Below, one piece after another: positions 1 through 64,000 of a DNA stretch of 64,000 bases. Within the stretch, counting starts at the first letter, position 1. Each line of letters starts with the position of its first letter. A model generated the notes under the pieces. The model made no database searches. It worked only from the letters and a program-made list of their open reading frames with translations, and was not told where the DNA came from. Source of the DNA: Oculina patagonica (lineage: Eukaryota). The position numbers were made by a program, and so were the translations under genes. The stretch is taken from positions 3,844,001 through 3,908,000 of the forward strand of contig NC_135761.1 of assembly GCF_052425735.1 (NCBI RefSeq). The letters are read 5' to 3'.

Positions 1-744
1 TCCAAACACTTTTATCATGAGCCTCTGCCTTGGGAGATTGGGAAAACACTCCCTGTGTATTTGACACTAAATAGATTACCTTTACTTTTACCTTACCTCT
101 CTAGGTTAAAACATTTAGTTTCTCTAAGGCTCTTTAGTTTATGGTGATTCCAAGAGGTAATACCCAAGAAGTAGTGGCTTTGAGGATTAACTTCTTATTT
201 TTGGACCATAATTGCCGTTTTTTATATAATGTCGGAATCCAATGTCTTGAGATATCTAACTCCCTATTAAAATTATTTATTACATGAGGAAGGTAGTCAG
301 AGGGTCAATAACAAAAATCAGATTGGTCCATTGCTGGTCCATTGCTGGTCCATTGATATTGCCCCGAATGATCCTGCGCGAACCTGTGCAACATTTGTTT
401 GGCAAACAAAAGAAAAATATAAAGTTGACTTGCATGGCTCATAAAACATTAGCGGATTCTTTTTCGACCAAAACACCCGGTGGATCCTCGGTCAGAATCT
501 GTACGTTTTATGCTCTCTGCTTTCCGCTGATAAAAAATGTATTTCAGTCATGTAATTAACCAAGCTTGCTTGGGACCATACAAGAAGAATATCAGCCCTA
601 CTGTAGGTCTTTTCTGTGCAGATCTCACTGTGCTCCGTCTGTACCGTCTCAAGAACTCTGGCCGATATCTCCCTAGTTCAGCCCTCACGCTTGGTTAACA
701 AAACGTATTTTCAGTTAAATAAATGAACGCTTCACTTAACTTAC

Positions 745-1095
745 CTCGATGTTCAATAACAGAGCCCAGTTGGTCTTCCACATGTGCAACTTGAGCCTGG
801 AGAGTTTGAAATTGCACTTGAGCAGTATCATGATCGGTTTGCAAGGTATCCATTTTCTTTGACAGCAAACTTTGTTCTTGCTTCATGATGTCTTGTTCAC
901 ACTGCATACTATCAACTCTTGCTTTTAGTGCCTCCAGACATATGAAAATGTTCGCCAGTACCTGTATTACTTGTTCCCTAAGTCCCTCCACTTCAAACTT
1001 CGACTGCGCTACTTCTGTCTTCAGTGTATTAACATGCTGTTGTACCAACTTCAACAGATCAGGGTCCACAGTGGCGTTCATGCACAGCATGGTGC
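745..1095 (-). CDS. Paralog A, coding exon 3: coiled-coil region
   Basis: ttatag acceptor (1097-1096) and GTAAGT donor at 744; 351 bp, phase 1 at both ends; GTMLCMNATVDPDLLKLVQQHVNTLK... heptad-like, strongly similar to 37428-37754. Confidence 0.85.
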
Positions 1096-1140
1096 CTATA
1101 ATTTAATGACAGACAAGGAGCAAACTATCAGTAACTTTTT

Positions 1141-1269
1141 TAGCCTGCGAGCAGGCTCACGTTGGGGCACGCGCGAATATACCTTGGGCACTGACGCCGC
1201 TCGCTGTCGCGGCTTCGCTCTCTCGTGTAGCTCTCGTGGGTGGCCCAAGGAGAGCCTGCTCGCAGGCTA
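1141..1269. mobile_element. Short non-autonomous DNA transposon (MITE), TAG...CTA termini, 9-bp TSD (AcademH-like)
   Basis: TIR TAGCCTGCGAGCAGGCTC; TAACTTTTT duplicated at 1132-1140 and 1270-1278. Confidence 0.65.
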
Positions 1270-2074
1270 TAACTTTTTAATTAATTGACTAAAATAAATA
1301 TTGATTGATTCTCACACATTCACTCACAGGAGGGGGAGACCTGGGAAAGAGTAGAATCACATCCAGAAGGAGTTACAATTCTGCTAGTCACGTGCCGAAG
1401 TACACTTCCACATTGTTGTAATACCCTGCGCAACTCCAGACAAAGGGAAGGCTTCACTGGTTTTGCCCTATCTCACTCCTTCTTACCAAAATACTTGCCT
1501 GGAAGCATGGATACAGATGGACTAATAATTTGTTTCTAGGTTAGAATTGAAAAAATCAGGGGTACCAATGTAAGAACGTTAATTTTTTCGAAGACTTGAG
1601 CCCTGAAAAATCATTTTTATTGGAGTGGCCTAAAATGTTCTTATTTTTTAATTTTTATTCCTAATTCATATGTACATGTTCGCATCACCAATGAGTGATG
1701 ACAATATTGGTTACAGTTCAGGATTTGAATAAAAATTGATTGATTTAGTACATATCATTGTCACTCACAACAAAAAGGAAAGAATAAAATTCGTTCTTAA
1801 CCAAATTTCATTCTTGGGCACGTTCTTCAGACGTTTCTAAATTTTGGCCTTTTCTCAGCCTCGACGTTCTTGTAAAAAAGGTTCTTATTAATAAGCATCT
1901 TTGTTGTCAAAAATGTGTTTCATAAACTAAAGTAATTTAGCGCAGGTTTGTACATAGCAATTAAGTGGCAACAATTTCGCTGTCTGTGATATCGAATGAA
2001 GCTTAAGATAAAGAAGTACTTCTGCGACAATGCAATGTTAAAGAAAAAGGTTATTATAGAAACGAGGCACGTAC

Positions 2075-2670
2075 CTTTTGTCTTCCAGTCTCTCAATTCA
2101 CTCAAAAGATTTCTCTCAATGGCAGGCAACAAATGCAGGGCTTTAACAAGCCTAATCATATCAGAAAAGCGCCGTTTATAATTCTCTAGAGACCAGTCAC
2201 TGAATTCACAGTGGCCCCAGGCATTTCTAGCTTTTCTAACAGCGCCAGCAGCACTCTGTACATCATTAGGGAAGACTGGCACGTTACCAAGAAGTACCAG
2301 CACAACAGACGCACTACAGCGCTCATCAAAAGCGTCAAACTTGGCCATGTAGTTCTCTACATACAACTTGGCAAAGTCAACATGTGATGACACTTGGTAT
2401 TTAAATGAGGAGTAATCGTAATTTCCGTCTGGAAGCCTGGGCAATGCATCATTACCATTGATGTTCTCATACCGTAACGGTCTATGCCATTTTTCAAGAA
2501 GTGCAGATACGCTCTGAGTATGAATCCTGTGGCTAGTTTGAAGTTTTCCATACTCCTTCTGAACTTCTGGTTCTACAAAGGGGCGTATTTGGGTAACCAA
2601 AACCTTATGGAGTGCAATTCCAAAGACTAACCATCGTTTCTGGTTGTCTGTAACTTCAAGCAGAGTGGAC
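2075..2670 (-). CDS. Paralog A, coding exon 2: HEPN-like (CXorf38/DUF4559-like) domain
   Basis: tttttag acceptor, GTACGT donor at 2074; 596 bp, identical length to 39572-40167; KRWLVFGIAL...FAKLY...RNAWGH (R-x4-H at 2211-2228). Confidence 0.8.
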
Positions 2671-2822
2671 CTAAAAATAATACAAATATTTACATCATTA
2701 CACCAGGAGTACCCCAGGGATCGACACTTGATCCCTTGCGGTTCGTGTTGCTCATAAAAGATCTGTAATATACATGTACGCTGAGGACACTGTTCTTTTA
2801 CACTCAAGTAGGGATGTGCACG

Positions 2823-3150
2823 CAATTGAAAAAGTCCTTAGCAGTGAACTTGAAGTGGTTGAGAACTGGCTTAGTGGCAATAGCCTTTATTCATAAATAA
2901 GACGGAAACAGTGTGTGCTATTTGGGACAGCAACTAGGCTGAGCTCTGTAACAAACTTCTCTATTTATCTCAGAATATAAGTATCTCCGTGTCGTGTAAG
3001 ACGATGCCCTCTCGTGGAATGCTTATGTGAAATATGTTTTGGGCAAGGCTGGAAAGAAATTGGGTATGTTGAGTCGGATAAGGTGCAATGTCACCACAAA
3101 CACTGCAGATACAATTTACAAAATCATTAATTACACCAGTACTTGACTAC
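2823..3150 (+). mobile_element. Decayed CR1/L2-type LINE reverse transcriptase C-terminal fragment
   Basis: Broken translation IEKVLSSELEVVENWLSGNSL...VLFGT...YKYL...DDALSWNAYVKYVLGKAGKKLGMLSRIR...PVLDY. Confidence 0.65.
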
Positions 3151-5132
3151 TACTACTGCTGCTGCTGCTGCTTCAAAAAAACACATGACCTCGATGAGTT
3201 GTACACCTGAGCCCGCAAATTATATGGTCATGTGATACTGTTCAGCGGATACCTTGTTTTGACAGCTGTCAATTGACCATGATATGGATGACCAATATCA
3301 AAGATACAAGCCGTCGTTAACCTCAACGTTCTTTGGGATATAAGATGACATTCTCCTCCCCCTGGTCGGGATGTCTTGTGACTCCCTCCCTGTTCCCCGG
3401 GAGTCTGTAGCAAGTAGGCGCGGGTGGGCGTACGCTCACTCACACAGCGGTCAAACGTGGCGCGCGTGCGCAGTTCCTGTGTTATTCACGCCAAAATTTA
3501 CATACAAAGTCTTAAATTTTCCGAAAACTTTCGCTTTAAAGCCAAAAGTTAACGTCGTCCCTGGAAAGTTAAGGTTTATACGCCGCTTATGGATTGGAAA
3601 TTTGATAATTCATCTCCACTGAGTGTCCCAGCTTGAACTGTTCTTTCACCGTACTATTTCTTTAACAATTTCTTGCAAAAGTTTGCTCACTTTGGAGTCA
3701 AAAGTTCGAGGAGGCGAAGACCGGATGTGACGTTAATTTTTGCGTTTGACCGCTGTGAAACGCTCACTTGATAACCAAAATTTTTCAGCTTCATGGGCTT
3801 ACCAAATTTCCTTACCCAATTGGTGCCCCGCTGGCGCGCTTTGTGCGCTGGAGTTTCGCTATTAGTAGCTACCTCATTAAGCGATTGAAACCTGATGTAC
3901 CAAGGACTCCAACTCCCAACAAGGTCCCTAGTGGAGGAGTGCAAAGACAGAGCTAATACATGATCTTGAGAGACTAGGATGATTCTGTGATTAAGTCTGT
4001 ACAACCTATTGTACATGAGTATTGTACTATTGTGTATGAGCTGAGGCAACTGTGAGTAGGTTGAAGCACAGAAAGAAATTGTTGGAGCTGCCCAGCAAGA
4101 TCCTTGACGGGTTGCCTGGAGAAGGAGCACATGGTGTTCTTAGAAAAAATGAGTGGGTTAAATATGGCATGGTAATTTGCAAGCTTAGGAGATGAAGGAG
4201 GAGAAGTGGGTTTCTGTTGCCAGCAGTGGGGCAGCCTAAGCAGTGCAAGTGTACCACTTAGTAAGCAGTTGAGGACAGATGAGTTAAGTGGCCAGAAATT
4301 CGGTTCAATTAAAATACCTTACAACGTATCATTCTGCCGTAAACCAGTATGTGAGCTCTTGTCAACTCAATTGTCAACTTGCACAGTTGCACAGTTGACA
4401 TGTAAGCTGAGTGAGTAGAGTGGGTGAAAATGCATTGTGGCAAGTCAGGATCTCCAAAGCACATCCCTGCTGAAAGTGAGCAGTTGGTAGGTCAATACAC
4501 TTGGCAGCATAACCAGGTGTTATAGGTCATGGCCTCTCAACTGTTGAGAGCCTGTGACAGAGCAAAGGACATGGTCTTTCAAAGGTCGGGGGATTAAGTT
4601 TGTAATCAGCAGTGAAAGGATTAGGCAGTCTGCTGGTAAGTTGAGTACCACTAGTGTATGTAAGTCATTGGAGTAATTATGACATGCTGACAGATACAGT
4701 ACCTCGTGTTTTCACCACTCTCTATACCTCTCTTTATACCATGCCATAGAAAATACAGCCAATCAGAATACAGGAAAGCCGTTGTATATTCGACGGTATT
4801 CAACCCAACCTTCCCATCGTGCTCTGCGATCTTATTCTCGATGAAATTTAGTGAGCGTATTTTCTATGGCATGGTATAAAATAGTTACACAACACTTTCT
4901 CGTGGTATACTATGGAATATCCCACTTGTCACTTGTATTTTCTTTGTATACACACTCGCCTAAAGGCTCGTGTGTATACCGAGAAAATACAAGTGACTCG
5001 TGGGATATTCCATAGTATACCACTCGAAAGCGTTGCATAACTAGTATATATCCCATCCTGGTAAGGTGGGTTGTTAGGTTTACTTACAGACAGTTCCTAT
5101 TGGAAGAGGTTTTTGTTGCATGGAAGAGTAAT

Positions 5133-6305
5133 AATATATAGATTTAGGCAAGCCTAAAAGCGAAGCTCCCCTTTATTTATTTTTTTTTTTGCTGGAGTAA
5201 CAATATTTTCATTTTGATAAATATGCGGTCAAAGCTTTAATGTCCAGCTGGCCCATAGGTGCAAAATAAATATAAATCCATCATAATCTCGAGGCAGAAC
5301 AACTTATGGCCTAAAAATTAATCAAGAGTTTATTCTCTCCAGCCCTTTCTAAAGAATAGAAAATAGTTTTACGATCCACTTATTGTTTTGCTTGATACAA
5401 CTCATGAACAGAATAAAAATTAAGAGTCTATTCTCTGCTTTCTAAGAATAGAAAATAGTTTTACAATTCTCTTATCGTTTTGCTTTATACAAAATGACGT
5501 CAATATATTTTGTGGGCATATTCCCGTCTTACTTTTCTTTCCTTTATTTGTCTTAACATCGGCGCACTTTAATGGGTTGCTCAGTCACGTACGCAAATTT
5601 AAAACTTATCTTTTATTTCTTACCGTGTGCAAAGTTTAAATTTATTTTGTTCGAGCTCTTTGCTTTGTTGTTGTTTAGCACTTCGAATAACGCCACTTAT
5701 ACTTTATGAATTTCTTCCGCCGAGAAAATGTAAGGCTAAAAGTCGGAATAAACTCACAGCAATAAGAAATAAACTCTCATGGCAAAGGATTAGGATTCGA
5801 CTTTATTGACGGCCAAAGAAAATCAACTTACGACAATATATTTCAAAATTAGAATAGTTTTAAGCAACGCTAAAAACAGCTTGCAGCTCTTCAACAATGA
5901 AAAATAGATTCTCAGCTTTATGCTTAAATGTCCCTCCAAAAATGCTTGAAAAATTGTAGGGAAAATTTTTTCCTCCAAAAACGCTTGAAAAATGCAGAAA
6001 GAAAGGTTTCCCAAACCGTTTCTTCATCTAAACACTGTAGACTGCTGTATACGTGACATATCCGGTTGTGTCGCCGCGGTGAGTCGCGGATCGGAAAGCG
6101 TGCCAAAAACAAAGCCTGGTTTCGGTTTAAGACCTTTTAAAAATCCCGGATGACTATGGCCGCCATGTTGCACGACATACATCGTACGCCCCCTGTGCCG
6201 CTAGCCATGATGACCATGAAAACTCAAATTCATGGTTCTGTTAATTTTCTATGGGTATGGGGCTCTGCTCTGCGGCCCTATGGGCCGCTGGGAGCTCCGC
6301 TATTA
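5133..6305 (-). mobile_element. Putative non-autonomous Helentron-associated element (HINE/DINE-like)
   Basis: Subterminal IR AGCGAAGCTCCC (5159-5170) / GGGAGCTCCGCT (6290-6301, 11/12 match); palindrome TTTAGGC-AA-GCCTAAA (5143-5158); hairpin GCGGCCC-tat-GGGCCGC (6272-6288); no ORF. Confidence 0.5.
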
Positions 6306-6824
6306 AACAGGCATATGAGAGGAAGAATTGGCTTGGTATGTAGACTTGAAGAGTCAGTGCAAGGCCTGAGGGTGGGCATGCTGTTTCTACTCAGTTGAAA
6401 TGGGTGTCATGTGCTGTTCAGTTTTTGACTGAGATTTTGCTATCAGTCCTACAGTAAGGAAGGTTGTGATCAGGTGGCTGCAAGAGGCTATATAGAATCT
6501 GAATCCACTTGAATCTAAAGAAGCTGAGACAGATCTGCTTAATTTAATCAAAAGCCTTTTTCAAAACAGTTTGCCTGGTACTCTCTTAGTAGCACCTCAT
6601 TGGTGCTGCTAGGGCAGTGCCTAACAGCACCCCACTAATGACAGTTCATCCAGGAATGAATGGACTGGTACCGCAGACAGTGGGTTGAAACACACTGCCT
6701 TTTCATGCCATGTCAAATAAATGTTTTTCATCTTTTGTTTTTTTCTACTATGATAATTTATTTCTAAGCCAATTGCATGCAGTTTTGATAAACTGAACTT
6801 AACATGATGTCGGACTGGACTTAC

Positions 6825-6838
6825 CCTCCTGTCGCCAT
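6825..6838 (-). CDS. Paralog A, coding exon 1 (start micro-exon MATGG; exon with 5' UTR 6825-6908)
   Basis: ATG GCG ACA GGA GG|GTAAGT, phase 2 joins in frame to exon 2 (G TCC ACT CTG); acceptor actgcag before 6908; conserved in paralog B. Confidence 0.75.
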
Positions 6839-6938
6839 TGATTTCTCACAACATGTTCAAGTCAAGTTATGGGTGCATGATAAACTTGCTGCATGTATAA
6901 TGCACACCCTGCAGTAAGACAGTGTGATATTTAGTAAC

Positions 6939-7028
6939 TAGCCAGCGTAGCTTGGCGTTCTAGTCAGTCAGGGAGAGCGAGATTTCTCGCTCTCCCTGAC
7001 TGACTAGAACGCCAAGCTACGCTGGCTA
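6939..7028. mobile_element. 90-bp perfect-hairpin MITE, TAG...CTA termini, 9-bp TSD (AcademH-like)
   Basis: Fully self-complementary; TTTAGTAAC at 6930-6938 and 7029-7037; absent at the paralogous site near 58530. Confidence 0.75.
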
Positions 7029-7567
7029 TTTAGTAACCAAAGTAACCAAAGTGATTATATGTGCATTTCTCAACAGCCATTGACCCCTCCACTTAACTAG
7101 TCGAAAAATGGGTGTTATTACAACCATAAATGGCACACCTTCCAAAAATATGTAAACTCAAACCAATGCAAGAAACAAAATAACCGTGTAAATGAGTAAA
7201 TGACGATACTTTCCCCAAAATCTCAGAGTTTTAACAAGAAAAGCATTTGGAACAAGGTCGTGTTTAACAAAACACGTCCACGCACTGGGATAGGGATATG
7301 TTCGGAATGTCTTTGGAATACTTCGGACGTCTTCGGAAAACTTTAGACATCAGGTCATATCGTCTTCCGAAATCCTGGAACTCTCAGGATGAAAATCTCA
7401 TGCCTTAATGACCCAGAAAAAGTTGGCAGGTATGTGATGATGATGATATCTACACCAAAGAATTTTTTAAGAGGGGGAGTCAATGAAAAAATATCTTTTA
7501 CCAAAAATAAGGAAGGGTACAGGGCCCCCATGCCCCTCCCCTAGATCCGCCACTACATACCTGGTAT

Positions 7568-9173
7568 CACAGGGAACCCAAACGCTGTATTAGTTATTCA
7601 TAATCTTAAAATAAAAATGTCCTTATTTACCTGCGTTCCTGTGTTTTTTTACCGGTTTTGGGGGCGATTTGAATCAGAGCGAAGGTGGTTTACGTTGCAA
7701 TTTTTAAACGGCAATAGATCTGTCGCAATGTTAATACGACGCGCCTCAAGTTTCAATTGTTATTAACTCAAGTTACTAACACCATTAACTATTAATACTC
7801 CTCGCGGGGAGTTTCGTGTTTCAATTTAATGGTCACGAGAAGAGAAGAGAGACAAGGGGTGAAACTTACTACGGGCGGTCGTACAATCTGTGACTACAGT
7901 TGATGTGACCAGTCTCGCGCGTGGATATGCGCGAGGAGACACGAGCCGACAGCCGGCAGCCTTTGGCGGCGATTAACGGGACACGCGAAAATCATGGTTC
8001 AAATCCATTTCATTTCAACGTTGCTCACTGGTGAGTATTTGAATTTCCATTCTGTTTCGCTCGGCTGTTTTCGAGATAAAAAAGCACATTTATGTGTAAA
8101 AGTAGAACATATTTTAGCTTTTGTAAGCTTACCTTTTGCTCCCGGGCGCACTATAGAAAGTAAATCAGTGAATAAGCAGTGAATAAACATTTCACCTTTC
8201 AATGTTACAAATTATTCAATTAAAATTTTGAACTTTGGGTTAACAGTTTCAAGATACTAGAAACGGATGCCGCTTCTATTTATCCTGGCTTAAACTCCGT
8301 GGAAAAACTACATCCGTTAGCGATCTTATTGAGCGTTACCAAACAGCAACCCCAGACAAAGAAAAATTGCCTGGCACATTTCGAAATTTGCCGAATTTCT
8401 TTGCGACGATGTTACATTTCCTCCTTCTTCCGACATTCGCTGGTCCATCCACGCAGATAACAAAGAAAAGAAAGATTTCGGAGACCTACGAAAATACTCT
8501 TATTTAGCAATCCACACTGACTCCGCACTGACAAACAAACGTGAAATTTATCTCGCGCAAAGACCAGGTAATCCGCGTGGAGAGATCTGTTTTATATTTC
8601 TGACACACGCGGCTGTCAACGAAAAACAAAAGAGTGTCATGAGAACAAAAGAACCGCTTTGATGATGAACATACACTTTGCAATAAAATCACTTCCGGTC
8701 AAGTCAACTGTAGTCACAGATCGGACGAAAAGCCGCATTATAAAACAACCCAAAACTAATCGGGAAATAGGGAGTCGAAACGAACAAAACAGACTTCACA
8801 TGATTATTTAACTTTTATTTATCCGATCTGTAAAGTTTGAGCAGATTTTGTTGAGAAACAAGAGAATTACGCCTCGAATTCAAACTACCCTGATTTTTAG
8901 TTTCATCCCTTGTCTCCTTCTCTCTTCTCTCCCGCGAGGGGAGTTAATAGTTAATAATAACAGTTAAAGTAAAACTTGAGACATAATTGAGGCGTGTCGT
9001 ATTGACATTGCGACAGATCGATTACCGTTTAAAACTCGCAACATAAACCACCTTCGCTCTGATTCAAATCGCCCCCAAAACCGGTTAAAAAAAAAAACAC
9101 AGGAACGCAGGTAAATAAGGACATTTTTATTTTAAGATTATGAATAACTAATACAGCGTTTGGGTTCCCTGTG
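7568..9173. mobile_element. Non-autonomous long-TIR DNA transposon, CACAGG termini, 7-bp TSD (P/Galileo-like)
   Basis: ~280-bp TIRs starting CACAGGGAACCCAAACGCTG; CTGGTAT at 7561-7567 and 9174-9180. Confidence 0.75.
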
Positions 9174-10558
9174 CTGGTATTTAACATATTCCCCTGTGCT
9201 CAACCTCAGCTGACCCGGGGGAGGGAGGGGAACATGCAAGGAGGGCTCCTGATTTACATTTCTCATAAAAACAATCTCCTTGAAACCCGTATTATTTATT
9301 GCAATCTTATGAATCCCTTTGCATATTATTACACTGTAATTTGAATTTCTAATTTAATTTCCCTCCACTCAGCCACAGCGGTAGCCAGGGTTAAAAATTC
9401 CATGCAATCTCTATGACTATTCCCCAACAATATCTGCGATCATCATGAGTTTAAGAGTTTCAAACGACAAAATAACATGTAAACAAGCTAAATCAATTAA
9501 GAGATGCCTTCAGAGGAATTGAATACTTATTCGCTGTACGTTTGCCTATATCTGAATGACTACTCTAGCTATTTTCTAAACTTTGGCCAAGATGCATAGT
9601 TCCTTTGCTATTCTCGCGCTATACACACAAGCTTAATTGCATTATGCATCTATCAATGCATATGACATGCTCCCACTGTGCTCAACCTCAGCTGACCGGG
9701 GGGGGGGGGCATATATACAAGGCACAGGCTCCTGATTTACATTTCCCATCAAAAACAATCTCCTTGAAACCCTTATTTACTATAATTAGAATCTTATGAA
9801 TCCTCTTCACTTATTTTTTGAATTTCTAAGTCTTTTACAGCGAAAACACGAAAACCGTGAACACTTTCATTATACTTTTAAAAAGAAGTGGAGGAAATAG
9901 TTGACAAATATTCACGAAAAATAACCAACTGGCTCCATCTCGGTACATTTGTTTATATTTCTCGTAGTGTGAGCTATCATTCAATGGTTTTCTGCAGGAA
10001 TTTACACATGCAAGAGAGTGAAGTGTTCACAGTTTTCCGGTTCACACTGTAATTTTCCTCTACTCTAGCCGCAGCATGTGATTCAAACGACAAAATAACG
10101 TGTAAACATTACAAGCTAGGTCAATTAAGCCCGGCATATCACACCGAACGAAATCAAACAAATTTTTCATCAAACTCAATCGAATCTAATCGAACGATTA
10201 AGTCCGATTTTGTTCGGTCATCGAATGAAATCGGATGTACGCGATGACGTAATTGTCATGGGACCGAAAGTGTTTCTGGGACATGTTGAATGTTGTTCTT
10301 TTGTATGAGAAGCCATATTGAAATTTCGTACGAAGTGAATCCTTCGAATCCTTGTAATCCTCGTGATATTGAGTCTGAGACAGCTGTAATCTTAAGGAGC
10401 AGAGCCTATAGAATCCAGAATAAATACAGTCCGGAAGGAATTCTTGTACATGGCCTTAGGAGCCGGATGGAAACCGATTGAAACGAGTCTTGCAAACGAG
10501 TGGTGAGTCAAGCTGAGTTGAATTTCTGTGCTATTCCGCAAATCTCATCGAGGAAAAA

Positions 10559-13500
10559 ATGGCTGAAGAACTTTCTAGAAAGCGAAGGACGCGTGGAGGT
10601 CACAGGTCCACCGCAACCCGTATTATTACGTCTGCAATCGAAGTCCTCGCCACAGGAGACTTGTCAGAAATCGCCAAGCACGCGGTCAAGCTGAATCAAC
10701 AAAAGGCAAGCCTTCAGGCGAAACGGACCACTCTTCGACAACTCGACATGGAAATTTTGGCCCTTGTGGACGAAGAGGAAATCGAAGCCGAAATAGAGCG
10801 GGCAGATTTGGTCGAGGAAAATATCCAGCTGGCTATAGCTAACATAGATCACGCCTTGTCATCAAATGTAAACACAAATGGTGTTGTTGCGAATCTTCCC
10901 GCGCAACCAAACGTGCCAGCAAGCACGCCGACAGAAGAAGGTCCGGTGAGAGCTCCAGAAGGTCAAAACGAGAATGGTTCATCGCCTCCAAGTGCTTTAG
11001 GTCAAAATGGAAATGGTTCCTCGCCTCCAAGTGTGTCAGGTCAAAACGAGAATGATTCCTCGCCTCCAAGTGCTTCAGGTCAAAACGAAAATGGTTCCTC
11101 GCCTCCAAGTGCTTCAGGTCGAAACGAGAATGGTTCCTCGCCTCCAAGTGCTTCAGGTCAAAACGAAAATGGTGCCTCACCTCCAAGTGCTTCTTTGGCG
11201 GATTCTTCAGCGTCAACACCGATAAAAACACAAGTCAAACTACCGAAGTTGGAACTAAAGAAATTCGACGGCGATCATAGTAAGTGGATTTCTTTCTGGG
11301 ATACCTTTGAAGCCTCAGTACATAAAAACGAAAGTCTTTCTGCCATTGATAAGTTTAATTACTTAATTTCGCGTCTTGAACGGTCAGCAGCTGAAGCAAT
11401 TTCGGGTTTGACTCTAACTGCATCGAATTATGACGAAGCAATAGAAATTCTGAAAGGTAGATTCGGCAATAAGCAGCAAATAATCAATCGTCACATGGAG
11501 ATTTTGCTGAACCTTGACACTGTAACATCTCACCTTAACATGAGGAGCTTACGGAAGCTCCATGACACTGTTGAATCAAATGTCAGAAGCCTAAAGTCAC
11601 TGGGAGTTCCTCGTGAAACATATGGTGGGTTACTTTCGTCCATCTTGATGATTAAACTACCACAAGACTTTCGTCTTGTTATCACTAGAGAAATGGGGAA
11701 TGACGACTGGCAATTGGACCAGCTTCTCGCGATCTTTAAGAGGGAACTAGAGGCAAGAGAAAGAGCTGGGGCACCCTCTGTGAATGGAAATCAGTCTTTG
11801 CCTCCTAAGCCTCCTAATAAGAACAAAAAGGATCCAGGAACAACACACAGCCTCTTTAATGGCAATGCTTATGGTCCAACATGCACTTACTGTAGAGGAA
11901 AACACCCATCAAAGGATTGCAAAACAGTGATCGATGTACTAGCTCGGAAGGATCTTTTAAAGAAGTATGGAAGATGTTTTGTGTGCCTTAGGAAAGATCA
12001 CATAAGCCGCAACTGTCCATCCAAGTCCAAATGTCATAAGTGTAATGGAAGGCACCATGACAGTATCTGTCAAAGTAATTTTAATGTAGTGCCACCAACC
12101 TACCCTGCACCTACAGTGTCTACACCAGTTCCAGAACAGCAAGGTCTAACAGTGCAACCAGGTACCAATTCTGTGGTCTGTTACTCAAATTCTTCGACAC
12201 CAGTGTTACTTCAAACGGCTCAGGCTATTGTTTACAATCCTCAGCGACCAGAGTGCAAGGTCAAGGCTAGAATCATCTTGGACAGTGGTAGTCAGCGCAC
12301 CTATTTGACAGACAACCTGAAGAACATTCTTCAATTACCAGTGTTGGAAAGGAAACAAGTCTCAATTAAGACATTTGGATCGACAGATGAGAGAGTTGAA
12401 TTCGTGGAAGTTGCATCGCTGGGGATCGAGCTGAAAGGGGGACCCAATCTGTCGTTGTCAGCCTTTACTGTGCCTCTGATTTGCCAACCTTTGCAGGGTC
12501 AGTCTGTTGAGCAAGTGGTGAATGACAATGTCTGTTTTTCAGGTCTAAGTCTAGCTGATTATTGTGCCGAAGGGGAAACTCTCAATGTTGACATTTTGGT
12601 CGGTTCAGACTATTATTGGAATCTTGTGACTGGTCACACCATCCGAGGAACTCAAGGTCCCACAGCTATTCATACCAAACTAGGATGGGTACTCTCAGGC
12701 CCTGTGTGTCACGGAGATCCTGGAAGTCAGCAAAGCAGCAATCTTGTGGAAACCCACATCCTAAAATGTGCCACTGATGAAGTTCCCTATGAAGGCCTGC
12801 AAGGAGAGTTAAAGAAATTTTGGGACTTGGAGTCTCTCGGCATAAAGACTCCCAGCATTCATGAAGAATTCCTAGAGAAGTTGACGTACAGAGGAGACCA
12901 CTATCAAGTTCATCTCCCGTGGAAGGCTACACACCCACCGCTCCCTGATAATTACGAGTTAAGCCAGCGAAGGCTAAGCAGTTTGTTAAGTCGACTACGC
13001 AAGGAGCCCGACATCCTGAGAGAGTATGACAGTGTCATCAAAGACCAAATCGAGAGAGGAATTGTGGAAGTTGTTGACAAGGAGGCCAAGCCAGAGTCTG
13101 ATCGCATACATTACATCCCTCACCATGCGGTCATCCGGAGGGACAAGTCAACCACAAAGTTGCGAGTCGTCTACGACGCCTCGGCAAGGTCAAACGGAGC
13201 GTCATTGAACGAGTGTCTACATGCTGGTCCTCCACTCGCACAGAACATCTTTGACATCATGTTAAGGTTCCGTAGTTACAGAGTTGCGCTTGTCGGAGAC
13301 ATTGAGAAGGCTTTCTTAATGGTTCACATCGCTGAAGAAGACAGGGATGTACTCCGGTTTCTGTGGGTCAAGGACATTGATAAGGCTGAACCTGAAGTTG
13401 TTGTTCTGAGGTTTTCACGGGTTGTGTTTGGTCTATCCTCGAGTCCATTTTTGCTGAATGCCACTATCCAGCATCACATAGGACAATATGAACAGTGTGA

Positions 13501-16429
13501 TCCTAGCTTCACACAGAAATTTCTCGAGAGTATTTACGTTGATGACTTGACCTCAGGCGACGGTGATGTGAATCGCACCTTTGAGCTTTATGTGAAGTCC
13601 AAATTGCGTTTGAAGGAAGCGGGATTCAATCTGCGAAAATTTGTCACCAATTCTGAAGAGCTGCGTGAGAGAATTGAGATAAATGAGAGGTCAGCTTCAA
13701 GGAGCGAAGAAGCTCAGCCGAAAGAGGCTGTTGGCAGGAGTCAGATTGCTGAGACAGTGATGGCAGATGGACACAAGGTTGAAGAGGAGGACATGACCTA
13801 CTCAAGGAGCATCTTGGGAACTCCAGTCATTGAAGACCCTGGCGAGCAAAAGATATTAGGAACCCTGTGGAACTTTCACAATGACAACCTCGTATTTGAT
13901 CTCACAGAGACTGCTTCCTTGGCAAGGAAAGTAGAGCCTACAAAGAGAAATGTGATCAGTACGGTGTCCAAATTCTATGATCCTCTTGGTGTTATTTCCC
14001 CAATCACTATCCAATTCAAAATCTTGTTTCAAGAGCTGTGCAAGGAAAAGAGGGACTGGGATGACCCACTAGAAGGTTCTTGCAAGTCAACCTGGCAAAG
14101 ACTTGTGGCCCAACTACAGGATGTAAAACCCTTCACCCTTCCCAGATGCTATTACACCGACATAGAAGGGGAAGTTGTCACGAGTGAACTTCATGGGTTC
14201 TGTGATGCATCTGCAAGGGCGTATGGGGCGATTGTCTATCTGCGCATTGTGACCACACATGGCAACTACATCAGATTTGTAGCTTCAAAAACACGAGTAG
14301 CCCCTCTCTCTAACCAGACCATACCGCGCTTAGAACTGCTGTCGGCCGTCGTTCTCGCTAGACTGATGCGCAGCGTTAAGGAAGCTCTTACTTCTGAGAT
14401 AGAGATTAGCAAGTTGGTGTGTTGGACCGACTCAAAGGTAGCCTGGTATTGGATTGTACAGAGTGCAAAGGAGTGGAAACAATTTGTGCAGCATCGGGTA
14501 GATGAGATAAGGAAGCTCGTACCTGCAGAGTGCTGGAACCATTGCCCTGGTTCAGACAACCCAGCGGACATACTCTCCAGGGGTATGGGTTCTCGTGAAC
14601 TAGCGGCTAGTACCTTATGGTGGAATGGGCCAAAATGGCTAATTGATCCTGAGGGGTCTGAGGAAACAAACAAGTTTGACGAGGAGTTGCCTCCAGAGGA
14701 GTGTCTCTCAGAAATGAAAGCAAAGGATCGAAAGGCGGAGTTGGTTGGAGACCTCTCTGCATTAACTGTGAACAGTCAATCGACCTCACTGGATAATGTC
14801 ATTGATTGCAGAGCATTCAGCTGCCGTGAGCGCCTCCTACGGGCCACCGCTCTGGTTTTCAAATTCATCAGGCTTCTGAAGGCGAAACGTAGAGGAACTG
14901 ACGAGAAGCCAGAGGTAACCAGTGCAGACATTGAGGAAGCGGAACTGTGTTGGATAAAGGAAGTTCAGCGATCGTTGAAGGATAAGGACAAATTCAGGTC
15001 TTTGAAACAGCAGTTAAACTTGTTCGAGGATGAAAGGGGAGTTGTGAGATGTCGAGGGAGACTCGGAAACTCTGATCTGGCGGATTCTGCAAAGTACCCC
15101 ATCTTACTTGATGCCAAACATCATCTTACCACCCTCACTGTTTGGAGCTGTCACAGGAAGGTCATGCATGGAGGTGTTAAGGAGACACTTGCTGAACTGA
15201 GATCAACCTTTTGGATTGTTCGAGGTCGCTACTTCATCAGAAAGTTGCTGTTTGGCTGTACAGTTTGTAAGAAGTTCCAAGGGAAACCCTACAAGACACC
15301 ACCTCCTCCACCCTTACCTAGTTGCAGAGTTAAGGAGGCCCCTGCATTTACCTACATCGGATTGGACTATGTTGGCCCCCTCTATGTGAAATCTACAAGT
15401 GAGAAGGACCGAAAGGTGTGGATTTGTTTATTCACATGTTGCATAACAAGAGCAGTGCATCTTGAGGTTGTTCCAAACCTAACTGCCCAAGCATTTTTGA
15501 GGTGCTTTAGAAGATATGTTGCTCGTAGGTCAATGCCTTCCTTTGTGATATCAGACAATGCTAAAACCTTTAAGAGTGCCTCCAAGGAACTCGAGAAGAT
15601 AATGAACGACCCCAGTGTGACAAGGCACTTCACCCAAGAGAGGATAAAGTGGTCATACAATCTGGAGAAGGCCCCATGGTGGGGAGGTTTCTATGAACGA
15701 TTAGTCAAATCACTGAAGAGCGGTCTCAAGAAGACAATTGGTCGAGCTAAACTCACACAGGATGAGCTTGTGACTGTCGTTGCAGAAGCCGAAATGATTC
15801 TAAATTGCCGACCGATCTCCTATGTCTCAACTGAAGATCTAGAAGAGCCCCTCACTCCTGCCCATCTTATCATTGGCCGGAGAATCAACGCTCTTCCTGA
15901 GGTAGACAGCCCACAAGATGAAGACTTTGGAATTTCGCAAAATGACTTGAGTAGGAGAGCAAGACATCTAAACATGATTCTGGGCCATTTCTGGAAGAGA
16001 TGGAGAGCAGAATACCTACTTGAGCTAAGAAATGCCCATTGCCGAGTTAAGAGAGCAATTGGATCGAGTTTGGTCTCTGTAGGTGACCTGGTTTTGGTCC
16101 ATGATGAAGGACATCCGAGATCCCATTGGAAATTGGGTAAAGTGGAACGGATCCTGACAAGCAAGGATGGACAAAATCGAGGTGCTGAGGTCAGAGTCAA
16201 AGCGAAGAAGTCAAAGAGAACGAGTCTCTTGAGAAGGCCCCTACAATTACTGTACCCACTGGAAGTGAGCTGTGCTGCCAGTGAAACCGCCCAGCCGGAG
16301 CCAGTACTAGAACCGCGAGAGCAGTCAGCACGAGGGCTAGTGAGAGGAAACCGAGAACGGCGTAAGGCCGCAGTTGAAGGAGAACGATTAAGACGAAGGT
16401 GGATTGCAGAATTGCAAGATGAACAATGA
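10559..16429 (+). CDS. Bel/Pao Gag-Pol polyprotein (1956 aa)
   Basis: LPKLELKKFDGD (DUF1759-like gag), CCHC-type knuckles, protease ILDSGS, RT YVDD, RNase H FCDAS/WTDS, integrase H-H-C-C plus GLDY/SDNA/WWGGFYE, FWKRW tail. Confidence 0.95.
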   Translation: MAEELSRKRRTRGGHRSTATRIITSAIEVLATGDLSEIAKHAVKLNQQKASLQAKRTTLRQLDMEILALVDEEEIEAEIERADLVEENIQLAIANIDHALSSNVNTNGVVANLPAQPNVPASTPTEEGPVRAPEGQNENGSSPPSALGQNGNGSSPPSVSGQNENDSSPPSASGQNENGSSPPSASGRNENGSSPPSASGQNENGASPPSASLADSSASTPIKTQVKLPKLELKKFDGDHSKWISFWDTFEASVHKNESLSAIDKFNYLISRLERSAAEAISGLTLTASNYDEAIEILKGRFGNKQQIINRHMEILLNLDTVTSHLNMRSLRKLHDTVESNVRSLKSLGVPRETYGGLLSSILMIKLPQDFRLVITREMGNDDWQLDQLLAIFKRELEARERAGAPSVNGNQSLPPKPPNKNKKDPGTTHSLFNGNAYGPTCTYCRGKHPSKDCKTVIDVLARKDLLKKYGRCFVCLRKDHISRNCPSKSKCHKCNGRHHDSICQSNFNVVPPTYPAPTVSTPVPEQQGLTVQPGTNSVVCYSNSSTPVLLQTAQAIVYNPQRPECKVKARIILDSGSQRTYLTDNLKNILQLPVLERKQVSIKTFGSTDERVEFVEVASLGIELKGGPNLSLSAFTVPLICQPLQGQSVEQVVNDNVCFSGLSLADYCAEGETLNVDILVGSDYYWNLVTGHTIRGTQGPTAIHTKLGWVLSGPVCHGDPGSQQSSNLVETHILKCATDEVPYEGLQGELKKFWDLESLGIKTPSIHEEFLEKLTYRGDHYQVHLPWKATHPPLPDNYELSQRRLSSLLSRLRKEPDILREYDSVIKDQIERGIVEVVDKEAKPESDRIHYIPHHAVIRRDKSTTKLRVVYDASARSNGASLNECLHAGPPLAQNIFDIMLRFRSYRVALVGDIEKAFLMVHIAEEDRDVLRFLWVKDIDKAEPEVVVLRFSRVVFGLSSSPFLLNATIQHHIGQYEQCDPSFTQKFLESIYVDDLTSGDGDVNRTFELYVKSKLRLKEAGFNLRKFVTNSEELRERIEINERSASRSEEAQPKEAVGRSQIAETVMADGHKVEEEDMTYSRSILGTPVIEDPGEQKILGTLWNFHNDNLVFDLTETASLARKVEPTKRNVISTVSKFYDPLGVISPITIQFKILFQELCKEKRDWDDPLEGSCKSTWQRLVAQLQDVKPFTLPRCYYTDIEGEVVTSELHGFCDASARAYGAIVYLRIVTTHGNYIRFVASKTRVAPLSNQTIPRLELLSAVVLARLMRSVKEALTSEIEISKLVCWTDSKVAWYWIVQSAKEWKQFVQHRVDEIRKLVPAECWNHCPGSDNPADILSRGMGSRELAASTLWWNGPKWLIDPEGSEETNKFDEELPPEECLSEMKAKDRKAELVGDLSALTVNSQSTSLDNVIDCRAFSCRERLLRATALVFKFIRLLKAKRRGTDEKPEVTSADIEEAELCWIKEVQRSLKDKDKFRSLKQQLNLFEDERGVVRCRGRLGNSDLADSAKYPILLDAKHHLTTLTVWSCHRKVMHGGVKETLAELRSTFWIVRGRYFIRKLLFGCTVCKKFQGKPYKTPPPPPLPSCRVKEAPAFTYIGLDYVGPLYVKSTSEKDRKVWICLFTCCITRAVHLEVVPNLTAQAFLRCFRRYVARRSMPSFVISDNAKTFKSASKELEKIMNDPSVTRHFTQERIKWSYNLEKAPWWGGFYERLVKSLKSGLKKTIGRAKLTQDELVTVVAEAEMILNCRPISYVSTEDLEEPLTPAHLIIGRRINALPEVDSPQDEDFGISQNDLSRRARHLNMILGHFWKRWRAEYLLELRNAHCRVKRAIGSSLVSVGDLVLVHDEGHPRSHWKLGKVERILTSKDGQNRGAEVRVKAKKSKRTSLLRRPLQLLYPLEVSCAASETAQPEPVLEPREQSARGLVRGNRERRKAAVEGERLRRRWIAELQDEQ
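10961..11194 (+). repeat. In-frame 39-bp tandem repeat x6 (GQNENGSSPPSAS)
   Basis: ggtcaaaacgagaatggttcctcgcctccaagtgcttca units. Confidence 0.9.
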
Positions 16430-17627
16430 ACATTGAACTATTAAGTTTACTATGAACGTTGAACATTGTTTGTTGTGTTTTCATATTTTTTCTTGTTCGC
16501 TAATCTGAGGACAGTTTGTCTATTAAGGCTAGTTTGATCAGTTGATTTCAACAGAGTGAACTGTTGACCATTCTATCATGGTCAACCGGGGGGAGTGTAC
16601 GCGATGACGTAATTGTCATGGGACCGAAAGTGTTTCTGGGACATGTTGAATGTTGTTCTTTTGTATGAGAAGCCATATTGAAATTTCGTACGAAGTGAAT
16701 CCTTCGAATCCTTGTAATCCTCGTGATATTGAGTCTGAGACAGCTGTAATCTTAAGGAGCAGAGCCTATAGAATCCAGAATAAATACAGTCCAGAAGGAA
16801 TTCTTGTACAATCGGACAACAATATTTTTTGTGAGTTCGATTTCCGAACCAAATCGAACGAAATCGAATTAAGCATTCAATATTAAGTTCGGAAATCGCA
16901 TTTTTAGCTAAAATTTAAAATAACGAAATTGAAACCTAATGAGCGAGTAACAAGTTAATGGTTAATTCCTTAAATGGTTTTGGAATAAGTGACTGGACAC
17001 GGTATCGTATAATGTTTGTCTTTTATTTGATCCTAAAGAAACAAAACATAATATTCGAGCAATGTAATACGCCAGGGAATACATAGTAAGCCACATATAA
17101 AATCGTATGAGGGATCCAATTATAAATACTCAAATACAACCCCCGGTGTATCGGCGTATCGTATCAAGTGAAAACCGTATTTTAGAATAACATTTTGCGA
17201 ATTAAAACTTTATATGATTAAACAATATACCGGTATAGCATTGCACATGGAGATGAAGGTGCATGCCGTATGTGACATGTTTTAACCGTAATTTTATTGT
17301 TGTTTAATAGTGACAGAAATATAATTTCTCCATTTTGATATAAAAAGTATGGAAATAAAGGAAACATAACTTTAGATGGCTGGATAGATTGATTGACGTA
17401 TTACCCGGGCATTTATCCCCGTGATCATTATATGAAGGAAAACTGGACATTCGCTAGATTCAGATCATATCGTCTGTCATACGACGTGAGCCGCTCACTT
17501 TGGTGTCGTTCGACGACCGAACTAAATCGAATGTCATCGGACTTTATCGAGCGTTCGATTTGGTTCGATTTGCATTTATTTTTTGTGAGTTCGATTTCGT
17601 ACGATGACCGAACAAAATCGAAATTTA

Positions 17628-18517
17628 CCGTAAAGACTCGTGTATAAGCCGCACTCGTAGATAAGCCGCACCCCCAACTTTGAAGCTTGATTTTGAGAAA
17701 AAATAAAAACTTAAAAACTTGAAATCCCAATATCCTTTAAAAAGGATGCTCGTTTGACGATGAAAAAACGATGAAATTTGAATGGAAATAGTATGAACAC
17801 AACAGATTGAGAACGATAGAAAACGATTGCTTAGTAACCACACAGTCACTTAAAGAGAGAAGTCTGGGGTCGAGTCATGTTCGATCGTTCGGTCCGGTAA
17901 ACAACATAGAAAAGCCGTCACTGAAAGTTCGATTTCTAAACATGTCTGCTGTGTGTTGATAAAAAGTTGTTGCTCAATGGGAGTTTAGCAAATTCGCTTT
18001 TTTCACGATCCCATAATACATCTTGTTTACCCCCCAAAATGTTTGCATAAGCATTGTTTTCAATTTCTCTTGGGACGATTGTACGTCATTGTAAATCCCA
18101 AGAGAAATTGAAAACAATGCTTATGCAAAAATTTTGGGGGGTAAACAAGATGTATTATGGGATCGGTGAAAACAGCGAATAGGCAGCTTTGTGGAGGAAT
18201 GGAGATTCCATGTCAGCTCAAGTGTAGCTGCTCAAACAAGGTGCAAAGAAATCGTTTGAAAGAACAACTGACGAACAATTCGGGACTGAGGCATAAACGG
18301 CTTCTTTAGGGGCCAGACCTTTTACCAAAAGCAATGATCGACAACAGTGGGTTTCAATATGTTAAATATTTATTTACTCTATGTTTTTAGTGCTTTTTCT
18401 GTCCCCAGACTGTATTTTACACCCCTCAAAAGCAATGGTCTCGTAGATAAGCCGCACCCACGATTTTGAGCCCAAAATTTCAGCAAAAAAGTGCGGCTTA
18501 TACACGAGTTTTTACGG
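17628..18517. mobile_element. Tc1/mariner-pogo-type MITE (TA TSD)
   Basis: TA|CCGTAAAGACTCGTGTATAAGCCGCAC ... GTGCGGCTTATACACGAGTTTTTACGG|TA. Confidence 0.75.
17992..18180. mobile_element. ~190-bp hairpin MITE nested in the previous element
   Basis: ~85-bp arms (gatcccataatacatcttgtttacccccc / ggggggtaaacaagatgtattatgggatc). Confidence 0.7.
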
Positions 18518-19115
18518 TAATTGTTCGACTAAGTTCGATTGTGTTCGATTGAGTTCGAAAACCGAACGTTCGATGTGATACGCCGGGAATTAAGAGACGC
18601 TTCAGTGGAATTTTATAGTTATTGACTGTACGTTTGCCTTAATCTGAATGACTACTCTAGCTATTTTCTCAACTTTCACACGGATGCGCAGTGCCTTTGG
18701 TATTCTCGCTCTACACATGAGCGTAACATAATGCATCAAGGATGCATACATGTACGGATGTTCGGTATGTGCAAAAATTCATATCGACAGTCCAACTTAT
18801 TTATGATTTATCCATAACAAAACCTCTGCCCAGGCATCTGCATTTAACTGCTTATTTAATGCTTTCCACTCACCTTCCAATGTCTCTGTGTTTTGCGGGC
18901 CAAAGAGCTTTACAAATACAAAATCTTGTGTTCACCTTGAGCTCGTTTGCTTCCACACAGGCACACACAACGAAAACGAAACCGACTTCCGGGATGGTCC
19001 TCGATGGTCCTCATGCCCAGTTTTGCACGGTCTCTGGAACTCCATTTATGGCGCCCTTATAGGTCCCTCTCTAAAAGCCCCCTTCTCCAGTATGATTAGC
19101 GACTTTAAACTTCAC

Positions 19116-19296
19116 ATATTACAGCAAGGCGCCAAAAAGTGTGACCACCTTTAATTAATTCGCATTCTTTCGTGCAACCACCATCCAATCAGAAGCCAAG
19201 GACAGGTTCCAGTTGACTTCTGATTGGATTAAATCTGCACGGAAGAATGTGAATAAATTAAAAGTGGTCACACTTTTGGGCGCCTTGCTGTAATAT
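19116..19296. mobile_element. Hairpin MITE
   Basis: Inverted arms TATTACAGCAAGGCGCC..GTGTGACCAC / GTGGTCACAC..GGCGCCTTGCTGTAATA. Confidence 0.65.
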
Positions 19297-19769
19297 ATAA
19301 ATTTACGCAAGCCTGAGAGCGAAGATTCACGGTATAGTTATTTATTTTTGACTTGTAGATAACCACAATAACTTTAATCTTGAATTGTGGGACTGGGGGG
19401 GGGGGGGGGGAGGGGGGGGATCAGGCCATTTCCGAGTTACCCTTTGCCTCTGTTTCAAAACGAGTCCTCGTGCGAAACCATTCATATGAAAATGAGTTTC
19501 TACTACTGTACTGGTCTATTTTCATGAAAATCAAACTCATTTTCTGGAAATACATTTTTCGACAGAGCATCTGTCATCTTCAGTTTAATGGTTTACAAAG
19601 CACAGAGAGTTGAATAATAAGTAGACAAAAAATGCCAATTAAGACAAGTAGTAACAACAGAACGTGAAAATGTGTGAATTAGAAGGATAATTTTAGATTT
19701 ACATGGTGTAATTACTGATTGAGGCAAGGTAGTTCCTTTTGAATATAGAAAGCCTTCTAAGCAAGCACC

Positions 19770-19860
19770 TCAAGTAATCAAAGTATCTCGAGTAAGCAAA
19801 GAATCTCAAGTAAGCAAAGTATCTCAAGTAGGCGGAGTATCTCAAGTAAGCAAAGACTCT
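19770..19860 (+). repeat. 18-bp minisatellite, ~5 copies
   Basis: caagtaagcaaagtatct-like units. Confidence 0.7.
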
Positions 19861-22800
19861 CGGGGTACATTATAAATACCATATATGAAGTACCTAGCCT
19901 CAACGGTCCCTGGCGCAGAGTAGAGGGATCGCGGCCTCTGAGGACGAGATTGAACCCTGAATGACGAACTTTTTGAAGTTTTACTTCCGGCCATTTTTAT
20001 TGTTTTTCAAGCCAATCAGATTCGATGCTGCAACGGAACTTTCGAGAGTCGCTCGTTTTGTCAAGCTTGCGCAGTAAGGAACGGAGATTCGAGGTACGAG
20101 AATGTTACTGCGCAAGCAGGTCAAGGAAAACGAATACCCTGGGTACGAGGTTGAAGACGGACTGAACAAATTTTTCAGATTTTGGGACTCGCCTTCGGAA
20201 GCTCCCTATTACGCAGCCAGCATCTGCATGAATACATCCATGCCATAGCCACTGCTCAACCTTGGATCCGCGGGACAAAAAAAAAAATACGTTTTCGACC
20301 GACTTCCAAAAATGTGTAGACAGGGAGGCAAGGTTGCAACGACATACCGTAAAATGTCAGTTTTATGCATGTCCATCACCGTTTATAAGCCCCCTGGTTA
20401 TTGGCCCATCTGATCTCTCTACTTACCAAAAAATGTATTCCGGTTATTAGCCCCCTCCCCAGATATAAGCCCTCCGGCTATCCAACCGCCCTTCAAATAG
20501 AACTCAGAGTGGTTTTCTTACAATATCTCACTTAAAGACGTTTGTTGTCAAATCCACTTCGGCTTGTAAACACCTACCCGGAAATAAGCTGCCCCAATTA
20601 TAAGCCCATAAAAACCTTTTACGAAGTTGTATGTAGTTGTAACTAGTACTTCAACAGTATGCTAAAATGGCCAAAAAATATAAGGTATGTGTACCGTCTC
20701 TGCGTACACTAAGTGCCCTGTCGCCTACAGCTGATCTTGTGCCTCTACGCTAATATTGCAAAGTATTTTGTAACTGGAGTGGTTTTCCTTTCTCCAGACT
20801 GGAACGGCGCGGGGAAGGGGCGTGGGTGATAGTGGGGGGTGGGAAGGGGGGGGGGGGGAGGTGCTGGCAAAAACTGGCTTTAGCATTTTCAGATGGATCC
20901 ATATGCAATGATTGGTTGGGTTTTATAAAAGCTGGTGTTATATTTTGCCACATGCAGCATTAAAAACACGTATGGTTTACTGATAGTTGATTTATTTTAA
21001 TATGAGAGTCAGTATAATTTGATACTTTGGTCAGCACGAGAATTTGCGATATTTCTGCCACTTATCGACAACGTCCCGTTTTAAAATATTTTTATGGTTC
21101 TTGTTGCTAACATAAGCACAGGCCTTTAAAACCAGAGGATGCAGCTTGTTCTTTTTCGCCAAACAAATCAGTTGCCACGTTTTAACCACAAACCGAGTGA
21201 CAGACTCGATAAGATTAGATTGGGAACACTCCTTATACTGGAGTATTATGGACGGAAAACTCTTACACTTCGCATTGGATTGAATTGTCAGATGTAAGTT
21301 TGCCACTGAACTGATCGAAGTTGGTTATTCTCCACTTATCCGAGCCCTAGAACTCGCAAGGCTTTACGTGCTAAGGAATTCGAGTTGATTCGAGTAAAGG
21401 AACTTTTGAAACTAAGTGAGACGAAGACAAGTGTCACACAGGTGTGGCAACTAGTTCTTTCCGAGTTAATCGTGCATAAGTGCTTCTCACAGACGGGAAT
21501 TTTGCCAGTATAAGGAGTGCTCTGTTGTACTGTTTTTGAACACGAGGCTCAATATCTGACAAAGCAGATACCTAATGGTTGGAACGAGGACGCTCTTGTA
21601 TTTCCAAAAAATGTTTGCAAGAGATTATTAAGTTTTGAGAGAATTATACCATCATTTCTTTCCAGATTAGTTTTTGTTGAGTTTTTAAACCTTGGAATTT
21701 GGTAACTTTTCATCCAAACAAGCTGTGACTTGGTGACCTATTATGGGACTGACAAATCCCTTCTAGGTTATTGATTTTTGATGAAGTTTTGATTCGTATC
21801 CGCTGGGCCCCTTATCGTTCTAAACATTCAATACAATGTCATTTGTGACAGGAAAATAAGAATTCAGAGAAGCAGACAGCCCTTTATAAGTTTCACCTTT
21901 CAACATTACTTCAGTGCGAAGCAGACACGCATGCAGGGGGTGTTTCACCAGATTCTCAGAACTAACTTTAAAAGAGACGACCAGCAACCAGTTAGGAGAG
22001 TTAGCACTTTGATCTCAGAGTGAGGCTTTTGCGTCTAGCTCAATAATAATTACAATAATTTGTTAACATATAAGACTACCATTTCTTTTTGTTACAATTT
22101 TATTACAACACACCACATTAACAAGCAGCAAAATATTATTGTTCAGTTACTTTATCTCATTACATTTTATGTTAAGCTACTAGGAGATTTCAATCTACCT
22201 CCTCCTCTAAATATTCCCAACTGAATTCAAATACAATTGATTTTAACAAATACACAAACAGTATACAAATTCATTGTTTCTTAGTGATGCCTGAGAAAAA
22301 TTTTGGAATACATGTTAGCTATCGTACTATTATATCTAAAACTATGGTTAAAATAATTGAGTAAAAAATACACCTATACCCTGTATAGATTATACTACCT
22401 ACACCTGATAAGCTGCTTCGTTCACAAATTTACAATAACAAAGAAAGAAAAAGAAAATATTCAGCTAAGATTGTTTATGAAAAAATATATATCATATTTC
22501 TATTTCTCTAAAAATTCTATTGTTAGATAATTTTCTGATCGACATGTTATCGTACGGGTATGAAAACGTTTTCTACGCAATTTATTTTTAAAATACAATA
22601 TATTTCCTACAATATTTTTTCTAAAAGCCCTACACTATAAATTTTTCTTTTTTACGAAGCGTTTGAAATAAAAAATATACAATATTAACTGCAGCTTTTT
22701 AATAAAGAAAGTATTATTGGTAGAATATCTTTGCAAAAGTAAAAATCATAAAAATAGTCGCATATTCTTATTAAAGTTTGTTTAGCCGTATAAAATGGTC

Positions 22801-23474
22801 AATGTACGTTCCACATAATTCCACATAATGTTCTTCAATACAAACACACAACAACTAAATTGTCGACATCTGGATGTTTAAACAGAGTTTGAGTCCAGGA
22901 GAGATAGAGCATTAATCTTCGCAGGGATCATTGAACTATCTTACAAACTTGTGTTCTTTATACTTATTTGCGCTCTTTGATGCCTGATCACAATTCTTCG
23001 GGCACCATTTAATTTTAACATGGCTATACACCATGTGAGTCGTAATGGGAGAATGATCACTATGTTTTCGTCAAGTTTGATTTTTGTCATAAATTGTATT
23101 TTGAAGAACTTACACAATTACATAAATTTGTAAACCACAGTGTAATACACAATTTCAATAACGCTATTTAAAACAGATAAAACGATTTAAAGGATTGATG
23201 TACATTGGACAGCTGCAAAGAATGCGTAACAGGGGCTGAACCCAGCCACTGTTTACAAGACCGCGCTGGGCGCGACCCGAGATTTGGAAACATCGATTTG
23301 CTGAACGATTTACTTCAATTTATTTGGCCCTGTTTGGGGGATTGCATGCCCCCGGTCTGAATTTCAAACCTTATGACGTCGCACTTCGCTGTCGGAATTT
23401 CAAGTCTTGTCGGTTGTCGACATTTTATCGGCCTCCATGTCACTGTTACAATACCTTGTCGCTTGTCGCAGGGG

Positions 23475-23974
23475 NNNNNNNNNNNNNNNNNNNNNNNNNN
23501 NNNNNNNNNNNNNNNNNNNNNNNNNNNNNNNNNNNNNNNNNNNNNNNNNNNNNNNNNNNNNNNNNNNNNNNNNNNNNNNNNNNNNNNNNNNNNNNNNNNN
23601 NNNNNNNNNNNNNNNNNNNNNNNNNNNNNNNNNNNNNNNNNNNNNNNNNNNNNNNNNNNNNNNNNNNNNNNNNNNNNNNNNNNNNNNNNNNNNNNNNNNN
23701 NNNNNNNNNNNNNNNNNNNNNNNNNNNNNNNNNNNNNNNNNNNNNNNNNNNNNNNNNNNNNNNNNNNNNNNNNNNNNNNNNNNNNNNNNNNNNNNNNNNN
23801 NNNNNNNNNNNNNNNNNNNNNNNNNNNNNNNNNNNNNNNNNNNNNNNNNNNNNNNNNNNNNNNNNNNNNNNNNNNNNNNNNNNNNNNNNNNNNNNNNNNN
23901 NNNNNNNNNNNNNNNNNNNNNNNNNNNNNNNNNNNNNNNNNNNNNNNNNNNNNNNNNNNNNNNNNNNNNNNNNN
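23475..23974. other. Assembly gap (500 N)
   Basis: Run of N. Confidence 1.
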
Positions 23975-24190
23975 TGCCCCTGTTGTCGCAATTTAATGTT
24001 ACCTGAACAGATCCATGAAGCCGTCAGCTGTCATACATTGTAGCCTACACATATCATTTTTTAAGACTGTCCAAATACTTGAAAGATGACGTTAACCAAT
24101 ACTGGTATTGTACAAACGTGCACGCTAGCCATTGCCAATTTTACTCCGCAATATTGAATCGGAATATACTATTAATAAGTCGGACTCGTC

Positions 24191-27100
24191 TTAAGGATCG
24201 TCTTCTAAGTAGAGATCGAGAAAATCTCTTTCAGAGTCTTCTTCAGAGTCAGAAATACTCATCGCCTCCGCCGTGTCATCCTCGACTGAGGATGTAAGAA
24301 GTTGAGATGCCGAAGGGATTTGTTCAAGTGGAGGTAGACGTGTCTCAGCTGTCTCTACTTTGCTTGTTCCTGTTGCCGTCAAAGGCTTCAACGACATTGC
24401 AGAGACCAGTCCACAGAGTTTTATCACGCACACTCGACCAGAAGATGTAAAACAAACAGCTTTGTCTTCTTCAGGGGATACGGCCATGGTTAAAATGCTG
24501 TCCCGACCTTGTGTTACTCTTGCAAATCCAACAGCTTTCGACTCGGTAAGGTCCCACAGGAAAACCATACCATCAACACCGTAGGAAATAAGGTAACGAT
24601 TTACTTTTAAAAATCGGCAAAACTCAATTCTACCAAGATGGCCGCGAAGAACTTGCTTGGAGGAATAGATATCGGAAGCTTGAAGACTGTAGACAAGAAT
24701 TATGTCTGCGATGCAGCATACTAGAAACTGATCATCTAATGATACAGTGCAGTAGCTGAACTTGACAGAGTTGTAAGGCTTCCCGACTGCGAGTCTTGTA
24801 AGAAAGCGGCAGCTTTGTTCAGCGTACTGCCAGATCTCAATCTGGTACTCACCGCACAAGACTATTTCTCGTCTATTTGACGAAAGGCAACAACATTCTA
24901 CATCCAGGAAGCCCTGGTGATTCGAAAGAAACCAAAAAAACTTCCTTTTGAACATCCCACAGGTAGAAATATGAATTGTTTCTGTTATCCTGGAGACAAA
25001 AGAAAAGTACGGTGTTGTCAGCTGAAAATGCAAAGTATGGAACCGTGGACTCGCATTTGGATTCAAATACTGAGTGTAGAAATTTTGCTCTAGATTCTGC
25101 AAAACTGTACAACTCTACCTTGGTTCCCTGGTGAATAGCAATTAGCTTTCCATCTGAGGAGAGGGCACAATTCTCCACACGGAGCGCCTGCAGGACCAGA
25201 TTATGTCAACGACGACCCAGAAACAAAGGCGATGCCTTCTTTATCAGCAGAAGTCGTCATGTGCCATAACGTAACCATGGAGTCAGAACCAACAGATATA
25301 ACAGTATCACTTGAAAGGAACATCGCTGCAATGGAGTTTCCTACAAATGAATTTTTTACAGGCGATACTGAAAGAAACTTGAAAGGACTGAATAAATTTG
25401 TCAAAAAGATGGCTCTTTCTTCGATGTCGCTACGAAACAAATAACCAACCTCCCTTTCTCTTTTAAAGTAGTTAAGGTTACAGCCCGTTACACTTGTGAG
25501 AACTGTCCCTGTCTGGAGAGATAAGGCATGCAGTGAGCCCTCACAGGAATATACAAGATATAGATTATCATTCGTAAAGGAAAAGCTCCTGCACTCTCTA
25601 ATGGTGTGTTCTAGCTTTCCGTGATGAATAAAATAGGGATCTTGATTTCCTGTTTGCAAGGAAAGCAATTTCAGTGAATCACCAGCTTCGACTATCCATT
25701 TCGTTTCTGGTGACACACAAATACGAATTTCCCCGTTTAGTTCATAAACGAGATCCTGAAAACCTTTAGGAATATTTGTATAAACGCCAATCTTGAATGC
25801 CTCGTTGTGGAACTGTTTGAACAACCCAGTGGATACTAAACGTTTCCACTTCAGGCCCAGCTTCTCCAGCACCTCAGTCTGCGGTCTTAGTTTCTGCCAG
25901 GGCTTTTCCCTGAGGTTAACTTTCTGCCTTAAAACCAGCATCCACTCAAGCCCCAGCTCCTGATGCTTTCCCAGCGTCTGCTGCAGCTTACGCCACAACT
26001 TCAGCGTATGACTCCCCCTCCCGCTCCCCCTTCCACTCCCGCTCCCACTCCATCTCCCACTCCTGCTCCATGCGCACCCACTCCCATTCCGACCCACGCT
26101 TCCACACCCGCATCCGCACCCACTCCAGCTCTCGCTTCCGCTCCCGCTTCCGCTCCCACTCCCGCTCCCGTTCCTGCTCCCACTCCCACTCTCGCTTCCA
26201 CTTCCGCTCCCACTCCTCCTCCATACGCTTCCAATCCATGTGCTCCGACTCCCATTTAAACGACCAATCCGACACCAACTTCCGTTTATGCTCCCACTCC
26301 TGCTTCCACTCGCACTCCTGCTTCCATTTTAACCTCCGCTTCCACTCTAGCTCCAACGCACGCCCGAAATAAAAACCACCAAGCAAAGCACAGCAAACAA
26401 CAGTTACTGCAGCAATGTTACAAACTGACATGGCTTTCTCTATACCAGAACAACCCATTAGCAGTCCACATTCACTGTAAGCACAGGCAACATGGCACAA
26501 ATAAGTGAACGGGTTGAGCTGAACACCCTGTGAAAATACTTGCTGTAACACAGGCATCCCAGTCTGTAGATCCCAAACCTGATAATTAAATATGCAAGGG
26601 TAGAGTTCAACCACAAGTTCTCGTACAGCTTTCAAGGATGATTCTTGACTAGAATCTGTTAATTCTTTAAGTCTGCAGCAGAAATGACAAGAAGAATCGC
26701 CCAGAACGAAAGTCTCACGAGCCTGACTCAAGTTTTTCCTCATTCCAAGACGTTCGAGCAAGCATTCGATTTGCACTCCTGGCACACGACACAGCACTTG
26801 TGGACAAAAACTGACAGTCATCTCATCATTTCGGCTTTGCTCAATCTCCTTCACAGCCCACAGAGCAAGTAAGTTAAACAAACAACACTTGTCTTGACAG
26901 GTACCTGGGTTGGACAAGAAACGGTCCTTTTCACGACAATGGATTGTCCATCACGAGTAAACACTCCCCATTTATAGATATGAGAATTCCCAGAGAAGTG
27001 AGGAAAGTCCTCGACAGATCCTTGCTCAACAGAAAACCACTTGTCGAGCCGTCCAAAAAATATGAACTTTCCGTCTGGAGAAAACTCCAACTGGGCAATC

Positions 27101-28854
27101 TCATCAATGAGATCGTCGCTTACTTCAAAGGGACCCTTCACAGTTTCTGCTGTAGCTGCATCAAAGAATAAGATAGACCGACCTTTTGCTCCGACCACTG
27201 TCCTCTTATCAGGAGATGCAGCAAAGCATTGCATGTCAGCTATTTTGGGGTCAGGAAAAGGATAAACATTCCACTCCAACCAAGGAGCGGACACTTGAGG
27301 AATCAAAAGTGTCTCTTGGACAACGTTTGAAGCGTTTCGTATACATGACTGTAAAAGATGTGGGCATTCTAAGAGAACAAGTACATTACTTTCAAGAACA
27401 AATAATATTTCTTTGAGAACCTCTTGTTTCTTTACCTCTTCGAAAGCAAGGCAGTCAGCTGCAAGCTTAAGATCTTCCAGCAGATGATAAATCTCAATTC
27501 TTCCGCTTAGCATCCTCCTCTCTATGAAATGATAACTTGTTAAGCAGCTAAAAACAGCTTTCAGGGAATCATTATCACCATACTTGCACAAAAAGCGAAC
27601 CGCGACGCGGGAAACATAGTCCTTCAAATCGACGTCAATGGATGGGCATGTTGGCTGTGGTTCATTCACAGCAACAGAAGAGAATTTCATAAAAAATCTT
27701 TCTGAGGTACTCACCTGCGATCTTCTTGTCGATGAACAACTTCCGAGAAGCTTTGTTCTTGTCTGTCAGCCACGCTGGGACCAGATTGTGCAGGAAAGTT
27801 AATGTCTGATCAGATGTTCGTAACACCACAAATTGTGATACAGCATCGATCACTTGTTGCTCCTCGTGGTTTGATTTCTCTCTCTTTAGAATGTAAGAAA
27901 TGATTGAAACAGGAAGCGGAGAAGGGGCTACGACGGCACAACCAAACAGCTTCTTGAAGAGATCATGTCCCACTTGACCATAGACGCGCGTAAAATTCTG
28001 CAGAAAAAAATCGTCAATATCCCCAGGGAAAAGATCGCTCAAATGGTTTAGTATCTTGCCTGAATCCACAGAAAGCTTGAGCTCTTCCACAATGTAATGT
28101 GCATACAAGAACAAGCCATGACACTTTCTTGCTATATCTTCTACCGTGCAAGACAATCGAGGAAAATCGATTCTCTTTTTCAGAAATGTTTGGATATCCT
28201 GCTCATGCTGCTGATAGAAGTTGTGTTGATCGCTGTTCCCAGCGCAAATTTTAACACAGGGATTGTACTTTTTCAATCTAAACTGCACTGAATCTTCAGG
28301 GCGACTGGTAATAAAGAACACAAGCCATTCGGGAAGCAGGGGAAAACGGTGCATTATAAGGTCAAGGAAATCTTCCCTGGACTCGTACTCTGTCTCATCT
28401 AGAGCGTCAATAATCACTAATTTTCTCTTCTGATTCAGGTTACACTTAGCCAGTGGCTCTTGTAATAATTTTGTAAACAGTTCCTGAATACCTAGTTTGG
28501 AATTGCCTAGCATTTTTCTTACGCCACCCTCCCCTCCCACAATAGTATTGTACTGACTATTGCATTCACAGAGTTGACAAGCAACAGTCCCCAGAAGATA
28601 CCTGGGATCATTTCTTGTGCCATCGTTGTGACGGCAGAAGTAGGCAGCTCCTAAGTGTCCAGTCCTCCTCATGCGCTGTGCCAGCACTCCCGCCATAACA
28701 CTTTTGCCAACTCCTGGATCGCCTAGGAGTACATACGCTCGGGAATCGCCTGGATCGTGGAACCAAGCATCAAAATCGTCAAAAAACCACTGTCTTGTAT
28801 CTGAATCATGTCGTTTGGCAAAAAATGCAATGTCACCCTCAAAACTGGCGATCT
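24191..28854 (-). pseudogene. Paralog B terminal exon: NACHT/STAND NTPase + helical region + WD40 repeats, broken into six ORF pieces
   Basis: ttttcag acceptor, phase 1; TRQWFF..W, Walker A GDPGVGKS, AAYFC, Walker B LVIIDALDE, ITSRP, GLFLYA; WD40-like FSPDGK, SSDGK, LRGHLGRIEFC..DGMVFLWD; frame breaks near 27695, 26930, 26010, 25200, 24910. Confidence 0.8.
25850..26350 (-). repeat. Low-complexity hexamer-based (GAGTGG/GAGCGG) coding repeat within the WD40 region
   Basis: Encodes EWKQEWEHKRK...WEWEQEREREWERKRE; open in several frames. Confidence 0.75.
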
Positions 28855-29203
28855 CTGAAAACAACAGAAACGTTACATGATTAATTTCTGTTTTTCGCGT
28901 AGATTTGAAACCGCCTGTTTATTTCCGCATAAAAACTTGTCCCATTTTTAAGATTAGGGCAAATTTACGCACTGTGAAATAACAGTTGCATTTTCACGCC
29001 TGATTGTTTTCTGTGCTATTTTTTTCACGTCAGCTTGATAGAACTGAGAGATTTTGGGAAAACCTTTGTTTGGGTTTATCATAAATGGGACTACTCCTGT
29101 AGTGTTTTGTCCTGGCTCAAACGATTGAGTCGATATCTCTAAACTTATACTCTCATGAACTTTATAATTTTTATTTTGCACGGCAATAGAACGTCCAAAG
29201 CAC

Positions 29204-29230
29204 GACAACAACAACAACAACAACAACAAC
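29204..29230 (+). repeat. (CAA)n microsatellite
   Basis: acaacaacaacaacaacaacaacaac. Confidence 0.85.
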
Positions 29231-29806
29231 GAAAAACATCTTACCAACGGACACGTTGTTGTGGTCCTGCTGGGACACTGCATTTGCTAGACCTTCATAC
29301 GTTCGATTGTTCACTGGAAAAATTACAACTACACAGTCAAACTAACGTATATTTTTTCAGAGAAACCATCGTTTTTCATTCTCCTTAGCCTCATTTTAGT
29401 ACATGTATAACAGATTTTGATTTCCAGTTGCTGCCAATAGGATAGTACATTTGCAGCTCCAAGTAATGAAATAAGCAATTCGTGGTTTTCCATGTTCTTT
29501 AATGTTCTTAAAAGTTAAAAATCACCGCGTAACTCAACAGTCAACGCACTCGGGCGCAGGGACTGTTCCCTTAATTCTTGATATATACAAGTTAGAATTT
29601 TAAACTATAGTGGACTGAGTAGAGTACAGTAAAGTAGACAACGGCGCTGGTAATGATAAATCTGCTTTACGTTAAAAGAACCCAGTCGATTTAACTTTGA
29701 AATTAAACTGAACTGAAATTGCTTCTCGAATTGCACTCCAGTCAGCCTAAAAATGTCACCGACATCTCTTAGATAATCAATCAAATGAATGCTTCACTGT
29801 GTATAC

Positions 29807-32800
29807 TGTGACTGTGGCCAGCCCAGTCTGCGCGCGGTCAAGATTCGCGCCATTTTCGGTCACGTGACCAGTTTGTTTAACTAGCGTGGTCTTACAGTTT
29901 GACTCAAGTTTATCGAAGGATTTATCGCTCGTTTAGCGTGTTTTCCGTCCCTTTCGCGGTCCCAAAGGCTGGACAAGGTTAGCTGTGTTCTTTTACTTGT
30001 ATCTTAGGTTTAGCTAGTTTCGTAATATTTTGTATTTCGGACTTTATTTCGTTGTATGTTATGTCGCTCGCTCGTGTATTCGCTTCGGTTGTTTAGTATT
30101 GTTATTATTTTACTTTATTTTAGTTTTACGGTTCCTGTTAGTTACCAGTAAAGACTTCCAGACAGATCAGCTATAACTACTTTGGTTCGTTTAACCTATG
30201 TCGGTAGTTACAGTAAAACTTGCTTGCACGAACTGAACTTCGAAGAATTCTTGAGTAGAATTTGGAAAATCCGGACGCGGATAGGGACTGTTGGATTAGA
30301 GTTTCGGATCGCTAGGTCAGATGGAATCGTTGGATACCCCTGGCCCCAGCTTAGTAATTGAAGATAATAGAAATTCAGCATCGTTTATGCCGAAGAATAA
30401 TGAAGATGAGCTTGAAGAAGCCAAAGAAGATGTATCAGATCACATTGAAGACCCTGATGGGCTTGAAGAACCCAAAGAAACAGATTTGTTAGACCAAAAT
30501 GAAGATAATGCCCGTCAGAAGAGTAAACGACCTCACACTTTGACCAAGAAGGGTCTGGAATACCAGTGGTTGATAAAAGAAAAGGATTTTCAAAGAGCTT
30601 TAAGAAGAATGAAGGACAAACTGCACAAACTTGACATGGATTGGATTGACATTTCAGACCCTCATATCCTCAGAAAGGAGAGATCAGACATAGAACAATT
30701 CAGACAATACTTGGTTAGGGCACAATCAGAATATGTATCATTGTTGACTGGAGATGAAATTCATCGTGTAGTGGAGCTATCAGCGTGTTTGAATAAGCAA
30801 GTAGTTGAACTGAGAATGAGAATTGGCGAGAAAATCTTCCAGCTGGAAAAAGAAGAATTGTGCTCCCGTACTAGTAAAAGATCATCCTACTCGAAGAAGA
30901 CAGCCTCGACTCGTGTCTCAAAGGGATCAGCCTCGTCCCAAGTTTCCCTTCTTAAAATGAAGGCTCTAACTGAACTAGCCAAAAGAGAAGTTGAAATGAA
31001 GTTTGCACGAATAGAATCAGAAAAAAGGTTGGAAATGGAAAGAAAGAGGCACGAGATGGAAGAGATCCAAAAAATGAAGAGCTATGAGACTGCCAAGGCT
31101 GAAGTCGATGCCGTTACAAGGCTAGAAGATGAAGGAAAGGAAGAAAACCCAAATTTAGATGACCTAAAAGAGTTTCAGCTGAAGGATGATGAGAAAGAAG
31201 AGCGTGTACGTGATTATATATCTTCACTGCCAGACCTGAGATCTGTAGACAGCTTAATACCCTTACCAGACTCGTTCGTCCAAGGTAACAGAGCCCATCG
31301 TCGCACCCCTTCATCTCAGAAAGAAAAGGACACAGAGTTATCTAACGCAGACCAAATTCCCCAGGCTCCAGGCAAGGATCAGGGCAATTCAGCCGGTAAA
31401 CAATTAGTCACACCACCCCATCTGCATGTCAACAGTTCAGCCACTCCTTACAGCACACCACCGACAATCCCTTATTGTCCTCCCACCATGGAATCACAGC
31501 AACATGGGATTGCCCAAGCAATAGCAAAGGGAATGGAAGCTGCGAGGTTGCCAACTCCTCACCTCTCAATTTTCAGTGGTAACCCCTTAGATTGGCCTAC
31601 ATGGAAAGTTTCTTTCGAAACTGTTATTGAAAAAAGGTCAATGAGCTCCAATGAAAAAATCCTGTACCTGCTACAGTATCTATCAGGCCCACCTAAGAAG
31701 ATTGTTGAAGGATACCAGTTTCTTAAAACAGATGACGCCTACACTGAAGCAAAGAAATCTCTTGAAAAGCGATTTGGTCACCCCTCTGTAGTCGCAGAAG
31801 CATTCCGAAGAAAACTGGAAAATTGGCCAAAGATTCCTCCAAGAGATGGGATTTCACTGAGAGAATTTGCAGACTTCCTGAAAACATGTGAGCTGGCTAT
31901 GCAATCAGTAGAAGATCTTGAAACCCTCAACAAGCAACACGGCAACAAGCAGTTATTGAAGATCTTGCCAAACTGGGTACATCCTAAATGGGGAGTTAAG
32001 GTACGAGACTACCAGACAAAGTATGGAGAAAACAAGTTTCCCCCGTTCTCGGCGTTCGTTAAATTTGTTACTGAGATTGCCGAGGTACAATGCCTGCCTG
32101 TCCTTACGAACTTGGACTCAAACTTTTCAGTGAAAGAAGAGAAGAGGAGAAATTTTCAAAGAAGAACTGAAAATCGTAAAAGCAGAGATGTAAATTCCCT
32201 GGCTACGCAAGTTAAAGGCCCTTCTGATTCCATGAACGGAAAGAAGAAAGCGTGTTATTGGTGTGGAAATGCATCCCATGAGTTAGAAATGTGCCAAGAG
32301 TTTGTCAAGAAACCCATCAATGAAAGAACCCAGTTCATCATTAGAAAGGGACTTTGCCTTCGCTGCCTAGTTCATGGTCATATGGCAAAAGAGAACAAGT
32401 GTGAAAAACTACTTAGTTGCGTAAGATGTAAGCAGAAGCATCCAACCTGCCTGCATGACAACAGGAGAGCACCTGAAGGTACAGATAGATCAGATAAAGC
32501 TACACCTGAAGCAGCAGTGAAATTTACAAATGCGGTTGATACAGAGAACTTGCAATGCAGTGAAAGTGATGCAACAGCGAACTGCACTAACATTTGCTCC
32601 ATCAAAGGGCAACAGTCTGGTCAGGATCAAAGTTTAATCATCCCAGTATGGGTTTCCAGCGGCGAAAGGCCTCAAAATGATGTCCTGACTTATGCTCTTA
32701 TTGATTCTCAATCCAATGCTACTTTTATCACCGAGAAGTTGAAACAAGCCTTAGAGGTCGACGGCGTAGCAAGTCACCTTCGTCTGTCAACAATGCATCA

Positions 32801-35800
32801 AGAAGATGAAGTAATTGAATGCAAGAAAGTTCAAGGTCTTAGTGTTACAGACTTAAAACGCCAGGTTCACATCCCCTTGCCAAAGGTCTACACAAGAGAC
32901 AGCATTCCTTACAAACCCCATCAAATTCCAAAGCCAGAAGTTGCCATGCAGTGGGATCACCTAAAGTGTATTGCTGAAGAACTTATGCCATATAGAGAAG
33001 ATGTACAGGTTGGAATATTGATTGGAACGAACTGCCCAAAGGCAATCAAACCGCGAGAAGTTATTCCTGGAGGAGATCACGACCCGTACGGCATAAAAAC
33101 AGATCTTGGTTGGGGTATTGTTGGAAGAGTGTGCAAGTCAAATCCAGATGAAGACTTAGAACAACTTACAGAAAGTTGGGCCAACAAGATTGTAATCAAT
33201 GAAGATGCCACATTTGCGATGGAGTCCCGAGCAAAGGAAATTGTAAATCCAGCTCAGATCAATGAGATGTTCGAAAGAGACTTCCACGAAAGAACAGAAC
33301 TCAAAGGTTCATCAACCTTGTCAGTTGAAGATCGCACATTCCTGGAAATCTTAAATAAAGGGATCCACCAAAGGGAGGATGGGCATTACGAGATGCCGTT
33401 GCCATTGCGCTCTCTAGATGTTAAGTTGCCGAACAATCGATCGCAAGCATTGAGAAGGCTGTCTCAGTTGAAGGCACGATTTCAAAAAGATCCGAAGTAT
33501 CACAGAGACTATGTTAAATTCATGGAAGAGATGATTGAAAAGTGCGCAGAAAAGGTTCCCTCTCAAGCCGAAACCGGTATCAACATTGGAGATGGCAAGA
33601 TTAACTATGTCCCACACCACGGAGTCTACCATCCGAAGAAACCCAGCCAAATAAGAGTGGTTTTTGATTGTAGTGCAAAATACAAAGGCACATCCCTGAA
33701 CAAGAACTTGCTCCAAGGGCCCGATCTGACAAACAATTTAGTGGGCGTACTCTGCCGATTCCGCCAGGAGGCTGTGGCTTTGACATGTGATGTACAAGGA
33801 ATGTTTCACCAGTTCTTCGTAGACGAGACAGACCGAGATCTCCTCAGATTCTTTTGGTGGAAGCATGGAGATTTTAAGAATGAAGCGGAAGAGTATCGCA
33901 TGAAAGTACACCTGTTTGGTGCTACTTCTTCACCTGGATGTGCAAATTTTGCTTTCAAAAGGGCCGCAGACGATGGCGAGAAAGAGTTTGGTTCAGAAGC
34001 CGCAGACTTCATGCGAAAGGATTTTTACGTCGACGATGGACTGAAGTCTGTAAAATGTGTTGACACTGCCACCAACCTTATTCAGAATTGTCAAGCCATG
34101 TGTGCAAGGGCAGGCCTGAGACTGCACAAGTTTAGCAGCAACAAGAAAGAAGTTATTCAAGCTGTTCCCCCCGAAGATCGTGCCAAGGGATTACAGGAAC
34201 TAGATCTGACGAGAGACCCTTTGCCAATAGAGCAAACTCTCGGCGTTATGTGGTGCGCAGAGACTGACAGTTTACAATTCCGTATAGTCATTCAAGACCG
34301 CCCACTTACAAGAAGAGGCATCTTATCCACAGTTTGTTCGGTCTACGACCCCCTTGGGCTTGTAGCACCCCTAATCCTTACTGGCAAGCAGATATTACAA
34401 GACCTTTGTCGTGAAAATGCTGACTGGGATGACCCGATCAGTGATGAGCTAAGGTCAAGATGGGAACGATGGCGAAATGAGGTACGACTCCTTGAAGGTC
34501 TCAAGATACCAAGATGCTACAAACCTGAAGATTTTGGAGACATTAAGGCGGTCGAACTGCATCACTTCTCTGATGCAAGTCAAGCAGGCTATGGTCAGTG
34601 CAGCTACCTGCGCTTGTTGAATGAAAGCAATCAAGCCTATTGTTCCTTAGTTATGGGAAAAGCCCGCGTTGCTCCTCTGAAACCAGTGACCATCCCACGC
34701 CTAGAGTTGACGGCAGCCGTCGTATCAGTCAGAGTGAGTCAATGGCTTGTACCAGAGCTCGATTACGAAAACGTTACTGAGTTCTTTTGGACAGACAGCA
34801 AGGTAGTGATGGGCTACATAAGCAATGTGACCAGACGCTTTCACATTTTTGTAGCCAACCGCGTACAACAGATCCATGAGCATACCAAACCTCAACAATG
34901 GCAGTACATCAACACACATTCAAACCCTGCAGATGCTGCATCCCGAGGTCTTACGACCAAACAGCTCTTAAGTGATGATTCACAATGGCTTAGAGGCCCC
35001 AGCTTCCTGTGGAACTGTGGTCCTTATCGAGTCCAAGAAGAGAACACTCCAGAACCCTTAGATCCAAACGATCCAGAAGTCAAGGCGTGTACCCTCGTAA
35101 CACAGAGCGACGAGAGCTATCCTAATTACTTTGAAACTGCCAGGTTGGATCGATTTTCCGATTGGTCTAGAGTGAGAAAAGCAGTAGCAGTGTGCTTGCG
35201 GTTTAAACGTCTTCTAAGAGAGAAAAGATTCCAGAAAACTGCAGTGGCTCAAACCAGTACAGCAGTGAAGAATAATGGCACAAGCTACCAACCTGTAGAC
35301 ATAGAAGAGATTGGTCAAGCTGAGATGGAAATAATTCGCTGCCTTCAGCTTGAACATTTCAAAGATGAAATCGAAGCTCTGTCCCTGCTGCAAGTGCATG
35401 GCGAATTCTCTGATAGACAGAAAGCCAAGCAAAGAAATCTCAACCTGAAGAAATGTAGCAGTCTTTATCGCCTAGATCCGTACTTAGACGTGAACGGTAT
35501 CCTGCGTGTTGGTGGCCGACTGAGGAGGGCCAATATGCCCGAAGCTTCTAAGCATCCAATCATTTTACCAAGGCGATCACATGTTACAACCCTCATCCTA
35601 CAGCACTGTCATGAAGCAATCAAGCATCAAGGTAGTGGAATGACCCACAACGAAGTACGACAACGTGGGTACTGGATCATTGGTGGCACGTCCGCTGTAT
35701 CGAGTTTTATTTCAAAGTGTATCAAGTGCCGAAAGCTGCGTGGACCACTCGTGCAGCAAAAGTTAGCAGACCTCCCAGAAGATCGTGTAGATCCAGCCCC

Positions 35801-37416
35801 TCCATTTGCATACTGCGCAGTTGATTACTTTGGTCCATTTCTAATAAAGGATGGCCGCAAGAAGGTTAAAAGATACGGTGTAGTCTTCACGTGCATGGCG
35901 TCCCGTGCCATTCATCTCGAGTCTGCAAATACGCTAGACACCGACTCCTTCATTAATGCTGTGAGACGTTTTCAAGCCGAGCGTGGTCCAATCCGCCAGC
36001 TGAGGTCAGACCGTGGATCGAATTTCGTTGGCGCCCAGAGAGAATTGCAAGAAGCTCTGAACGAGATGGATGAAAACAAGGTACGCAGCACTTTGATTGA
36101 AGAGAATTGCGAATGGTTTTCATTCAAAATGAATCCACCCTCGGCAAGCCATATGGGAGGATCCTGGGAACGGCAAATAAGGACAGTCAGAAGTGTTCTC
36201 GCAGCACTGTTGGCAGTAAGTGGTCGTCAGTTGGACGATGAAAGCTTCCGTACGTTACTAAAAGAGATCCAGGCAGTAGTGAATTCCAGACCACTAGCCT
36301 TGAATGACATGTCTTCAGTTGATTCGCCAGAGCCGCTGACTCCAAATCACTTACTGACCATGAAAAGCAAGGTTCTAATGTCACCTCCAGGCATCTTTCA
36401 AAGAGAAGATATCTACCTTCGCAGAAGATGGAGAAGAGTTCAACACCTGACGAATGCATTTTGGGAAAGATGGAGAAAGGAGTTCCTTAGTACACTTCAA
36501 CTTCGCAAGAAGTGGATCACACCCAAACGCAACATGGCAGTGAATGATGTCGTCTTGATGAAGGACGAAAATGCCCCAAGAAATGCTTGGCGTTTAGCAA
36601 GAGAAGTATTCCCAAGCAAGGATGGCCTAGTGAGAAAGGTTAAACTCGCCATGGCTGCTCGCAGTCTTGACAAGAATGGAAAGAGAATCGAGGCAGTACA
36701 GTTTCTTGATCGACCTGTCCATAAGCTTGTTCTTATCCAGGAAGGAGACCGGGAATTCCCCGACGAGGAGCCAGAGGAGCCACAAGTTAAGACAAGTACT
36801 GACTGAAGGAGCGGTATAGACGGAAGGAGCAGTACTAATCATAGGAACATTACTTACTGAAAAAGCAGTTTATTAATGTAGACCTGGAACTGTTATCTAG
36901 AAACTGCGAACTGATAGTTGATTTTGTTTCGCCGAATTATTATTTGAGTTTTGAGAATCGTTAGAACATTTGACTTTGTAAGGACAGTGGATTCCCACTG
37001 TGGGGAGCCATGTGACTGTAGCCAGCCCAGTCTGCGCGCGGTCAAGATTCGCGCCATTTTCGGTCACGTGACCAGTTTGTTTAACTAGCGTGGTCTTACA
37101 GTTTGACTCAAGTTTATCGAAGGATTTATCGCTCGTTTAGCGTGTTTTCCGTCCCTTTCGCGGTCCCAAAGGCTGGACAAGGTTAGCTGTGTTCTTTTAC
37201 TTGTATCTTAGGTTTAGCTAGTTTCGTAATATTTTGTATTTCGGACTTTATTTCGTTGTATGTTATGTCGCTCGCTCGTGTATTCGCTTCGGTTGTTTAG
37301 TATTGTTATTATTTTACTTTATTTTAGTTTTACGGTTCCTGTTAGTTACCAGTAAAGACTTCCAGACAGATCAGCTATAACTACTTTGGTTCGTTTAACC
37401 TATGTCGGTAGTTACA
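29807..37416 (+). mobile_element. Full-length Bel/Pao LTR retrotransposon 2, in intron 3 of paralog B, antisense to host
   Basis: 406-bp TG...CA LTRs (29807-30212, 37011-37416) with one mismatch seen; 5-bp TSD TATAC; purine tract GGGGAG before the 3' LTR. Confidence 0.95.
30321..36806 (+). CDS. Bel/Pao Gag-Pol polyprotein (2161 aa)
   Basis: FSGNPLDW gag region, C-x2-C knuckles, protease LIDSQS, RT YVDD, HHFSDAS, WTDS, integrase AVDYFGP/SDRGSNF/GGSWER. Confidence 0.95.
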   Translation: MESLDTPGPSLVIEDNRNSASFMPKNNEDELEEAKEDVSDHIEDPDGLEEPKETDLLDQNEDNARQKSKRPHTLTKKGLEYQWLIKEKDFQRALRRMKDKLHKLDMDWIDISDPHILRKERSDIEQFRQYLVRAQSEYVSLLTGDEIHRVVELSACLNKQVVELRMRIGEKIFQLEKEELCSRTSKRSSYSKKTASTRVSKGSASSQVSLLKMKALTELAKREVEMKFARIESEKRLEMERKRHEMEEIQKMKSYETAKAEVDAVTRLEDEGKEENPNLDDLKEFQLKDDEKEERVRDYISSLPDLRSVDSLIPLPDSFVQGNRAHRRTPSSQKEKDTELSNADQIPQAPGKDQGNSAGKQLVTPPHLHVNSSATPYSTPPTIPYCPPTMESQQHGIAQAIAKGMEAARLPTPHLSIFSGNPLDWPTWKVSFETVIEKRSMSSNEKILYLLQYLSGPPKKIVEGYQFLKTDDAYTEAKKSLEKRFGHPSVVAEAFRRKLENWPKIPPRDGISLREFADFLKTCELAMQSVEDLETLNKQHGNKQLLKILPNWVHPKWGVKVRDYQTKYGENKFPPFSAFVKFVTEIAEVQCLPVLTNLDSNFSVKEEKRRNFQRRTENRKSRDVNSLATQVKGPSDSMNGKKKACYWCGNASHELEMCQEFVKKPINERTQFIIRKGLCLRCLVHGHMAKENKCEKLLSCVRCKQKHPTCLHDNRRAPEGTDRSDKATPEAAVKFTNAVDTENLQCSESDATANCTNICSIKGQQSGQDQSLIIPVWVSSGERPQNDVLTYALIDSQSNATFITEKLKQALEVDGVASHLRLSTMHQEDEVIECKKVQGLSVTDLKRQVHIPLPKVYTRDSIPYKPHQIPKPEVAMQWDHLKCIAEELMPYREDVQVGILIGTNCPKAIKPREVIPGGDHDPYGIKTDLGWGIVGRVCKSNPDEDLEQLTESWANKIVINEDATFAMESRAKEIVNPAQINEMFERDFHERTELKGSSTLSVEDRTFLEILNKGIHQREDGHYEMPLPLRSLDVKLPNNRSQALRRLSQLKARFQKDPKYHRDYVKFMEEMIEKCAEKVPSQAETGINIGDGKINYVPHHGVYHPKKPSQIRVVFDCSAKYKGTSLNKNLLQGPDLTNNLVGVLCRFRQEAVALTCDVQGMFHQFFVDETDRDLLRFFWWKHGDFKNEAEEYRMKVHLFGATSSPGCANFAFKRAADDGEKEFGSEAADFMRKDFYVDDGLKSVKCVDTATNLIQNCQAMCARAGLRLHKFSSNKKEVIQAVPPEDRAKGLQELDLTRDPLPIEQTLGVMWCAETDSLQFRIVIQDRPLTRRGILSTVCSVYDPLGLVAPLILTGKQILQDLCRENADWDDPISDELRSRWERWRNEVRLLEGLKIPRCYKPEDFGDIKAVELHHFSDASQAGYGQCSYLRLLNESNQAYCSLVMGKARVAPLKPVTIPRLELTAAVVSVRVSQWLVPELDYENVTEFFWTDSKVVMGYISNVTRRFHIFVANRVQQIHEHTKPQQWQYINTHSNPADAASRGLTTKQLLSDDSQWLRGPSFLWNCGPYRVQEENTPEPLDPNDPEVKACTLVTQSDESYPNYFETARLDRFSDWSRVRKAVAVCLRFKRLLREKRFQKTAVAQTSTAVKNNGTSYQPVDIEEIGQAEMEIIRCLQLEHFKDEIEALSLLQVHGEFSDRQKAKQRNLNLKKCSSLYRLDPYLDVNGILRVGGRLRRANMPEASKHPIILPRRSHVTTLILQHCHEAIKHQGSGMTHNEVRQRGYWIIGGTSAVSSFISKCIKCRKLRGPLVQQKLADLPEDRVDPAPPFAYCAVDYFGPFLIKDGRKKVKRYGVVFTCMASRAIHLESANTLDTDSFINAVRRFQAERGPIRQLRSDRGSNFVGAQRELQEALNEMDENKVRSTLIEENCEWFSFKMNPPSASHMGGSWERQIRTVRSVLAALLAVSGRQLDDESFRTLLKEIQAVVNSRPLALNDMSSVDSPEPLTPNHLLTMKSKVLMSPPGIFQREDIYLRRRWRRVQHLTNAFWERWRKEFLSTLQLRKKWITPKRNMAVNDVVLMKDENAPRNAWRLAREVFPSKDGLVRKVKLAMAARSLDKNGKRIEAVQFLDRPVHKLVLIQEGDREFPDEEPEEPQVKTSTD

Positions 37417-37427
37417 TATACACTTAC

Positions 37428-37754
37428 CTTGGTTTTCTAAAACAGAAGCACAACTCAGTTTGTCTTCCACACGTGCAACTCGTTGTTGCACATCTTCCAC
37501 ATCAGTGTGCAAGCAATCCATTCTCTTCGACAGTTCTTGTTTAATGACCTCTTGTTCACGCTGTACACTCCTCACTCTTTCTTCCAGTTCCTCAAGACTT
37601 GTTGAAATCTCCTTTAGGGCCTGTGATACTCGTTCCCTAACCCCCTCCACTTCAAATGTCAACTGCTCTACATCTGTCTTCAGTATGTTAACATGCTGTT
37701 GTACCAACTTCAACAGATCAGGGTCCATAGTAGCATTCAAACACAGCATCGTGC
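37428..37754 (-). CDS. Paralog B, coding exon 3: coiled-coil region
   Basis: attaaag acceptor, GTAAGT donor at 37427; 327 bp, phase 1; joins in frame to 28854 (CAA G|AG ATC). Confidence 0.85.
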
Positions 37755-38475
37755 CTTTAATAACAAACAAGGAAGCAAACTATCACCAACTTTATTTCAC
37801 TTCTACGGCCACATTCCCACACGTTAGTTTCGAGATATGGGTCAGTCAGTCTACAGAATCCTTGCATTGAGACTTCTTGGGCGAGATGCTTCACTCTCCG
37901 CCCAGGCTCCAGTTGTTCAAAGGGTGGATAACGCTATGCACCAGATAAATTACTATCCGGTGGATAGCAAAGTAGGATTTGTTTGAGAGTTATCCACTGG
38001 ATAGCGATTTATCCAGTACATAGCGTTATCCACCTCCACCCCCGTGGATAATTTTTTAAGGGTAGCCTAAAAACATGCTGGAGGGTGGGGAGAGGAGGAG
38101 GAGTCACTTCTGTGCTAGTCATGAACCGAAGAAAACTTCGACATTGTTGAAATGCCTTGCCAAACCTTGGGCAAGGGAAAGACTTCGCCAGCCTACCAGA
38201 TCCTATCGCTGGGGTGGTGAGCTTAATTGAGGAATGAAAGTAAAACAGCAAAGATACTTTCACAAGCCAGATAGAAGCATGGATACAGATGAATTAAAGG
38301 CTAGAATCGAAGAAATTAGGGTTACTAATGAAACACCGATATTTTGCAAAAAGAGCGTTTCATAAACTTAAGAGCTTCAACTTAACGCAGGTTTGACCTG
38401 AGATAATTTACTGATATGGACTGAGACTAAAGGTAATGTGGGTTTCATGGAGATCCTAATGCATACGGGTACTAT

Positions 38476-39508
38476 CACAGGTAGCCAAAGCTTAAGATAC
38501 GACTGAAAATAAATAAAATGATCTGAAAAATTAATAAAATGATCTGAAATTATCAACTGCTTATTGTTTTATCTATCTTCTATTACATATTCATGTGAGC
38601 TTTGTTCTACGAGTGAAAATTAGCATAATATATGCTAATACTAAAATTGCTCTCAACTAACAAAGCGAAGCGAAAGGTCGCACACTCGAGCCGTCAGAAT
38701 GCCGACCCATGTTCACAAAATGAGGTGTAATTCTCAAAGTTTGCCATTTCTCACCCAAAACGCCTCAAATTCATAGGCTACGATAATCATCCTGAAAATA
38801 CATACCGAAAAATTGCCCAATGTTACATCCTTTCCCTGTTAAAATGACATTATTTCAGTGGTAAACCTCAACGAACCATCCGTGGCCCAAGTTCTTCTGC
38901 ATTTAATCATATGCAATTTGGAACAACAAAAGCCACTTTCTAGGGGAGGTGTATGGAATTTTGTTTGTTTACTTCTCATCCCTGAGCTCATGAATATGAG
39001 GTCATCATGTGTTGCACGAGACATTCCGTACACCTCCCCTAGAAATAGTGGCTTTTGTGGTTCCAAATTGCATATGATTAAATGCAGAAGAGCTCGGGCC
39101 ACGGATGGTTCGTTGAGGTTTACCACTGAAATAATGTCATTTTAACGGGGAAAGGATGTAACATTGGGCAATTTTTCGGTATGTATTTTCAGGATGATTA
39201 TCGTAGCCTATTAATTTGAGGCGTTTTGGGTGAGAAATGGCAAACTTTGAGAATTACAGCTCATTTTGTGAACATGGGTCGGCATTCTGACGGCTCGAGT
39301 GTGCGACCTTTCGCTTCGCTTTGTTAGTTGAGAGCAATTTTAGTATTAGCATATATTATGCTAATTTTCACTCGTAGAACAAAGCTCACATGAATATGTA
39401 ATAGAAGATAGATAAAACAATAAGCAGTTGATAATTTCAGATCATTTTATTAATTTTTCAGATCATTTTATTTATTTTCAGTCGTATCTTAAGCTTTGGC
39501 TACCTGTG
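38476..39508. mobile_element. 1033-bp foldback element, CACAGG termini, 7-bp TSD GTACTAT (Galileo/P-like)
   Basis: ~480-bp nearly perfect inverted arms with spacer ~38960-39022; TSD at 38469-38475 and 39509-39515. Confidence 0.85.
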
Positions 39509-39571
39509 GTACTATTTATACAGTGCAATGTTTGGAAAAGAAAAAGGTAAATGCAGAAATCGGGCACGTAC

Positions 39572-40167
39572 CTTTCGTCTCCCATTCTTTTAATTCACTC
39601 AAAACATTTCCCTCAGTGGCAGGTAACAGACCCAGGGCTTTCACTAGCTGTTCCATCTCAGCAAACCTCTGCTGAAAGTTTAATGGATCCCAGTCACTGA
39701 ACACACAGTGTGCCCAGGCATTTCTAGCTTTTCTGACATCACCAGCAGCACTCTGTACAGCATGAGAAAAGACTGGGACTTTACCAAGCAGAGCAAGCAC
39801 AGCAGATGCATCACAGTGTTCATCAAACGCGTTAAACTTGGCCATGTGGTTCTCTACATAGAGCTTGGCAAAATCAACATGTGATGTCACCCGGCAGTCA
39901 AACAAGGAGTAATTGTATTTTCTACCTGACAGCCTGGGATGTGCATCATTACCATTGATGTTCTCGTACTTTAAGAATGTTAGCCAATTCTTCAGTCGCC
40001 CAAATGTGCTCTGAGTATGAATGCTGTGGCTGGTTTGAAGATTGCCATACTCCTTCTGAACTTCTTGTTCTACAAACGAACGTATTTGGGTCACGAGAAC
40101 CTTACTGAGTGCAATTCCAAACACCAACCATCTTTTCTGGTTGTCTGTGACACCAACCAGAGTGGAC
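39572..40167 (-). CDS. Paralog B, coding exon 2: HEPN-like (CXorf38/DUF4559-like) domain
   Basis: tttttag acceptor, GTACGT donor; 596 bp; HCDASAVLALL...RNAWAH (R-x4-H at 39708-39725). Confidence 0.8.
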
Positions 40168-43100
40168 CTAAAAAGAGTTCAGGTAATAATATATCTTTTA
40201 GTATTATTCACAAAGTGAAATCACACATTACAGCCACAAAAAATTTTGGATTGTTAAAGACCCTGGTTAAAGCTGTCATTCTGTTTAGGTGTTTTAAAGA
40301 AGTTTTAAAGTGCTTTTTGTAATAATTTATGCAGGTTTAGACTAAAGCATGCAAAACAAGAAAGACCAAACTAGTAAATCAAATTATTAAAATAAGTACA
40401 TATTTTGTAACACCATCATAATGCAAACAATTAAGACACTATTTTGGACTAGAACCACTGGACACTCACGACTGACTACACTGTATGGTAGCAACATGTG
40501 GCAAATGCAGTATATGTATATATCTGGCTTTTATCATTACAAGTGTCTTGGTAACTAATGGAAATGACAATGCATAAGCTGAGCTATTAAAACTCTTACA
40601 TTGTAATGCCAGTCATCTTTGATGAAGCAAAAAAACAAAGAAGTATGTACACTTCCATATTGTTGGAGTCAGGCTATGGAACATGGCAATATGATAGCTA
40701 CCTCAGGTTGGTGGGTGTACACTGTACCAAGAACCTTGACAAGTGTAGGCCCTTTAAAGCTCCACACAACTCCCAACAAGGACCTTATTTATAATAAGTG
40801 GATGTAAAAAACCCAGCCAGTTTATGATGTTGAGGGACTTAGGTGATGGTGTGATGGAGTCTGTAAGACCTAGTGTACTGTATGTATGGGTTGAGGAGAC
40901 TGAGAGTAGGTTAAGGCACAAAGAGATTGTTGGAAATGCCAGCAGGATCGTAGAGGGCTTGGCTAAAGAAGAAGCACATGGTGTTCTGAGGAGAATGAGT
41001 GAGTTTAAAATAAAGTTGAACCTCTCCTTACAGACACCTTCCTATTACGGACCATTTCTGATCGATGTCCCAACAAATTTCTCACATATTTTCTTTTTTT
41101 AAAAATCTCTATAATATGGACCCTCTCCACTACAGACAACAGACAGTAAATCTCGGCCCCAGGAAGCAAATTCATATAAACTAAATAATCTCTTTATTAC
41201 AGACACGTTGGTGATCAGGTGATGATAATTTGTGTATGCAATAATACAATTTTTCTGCTTGCGGTTACCAAAACGACAACGCTTTATTCGCCTTAGATGT
41301 CTTCCGAATTGTACTTTATATTACTTTTTTGTATGCAGTATGGCATTGTGGATCATTTCATGTGAAAACGGTGATTCGTATACAGTAAATTAAATGCAGC
41401 TGAGATGTACAAGGTAGTACTCTACTCATAGACGGTGTCTCAACACTGGATATTAATCGGTATAGATGCAGTTAAAAGACGAGTGTGGGCATGTTTTTAG
41501 CTACGTATACTGAATACTTCTAACTGTCTGCGGAGTCATAAAAATGACCTCATCATGTGACCTCTATAATACGGACACCTCTCTAACATGGAAACTCTCT
41601 CATGCCCCTTTGGTGTCCGTATGAGGTTTGGCTGCAAGAGGTAGCCCTTTTTTTAAACAAGTAGCCTAGCACTCCCCTAGTGGCACCTTATTGGTGCTAC
41701 TCAGCCAGGGCTGCCTATGCACAGAACGCTCATCCAGGAATGATGGAGGTACTTGAAGCAGTGTGTTCATTGTGACCAGGTTCACAAAAAAACGTGACAC
41801 TGCATTTTTAGTATAAATTTAGAATTACAGTTTAGTAGAAACTATTTCCTTTCTTTACTGAATCAACCCACATAATCTAACCACACAGGATTTACATCAT
41901 GAATTTCCTATATGTCACACCACCACACCTTGTATTAGAATCATAAGAATTTCCTTCTATTGTTTGTTTCCTTATAAAAGAAGTGCAGTTAGTTAGTTAG
42001 TTTAATTCAGTAGTTCAAAGTGTTCAAGACCTGCACTTACAAGCTGAGGACCCCTTGGTCAAGTACAGTACTATTCCTTGTGACCTAAGTCAGTGATTCA
42101 TTTCACTCAGGATTTTGTTTGCAATCACCCTTTTTCTTTTTGTGTTTTGCTGCAGCCGCAATGGCTGCAAGCAAAACACATTGAGAGCTGAAGTTTGTGC
42201 CGTAAGGACCGTAAGGTGTAAGGTGTAAGTGCCGTAACAGAGGAGAAATCTGAACTACCGATGTCAATCAAATCCATGAACAAACAAAATCGAAACCAAT
42301 GAACCGTAGCGCTGATCGCATTCGAAGTTACGGGCCAAAGTATTCGAACGCAAACCACGTTGGACACGTTGGAAAACAGAAAACCGATTTAAAAGTATAT
42401 CGCATTGGGAAAGAAAACAAACTGTGGCGCGACCACTCCAGTTTTATGAGAAAATTATTCTGCAGTTTTCATCATTTACGAAAAGAGCGAAGACTTGGAA
42501 CCTCGCCGAAGGTCATAAATATTTTCTCCAAAGGACCGGTTAGTGCACAGTTTGTAAACTTTCGCTTTGAAAATAAACTTACCCTCACCTTGTCTACACT
42601 GTCTACAGCATACTAGTACTGTATTAACTCTGAACTTCATATTTTAAAATAAAATGTATGAACGTGTAACTTGTCACGCAAAGACAGCTGGAAAGGAATA
42701 TACCATGCTGGTAGGCTGCACCGCTAATTGTAGCTGTATTCGAGCTATATAAAAGACAGCTAGAAACGAATTAATACTAGTAACATCACAATGGGAAAGA
42801 AACTTATTCAGTGGTTCACACCGTCGAAAACAAAGAAATATTAAAGGAAGTTCTCATTCACCAGATTCACTGCATCAGATGCAACATTCGTCAGTTCGTG
42901 TTTAAATGCGTGGCGACCAGTTTGTTTACTAGTTATTAAAAAATAATACGGTCTTCATTTAATAAACAGTTCATCCTTAAATTTCAGCTTTTCTACGACT
43001 GACAGGTAGGTACTATAGTATAAGCCCCGCTAAAATAGCTGGAAAGGGAAAGTTTTTTGAAAAATGAATTTTTGACTGCCAGACGCGCTGGCGCCACATG

Positions 43101-43724
43101 TTTATTTTGTGAAGATTAATTAAACGCCGTGAAAAATAGAATTTGATGTCCAGCGAGCCACTGCATCTTCGGCTACGCAGTCCTCAGTGAATCCTCCAAC
43201 TTCACAAATTTCTAAAACTTTAAGAAAACGAACTTTCGCAGAATCAAAAATTGGTCCTTATCGATCTTCCGATCTTGTTGTGAAGACACTGAAATTCGAC
43301 GAGTGTTCATGCGTGAAGGGATGACTGACGAATGATAATAATTATTTGTAAACTTTCGCTTTCAAAATGAACTTTGCGTTACGTTCAACGCCGTCTTTCT
43401 GTTGTTGTACGCCGGTGCGCGTGCGATTATTTATAATTTCTGAATTTTGCATATTTAACTCAGTAATTATGAGCCGGTTTCCGTGTAACAGGAGAATGGA
43501 GAAATCGGAACCAATCAAAGCGAAGAACTTACTAGTACTAAATCGGAACCAATCAAAGCGATGAACAGCAACAGCTTATCGTACAGTACGAGAGCTGATC
43601 GAATCCAGCGTTGTTTGATCGGTGTTTTAAAGGTGTTTTTCTTGAAACAGCTCATCTGAGGTTAAGTCCTGTCGACGCTGCGAACGCTGCCTGTTTTGGT
43701 AAGTAATTTAACTTAATTTATAAG

Positions 43725-46700
43725 ATGAATCTCGCTCGAGTTGTAAATGTTCTTTACCACAGCTTTCAGAGTGTGTTTCACGTCAATCGAATGAAAGGTT
43801 TCGAACGTAATTCTCTACTTCCAGACCGAAGTATTCGAGGGCAACTTGCGACGCCAAACCACCGAATGATCACCCGTCTGCAGAAGCAAAAGCTTAAGCC
43901 CGCCAAGAGATTCAATGAGCCTTTTTGGAGGACATATTTTGAGCCTCTTATTATGAGGATGTATGAGCCCGTTTACGGGATGAATGAGCCTCTTCGGAGG
44001 ATATATGAGCCTCTTATTATGAGGATAAATGAGCCCGTTTACGGGATGAATGAGCCTCTTCGGAGGATATATGAGCCTCTTATTATGAGGATAAATGAGC
44101 CCGTTTACGGGATGAATGAGCCTCTTGAAAAGAGGATAAAAAAGCCCATACTAAATGGGATAAATGAAGCCCAGAGGGGCATGCACGCAATGTGCTATAG
44201 CAATGTGCAAAGTGCGCCTTTCATTCACCTCACGCCATTGAAAGCTGTGGTAATCTATTATAAGAACGAAAACTATGCTTCAAATTCAAATGTTAATCAG
44301 TGTCAAACAAACTATAGTTTAAACGAAGCTTGTGATATGCTACCCGTCAAAATAGCAAAATTGCCATCTTCATGTAGATCAACTGCTAGAAAACTGTCAA
44401 GGCAGTCAAAAACTAAACGAGTTCGACACCGTGAGCCTTCTAGAATTTCACTTTCCACACTAGTGCGAAGATTAAGACGAAGAAAATTACGAAATAAAGT
44501 GAAAAGGATTTTAAGGAAAAATACTCCAACTTCATCCATTGTGCACAAGTTGACGAATGATTATAAAACCTGGTATGTTAACTTTATTTCCAGAAGTGAT
44601 AACTTTTTTAGCAGTTTTTTTAGACCTTTTAAGAAGAGTACCCTAAAAAAGAAAACATTTTCTTGTACTTCAGACGATACATATAACTTTAGAATGAAAT
44701 GCTTTTCTTCTGAAAAATATTGTGTGTCTAGAAAGAAACTGTTGTTGGCAGGCGATGTCGAATTAAATCCAGGCCCCATTCAAAATCAGCAGAGCCAAGT
44801 TATACCATTAGTATCTTGTACTGCATTAGTCTCATGTAATGAACTGTTGCAATTAAGATTACAGCAGCGAGGGTTAAGACCATTTGATGTTGGTGGATCT
44901 GGGGATTGCTTTTTCAAAGCCGTTTCTCATAAGCTGTATGGTGACCCAGGTTTTCACCTAAATGTTCGTGCTGCTGGTATTGAATACATGAGAGAAAACC
45001 CTGAGAGATTCATTGAAAGTAACACAGAGCATTCCTGGTTACATTATGTGACTCAAATGTCAATGCCTGGTACATGGGCTGATGGTCTTATTATACAAGC
45101 TGTTGCAGACCAACTTTCTCTAAAAATTTTTATTGTAGAATCACGTCTTGATTTTGCAGAGTTAAATGTAGTAGAAGCAGTTGATCCACAACAGGAAATA
45201 AGAGAAATTTGTTTGGGCCATATAGATGAAACTCATTATGTGTCAACATTACCAGCAGTTGTAGAGTCAAACATCTGTGAAACACAATGCAGCACTTCAA
45301 AAGTGTTGGATAAAAATGTCTCCCTGGACAATAATTATTTACTTGAAACAAATGCTACAAGGAAGAGTAATGCTGACATGTCAGAATGTAATGCTAAGAA
45401 ACCTTCTGGTTATATGAGAGATTACAGGCAAAAAAGAAAACAGAATCAATCAACTGCAGAAAAACAGAAAAATACAGCTTACAGAAGGGAATACATCAGA
45501 AAGAAAAGGGCTAAACAAAACAAAGAAAATACTGAGGATAAGCAAAAATACAATACTTATATGAGAGAATATAGGCAAAAAAGAAAACAGAATCAATCAA
45601 CTGCAGAAAAACAGAAAAAGGCAGCTTACAAAAATACAGAGGATAAGCAAAAAAACAATGCTTATATGAGAGAATATAGGCGAAAAAGAAAACAGAATCA
45701 ATCAACTGCAGAAAAACAGAAAAAGGCAGCTTACAAAAATACAGAGGATAAGCAAAAAAACAATGCTTATATGAGAGAATATAGGCGAAAAAGAAAACAG
45801 AATCAATCAATTGCAGAAAAACAGGAAAAAAATGCTCAGAGAAGGGTATACATGAGAAAGAAAAGGGCTCAACAAAACAAAGAAAATACTGAGGATAAGC
45901 AAAAATACAATACTTATATGAGAGAATATAGGCGAAAAAGAAAACAGAATCAATCAACTGCAGAAAAACAGGAAAAAAATGCTCAGAGAAGGGTATACAT
46001 GAGAAAGAAAAGGGCTCAAAAAAAGAAAGAAAATACTGTCAATGTTCAATTTCAGCAAACTGAATCACAACCTCAATTGCAAAATTTGATCTCCAAGTTT
46101 CATGATATTGTTTCCAATGGACCACTGTATATATGCAGTTGCTGTGATCAGTTATGGTATAAACATAGTGTATCTCATGCTTTATCTTTAAGAAACCATA
46201 ATCCTGGTGTTGGCAAATATCTTCTAGACAAAAAAAGTGTGGATAATCTAGAATGGCTGTGCAAATCATGCCATAATTATTTAACAAAGAACAAAGTTCC
46301 ACCATGTGCGTCTGCTAATGGAATGCAATTTCCAACAAAACCTACTTTTTTTGATCTGAATGAGCTGGAGTGTAGACTGCTTGCTCCCAGATTAGCATTT
46401 CAAAAACTCATGCAAGCTCCAAGAGGACGACAACTGAAAATCAATGGAAACATTGTTAATGTTCCAGCTGATATCACAAGTACAATATCTATGTTGCCTA
46501 GATTACCAAATGAAGCTGGAACAATTAAAGTGAACCTCAAGAGAAAATTGCAGTACAAAAGTTCAGCATTGTCATTAAATGTAAGACCTCATAAAGTGGT
46601 AGAAGCAGCCAACTGGCTTGTAAATAACAGCAGTCTGTATAGAGAAGAAGGAATTACAGTGAATCAAAATTGGCAAGAAAATATTGCTACTTTTATATTA

Positions 46701-49700
46701 GATGAATTTGATAACGAGGAACATGAGGAATGTTCTCAACATTCAAATAGATCAAACACAGTAAATGAAGAACAAAATGATGAAGAAGAGTGGAGTGAGG
46801 ATGAAGCAGAAATGCCTGCTGGAGTTACAGATACTTTGTTAACTGCTACAGATTTCATGGAAGAGAATGAACGTCAGTACATTCTTAATGTTGCACCAGC
46901 TGAAGGCAGCAGACCTATAAGTGTGTTTAGAGATAAGTACTCAGAAGAGTTAGCATATCCTGGCATATTCTTAGGCGAAAAGCGGCCGGAAAATGACAAT
47001 AGGCATACCCCTGTTCACTATAGTGACATTTGTAAATCAGAATTACGACGATCAGACCGCAGAGCTGCTAAGTGTGTCGAAAATATATTCTTTAAAACAA
47101 AGAAATTGCAAATGAAAAATATACTGGGAAAATCTCAAATTGCACTGAGGAAATGCCCACGTGGTAACAATAGAACACTGAAAGCTGGACAATTAAAGAA
47201 AGAAGGTGCTTTAGAAAAATTAATCCACCATGATGAGGGCTTTAAGTTTCCAAGAGCTTTAAGAGGTTCTCCTCCATATTTTGAAAAGGCTAAAAAAGAC
47301 ATATTTGCAATGATAAGACAATTGGGTCCAGCCTCACTGTTTTGTAGTTTCTCATCTGCAGAAACACAGTGGGCTCATCTACTGAGAATTCTTGGAAAGC
47401 TTGTTGATAACAAGGAATATACTGACACCGAGTTAGAGAACTTAAACTGGGAGGACAAGTGTAGGCTAATTCAAAGTGATCCAGTCACTTGTGCCCGTCA
47501 TTTTGACTACCAAGTAGGTCAATTTCTGCACAAGTTCCTTATGAACCCTCTTTTGCCACCTTTAGGCAAAATAGATGACTGGTTTTATAGAGTTGAGTAC
47601 CAACAGAGGGGCTCTCCTCACATTCATATGCTGATATGGCTGGAAGACGCACCAGTCTTTGGAGTAGATTGTGATGATAAAGTGACAGCATTTATTGATA
47701 AAATAATAAGTTGTGAAAGACCAACTGATAATCCTGAATTGCCAAAACTTGTTAATAGGCAAATCCACAGGCATTCACACACATGTAGGAAAAAGAGGAA
47801 GACCGAATGTCGTTTCAATTATCCACAGCCACCAAGAATGAGATCAACAAAAATTCTTTATCCTCTTGACAGTAGTGTGCAGGAAAGGGACATTAAGCAC
47901 CACAAAGAAACGTGGAAAACAATAAAAAAACAATTGAATGATATGAAAGAAGGTGATGATATATCATTTGACCAACTGCTACTAAACTTGAACATGACTG
48001 AACAAAATTATATCCTTGCTGTAAGATCAAGCCTTAATACCCCCACAATATTTTTGAAAAGACAACCAAATGAATTAAGAATCAATAATTATAATCCTGC
48101 TTGTCTTCTTGCGTGGAGAGCTAACATGGACATACAGTTTGTTCTTGATGTGTACGCATGTGCTATGTACATTGTCTCATATATCTCTAAGGCACAAAAA
48201 GGAATGAGTGAACTTCTGCGAACTGCCTGTGCTGAAGCTAGAAAAGGGAATTCTAGTATTAAGCAACAAGTAAGAGATATTGGAAACAAATTTTTGAATA
48301 ATGTTGAAATCAGTGCACAAGAAGCTGTCTATATTGTACTACAGCTGCCAATGAGAAAGTCTTCGCGTGAAGTTATATTCATTAATACTTCACCTCCTGA
48401 AGACAGAGTTGAGCTTTTGAAGCCTATAACTGATATCAAAGAAATGGAAGATGACTGTGAGGATATCTATTCTGGTGGTTTGTTAAAGAGATATACAAAG
48501 CGTCCTGTTGCCCTTGAACATGTGACACTAGCAGATTGGGCTGCATGGTATGACCGTAGCAAACAATATGTTAAGAAGTCTTTTGACATTGATGTTGATA
48601 ATCTGCCAATAGAGGCGGGCACTGATGATCAGAAGAATGATGATGATGATGATTACACTTGTGATGTAAGTCTCAAATCTCAGAAATACAACAAGCGATC
48701 AAACGCAAGAATTATTAGAAGTGTTTGCTTCAATAAAGAAGTTGATTCAGAGAAGTACTATCGTGAACTTCTCATGTTATTCACATCATGGAGAAATGAA
48801 GCAAAAGACTTAATTGGCAATTGTTCATCTTATCAAAATCACTTCTGTCTTCTGAAAGACAAAATAGAAGATCAAATGAAACAATATGCCATTTGCAGTG
48901 AAAACCTCGATGAGATTCAAGAACAATTAAATAGAGCTGTTGATAATGATGATTATTATGACCAGATTGCACCAGTTACACAAAATGCAGAGTATCAAGA
49001 TGAGAGTCAGGGCATGCAAGACCTTCATCCAGATTTTAATGAAAGTTATGATTTGTCTGATGACATTGGTATTCCTTCTACTTGTTCAAACAGTGAACAA
49101 CTTATACTTAATGAGATGCAAGATCACGAGTATAGACAGATGGTTCAGTCATTGAACAAAGAACAAAAGGAATTCTTTTATCACATTTTACATCTTATTA
49201 AAACATCAGATGAACCATTCTACAACTTTCTTAGTGGTGGAGCAGGTGTAGGAAAATCTTATGTTACTAAAGCACTATATCAAGCAGCCCTAAAGTATTA
49301 CAATACTAGAGCTGGTGATGACTTTCATCAGGTCAATATGTTATTACTAGCTCCTACTGGTAAAGCAGCTTATAATATTAAAGGAAATACAATACACAGT
49401 GCTCTGGCAATACCAGCAAGCCAGTCTCTTAAGAATTACAAAAATCTTGATTCTAGCAGACTTAATACTCTGAGATCTCAAATAGGTGGTGTCAAGCTTA
49501 TTTTCATCGATGAAATATCCATGGTGGGAAATTCTATGTTTCACATACAGATTAACAATAGACTTAAAGACATCAAAGGCAGTAAAGAAGACTTTGGTGG
49601 TGTCAGTATAATTGCAATTGGTGATTTGTTTCAACTACAACCTGTTATGGATGGATATATATTTAAACATTTGGACAATTCAGAATATAGCATACTTTCA

Positions 49701-50072
49701 CCAAACCTGTGGCAACAACATTTTGCAATGTTTGAGCTTCAAGAAATAATGAGGCAGAGAGAAAGTAAAGTGTTTGCTGAAATTTTAAACAGGTTAAGAG
49801 AAGGTAAACATACCCAAAGTGACATATTAAAAATAAAGGAACGCATGATTCGATTTAGCATGTCACATAGCTATCCAATGAATGTACCACATTTATTCTT
49901 TCAAAATGCCATGGTCAATGAATTCAATGATAGAGTTCACCGTGCAGCACCAGGTGAGAAGTATACTATCAATGCACAGGATAGTGTCATAGGAGCTACA
50001 TCTGCAGAGCTTCGAGATAAGATTATGAAACAAATACCACACGACCCTAGGAAAACAAAGCAAATAATTTGA
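43725..50072 (+). CDS. Helentron RepHel polyprotein, part 1 (2A-like motif, OTU, basic repeats, Zn finger, HUH Rep, PIF1 helicase N-half); true start uncertain
   Basis: GDVELNPGP; OTU GSGDCFFKAVS..WAD..HYVS; CSCC..CKSC; RVEYQQRGSPHIHMLIW; YIVSYISK; GGAGVGKS; LAPTGKAA; IDEISM; GDLFQLQPV. Confidence 0.9.
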   Translation: MNLARVVNVLYHSFQSVFHVNRMKGFERNSLLPDRSIRGQLATPNHRMITRLQKQKLKPAKRFNEPFWRTYFEPLIMRMYEPVYGMNEPLRRIYEPLIMRINEPVYGMNEPLRRIYEPLIMRINEPVYGMNEPLEKRIKKPILNGINEAQRGMHAMCYSNVQSAPFIHLTPLKAVVIYYKNENYASNSNVNQCQTNYSLNEACDMLPVKIAKLPSSCRSTARKLSRQSKTKRVRHREPSRISLSTLVRRLRRRKLRNKVKRILRKNTPTSSIVHKLTNDYKTWYVNFISRSDNFFSSFFRPFKKSTLKKKTFSCTSDDTYNFRMKCFSSEKYCVSRKKLLLAGDVELNPGPIQNQQSQVIPLVSCTALVSCNELLQLRLQQRGLRPFDVGGSGDCFFKAVSHKLYGDPGFHLNVRAAGIEYMRENPERFIESNTEHSWLHYVTQMSMPGTWADGLIIQAVADQLSLKIFIVESRLDFAELNVVEAVDPQQEIREICLGHIDETHYVSTLPAVVESNICETQCSTSKVLDKNVSLDNNYLLETNATRKSNADMSECNAKKPSGYMRDYRQKRKQNQSTAEKQKNTAYRREYIRKKRAKQNKENTEDKQKYNTYMREYRQKRKQNQSTAEKQKKAAYKNTEDKQKNNAYMREYRRKRKQNQSTAEKQKKAAYKNTEDKQKNNAYMREYRRKRKQNQSIAEKQEKNAQRRVYMRKKRAQQNKENTEDKQKYNTYMREYRRKRKQNQSTAEKQEKNAQRRVYMRKKRAQKKKENTVNVQFQQTESQPQLQNLISKFHDIVSNGPLYICSCCDQLWYKHSVSHALSLRNHNPGVGKYLLDKKSVDNLEWLCKSCHNYLTKNKVPPCASANGMQFPTKPTFFDLNELECRLLAPRLAFQKLMQAPRGRQLKINGNIVNVPADITSTISMLPRLPNEAGTIKVNLKRKLQYKSSALSLNVRPHKVVEAANWLVNNSSLYREEGITVNQNWQENIATFILDEFDNEEHEECSQHSNRSNTVNEEQNDEEEWSEDEAEMPAGVTDTLLTATDFMEENERQYILNVAPAEGSRPISVFRDKYSEELAYPGIFLGEKRPENDNRHTPVHYSDICKSELRRSDRRAAKCVENIFFKTKKLQMKNILGKSQIALRKCPRGNNRTLKAGQLKKEGALEKLIHHDEGFKFPRALRGSPPYFEKAKKDIFAMIRQLGPASLFCSFSSAETQWAHLLRILGKLVDNKEYTDTELENLNWEDKCRLIQSDPVTCARHFDYQVGQFLHKFLMNPLLPPLGKIDDWFYRVEYQQRGSPHIHMLIWLEDAPVFGVDCDDKVTAFIDKIISCERPTDNPELPKLVNRQIHRHSHTCRKKRKTECRFNYPQPPRMRSTKILYPLDSSVQERDIKHHKETWKTIKKQLNDMKEGDDISFDQLLLNLNMTEQNYILAVRSSLNTPTIFLKRQPNELRINNYNPACLLAWRANMDIQFVLDVYACAMYIVSYISKAQKGMSELLRTACAEARKGNSSIKQQVRDIGNKFLNNVEISAQEAVYIVLQLPMRKSSREVIFINTSPPEDRVELLKPITDIKEMEDDCEDIYSGGLLKRYTKRPVALEHVTLADWAAWYDRSKQYVKKSFDIDVDNLPIEAGTDDQKNDDDDDYTCDVSLKSQKYNKRSNARIIRSVCFNKEVDSEKYYRELLMLFTSWRNEAKDLIGNCSSYQNHFCLLKDKIEDQMKQYAICSENLDEIQEQLNRAVDNDDYYDQIAPVTQNAEYQDESQGMQDLHPDFNESYDLSDDIGIPSTCSNSEQLILNEMQDHEYRQMVQSLNKEQKEFFYHILHLIKTSDEPFYNFLSGGAGVGKSYVTKALYQAALKYYNTRAGDDFHQVNMLLLAPTGKAAYNIKGNTIHSALAIPASQSLKNYKNLDSSRLNTLRSQIGGVKLIFIDEISMVGNSMFHIQINNRLKDIKGSKEDFGGVSIIAIGDLFQLQPVMDGYIFKHLDNSEYSILSPNLWQQHFAMFELQEIMRQRESKVFAEILNRLREGKHTQSDILKIKERMIRFSMSHSYPMNVPHLFFQNAMVNEFNDRVHRAAPGEKYTINAQDSVIGATSAELRDKIMKQIPHDPRKTKQII

Positions 50073-50111
50073 AACCTTCAGCTAGCAGAAGGAGAAAGAA
50101 CAGAACTAGCA

Positions 50112-51305
50112 ATGAATGTACGGACAGAAGATGGCATGACGAATGGAGCTGGTAACATAGTTAAGAAGATAAACTTGACTCAGAGGTGCAAACCATCTGG
50201 AATTGTTTGGGTCCAGTTTGATCATGCTGATATTGGACAAAAAACACGCCACGAAAATAGACATCTATATGTTCAAGGCATTCAACCTACATGGACACCT
50301 ATTAAGCCAATCACCACTCAGTTTGCAGTGGGTAGAAATAGGACTGCTCAAGTGGTTAGAAAGCAGTTTCCACTACGCCCTGCAGCAGCTAAAACAATCC
50401 ACAGATCACAGGGTGACACTGAGAACAAAATTGTTGTTAACTTTAACACCACACGATCAATACCTCATATTCACTATGTTGGCTTAAGTAGAGTAACAAC
50501 TCTGGAAGGGTTATATGTCACGGATCTTTGTGAGGACAAAATAGCAGTAAGTAATGATGTCAAAACAGAAATGCAACGTTTGAGGAATGAAGCATGTCTC
50601 CAACTTTCTGTGCCTCCACTTTATGCTTTAGAACAGAACCTTTTGAAAATTTGCTTTCTTAATGCAAGATCTCTTCATAGACATATCGAAGACATCAAAA
50701 AAGATTTCAATTATTCATGTGCTGATGTTTGCATATTTTCTGAAACTAGATTCAGTCAAACAGATAGTGATACAATGTATTCCATTGATGGATATAGTTT
50801 GTTTAGAAATGACAGCCAGTCTGCTGTTCAACATACTAGGCCCTATGGAGGCACGGCGGTATACAGTAGAATTGACTATTATCCTGGCTATCCATATGCA
50901 CATAATAGTAATGGCATTGAGATAACTATAGCGAGGTTTATACAAATACCTGATGTTACAATAATAGGAGTATATAGATCTCCCAAAATACCTATCACAC
51001 AGATGTGTATTACACTAGCACAAGAACTTAGCTTACATTCAACTCAGTTCACTCTCTTCATTGGAGATTTCAACGTTCACTGGTTTCATAAAAAAGAAAG
51101 CATCCCCCTTTACAATTTGTTTATTAGAGACCATGGCTTTAGACAATTAGTAACACACTGTACTACTGATTACAGAACAACTATAGATCATATATATACA
51201 AATCTGCCATCCTCACTAGTAAAAGAACACATTCTAGAAACCTATTTCTCTGATCACAAATCAATCTGTGCATTAATAAGTCATCTGCCACAAGTGAAAA
51301 TATAA
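50112..51305 (+). CDS. Helentron RepHel part 2 (helicase C-terminus + AP-type endonuclease), same frame as part 1 after a TGA
   Basis: RKQFPLRPAAAKTIHRSQG, YVGLSRV; endonuclease motifs LNARSL, SETR, GDFN, IDHIY, SDH. Confidence 0.9.
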   Translation: MNVRTEDGMTNGAGNIVKKINLTQRCKPSGIVWVQFDHADIGQKTRHENRHLYVQGIQPTWTPIKPITTQFAVGRNRTAQVVRKQFPLRPAAAKTIHRSQGDTENKIVVNFNTTRSIPHIHYVGLSRVTTLEGLYVTDLCEDKIAVSNDVKTEMQRLRNEACLQLSVPPLYALEQNLLKICFLNARSLHRHIEDIKKDFNYSCADVCIFSETRFSQTDSDTMYSIDGYSLFRNDSQSAVQHTRPYGGTAVYSRIDYYPGYPYAHNSNGIEITIARFIQIPDVTIIGVYRSPKIPITQMCITLAQELSLHSTQFTLFIGDFNVHWFHKKESIPLYNLFIRDHGFRQLVTHCTTDYRTTIDHIYTNLPSSLVKEHILETYFSDHKSICALISHLPQVKI

Positions 51306-51817
51306 ACCATTTACATTGTATATGTATTTGCAAAGCCAAACTATTTACCGTACTGTTTTTTTTTTTTATTCCAAAGCTTGACTGATATTTCACACCCCAA
51401 CCACAGGGTTTCAGTAACAAACTGCTCAGGAACCAACCAGAAAGACATATTTTTCTGATCATAAAGCAATGTGATCAAAACATTAACTACCTGGCTAAAT
51501 AAAATGCTACATGTACTACTAGTCCAAATCAGTAGCATAGTCTAGAGAAAGCTCTCTTTAAATTGCCAGACTTTTTACATTAAGCACTCTCAATCAACAC
51601 AGGTTATCTTTTCCTTAGATGCCAATCATATATGATTGATATCTAAGGAGCACTTTAGACCTGTATGATGCACTCTACAAATACTCACAGGTATATATAC
51701 AAGTTAGTTTTTGTTTTTGCCTTCTCGACATTTTTACATACCTTTCAACCCCAACACCTCAAGAAAATTGTCACTAAATAGTAATATTAATTCTCTCTTT
51801 TTTATCTTTTGTAGAAC

Positions 51818-52838
51818 ATGGAGGAAGAACAGAAAGACATAGTAGGATATCTCCACAACGTGTCACCCATAAAAAAGAGCGAGAAAGTGTCTTATTTTGA
51901 TATGTCTATACAGACAAATAATGATGTCATAAGAGGAGTTTGTTTTTCACCAGTAAAACACACTCAATTCAAGGATATCAGTGTTCAAAAAGAAAAGCCC
52001 AGTGAAAGTGAGACAATTCAAACTAGATAACAAGTCGGACAACAACACAGTGCTCATGTACCACAATGTCTCACTAGATAGTGTTGATGACATCAACTTT
52101 CAACCAAAGGACATACCCACTACCTACAATATAGCCTCAATCTCTGCATTCAACACAAATCAAATGATAACCATCAAAGCCAAACTGCTACAAAAGTCTG
52201 GCAAGAAGAAAGTGAAAACTGCAAATGGGGAAAAATCCATAGTCAATGCCTACCTCGTCGACCCTCATGGTACCATAAAGGTGACCTTATGGGAAACATT
52301 CTGTGATTTGGAAGAGGGAAAAACCTACCAATTTGAAAACATACTAGTAAGAAGAGAATACAACAGCAAAGATCTAGTGTTGACCACTCCAAGATCTGGA
52401 TGCAAAGCTCAAGAGATAGAGCCTTTCAAAGACAATGTGGTTCAACCTTCAGAACTACCCAAAACATTCACGTCAACAACTGCCATTGCAAAGGTACTTG
52501 GATTACAGTCATTCACAGTATATCAAGCATGCTGCCAGTGCAAAAAGAAGATTACACTGGACAAGTCAGCAATTGTTACATGCAGTACATGTGGTCTCAA
52601 GCAAAAAGTTACATCAACCATTGAGCAATGTTATGCTGAGTTGTATATTAACGTCAATGACTCACCAATAACAGTCACACTTTTCCATGACATCATCAAA
52701 GAAATGTTAAAGTCCCAAGGAAAGCAAGATCTGACCATCAATGAAAATAATCTTACAACTTTCTTCCTTGACCTAGAAACACTGAACAGCATCACTTACA
52801 ATAATAAAACGAAAATTGTGGAGGCAGTTTCCATCTAA
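51818..52838 (+). pseudogene. Helentron-borne RPA70-like OB-fold ssDNA-binding protein, frameshifted near 51985
   Basis: tttgtag before ATG; VGYLHNVSP..YFDMSIQ..RGVCFSP; LVDPHGTIKVTLWE (OB fold); CCQC..CSTC zinc ribbon; two overlapping ORFs. Confidence 0.7.
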
Positions 52839-53416
52839 ACTGCTTATTGTGACAGTGTCACTTTGCTTGTTTTTACCAAAGTTTTAAATAATTTTCTAAG
52901 CTATTTTAGAAATAGTTTTCTTGTACTGTCGTTTTTTTTTATCCGTGCCTGTTCGTATGTTGCAGACGGACCAGACAGACCTCACCAGAAGTTTTCGATG
53001 TGAGTAGAGGTCAGATCACGTATTGTAGAACTCGCTAGTATGTAGTGACACTGTGGAGTGGTAGTGGGTACACCCAGTTCCGTGGACTGACATTCTCTCC
53101 ACGTCAGGAGGCGATCCTGACATGTGATCTCGTTCCGCACAGACAGTGTGAGACGAGTGTGAGGAGCTGTGGAGCCTCCAGAGGGGACCTGATGGCCGAG
53201 TTATGCGTGCTGCACAGGCGATTTGAGTCTCCCACAGTGTTCCTTCTGTAGGCCAGCCCTCGCGCACGGCGAGCCACATAAGGTCAGCGCACGCGCGGGC
53301 CCCGCAGGCCCCGCCGGGCGCGACCGCTCGCGTCGCACGGCTTACATTATACTAATCATTTAATTATATATAACCATAACAATCATCGCCAAGCCAACCT
53401 GGCACTCATTACTGTT

Positions 53417-54214
53417 AGAAATATTGACACAACAAGTTTGTTAAGAGTTAGTTGTTCCAGTGTTTAATTTGGGTGACACTGGTTAAAGAACCACTGTCTT
53501 CTCAAGAAATATTGACACAACAAGTTTGTTAAGAGTTAGTTGTTCCAGTGTTTAATTTGGGTGACAGTAGTTAAAGAACCACTGTCTTGTCAAGAAATAT
53601 TGACACAACAAGTTTGTTAAGAGTTAGTTGTTCTAGTGTTTAATTTGGGTGACAGTAGTTAAAGAACCACTGTCTTCTCAAGAAATATTGACACAACAAG
53701 TTTCTTAAGAGTTAGTTGTTCCAGTGTTTAATTTGGGTGACACTGGTTAATTAAAGAACCACTGTCTTCTCAAGAAATATTGACACAACAAGTTTGTTAA
53801 GAGTTAGTTGTTCCAGTGTTTAATTTGGGTGACACTGGTAGTTAAAGAACCACTGTCTTGTCAAGAAATATTGACACAACAAGTTTGTTAAGAGTTAGTT
53901 GTTCCAGTGTTTAATTTGGGTGACAGTAGTTAAAGAACCACTGTCTTGTCAAGAAATATTGACACAACAAGTTTGTTAAGAGTTAGTTGTTCCAGTGTTT
54001 AATTTGGGTGACAGTAGTTAAAGAACCACTGTCTTGTCAAGAAATATTGACACAACAAGTTTGTTAAGAGTTAGTTGTTCCAGTGTTTAATTTGGGTGAC
54101 AGTAGTTCAAGAACCACTGTCTTGTCAAGAAATATTGACACAACAAGTTTGTTAAGAGTTAGTTGTTCCAGTGTTTAATTTGGGTGAAAGTGGTTAAAGA
54201 ACCACTGTCTTGTC
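53417..54214 (+). repeat. 88-bp tandem array, 9 copies, inside the Helentron
   Basis: Unit starts (agaaatattgacacaac) at 53417, 53505, 53593, 53681, 53773, 53864, 53952, 54040, 54128. Confidence 0.95.
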
Positions 54215-54865
54215 ACTAATAAATATATCACATTGAGTTCTTATAAGGTCAATAGATTCTGTCTTTTTCGTTGTTGTTAAAACGCTACCATTGTGACAAT
54301 GATTCCAAATACAACTAACGGTAACCAGTGAGATAACGCCACTAAAAGAATCACATTGAGTTCATTGAGATTTTTTTATAATGTTAAGAGTTACTGTTTT
54401 TTATCAAAGAGACAATCATGTCAGACATTACGTTAACTTACTAGCAATTAAATTATGTTTGCTGCCTTTGATTTCAACATAACATAGATCAGTAAAATTA
54501 TCAGGATTGAATTAACACAAAGTGACTACAATATAGTGCAATTATTCACCTGCACACAAGTGACAGACAATAAAAGACGTTGGATTTCAATCTCGACTCA
54601 CTTGTCTTTCATCAACATGTTCCCTAAGACTTTGCTCTAGCAGCAAAACACATGGACCCATTGGGGCCCTATTTTTGTAATCTGTATTCCTGCATAAATA
54701 AATTTTATTGTGGCTATAAGTCTGATTTGTTGTTCACTAACAACACCAGAACCTGCCTCGGTCACATTTGGCGCTGCGAGCAGGGTACAAAAAGAAACCA
54801 ATTTTAAAAAATCAGCAATTTTACAAAAAGGGTGGTTGCAATAACAGGACAAGGATCAAATCACC

Positions 54866-55909
54866 ATGACTACAGAGGAGTTATCAACCAAAGTGGATGA
54901 GTTGACCAAGATGTACAAAGAGGCAATGGAAGAACTAAAGGCCCTGAAGGAATCTACCAACTCGACTCAAGTGTCATCCTCAGAACCAGCAAAAGAAATT
55001 GGCACAAAGCAGAAACAAATTGTTGTCTTTCCCCGGGACAAGAAGATTAAGAACTTCACTGGGAAAAAGACAGAAGGCGACCAACCAGTTGAAGACTTTA
55101 TAGAAGAACTCAGGACAACCTTCGAAGCGAGAGAAATGACCTCACCCGAGAAAGTGGACTTCATAATGTCTCACCTGGATGGACCAGCTAAAGAAGAGAT
55201 ACGAATGTACAGCAAGAAGGAGCGAAGCAACCCAGACTTTCTTCTAGATGTTCTGGCACAAGCATTTGGAGAGAAATGGTCCAGCTCCCAACTCCTGAAG
55301 ATGTTCTATGAGCGCAAGCAGAAAGAAAACGAAACACTTCGAGGGTACTCGTACAGCTTGAATGAACTACTCAAGCGTGCCACTAAAGCAGATCCGAAGG
55401 CAGTCCCTGACCCAGAGAAGACTCTACGGGACCAATTTGCAGACAATGTGAGGGATCCCTTTCTTAGGAAGGAACTGAAGAAGTTCATCAGAGAGCGTCA
55501 ACCCCCATTCTTAGATTTGAGGGAGGAAGCATTACGTTGGTCAGAAGAGGAGGAAAGACCACAGCGTATCATGCCCAGGCCCCAACCATCACAGGAAGTA
55601 GTGGCTGACATCCCAGATGAGAGTTCTCAGTGTAGTGCTAGCTCCACCACCACCCCGATGGATAAGGTATTGGAGGTCCTGCTCAAGCAGCAGAAGTCCC
55701 TAGAAGAACTGACGAGTTCGATTAGAGATATCAAGCAGCCAAGGACCCATATCCCGCCCAAGGAATGGAGTGGACGGCGCCCTGATATTGTTTGTTTCAA
55801 TTGCAACAAGAAGGGACATATTGCCAGAAACTGCCAGGTGAATAATGACCGTTTTGTCAGGAGAGGACCACCACAAGGTAGACAGCACCCTGACAAGTCA
55901 TCAAACTAA
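54866..55909 (+). CDS. Gypsy Gag (capsid-like + CCHC knuckle)
   Basis: Follows PBS; QKENETLRGYS major-homology-like region; CFNCNKKGHIARNC. Confidence 0.9.
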   Translation: MTTEELSTKVDELTKMYKEAMEELKALKESTNSTQVSSSEPAKEIGTKQKQIVVFPRDKKIKNFTGKKTEGDQPVEDFIEELRTTFEAREMTSPEKVDFIMSHLDGPAKEEIRMYSKKERSNPDFLLDVLAQAFGEKWSSSQLLKMFYERKQKENETLRGYSYSLNELLKRATKADPKAVPDPEKTLRDQFADNVRDPFLRKELKKFIRERQPPFLDLREEALRWSEEEERPQRIMPRPQPSQEVVADIPDESSQCSASSTTTPMDKVLEVLLKQQKSLEELTSSIRDIKQPRTHIPPKEWSGRRPDIVCFNCNKKGHIARNCQVNNDRFVRRGPPQGRQHPDKSSN

Positions 55910-55932
55910 CTCCCTCTGCCACAAGGAGCCAA

Positions 55933-56907
55933 GTGACAGCAGGGAACAACAGTGGCTCAAATATGGATATGTCAAGAATGTATGAGAAAGCAGTTGGAGA
56001 GTGCCCAGTGACCTCAGTACGACTGGGTGGAGTAGACGTACCTTGCCTCTTGGACTCAGGATCTGAAGTATCCACAATCACAGAAGAGTTTTTCAATGAA
56101 CACTTTCGCCCTCAAGGAAAAACACTTTTACCTACCGGCGATTGGTTAAGATTGACAGCAGCGAATGGATTGGAGATTCCATATGTCGGATACGTAGAAC
56201 TGGACGTTGAAGCCTTGGGAGTCATGATCCCACAAAGAGGAATTTTAGTCGTTAAGAGTCCAGCGAGTGAAGAGGCCAGGCAACGTAAGAAGATAACCCC
56301 TGGATTAATTGGAATGAACATTATTTCCCAACTGCAAGGACCATACAAAAATGGAAAAACGCAAATTTCCCCCGAATGGAGTAAAGTACTTAAGATTGTT
56401 TCCTGTGCCAAACCTATTTCAGTACGTGGTTTTGCGAAAGTAGCCGGCAAGTCCCAGGTTAGAATTCCAGCCGGATCTGTTTCTGTAGTCCGAATAACTG
56501 GATGGCATGGACCCCAAACGAGCAACACAGCTGCGCTTGTGGAGCCATTAAGTGGACAAACGCCGGGAAACTTGATTGTCATAAATACAGTTACCTGTGT
56601 AGTTAATGGACAACTTCATGTAAGAGTTGCAAACATTACTGGTGAAGATGTCTGGCTTCAACCCCATACAAGAATAGGAGTACTTCATGAGATTAATGAT
56701 GTTATGGATACTAAAAACACTGTTGACTTCAAGAGAGTTTCAATTAATGAAGAGATGGTGTTTGTCAGAGAATCCACAACAGAACAAGAGCGAACACAGC
56801 CCTCAGTATGTCCAATTGATCTGTCAGCTGTAGAGTGCACACCTGAACAAAGAGGAAAACAGCTGGAAAACACAAGAACAAGTTTAAGGAACCAAAAACT
56901 GCAGTAA
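55933..56907 (+). CDS. Truncated Gypsy Pol (aspartic protease only), -1 frame relative to gag
   Basis: CLLDSGSEVS, LTAANGLEIPYVG, LIGMN; no RT/RNase H/integrase before the 3' LTR. Confidence 0.85.
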   Translation: MTAGNNSGSNMDMSRMYEKAVGECPVTSVRLGGVDVPCLLDSGSEVSTITEEFFNEHFRPQGKTLLPTGDWLRLTAANGLEIPYVGYVELDVEALGVMIPQRGILVVKSPASEEARQRKKITPGLIGMNIISQLQGPYKNGKTQISPEWSKVLKIVSCAKPISVRGFAKVAGKSQVRIPAGSVSVVRITGWHGPQTSNTAALVEPLSGQTPGNLIVINTVTCVVNGQLHVRVANITGEDVWLQPHTRIGVLHEINDVMDTKNTVDFKRVSINEEMVFVRESTTEQERTQPSVCPIDLSAVECTPEQRGKQLENTRTSLRNQKLQ

Positions 56908-57751
56908 CCAGTTCCATAACTATTACAGTCAATGAACTTTCAATATATTTAGTAATATCGACTTTATTAATTCTGTATGGACTATATATTCAGAATTTAG
57001 TACGTAATTATTAACCATTAGCACACATGTCGTGGACGACAGTGTTAAGCAGGGGAGTGTGTGACCAGGTTCACAAAAAAACGTGACACTGCATTTTTAG
57101 TATAAATTTAGAATTACAGTTTAGTAGAAACTATTTCCTTTCTTTACTGAATCAACCCACATAATCTAACCACACAGGATTTACATCATGAATTTCCTAT
57201 ATGTCACACCACCACACCTTGTATTAGAATCATAAGAATTTCCTTCTATTGTTTGTCTCCTAATAAAAGAAGTGCAGTTAGTTAGTTTAATTCAGTAGTT
57301 CAAAGTGTTCAAGACCTGCACTTACAAGCTGAGGACCCCTTGGTCAAGTACAGTACTATTCCTTGTGACCTAAGTCAGTGATTCATTTCACTCAGGATTT
57401 TGTTTGCAATCACCCTTTTTCTTTTTGTAATCTGTATTCCTGCATAAATAAATTTTATTGTGGCTATAAGTCTGATTTGTTGTTCACTAACAACACCAGA
57501 ACCTGCCTCGGTCACATCATGCAGGCACTGCCTGTTCATGCCAAGTAAGATGTTGTTCACCTGTTGTTTATTGACTTGATTATTCCTCGCGAAGCGAGGC
57601 CGAAGGCCGAGCGTAGCGGGGTGTATAATTTTGTCCCTCAAAGGGATCAGGCGGGATGAAATCTCGTGTGGAGTTTACGGTCATATATATTTCTATATAT
57701 ATATATTTGTGAGCTTGGTGTGTGGCGGAAATGACGTCACACGGCCGCCGC

Positions 57752-57845
57752 GCGCTGGTGGCCTAATGGTAAGGCGTCGAACTTGAAATCAGATCTTCGG
57801 AACTGAGGTCGGGGGTTCGAATCCGGCTAGTTTTTTTTTTTTTTC
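57752..57845 (+). other. tRNA-derived Pol III-like unit (SINE head or pseudo-tRNA)
   Basis: A box TGGCCTAATGG (57759-57769), B box GGTTCGAATCC (57814-57824), poly-T; no complete cloverleaf. Confidence 0.5.
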
Positions 57846-58420
57846 TTTTTTCTTTCTTTTTTTTTGTGGGTTCGAATCCTGAGCCTTTCATTTTTATCGT
57901 TTTTCTTTTCGGATTAAAATAACATTGATTTCCACATAATACTCCCTCAACGCCTATTCAGGCTATAAATCTTTCATCGCCATCAGGGGCGCGCGGGCGG
58001 AGGCTTCGCATCCTCCTGCCGTTCGTTCTTTTTTTTTTTTTTAATGCCATCAAATAAATGTCCAAAATGCGACTATCCAATAATTTGTCGATGATTTTGA
58101 AAATAACCTGCGCTTCCCAACGCTTTATACCTCTTTACGAACCAGAAAAGCCACCATCTTCAAAGCGGAGTAGACCCTGGGAACGAGGGTGTCGCGGCCA
58201 TGCCCGTTGAAATTTCTAACAAATATATCTTCCTGCCTACTGTGGAAAATTGAATATGTACAATTCAATAAATGTTCAACTTCAAACAATCCACTCCTTA
58301 TTTATAACCCCCCCCCCTCCCCAACCCAGAGCTTCGCGAGGCCCTGCGAGTCACGTATTACTAGTATATATTTTTAAGCCAGTTTTGATAAGCTTAAACA
58401 TGATGTCGAACTGCACTTAC

Positions 58421-58449
58421 CCTCCTGACAGCCCAGCTGCTGTCGCCAT
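58421..58449 (-). CDS. Paralog B, coding exon 1 (start micro-exon MATAAGLSGG; exon with UTR 58421-58510)
   Basis: ATG GCG ACA GCA GCT GGG CTG TCA GGA GG|GTAAGT, phase 2, in frame with 40167; context homologous to 6780-6930. Confidence 0.75.
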
Positions 58450-60729
58450 TAATTGATTTCTCACATCATGTTCAGGTTACGAGTGATTACCGTGCTGTAA
58501 AAGGCACACCCTGCAGTAAGACAGTGATACTTTGTAACTAAACTGATACTTGCATTAACTCAACAATCATTGAGTAATTATTATTCCACAGCCTTGCTCT
58601 TAAATCATGATCTTTAAAACCCAAGCAGAAGGTGCTCACTTAATTAAATAATTAAGCTTTAAGCTGTATCTTATTTGCTTATTTGTCTTAAAATATATTT
58701 GTATGGATCGATTTTGCCATTTTTGATCTAAAATTTGGCAGGCCCATAGCCAGGATTTTAGAAGGGGTGCATGAGAGCAGCATAGGTATAATAATGAGTG
58801 CCACAGGCCCAGCTTGTAGGGATTTTAATAGCCTGCGTGGCAGGCGTAAAAAGGGGAGGGAAAAGGAGAGGGGAAAAGAAGGGGAAGAGGGAACGCCTGC
58901 CGTAAGAACCCGGTATTTTGCATAACGCCCATCAATTTTCCGGTAATCCAATTTAGTAACTGTCAGTTAACTGTTAGTACGTTAACCAATCAGAACCCAG
59001 CGCACGCTTCTTAGACACGCAGGAATGTCTGTTTCCCGGGACTCCGGAAGCGCAAGCATTTTTGTGCAAAGTAGAAAATCTCACCTCGGGACAGCCATGA
59101 TTTAACATGAAAATGTCCGCAACTCCTTCAAAGAGTTCAAAACGGGCCGAAAAAAGAAAGAAAACAAATTCAATGATCGCTGTTGATTCTGTGCTGTTAT
59201 ATTTGAAAGTCCATTTTAGTTCGATTTTGGCAAATGAAATATTGGTTGTGTCATATCATCAAAATATAACCAAGAAGTTTGATACCTTAATGATACAACA
59301 GAATTCTTGTCTGTCACGGTGTATAAGAATTATGTACATATCAGTGGCAGATCCAGAGCTTGAACAAAGGGGGGGGGGGGGGGGGCTATTTTTTTGTATA
59401 TATACACCCCCAAAAAATATTTAGTGGGGCAGTCATTAAAAAACCAACAGCCCCCAGGGACCTCCCCTATAGCTCCACCACTACATATAACATGCTCCCT
59501 CTGTGCTCAACCTCAGCTGATCTGACCTGGGAGAGGGAGGCGGGACATGCAAGGCAGGCTTCTGATTTACATTTCCCATTAAAACACATTGCAGAATTTC
59601 CTTAGTCACACTGACTCCTTCTATGTACAAATCGAGTCATTTCAAAAATACGCCAAATTGGGTGTATTAATTTTGCACATCATGCCAGGAATTCTAATTT
59701 AGGACTTGATGAAAAAATGAAAAATCCGAACGGGAGGGGGGCTAACGATTATGGAATTCCGAGGGCATGGGGGGGGGATAATGCATTTTGCAATTTCCGA
59801 AGGCAAGTGGGACTAAAATATGGAAGCCATCCGTGGTATGGTATGGATATTTTCTGGAATCGCCCTTTACCACATAATTTACCTTGAACCCCACGTATTA
59901 TTATAAGAATCTTATGAACCCCTTGCCTTATTTTTGGAATTTCTAAGTGTTTTAATTTCCCTCTAGCAAGGGTTAAAAATCCCATGAAATCTCTCTGACT
60001 ATTCCCCGACAAATAATTAAGGTGGCCGAAATATACAGTTTCTATGTGGCTCAAAGGCGCGCGCTACGATTTTCTGCTTGACATCAATATTACTCGTGCG
60101 GGCTAAAATTGCGCTAGCAACTCTAAACAGAAACCAAAACAAGTTCCAGCTCCTTTACCGCGCTTGACCAAATTTGTATACAAGAGAAAACTTCAAAATA
60201 CTTCGCGATAGGTCTTTAAACCAGAGACAGAAACAATACGTCAAAAAGGTAGATAAACAACCATCAGAGGAGTTCTAATTCTGTCTTCCATTATCGCTCG
60301 TGACGCATGGTGTCATATTAGCGCATGCTCGCATATGCATTTCCATTCTCTTCGGAGATCGTAAAAGCTAGATTTTGATCCAGTTTTTCTTGAAAACCTA
60401 CGTACAACCTATTATGAAACTTTCAAAATTAATTTTAAGGGGTGAACCATGTCCACAGCCAAATTTTTAAAAGCTATTGAGCTATTTTTAAAATTGGCAA
60501 AATATCACATTTTCCTATTTTGCCAAAAATCTGTCTTACAGATTTTTATATTATTTTGCATGAATGTTTATCAGAGCCAATTTCAAATTTCTGAAATTTT
60601 GAGGTAGGGTCATACAGGTAGATTTTGAGAAAAATGCCATTTCAACTTCTAGTGCCAGTCCCCTTTGAGCACTCGGCTGTTCTTTTTTGGCAGTTTATTA
60701 GCATTTTTATTTTCCAAATGTCGCATACT

Positions 60730-61062
60730 ACTAGAATTCCGGTTATAAGCCCCCCCGCTTATAAGCCCTCCCGGTTATAGGCCCATCATCCTGGAAACAA
60801 AAAAATACATCCGGTTATAAGCCCCCCCCGGATATTAGCCCCCTCTACCAGATAACAGTACTGAATAGGGCTAAATGTTGCTTTATTATGTGTTTTTAAC
60901 TTAAAAACGTATTTCCATCAACACTCCCGTGGCTCGTTTTGAAACGTTTTTTTCATTCCGCTTATAAGCCCTCCCGAATATAAGCCCCTCCGCTTATAAG
61001 CCCACTCAAAACCCCTTACGAAGTTGTATAAGCCCAGGGCTTATAACCGGAATTCTACGGTA
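60730..61062. mobile_element. Tc1/mariner-type MITE with internal ATAAGCCC repeats
   Basis: TAGAATTCCGGTTATAAGCCC ... GGGCTTATAACCGGAATTCTACGG|TA; related partial copy ~20346-20630. Confidence 0.6.
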
Positions 61063-64000
61063 TGTTGGTTTTAGGACGTAACAGACAGTAATAAGAGAAT
61101 GATAAAACATTTCTGGAGATTGTACAAGAGAGATAAAAATTGATATAAGCTTAATTATCTGCGGTCGGCATGAGTTTCAAACGACAAAAAATGTGAACTT
61201 GACATGATAAGTTAGGTCAATTAAGAGATGTTTCAGAGGAATTGAATACTTATTGGTAAGGTTGTACCTTTGCCTATCTGAATGACTACTCTGGCTCTTT
61301 TCTGAACTTTCGCCTAGATGTGCAAAAATTCACATCGACAGTCCAACTTATTTATGATTTATCCATAACAAAACCTCCACAGAGGCAGCAGCAATTAACT
61401 GCTTATTTAATGCTTTCAACTCACCTTCCAATGTTTCTCTGTGTTTCGCGGGCCAAAAAGCTTTACAAATACAAAATATTGCTCAACTTGAGCTCGTTTC
61501 GTTCCACACACAACGAAAACGAAACCAACTTCCGGGATGGTCCTCGTCCCTAGTTTCTCACGGTCACTGGAACTCCATTTATGGCGAGGGTCCTGAGCGT
61601 ATCACGCGCCCTAAGGCCCCGCTCTAAAAAGCTCCCTGATGGAAGTCTTACGTTGACCCATTGGCGCTGGAATTTTCTTTGCAAAAGCACATTTTTTTGT
61701 ACACTTTTTGGACATTTTTTCCCTTTTTGCTGCAGTTGTTGGCCTTCCAAAGGGCTTGCTGGCAGTTCAAGTTTACCGAGAAAGCATCATCTAAACAGGA
61801 AATTCTTGCCGTTGAAAAGCCATGCTTGAGGCAAATTTTCTTCCGAGGTTTTCATTAAAATTTCTAAGCATTTTTGAAGGTATTGTAGGTATTTCAAGCT
61901 CAATTGACCCAATCATTCTAATCTGGGTATCATTGGAAAGATCTTTTCGTTCTGCAGAGATTGAGTGTATAAAGGTATTAAAGTAGATCTAGATTAGAGG
62001 TAATTAGGAAAAGCTCTCCTAGTAATGAGCCCTTAAAACCCCTTTCCTTAAAAAACCCTTGTATTATTCTAGGGCTTATAACCGGCACTCTCATGGCATG
62101 CTAAAATGGCATATGTGACATACCTAAACCGCGCGTCGAAGGACTTTGAGAAAGTCTACGTCCCTGTGAACACTGAGCATTTCGTAACAGGAGGGATGTT
62201 ATTTTTCCAGTCTGAATTGGAAGGGCGCGGAGGGTAGTTGTGGGTGAAATAAGGAAAGGTGGAGGCAAAAACTGGCATTAGCGTTTCTTGATGGATCAAT
62301 GTTACTAAAGCTGGGTTACATTTTGCCTTAGCATTAAAACAAGTGGTTTACTAATACTATATTTACTTTTATTTAAGTCAATACAATTTGATACTTTGGT
62401 CTACACGAGACGCTTACAATATTGCTGCCACTGGTTATCGACAACGTCCCGTTTCAAAATATTTCTATGGTTCTTGATAATATTATACAAAGCCAGAGGC
62501 TTCAGCCTGTTCTTTTTCGCCTCGTGTCTGTTCTACTGCTCAGCCTCGTTACCAAGAGTCCTCCCTCATGCCCAGGAATCACGGTTACCGGGCCGCAGGT
62601 GCCACACATTTATATTTTTCCATTTGTTTTTGTATATTCGTGCTTGTTTCCACATTTTTACCATAAAACAAGTGATAGGCTCGATAAGAAGAGATAGGGA
62701 GCATCTGAAGACAGAGGTTGGTTCTTTATTTGTTTCGTTGTATTAGATCACACTGACGGCAGTATAATTCTGTTCTGACAACTTGATGTCATTCGCCGAT
62801 GTTCTTGTGGCACCTTTCTTTCGCCCACGTGAACAAACTTTAAACTTGTAAAGAACGACAGCTACACAAAGTATAATGAAGGCAAGAACTGCAGCGCTGA
62901 TTATTAAAGCAATCTCTGTGCCTGTCAGGCCTGCAACGATGACAAATATTCTGCATCAGTAAGTTAACAAGATGCTATACACACGCAAAAACTACTAGAA
63001 GAAAATTTAGATATTAACAATATGTCTTGGTGAGAGATATGGGTAAACAGTTAGAACTCCCTCTTCCCGCTCATTTTCATTCAAAGTAAGAAACACGACT
63101 TAGTTTCGAGACCAAAAATTCTACTTGAATAGAGGAAGTGTCTTTGATTGTTTGCTCTTCGTGCGCGAAAATTCATAACCGAGGAAGCGATGCTACAACA
63201 CAGCCTGATAATTAAAAGGCATTTTGCCGCTCGAATTTCAGACGCGTGTCTCGCGGGAGTTCAGAGGAGCATGTGACGAAAAACGTTTTATATTTTTATT
63301 TTAGGCCAGCTATGGCAGTCCCATTACTCTTTTCGAAGGCAATAACAAGAGTCACGCGAGGGGGAAAGAAATAGTCACGCGAGTCACGCAGTGCTTCGAG
63401 GAGGCCTTGGAGTCAAGAAGCAAACACAATCACGCGAGTCATACAATGTCTTTGTGGCAGACAGGGGGAGGTAAGACATTCACGTAAGTAGCGCGATGTG
63501 TTTGCAGGATGCTGGGACAAGTTAAGAACAATAATGAGAGCAAAATATATACCTTCATGTCGACTTCCAGCCGGTTGAGCAGTAACAGCGGAGTTAACGG
63601 ATTCAGTAGTTACTCCTGATGATTAACAAAACATAAACATGTGAAAATACTACACTGAAATAATGCAATAAATATGATAATTAAAGACCCTGGAGTTTAG
63701 GCCTTAAGGGGGTAGTATCACGGGGATTTTGTGTAACTTCAAAAGTTAAAAAAACCTTCAGTGTTAACGGAAACTTTAAATAATGGGCCAAGTTCGTTAT
63801 AAATTACCACCAAGTGTACTAAAACTATCGACGAGTGTTTCTGGCCATGGGTGGAAAGGGTCGAATAACCGTCGAAATGAATTACAACTTAATAAATTCC
63901 GGCGGAAGTTTTCAAGTACTATATCAAACGCGAGAGGCAGTGGTTCATCGGGATATCCAAACACAGAGAAGAGAGTTGAAAATACGACGCGAAGCGGAGT

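Follow-up and report, generated by a model that had tools for sequence, protein, structure and literature searches.

The window, a 64,000-nucleotide stretch of contig NC_135761.1 from Oculina patagonica, carries on its minus strand a real gene for a HEPN-NACHT-WD40 receptor-like protein. The gene is made up of five coding exons that together encode ~1,890 residues, and it shares the window with exons of a paralogue and with a BEL/Pao LTR retrotransposon. The positions of these features, and of the frame changes that interrupt the last exon, are collected in Table 1.

Table 1. Positions of the gene, its domains and interruptions, and the neighbouring elements within the window.
Feature	Position	Strand	Description or evidence
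Exon 1	58421..58449	-	29 nt; ATG start; phase 2 at end; GT donor
Exon 2, whole HEPN-like domain	39572..40167	-	Pfam, AF2, Foldseek, RNA depth
RNAWAH (R-x4-H motif)	39708..39725	-	residues 148-153 of exon 2 translation
Exon 3, coiled coil	37428..37754	-	coiled-coil Pfam families; RNA joint
Exon 3b	29245..29313	-	in-frame, 69 nt, 23 codons; RNA loose end; AG acceptor; GTAAGA donor
Last exon	24191..28854	-	NACHT, helical/winged-helix, beta-propeller, low-complexity linker, beta-propeller, acidic tail; six open pieces
NACHT module	27665..28852	-	Pfam NPHP3_N, E 3.8e-28, 99.2 bits (cut-off 24.8)
Walker A, GDPGVGKS	28723-28700	-	NACHT module
Walker B, LVIIDALDE	28420-28394	-	NACHT module
Sensor 1, FFITSRP	28318-28298	-	NACHT module
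C-terminal WD40-type beta-propeller and acidic tail	24194..25114	-	Pfam
Hexamer microsatellite	26012..26326	-	CTCCCG (+ strand), ~34 copies; TRF
Frame change 1	27677	-	~55 homologues (>50 other contigs) continuous across
Frame change 2	26923..26924	-	homologues P0200, P0237, P0250 and P0270 continuous across
Frame change 3	26010	-	edge of hexamer repeat; P0235 continuous across
Frame change 4	25190	-	octocoral L001 has flanking pieces in one frame
Frame change 5	24911	-	frame analysis; L001 comparison
Paralogue exon 1	6838-6825	-	14 nt; homologous to exon 1, same phase
Paralogue exon 2	2075..2670	-	71% aa identity; RNAWGH
Paralogue exon 3	~1093-749	-	exon 3 of this paralogue
BEL/Pao LTR retrotransposon, young	29807..37416	+	occupies the greater part of the intron following exon 3

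The first three exons lie where a sequence-only reading of this DNA had placed them, with GT/AG splice sites and compatible phases, and the junctions between them are supported by RNA contigs. Loose ends at 40168 in runs X19 and X25 match exon 1 exactly (window 58422-58451), the joint 37754|39572 between exons 2 and 3 is present in contigs of three runs (X19, X25 and X18), and RNA depth falls on exon 2 and is mostly absent from the intron. These contigs, 93–99% alike, were obtained from related samples or species, and in a multi-copy family some of them may derive from paralogues. The earlier four-exon model had joined exon 3 straight to the NACHT exon and so missed exon 3b. The single RNA contig seen leaving exon 3 has a loose end that matches 29283-29312; it thus goes to 29312/3, defining exon 3b, and not to 28854, and no junction from exon 3 to 28854 was seen in the RNA contigs. 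Exon 3b is open in the required phase. Its homologue in L002, the counterpart of the paralogue in an independent assembly, is a 66-nt exon with AG/GT sites, and the D. pertusum gene model P0210 has homologous residues flanked by its coiled coil and its NACHT exon.

The next junction, from exon 3b to the NACHT exon, was not seen directly in RNA contigs, and an exact scan for the spliced transcript with the start of the NACHT exon gave 0 hits in JGI metagenome contigs. The N-termini of 120 NACHT homologues were uninformative on splicing because they are genomic ORF calls that run into the intron. The unseen junction would fit two separate genes, one for a short HEPN-coiled coil protein and another, independently started, for a NACHT-WD40 protein, as would the many database relatives that are only 200–440 aa long. 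We regard such a split as very improbable. The short sequences are for the most part ORF calls that extend into introns on genomic contigs, and the NACHT ORF lacks an ATG upstream of the P-loop and begins at a strong acceptor whose phase fits exons 3 and 3b. Moreover, the coral models P0121, P0026 and P0210, as well as a 1646-aa neighbour in L001, combine a HEPN domain or coiled coil with NPHP3_N in one protein.

Within the single five-exon gene, exon 2 was analyzed both as sequence and as a predicted structure. Its Pfam scores fall below threshold for HEPN_Swt1 (E 5.4e-5, 23.9 bits; curated cut-off 27.5) as well as for DUF4559 (E 2e-3, 18 bits; gathering cut-off 27); HEPN_Swt1 matches 22 of 63 relatives (best E 5.3e-8) and DUF4559 matches 19 of 63. 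The AF2 model (pLDDT 95.3) is all-helical, with helices at residues 8-47, 120-129, 135-152, 161-178 and 182-196, and it predicts the all-alpha core of paired helical hairpins that characterizes HEPN domains. When this model was compared with Swiss-Prot using Foldseek, the top match was human CXorf38 (Q8TB03; E 1.5e-3, probability 1.0, TM 0.67 by query), in an alignment of residues 11-198 with residues 16-211 at 15% identity, indicating that the fold is common over the whole domain. Clusters of the AlphaFold DB named DZIP3-like HEPN, CXorf38 homolog and Swt1-like HEPN were also matched with probability 1.0, in keeping with the HEPN reading proposed from sequence. Solved HEPN structures were not matched above noise by Foldseek or VIA-align: Foldseek returned nothing from the PDB with E < 1e-3 and the HEPN protein AbiF appeared first at rank 50, and in the wide VIA-align search every Z was below 8, the noise zone for helical bundles. 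The longest VIA-align alignment, to the C-terminal domain of yeast Swt1 (Z 6.1), is only a hint of resemblance to a solved structure. Sequence searches of PDB chains with exon 2 and with the family profile gave chance-level matches only.

The R-x4-H motif reported earlier is present in both paralogues, as RNAWAH and RNAWGH. In the AF2 model R148-N149-x-W-x-H153 sits at the C-terminus of helix 135-152, and the end of helix 3 is by definition the position of the HEPN motif (PMC3710099). Conservation among homologous domains is high, with the arginine kept in 126 of 134, the histidine in 126 of 132, both in 121 of 132, and the asparagine after the arginine in 127 of 133. The assignment to a CXorf38/DUF4559 pattern held in part. 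The fold is shared with Q8TB03, but DUF4559 scores below its cut-off, and the zinc ribbon described as an insertion in the CXorf38 HEPN domain (PMC3710099 Table 1) is absent, because exon 2 contains only three cysteines, none of them in a CxxC pair. Taken together, the evidence supports exon 2 as a HEPN domain of the CXorf38/DZIP3-like kind. A HEPN fold could also serve as an RNA-binding or oligomerization adaptor that signals via partner proteins rather than as a nuclease. Inactive or binding-only HEPN domains are on record in eukaryotes: Table 1 of PMC3710099 marks the Swt1 HEPN as inactive, and the sacsin HEPN is reported to bind RNA. The Swt1 C-terminal domain is also the best resemblance among solved structures. 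An adaptor role nevertheless seems unlikely, since the motif R, N and H are kept in >90% of >130 diverged domains, the pattern of catalytic HEPN families, and the CXorf38 family is rated active in PMC3710099.

The HEPN domain, with its catalytic-type motif, is followed by modules for which Pfam supported every earlier call: coiled coil, NACHT and WD40-type beta-propeller. Exon 3 matches many coiled-coil families (E 1e-6 to 1e-2). The NACHT module exceeds the profile cut-off and carries the Walker A, Walker B and sensor 1 motifs, as expected of a NACHT-type STAND NTPase, and it also has a match to HTH_TANC1 (E 6e-4). At the C-terminal propeller, 19 beta-propeller/WD40 families were matched (best E 9e-9; WD40 repeat E 3.9e-5). 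The hexamer microsatellite translates into an E/W/R/K-rich low-complexity linker, ~160 aa longer than in homologue P0235, that splits two WD40-type beta-propeller regions. The repeat is structurally variable between samples, as indicated by DNA and RNA contigs with alternative joints. The stretch was also considered as a possible intron: RNA depth is zero over 25882-26205, but DNA contigs of another sample carry the hexamer stretch. In homologues the propeller regions are in one frame with the other pieces, whereas in the window frame changes separate them from NACHT.

These interruptions, five frame changes within 4.66 kb, divide the last exon into pieces that were analyzed separately. The four exons as first joined contain 44 stops, and in this assembly they do not give the single intact protein claimed for them; at most, the longest possible product as assembled is a HEPN-coiled coil-NACHT protein of ~735 residues without the sensor. 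General indel noise in the assembly was ruled out as the cause, since retrotransposon ORFs totalling 12.4 kb in the window (2161 and 1956 aa) are unbroken. The 2161-aa ORF, which contains Peptidase_A17, belongs to the BEL/Pao element, with its identical 406-bp TG..CA LTRs and 5-bp TATAC target duplication. Short-read contigs from another sample (run X1) show length differences of 1 or 2 letters at precisely these five frame changes, and the difference at 26923 is also found in RNA contigs of X4 and X9. Because homologues read through the breaks where these length differences lie, the locus is either an allele that died very recently or an error in the local consensus, with about even odds that the sequenced animal truly carries the breaks. 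We give slightly less than an even chance to the view that the copy is a genuine pseudogene that died recently and now has no function, lost through birth-and-death turnover of a large family of NLR-like genes. In favour of this view are the clustering of breaks beside unbroken retrotransposon ORFs, a separate frame change inside the NACHT region of L002, and the out-of-frame reading of the NACHT exon start in P0210. On the other hand, in-frame stops are absent from all six pieces, the window's form was found in none of four runs, and the five extra letters are identical with none in a homopolymer (chance ~3e-4), which is odd for natural mutation.

Whatever the origin of the breaks, the locus probably belongs to a family of NLR-like STAND genes expanded in anthozoans, as a copy with a five-exon HEPN-coiled coil-NACHT-propeller architecture that may specify a ligand-gated RNase and is interrupted in this assembly. 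The HEPN-coiled coil cassette also heads NACHT-LRR, NB-ARC-TPR, nSTAND3-Ank and NPHP3_N proteins. In the mechanism inferred as likely, the propellers would bind ligand and NACHT would oligomerize on nucleotide exchange, so that the HEPN domains at the N-terminus would be arranged as the dimers needed by HEPN RNases; the predicted RNA cutting might then have an antiviral or cell-death outcome. Our literature search found no biochemical work showing RNase activity in CXorf38 or in any family member. At somewhat less than even odds, intact alleles would encode true ligand-gated RNase receptors in which NACHT oligomerization assembles RNA-cutting HEPN dimers, and the broken copy would be one state of a presence/absence polymorphism, a kind common at NLR loci. 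If true, no animal NLR-type protein would have been shown earlier to bear an enzymatic effector of its own, a parallel to STAND defence in bacteria. Among the predicted immune receptors of corals, NLR-like proteins headed by HEPN rank with the commonest, and the gene model of this subfamily (HEPN exon, coiled-coil exon, linker exon and large NACHT-WD40 exon) provides a defined construct to assay for RNase activity. Counting the window copy as a full-length receptor in an annotation or repertoire would be wrong, as it is not intact in the assembly.

The family itself is known from comparative genomics and the idea is not new, so the high novelty first attached to the locus is not borne out. Cnidarian HEPN-NACHT fusions, CXorf38-family ones among them, were described in 2013 (Anantharaman et al., PMC3710099), HEPN-NACHT was reported to be the commonest non-LRR NLR combination in 9 of 15 surveyed cnidarian species (Emery et al. 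2021, PMC8260672), and both papers proposed an RNase effector for such fusions. Like the window gene, the cnidarian proteins in these surveys and in the 2023 Tara coral genomes (PMC10236652) pair a HEPN domain at the N-terminus with NACHT and repeat sensors, and they are strongly expanded in anthozoans (17–83 proteins per species). The surveys label the domain DZIP3-like HEPN via Pfam, whereas the window copy scores, below threshold, on HEPN_Swt1 and DUF4559 only; the coiled-coil stalk, 69-nt linker exon and WD40 sensor of its subfamily are absent from the survey descriptions, and the copy is interrupted. Vertebrate CXorf38/DUF4559, the best reviewed structural match, has its R-x4-H at the same position as exon 2, but is a short protein or has a dsRBD, not a STAND NTPase, as its fusion partner. 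RNase L and Ire1, KEN-type HEPN RNases activated by ligand-driven dimerization or oligomerization, offer a functional analogy for the mechanism; they belong to a different, circularly permuted HEPN family and use a pseudokinase/kinase switch responding to 2-5A or ER stress, with no STAND NTPase. Bacterial HEPN-STAND proteins, in which HEPN N-terminal to STAND was noted in PMC3710099, and Avs-type STAND defence proteins have the effector-NTPase-repeat sensor logic in common with the window gene, a likeness of design and not of membership, the sequence kinship shown in this analysis being that of the superfamily. Finally, Apaf-1, NWD1 and fungal HNWD also place WD40 propellers after a STAND NTPase as sensor and autoinhibitor, but where they begin with death-fold or HET/other N-terminal domains, the window gene has a HEPN domain and an NPHP3_N-type NTPase.

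The sequence-only reading had proposed a four-exon gene encoding one intact receptor with a HEPN-like domain, a coiled coil, a NACHT domain and WD40 repeats. The splice sites and phases it gave for exons 1, 2 and 3 stood, and RNA contigs support the joints between them: the joint 37754|39572 was present in contigs of three runs from a related coral sample, and contigs in two runs extend past 40168 into letters identical to 58422-58451, which correspond to exon 1 and its ATG. However, the claim that exon 3 is spliced directly to the NACHT exon did not hold. The sole RNA contig seen to exit exon 3 goes on into a match with 29283-29312, part of a missed exon (exon 3b) whose reading frame is open in the phase set by exon 3 and which passes the same phase to 28854. 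Exons 1-3 and 3b are transcribed and spliced in related samples. No junction from exon 3b to 28854 was seen directly in the RNA contigs; based on phase, site strength and conservation of the exon in two homologues, exon 3b is predicted to join 28854. One of these homologues is L002, a locus from an independent assembly (GCA_044670265.1) that is the counterpart of the paralogue in the window (96% identical), where the coiled-coil and NACHT exons flank a homologous exon of 66 nt that is bounded by AG/GT sites. The other is P0210, an NCBI gene model from Desmophyllum pertusum, in which homologous residues (..YEGPANMVSQQYHSSVSV..) are found at the same place.

Exons and frame changes of the gene and its paralogue (window positions; length differences are relative to contigs of the DNA run X1)
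Feature	Position	Strand	Details
Exon 1	58449-58421	-	canonical GT/AG, phase compatible; carries ATG
Exon 2 (HEPN-like)	40167-39572	-	canonical GT/AG, phase compatible
Exon 3 (coiled coil)	37754-37428	-	canonical GT/AG, phase compatible
Exon 3b	29313-29245	-	69 nt; AG acceptor, GTAAGA donor, RNA contig
Last exon (NACHT, propellers)	28854-24191	-	
Break 1	27677	-	1 letter
Break 2	26923-4	-	2 letters
Break 3	26010	-	1 letter
Break 4	25190	-	1 letter
Break 5	24911	-	1 letter
Paralogue exon 2	2670-2075	-	71% aa identity
Paralogue exon 3	about 1093-749	-	homology to exon 3

The last exon, previously taken to be a single open exon, contains five frame changes in the window, and the joined CDS of the sequence-only reading carries 44 stops. 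Contigs from X1 differ in length from the window at exactly these five places, each difference being of the size needed to account for the change, and RNA contigs from two additional organisms show the difference at 26923 as well. Break 1 is read straight through by about 55 homologues on other contigs, break 2 by several and break 3 by one; L002 is continuous over breaks 1 and 2, and all C-terminal pieces of two tandem octocoral homologues (locus L001) lie in one frame. The ancestral last exon was therefore one large exon. The copy as assembled in the window is not intact.

Whether the five frame changes are a true lesion in the sequenced animal is about an even call. Three observations favor a true lesion. 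The window also contains two BEL/Pao retrotransposon ORFs, of 2161 and 1956 aa, and both are uninterrupted; the L002 counterpart carries a separate frame change inside the NACHT domain, shortly after the Walker B motif (L002 7760-7775); and part of the NACHT exon of P0210 is read out of frame. The alternatives of an artefact or a lesion of very recent origin, to which we assign roughly the same probability, are suggested by the lack of in-frame stops in all six open pieces and by the window's form being found in none of four runs. Moreover, the five extra letters are all G (+ strand) with none in a homopolymer, a pattern expected by chance about 3 times in 10,000. Neither mutation nor assembly noise of the usual kind would be expected to give extra letters like these without in-frame stops between them.

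Pfam gave only sub-threshold matches for the N-terminal domain (HEPN_Swt1, E 5.4e-5; DUF4559, E 2e-3). An exhaustive HMMER search identified 395 cluster representatives, of which 234 had E < 1e-10. R148, N149, W151, H153 and C154 (exon 2 numbering) are invariant or nearly so in a 63-sequence alignment, and among the best 150 HMMER hits, 121 of the 132 domains covering the motif retain both R and H. An AlphaFold2 model built from the same alignment (pLDDT 95.3) puts the motif at the C-terminus of helix 135-152, where the chain passes into the loop that leads to the following helix. This predicted position agrees with the HEPN definition, in which the motif ends helix 3 and a polar residue follows the R (PMC3710099). 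Foldseek comparisons supported a HEPN fold of the CXorf38/DZIP3-like kind: human and mouse CXorf38 were the only significant matches in Swiss-Prot (probability 1.0, TM 0.67), while the AlphaFold DB clusters were led by coral and mussel proteins named DZIP3-like HEPN, NB-ARC or NACHT domain-containing, followed by fish CXorf38 homologues and then a bacterial Swt1-like HEPN. ESM Atlas neighbors carry HEPN_DZIP3, DUF4559 and HEPN_Swt1, and no solved structure matched above noise in sequence or structure comparisons. Because the domain falls below the DUF4559 cut-off and lacks the zinc ribbon reported for the CXorf38 family, it is not a strict member of that family.

The remaining domain assignments of the sequence-only reading were also supported, although its single intact protein was not. 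Exon 3 is a coiled coil by Pfam. The NACHT piece matches NPHP3_N (E 3.8e-28) with Walker A, Walker B and sensor 1 present, and the C-terminal pieces gave many beta-propeller and WD40 family matches (best E 9e-9). A CTCCCG hexamer array separates two propeller regions and is read as an E/W/R/K-rich linker, which is about 160 aa longer than in the homologous protein P0235 and differs from one sample to another. The same HEPN-coiled coil cassette is N-terminal in NACHT-LRR, NB-ARC-TPR-beta-helix, nSTAND3-ankyrin and NPHP3_N proteins, and the HEPN-like domain is also paired with Roc-COR and with kinase plus KEN RNase. In the homologue P0030 (826 aa) it accompanies a protein kinase and a Ribonuclease 2-5A (KEN) domain, an Ire1/RNase L-like arrangement with a second, N-terminal HEPN. 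It is C-terminal in P0040 and P0058; of these two, P0040 was scanned and proved to be a CAP-Gly-Roc-COR protein.

The motifs RNAWAH and RNAWGH, quoted earlier for the gene and its paralogue, are both present. The paralogue is also homologous upstream, where an ATG and an exon 1 of 14 nt are found, with a GTAAGT donor that keeps the phase. A 500-N gap at 23475-23974 begins 217 nt past the stop codon of the gene, leaving both the 3' UTR and the sequence between the gene and its paralogue incomplete. Between the two paralogues lies the intact 1956-aa polyprotein ORF (10559-16429). The 2161-aa ORF belongs to a BEL/Pao LTR retrotransposon (29807-37416) whose insertion site is 11 nt past the exon 3 donor. 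Its two LTRs, 406 bp each, are identical, and the target duplication is the 5-bp sequence TATAC; the insertion seems to be very recent, and the element may still be mobile. In the intron after exon 2, a segment of about 1 kb (38470-39514) matches its reverse complement at 94% identity; this foldback or palindromic element shows "opposite strands" joints in RNA contigs. RNA contig depth over the short intronic segment 37835-38028 is very high in each of the four runs (280-1660), and the segment is probably a dispersed repeat with high expression.

HEPN RNases are active in dimeric form, oligomerization is the switch that activates RNase L and Ire1, and Apaf-1 exemplifies STAND NTPases with WD40 sensors. 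By analogy with these proteins, ligand binding would free the NACHT domain, oligomerization would then bring HEPN domains into pairs, and the paired domains may cleave RNA. Our analysis contributes the domain order, the conserved catalytic-type motif, the apparently competent NTPase and the transcription and splicing of exons 1-3 and 3b in related samples. No published biochemistry on CXorf38 was found in the literature searched. Fusions of CXorf38-family and DZIP3-family HEPN domains to NACHT, ankyrin, CARD and DEATH domains have been described in cnidarians and cephalochordates; they were rated active, and a role in defense or apoptosis resembling that of RNase L was proposed for them (Anantharaman et al. 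2013, PMC3710099). HEPN-NACHT was the commonest non-LRR combination in 9 of 15 cnidarian species surveyed, and anthozoan species encode 17-83 such proteins each (Emery et al. 2021, PMC8260672), and the Tara coral genomes paper makes the same observation (PMC10236652). The HEPN-NACHT fusion type is already known in cnidarians, and the gene described here is a further member.
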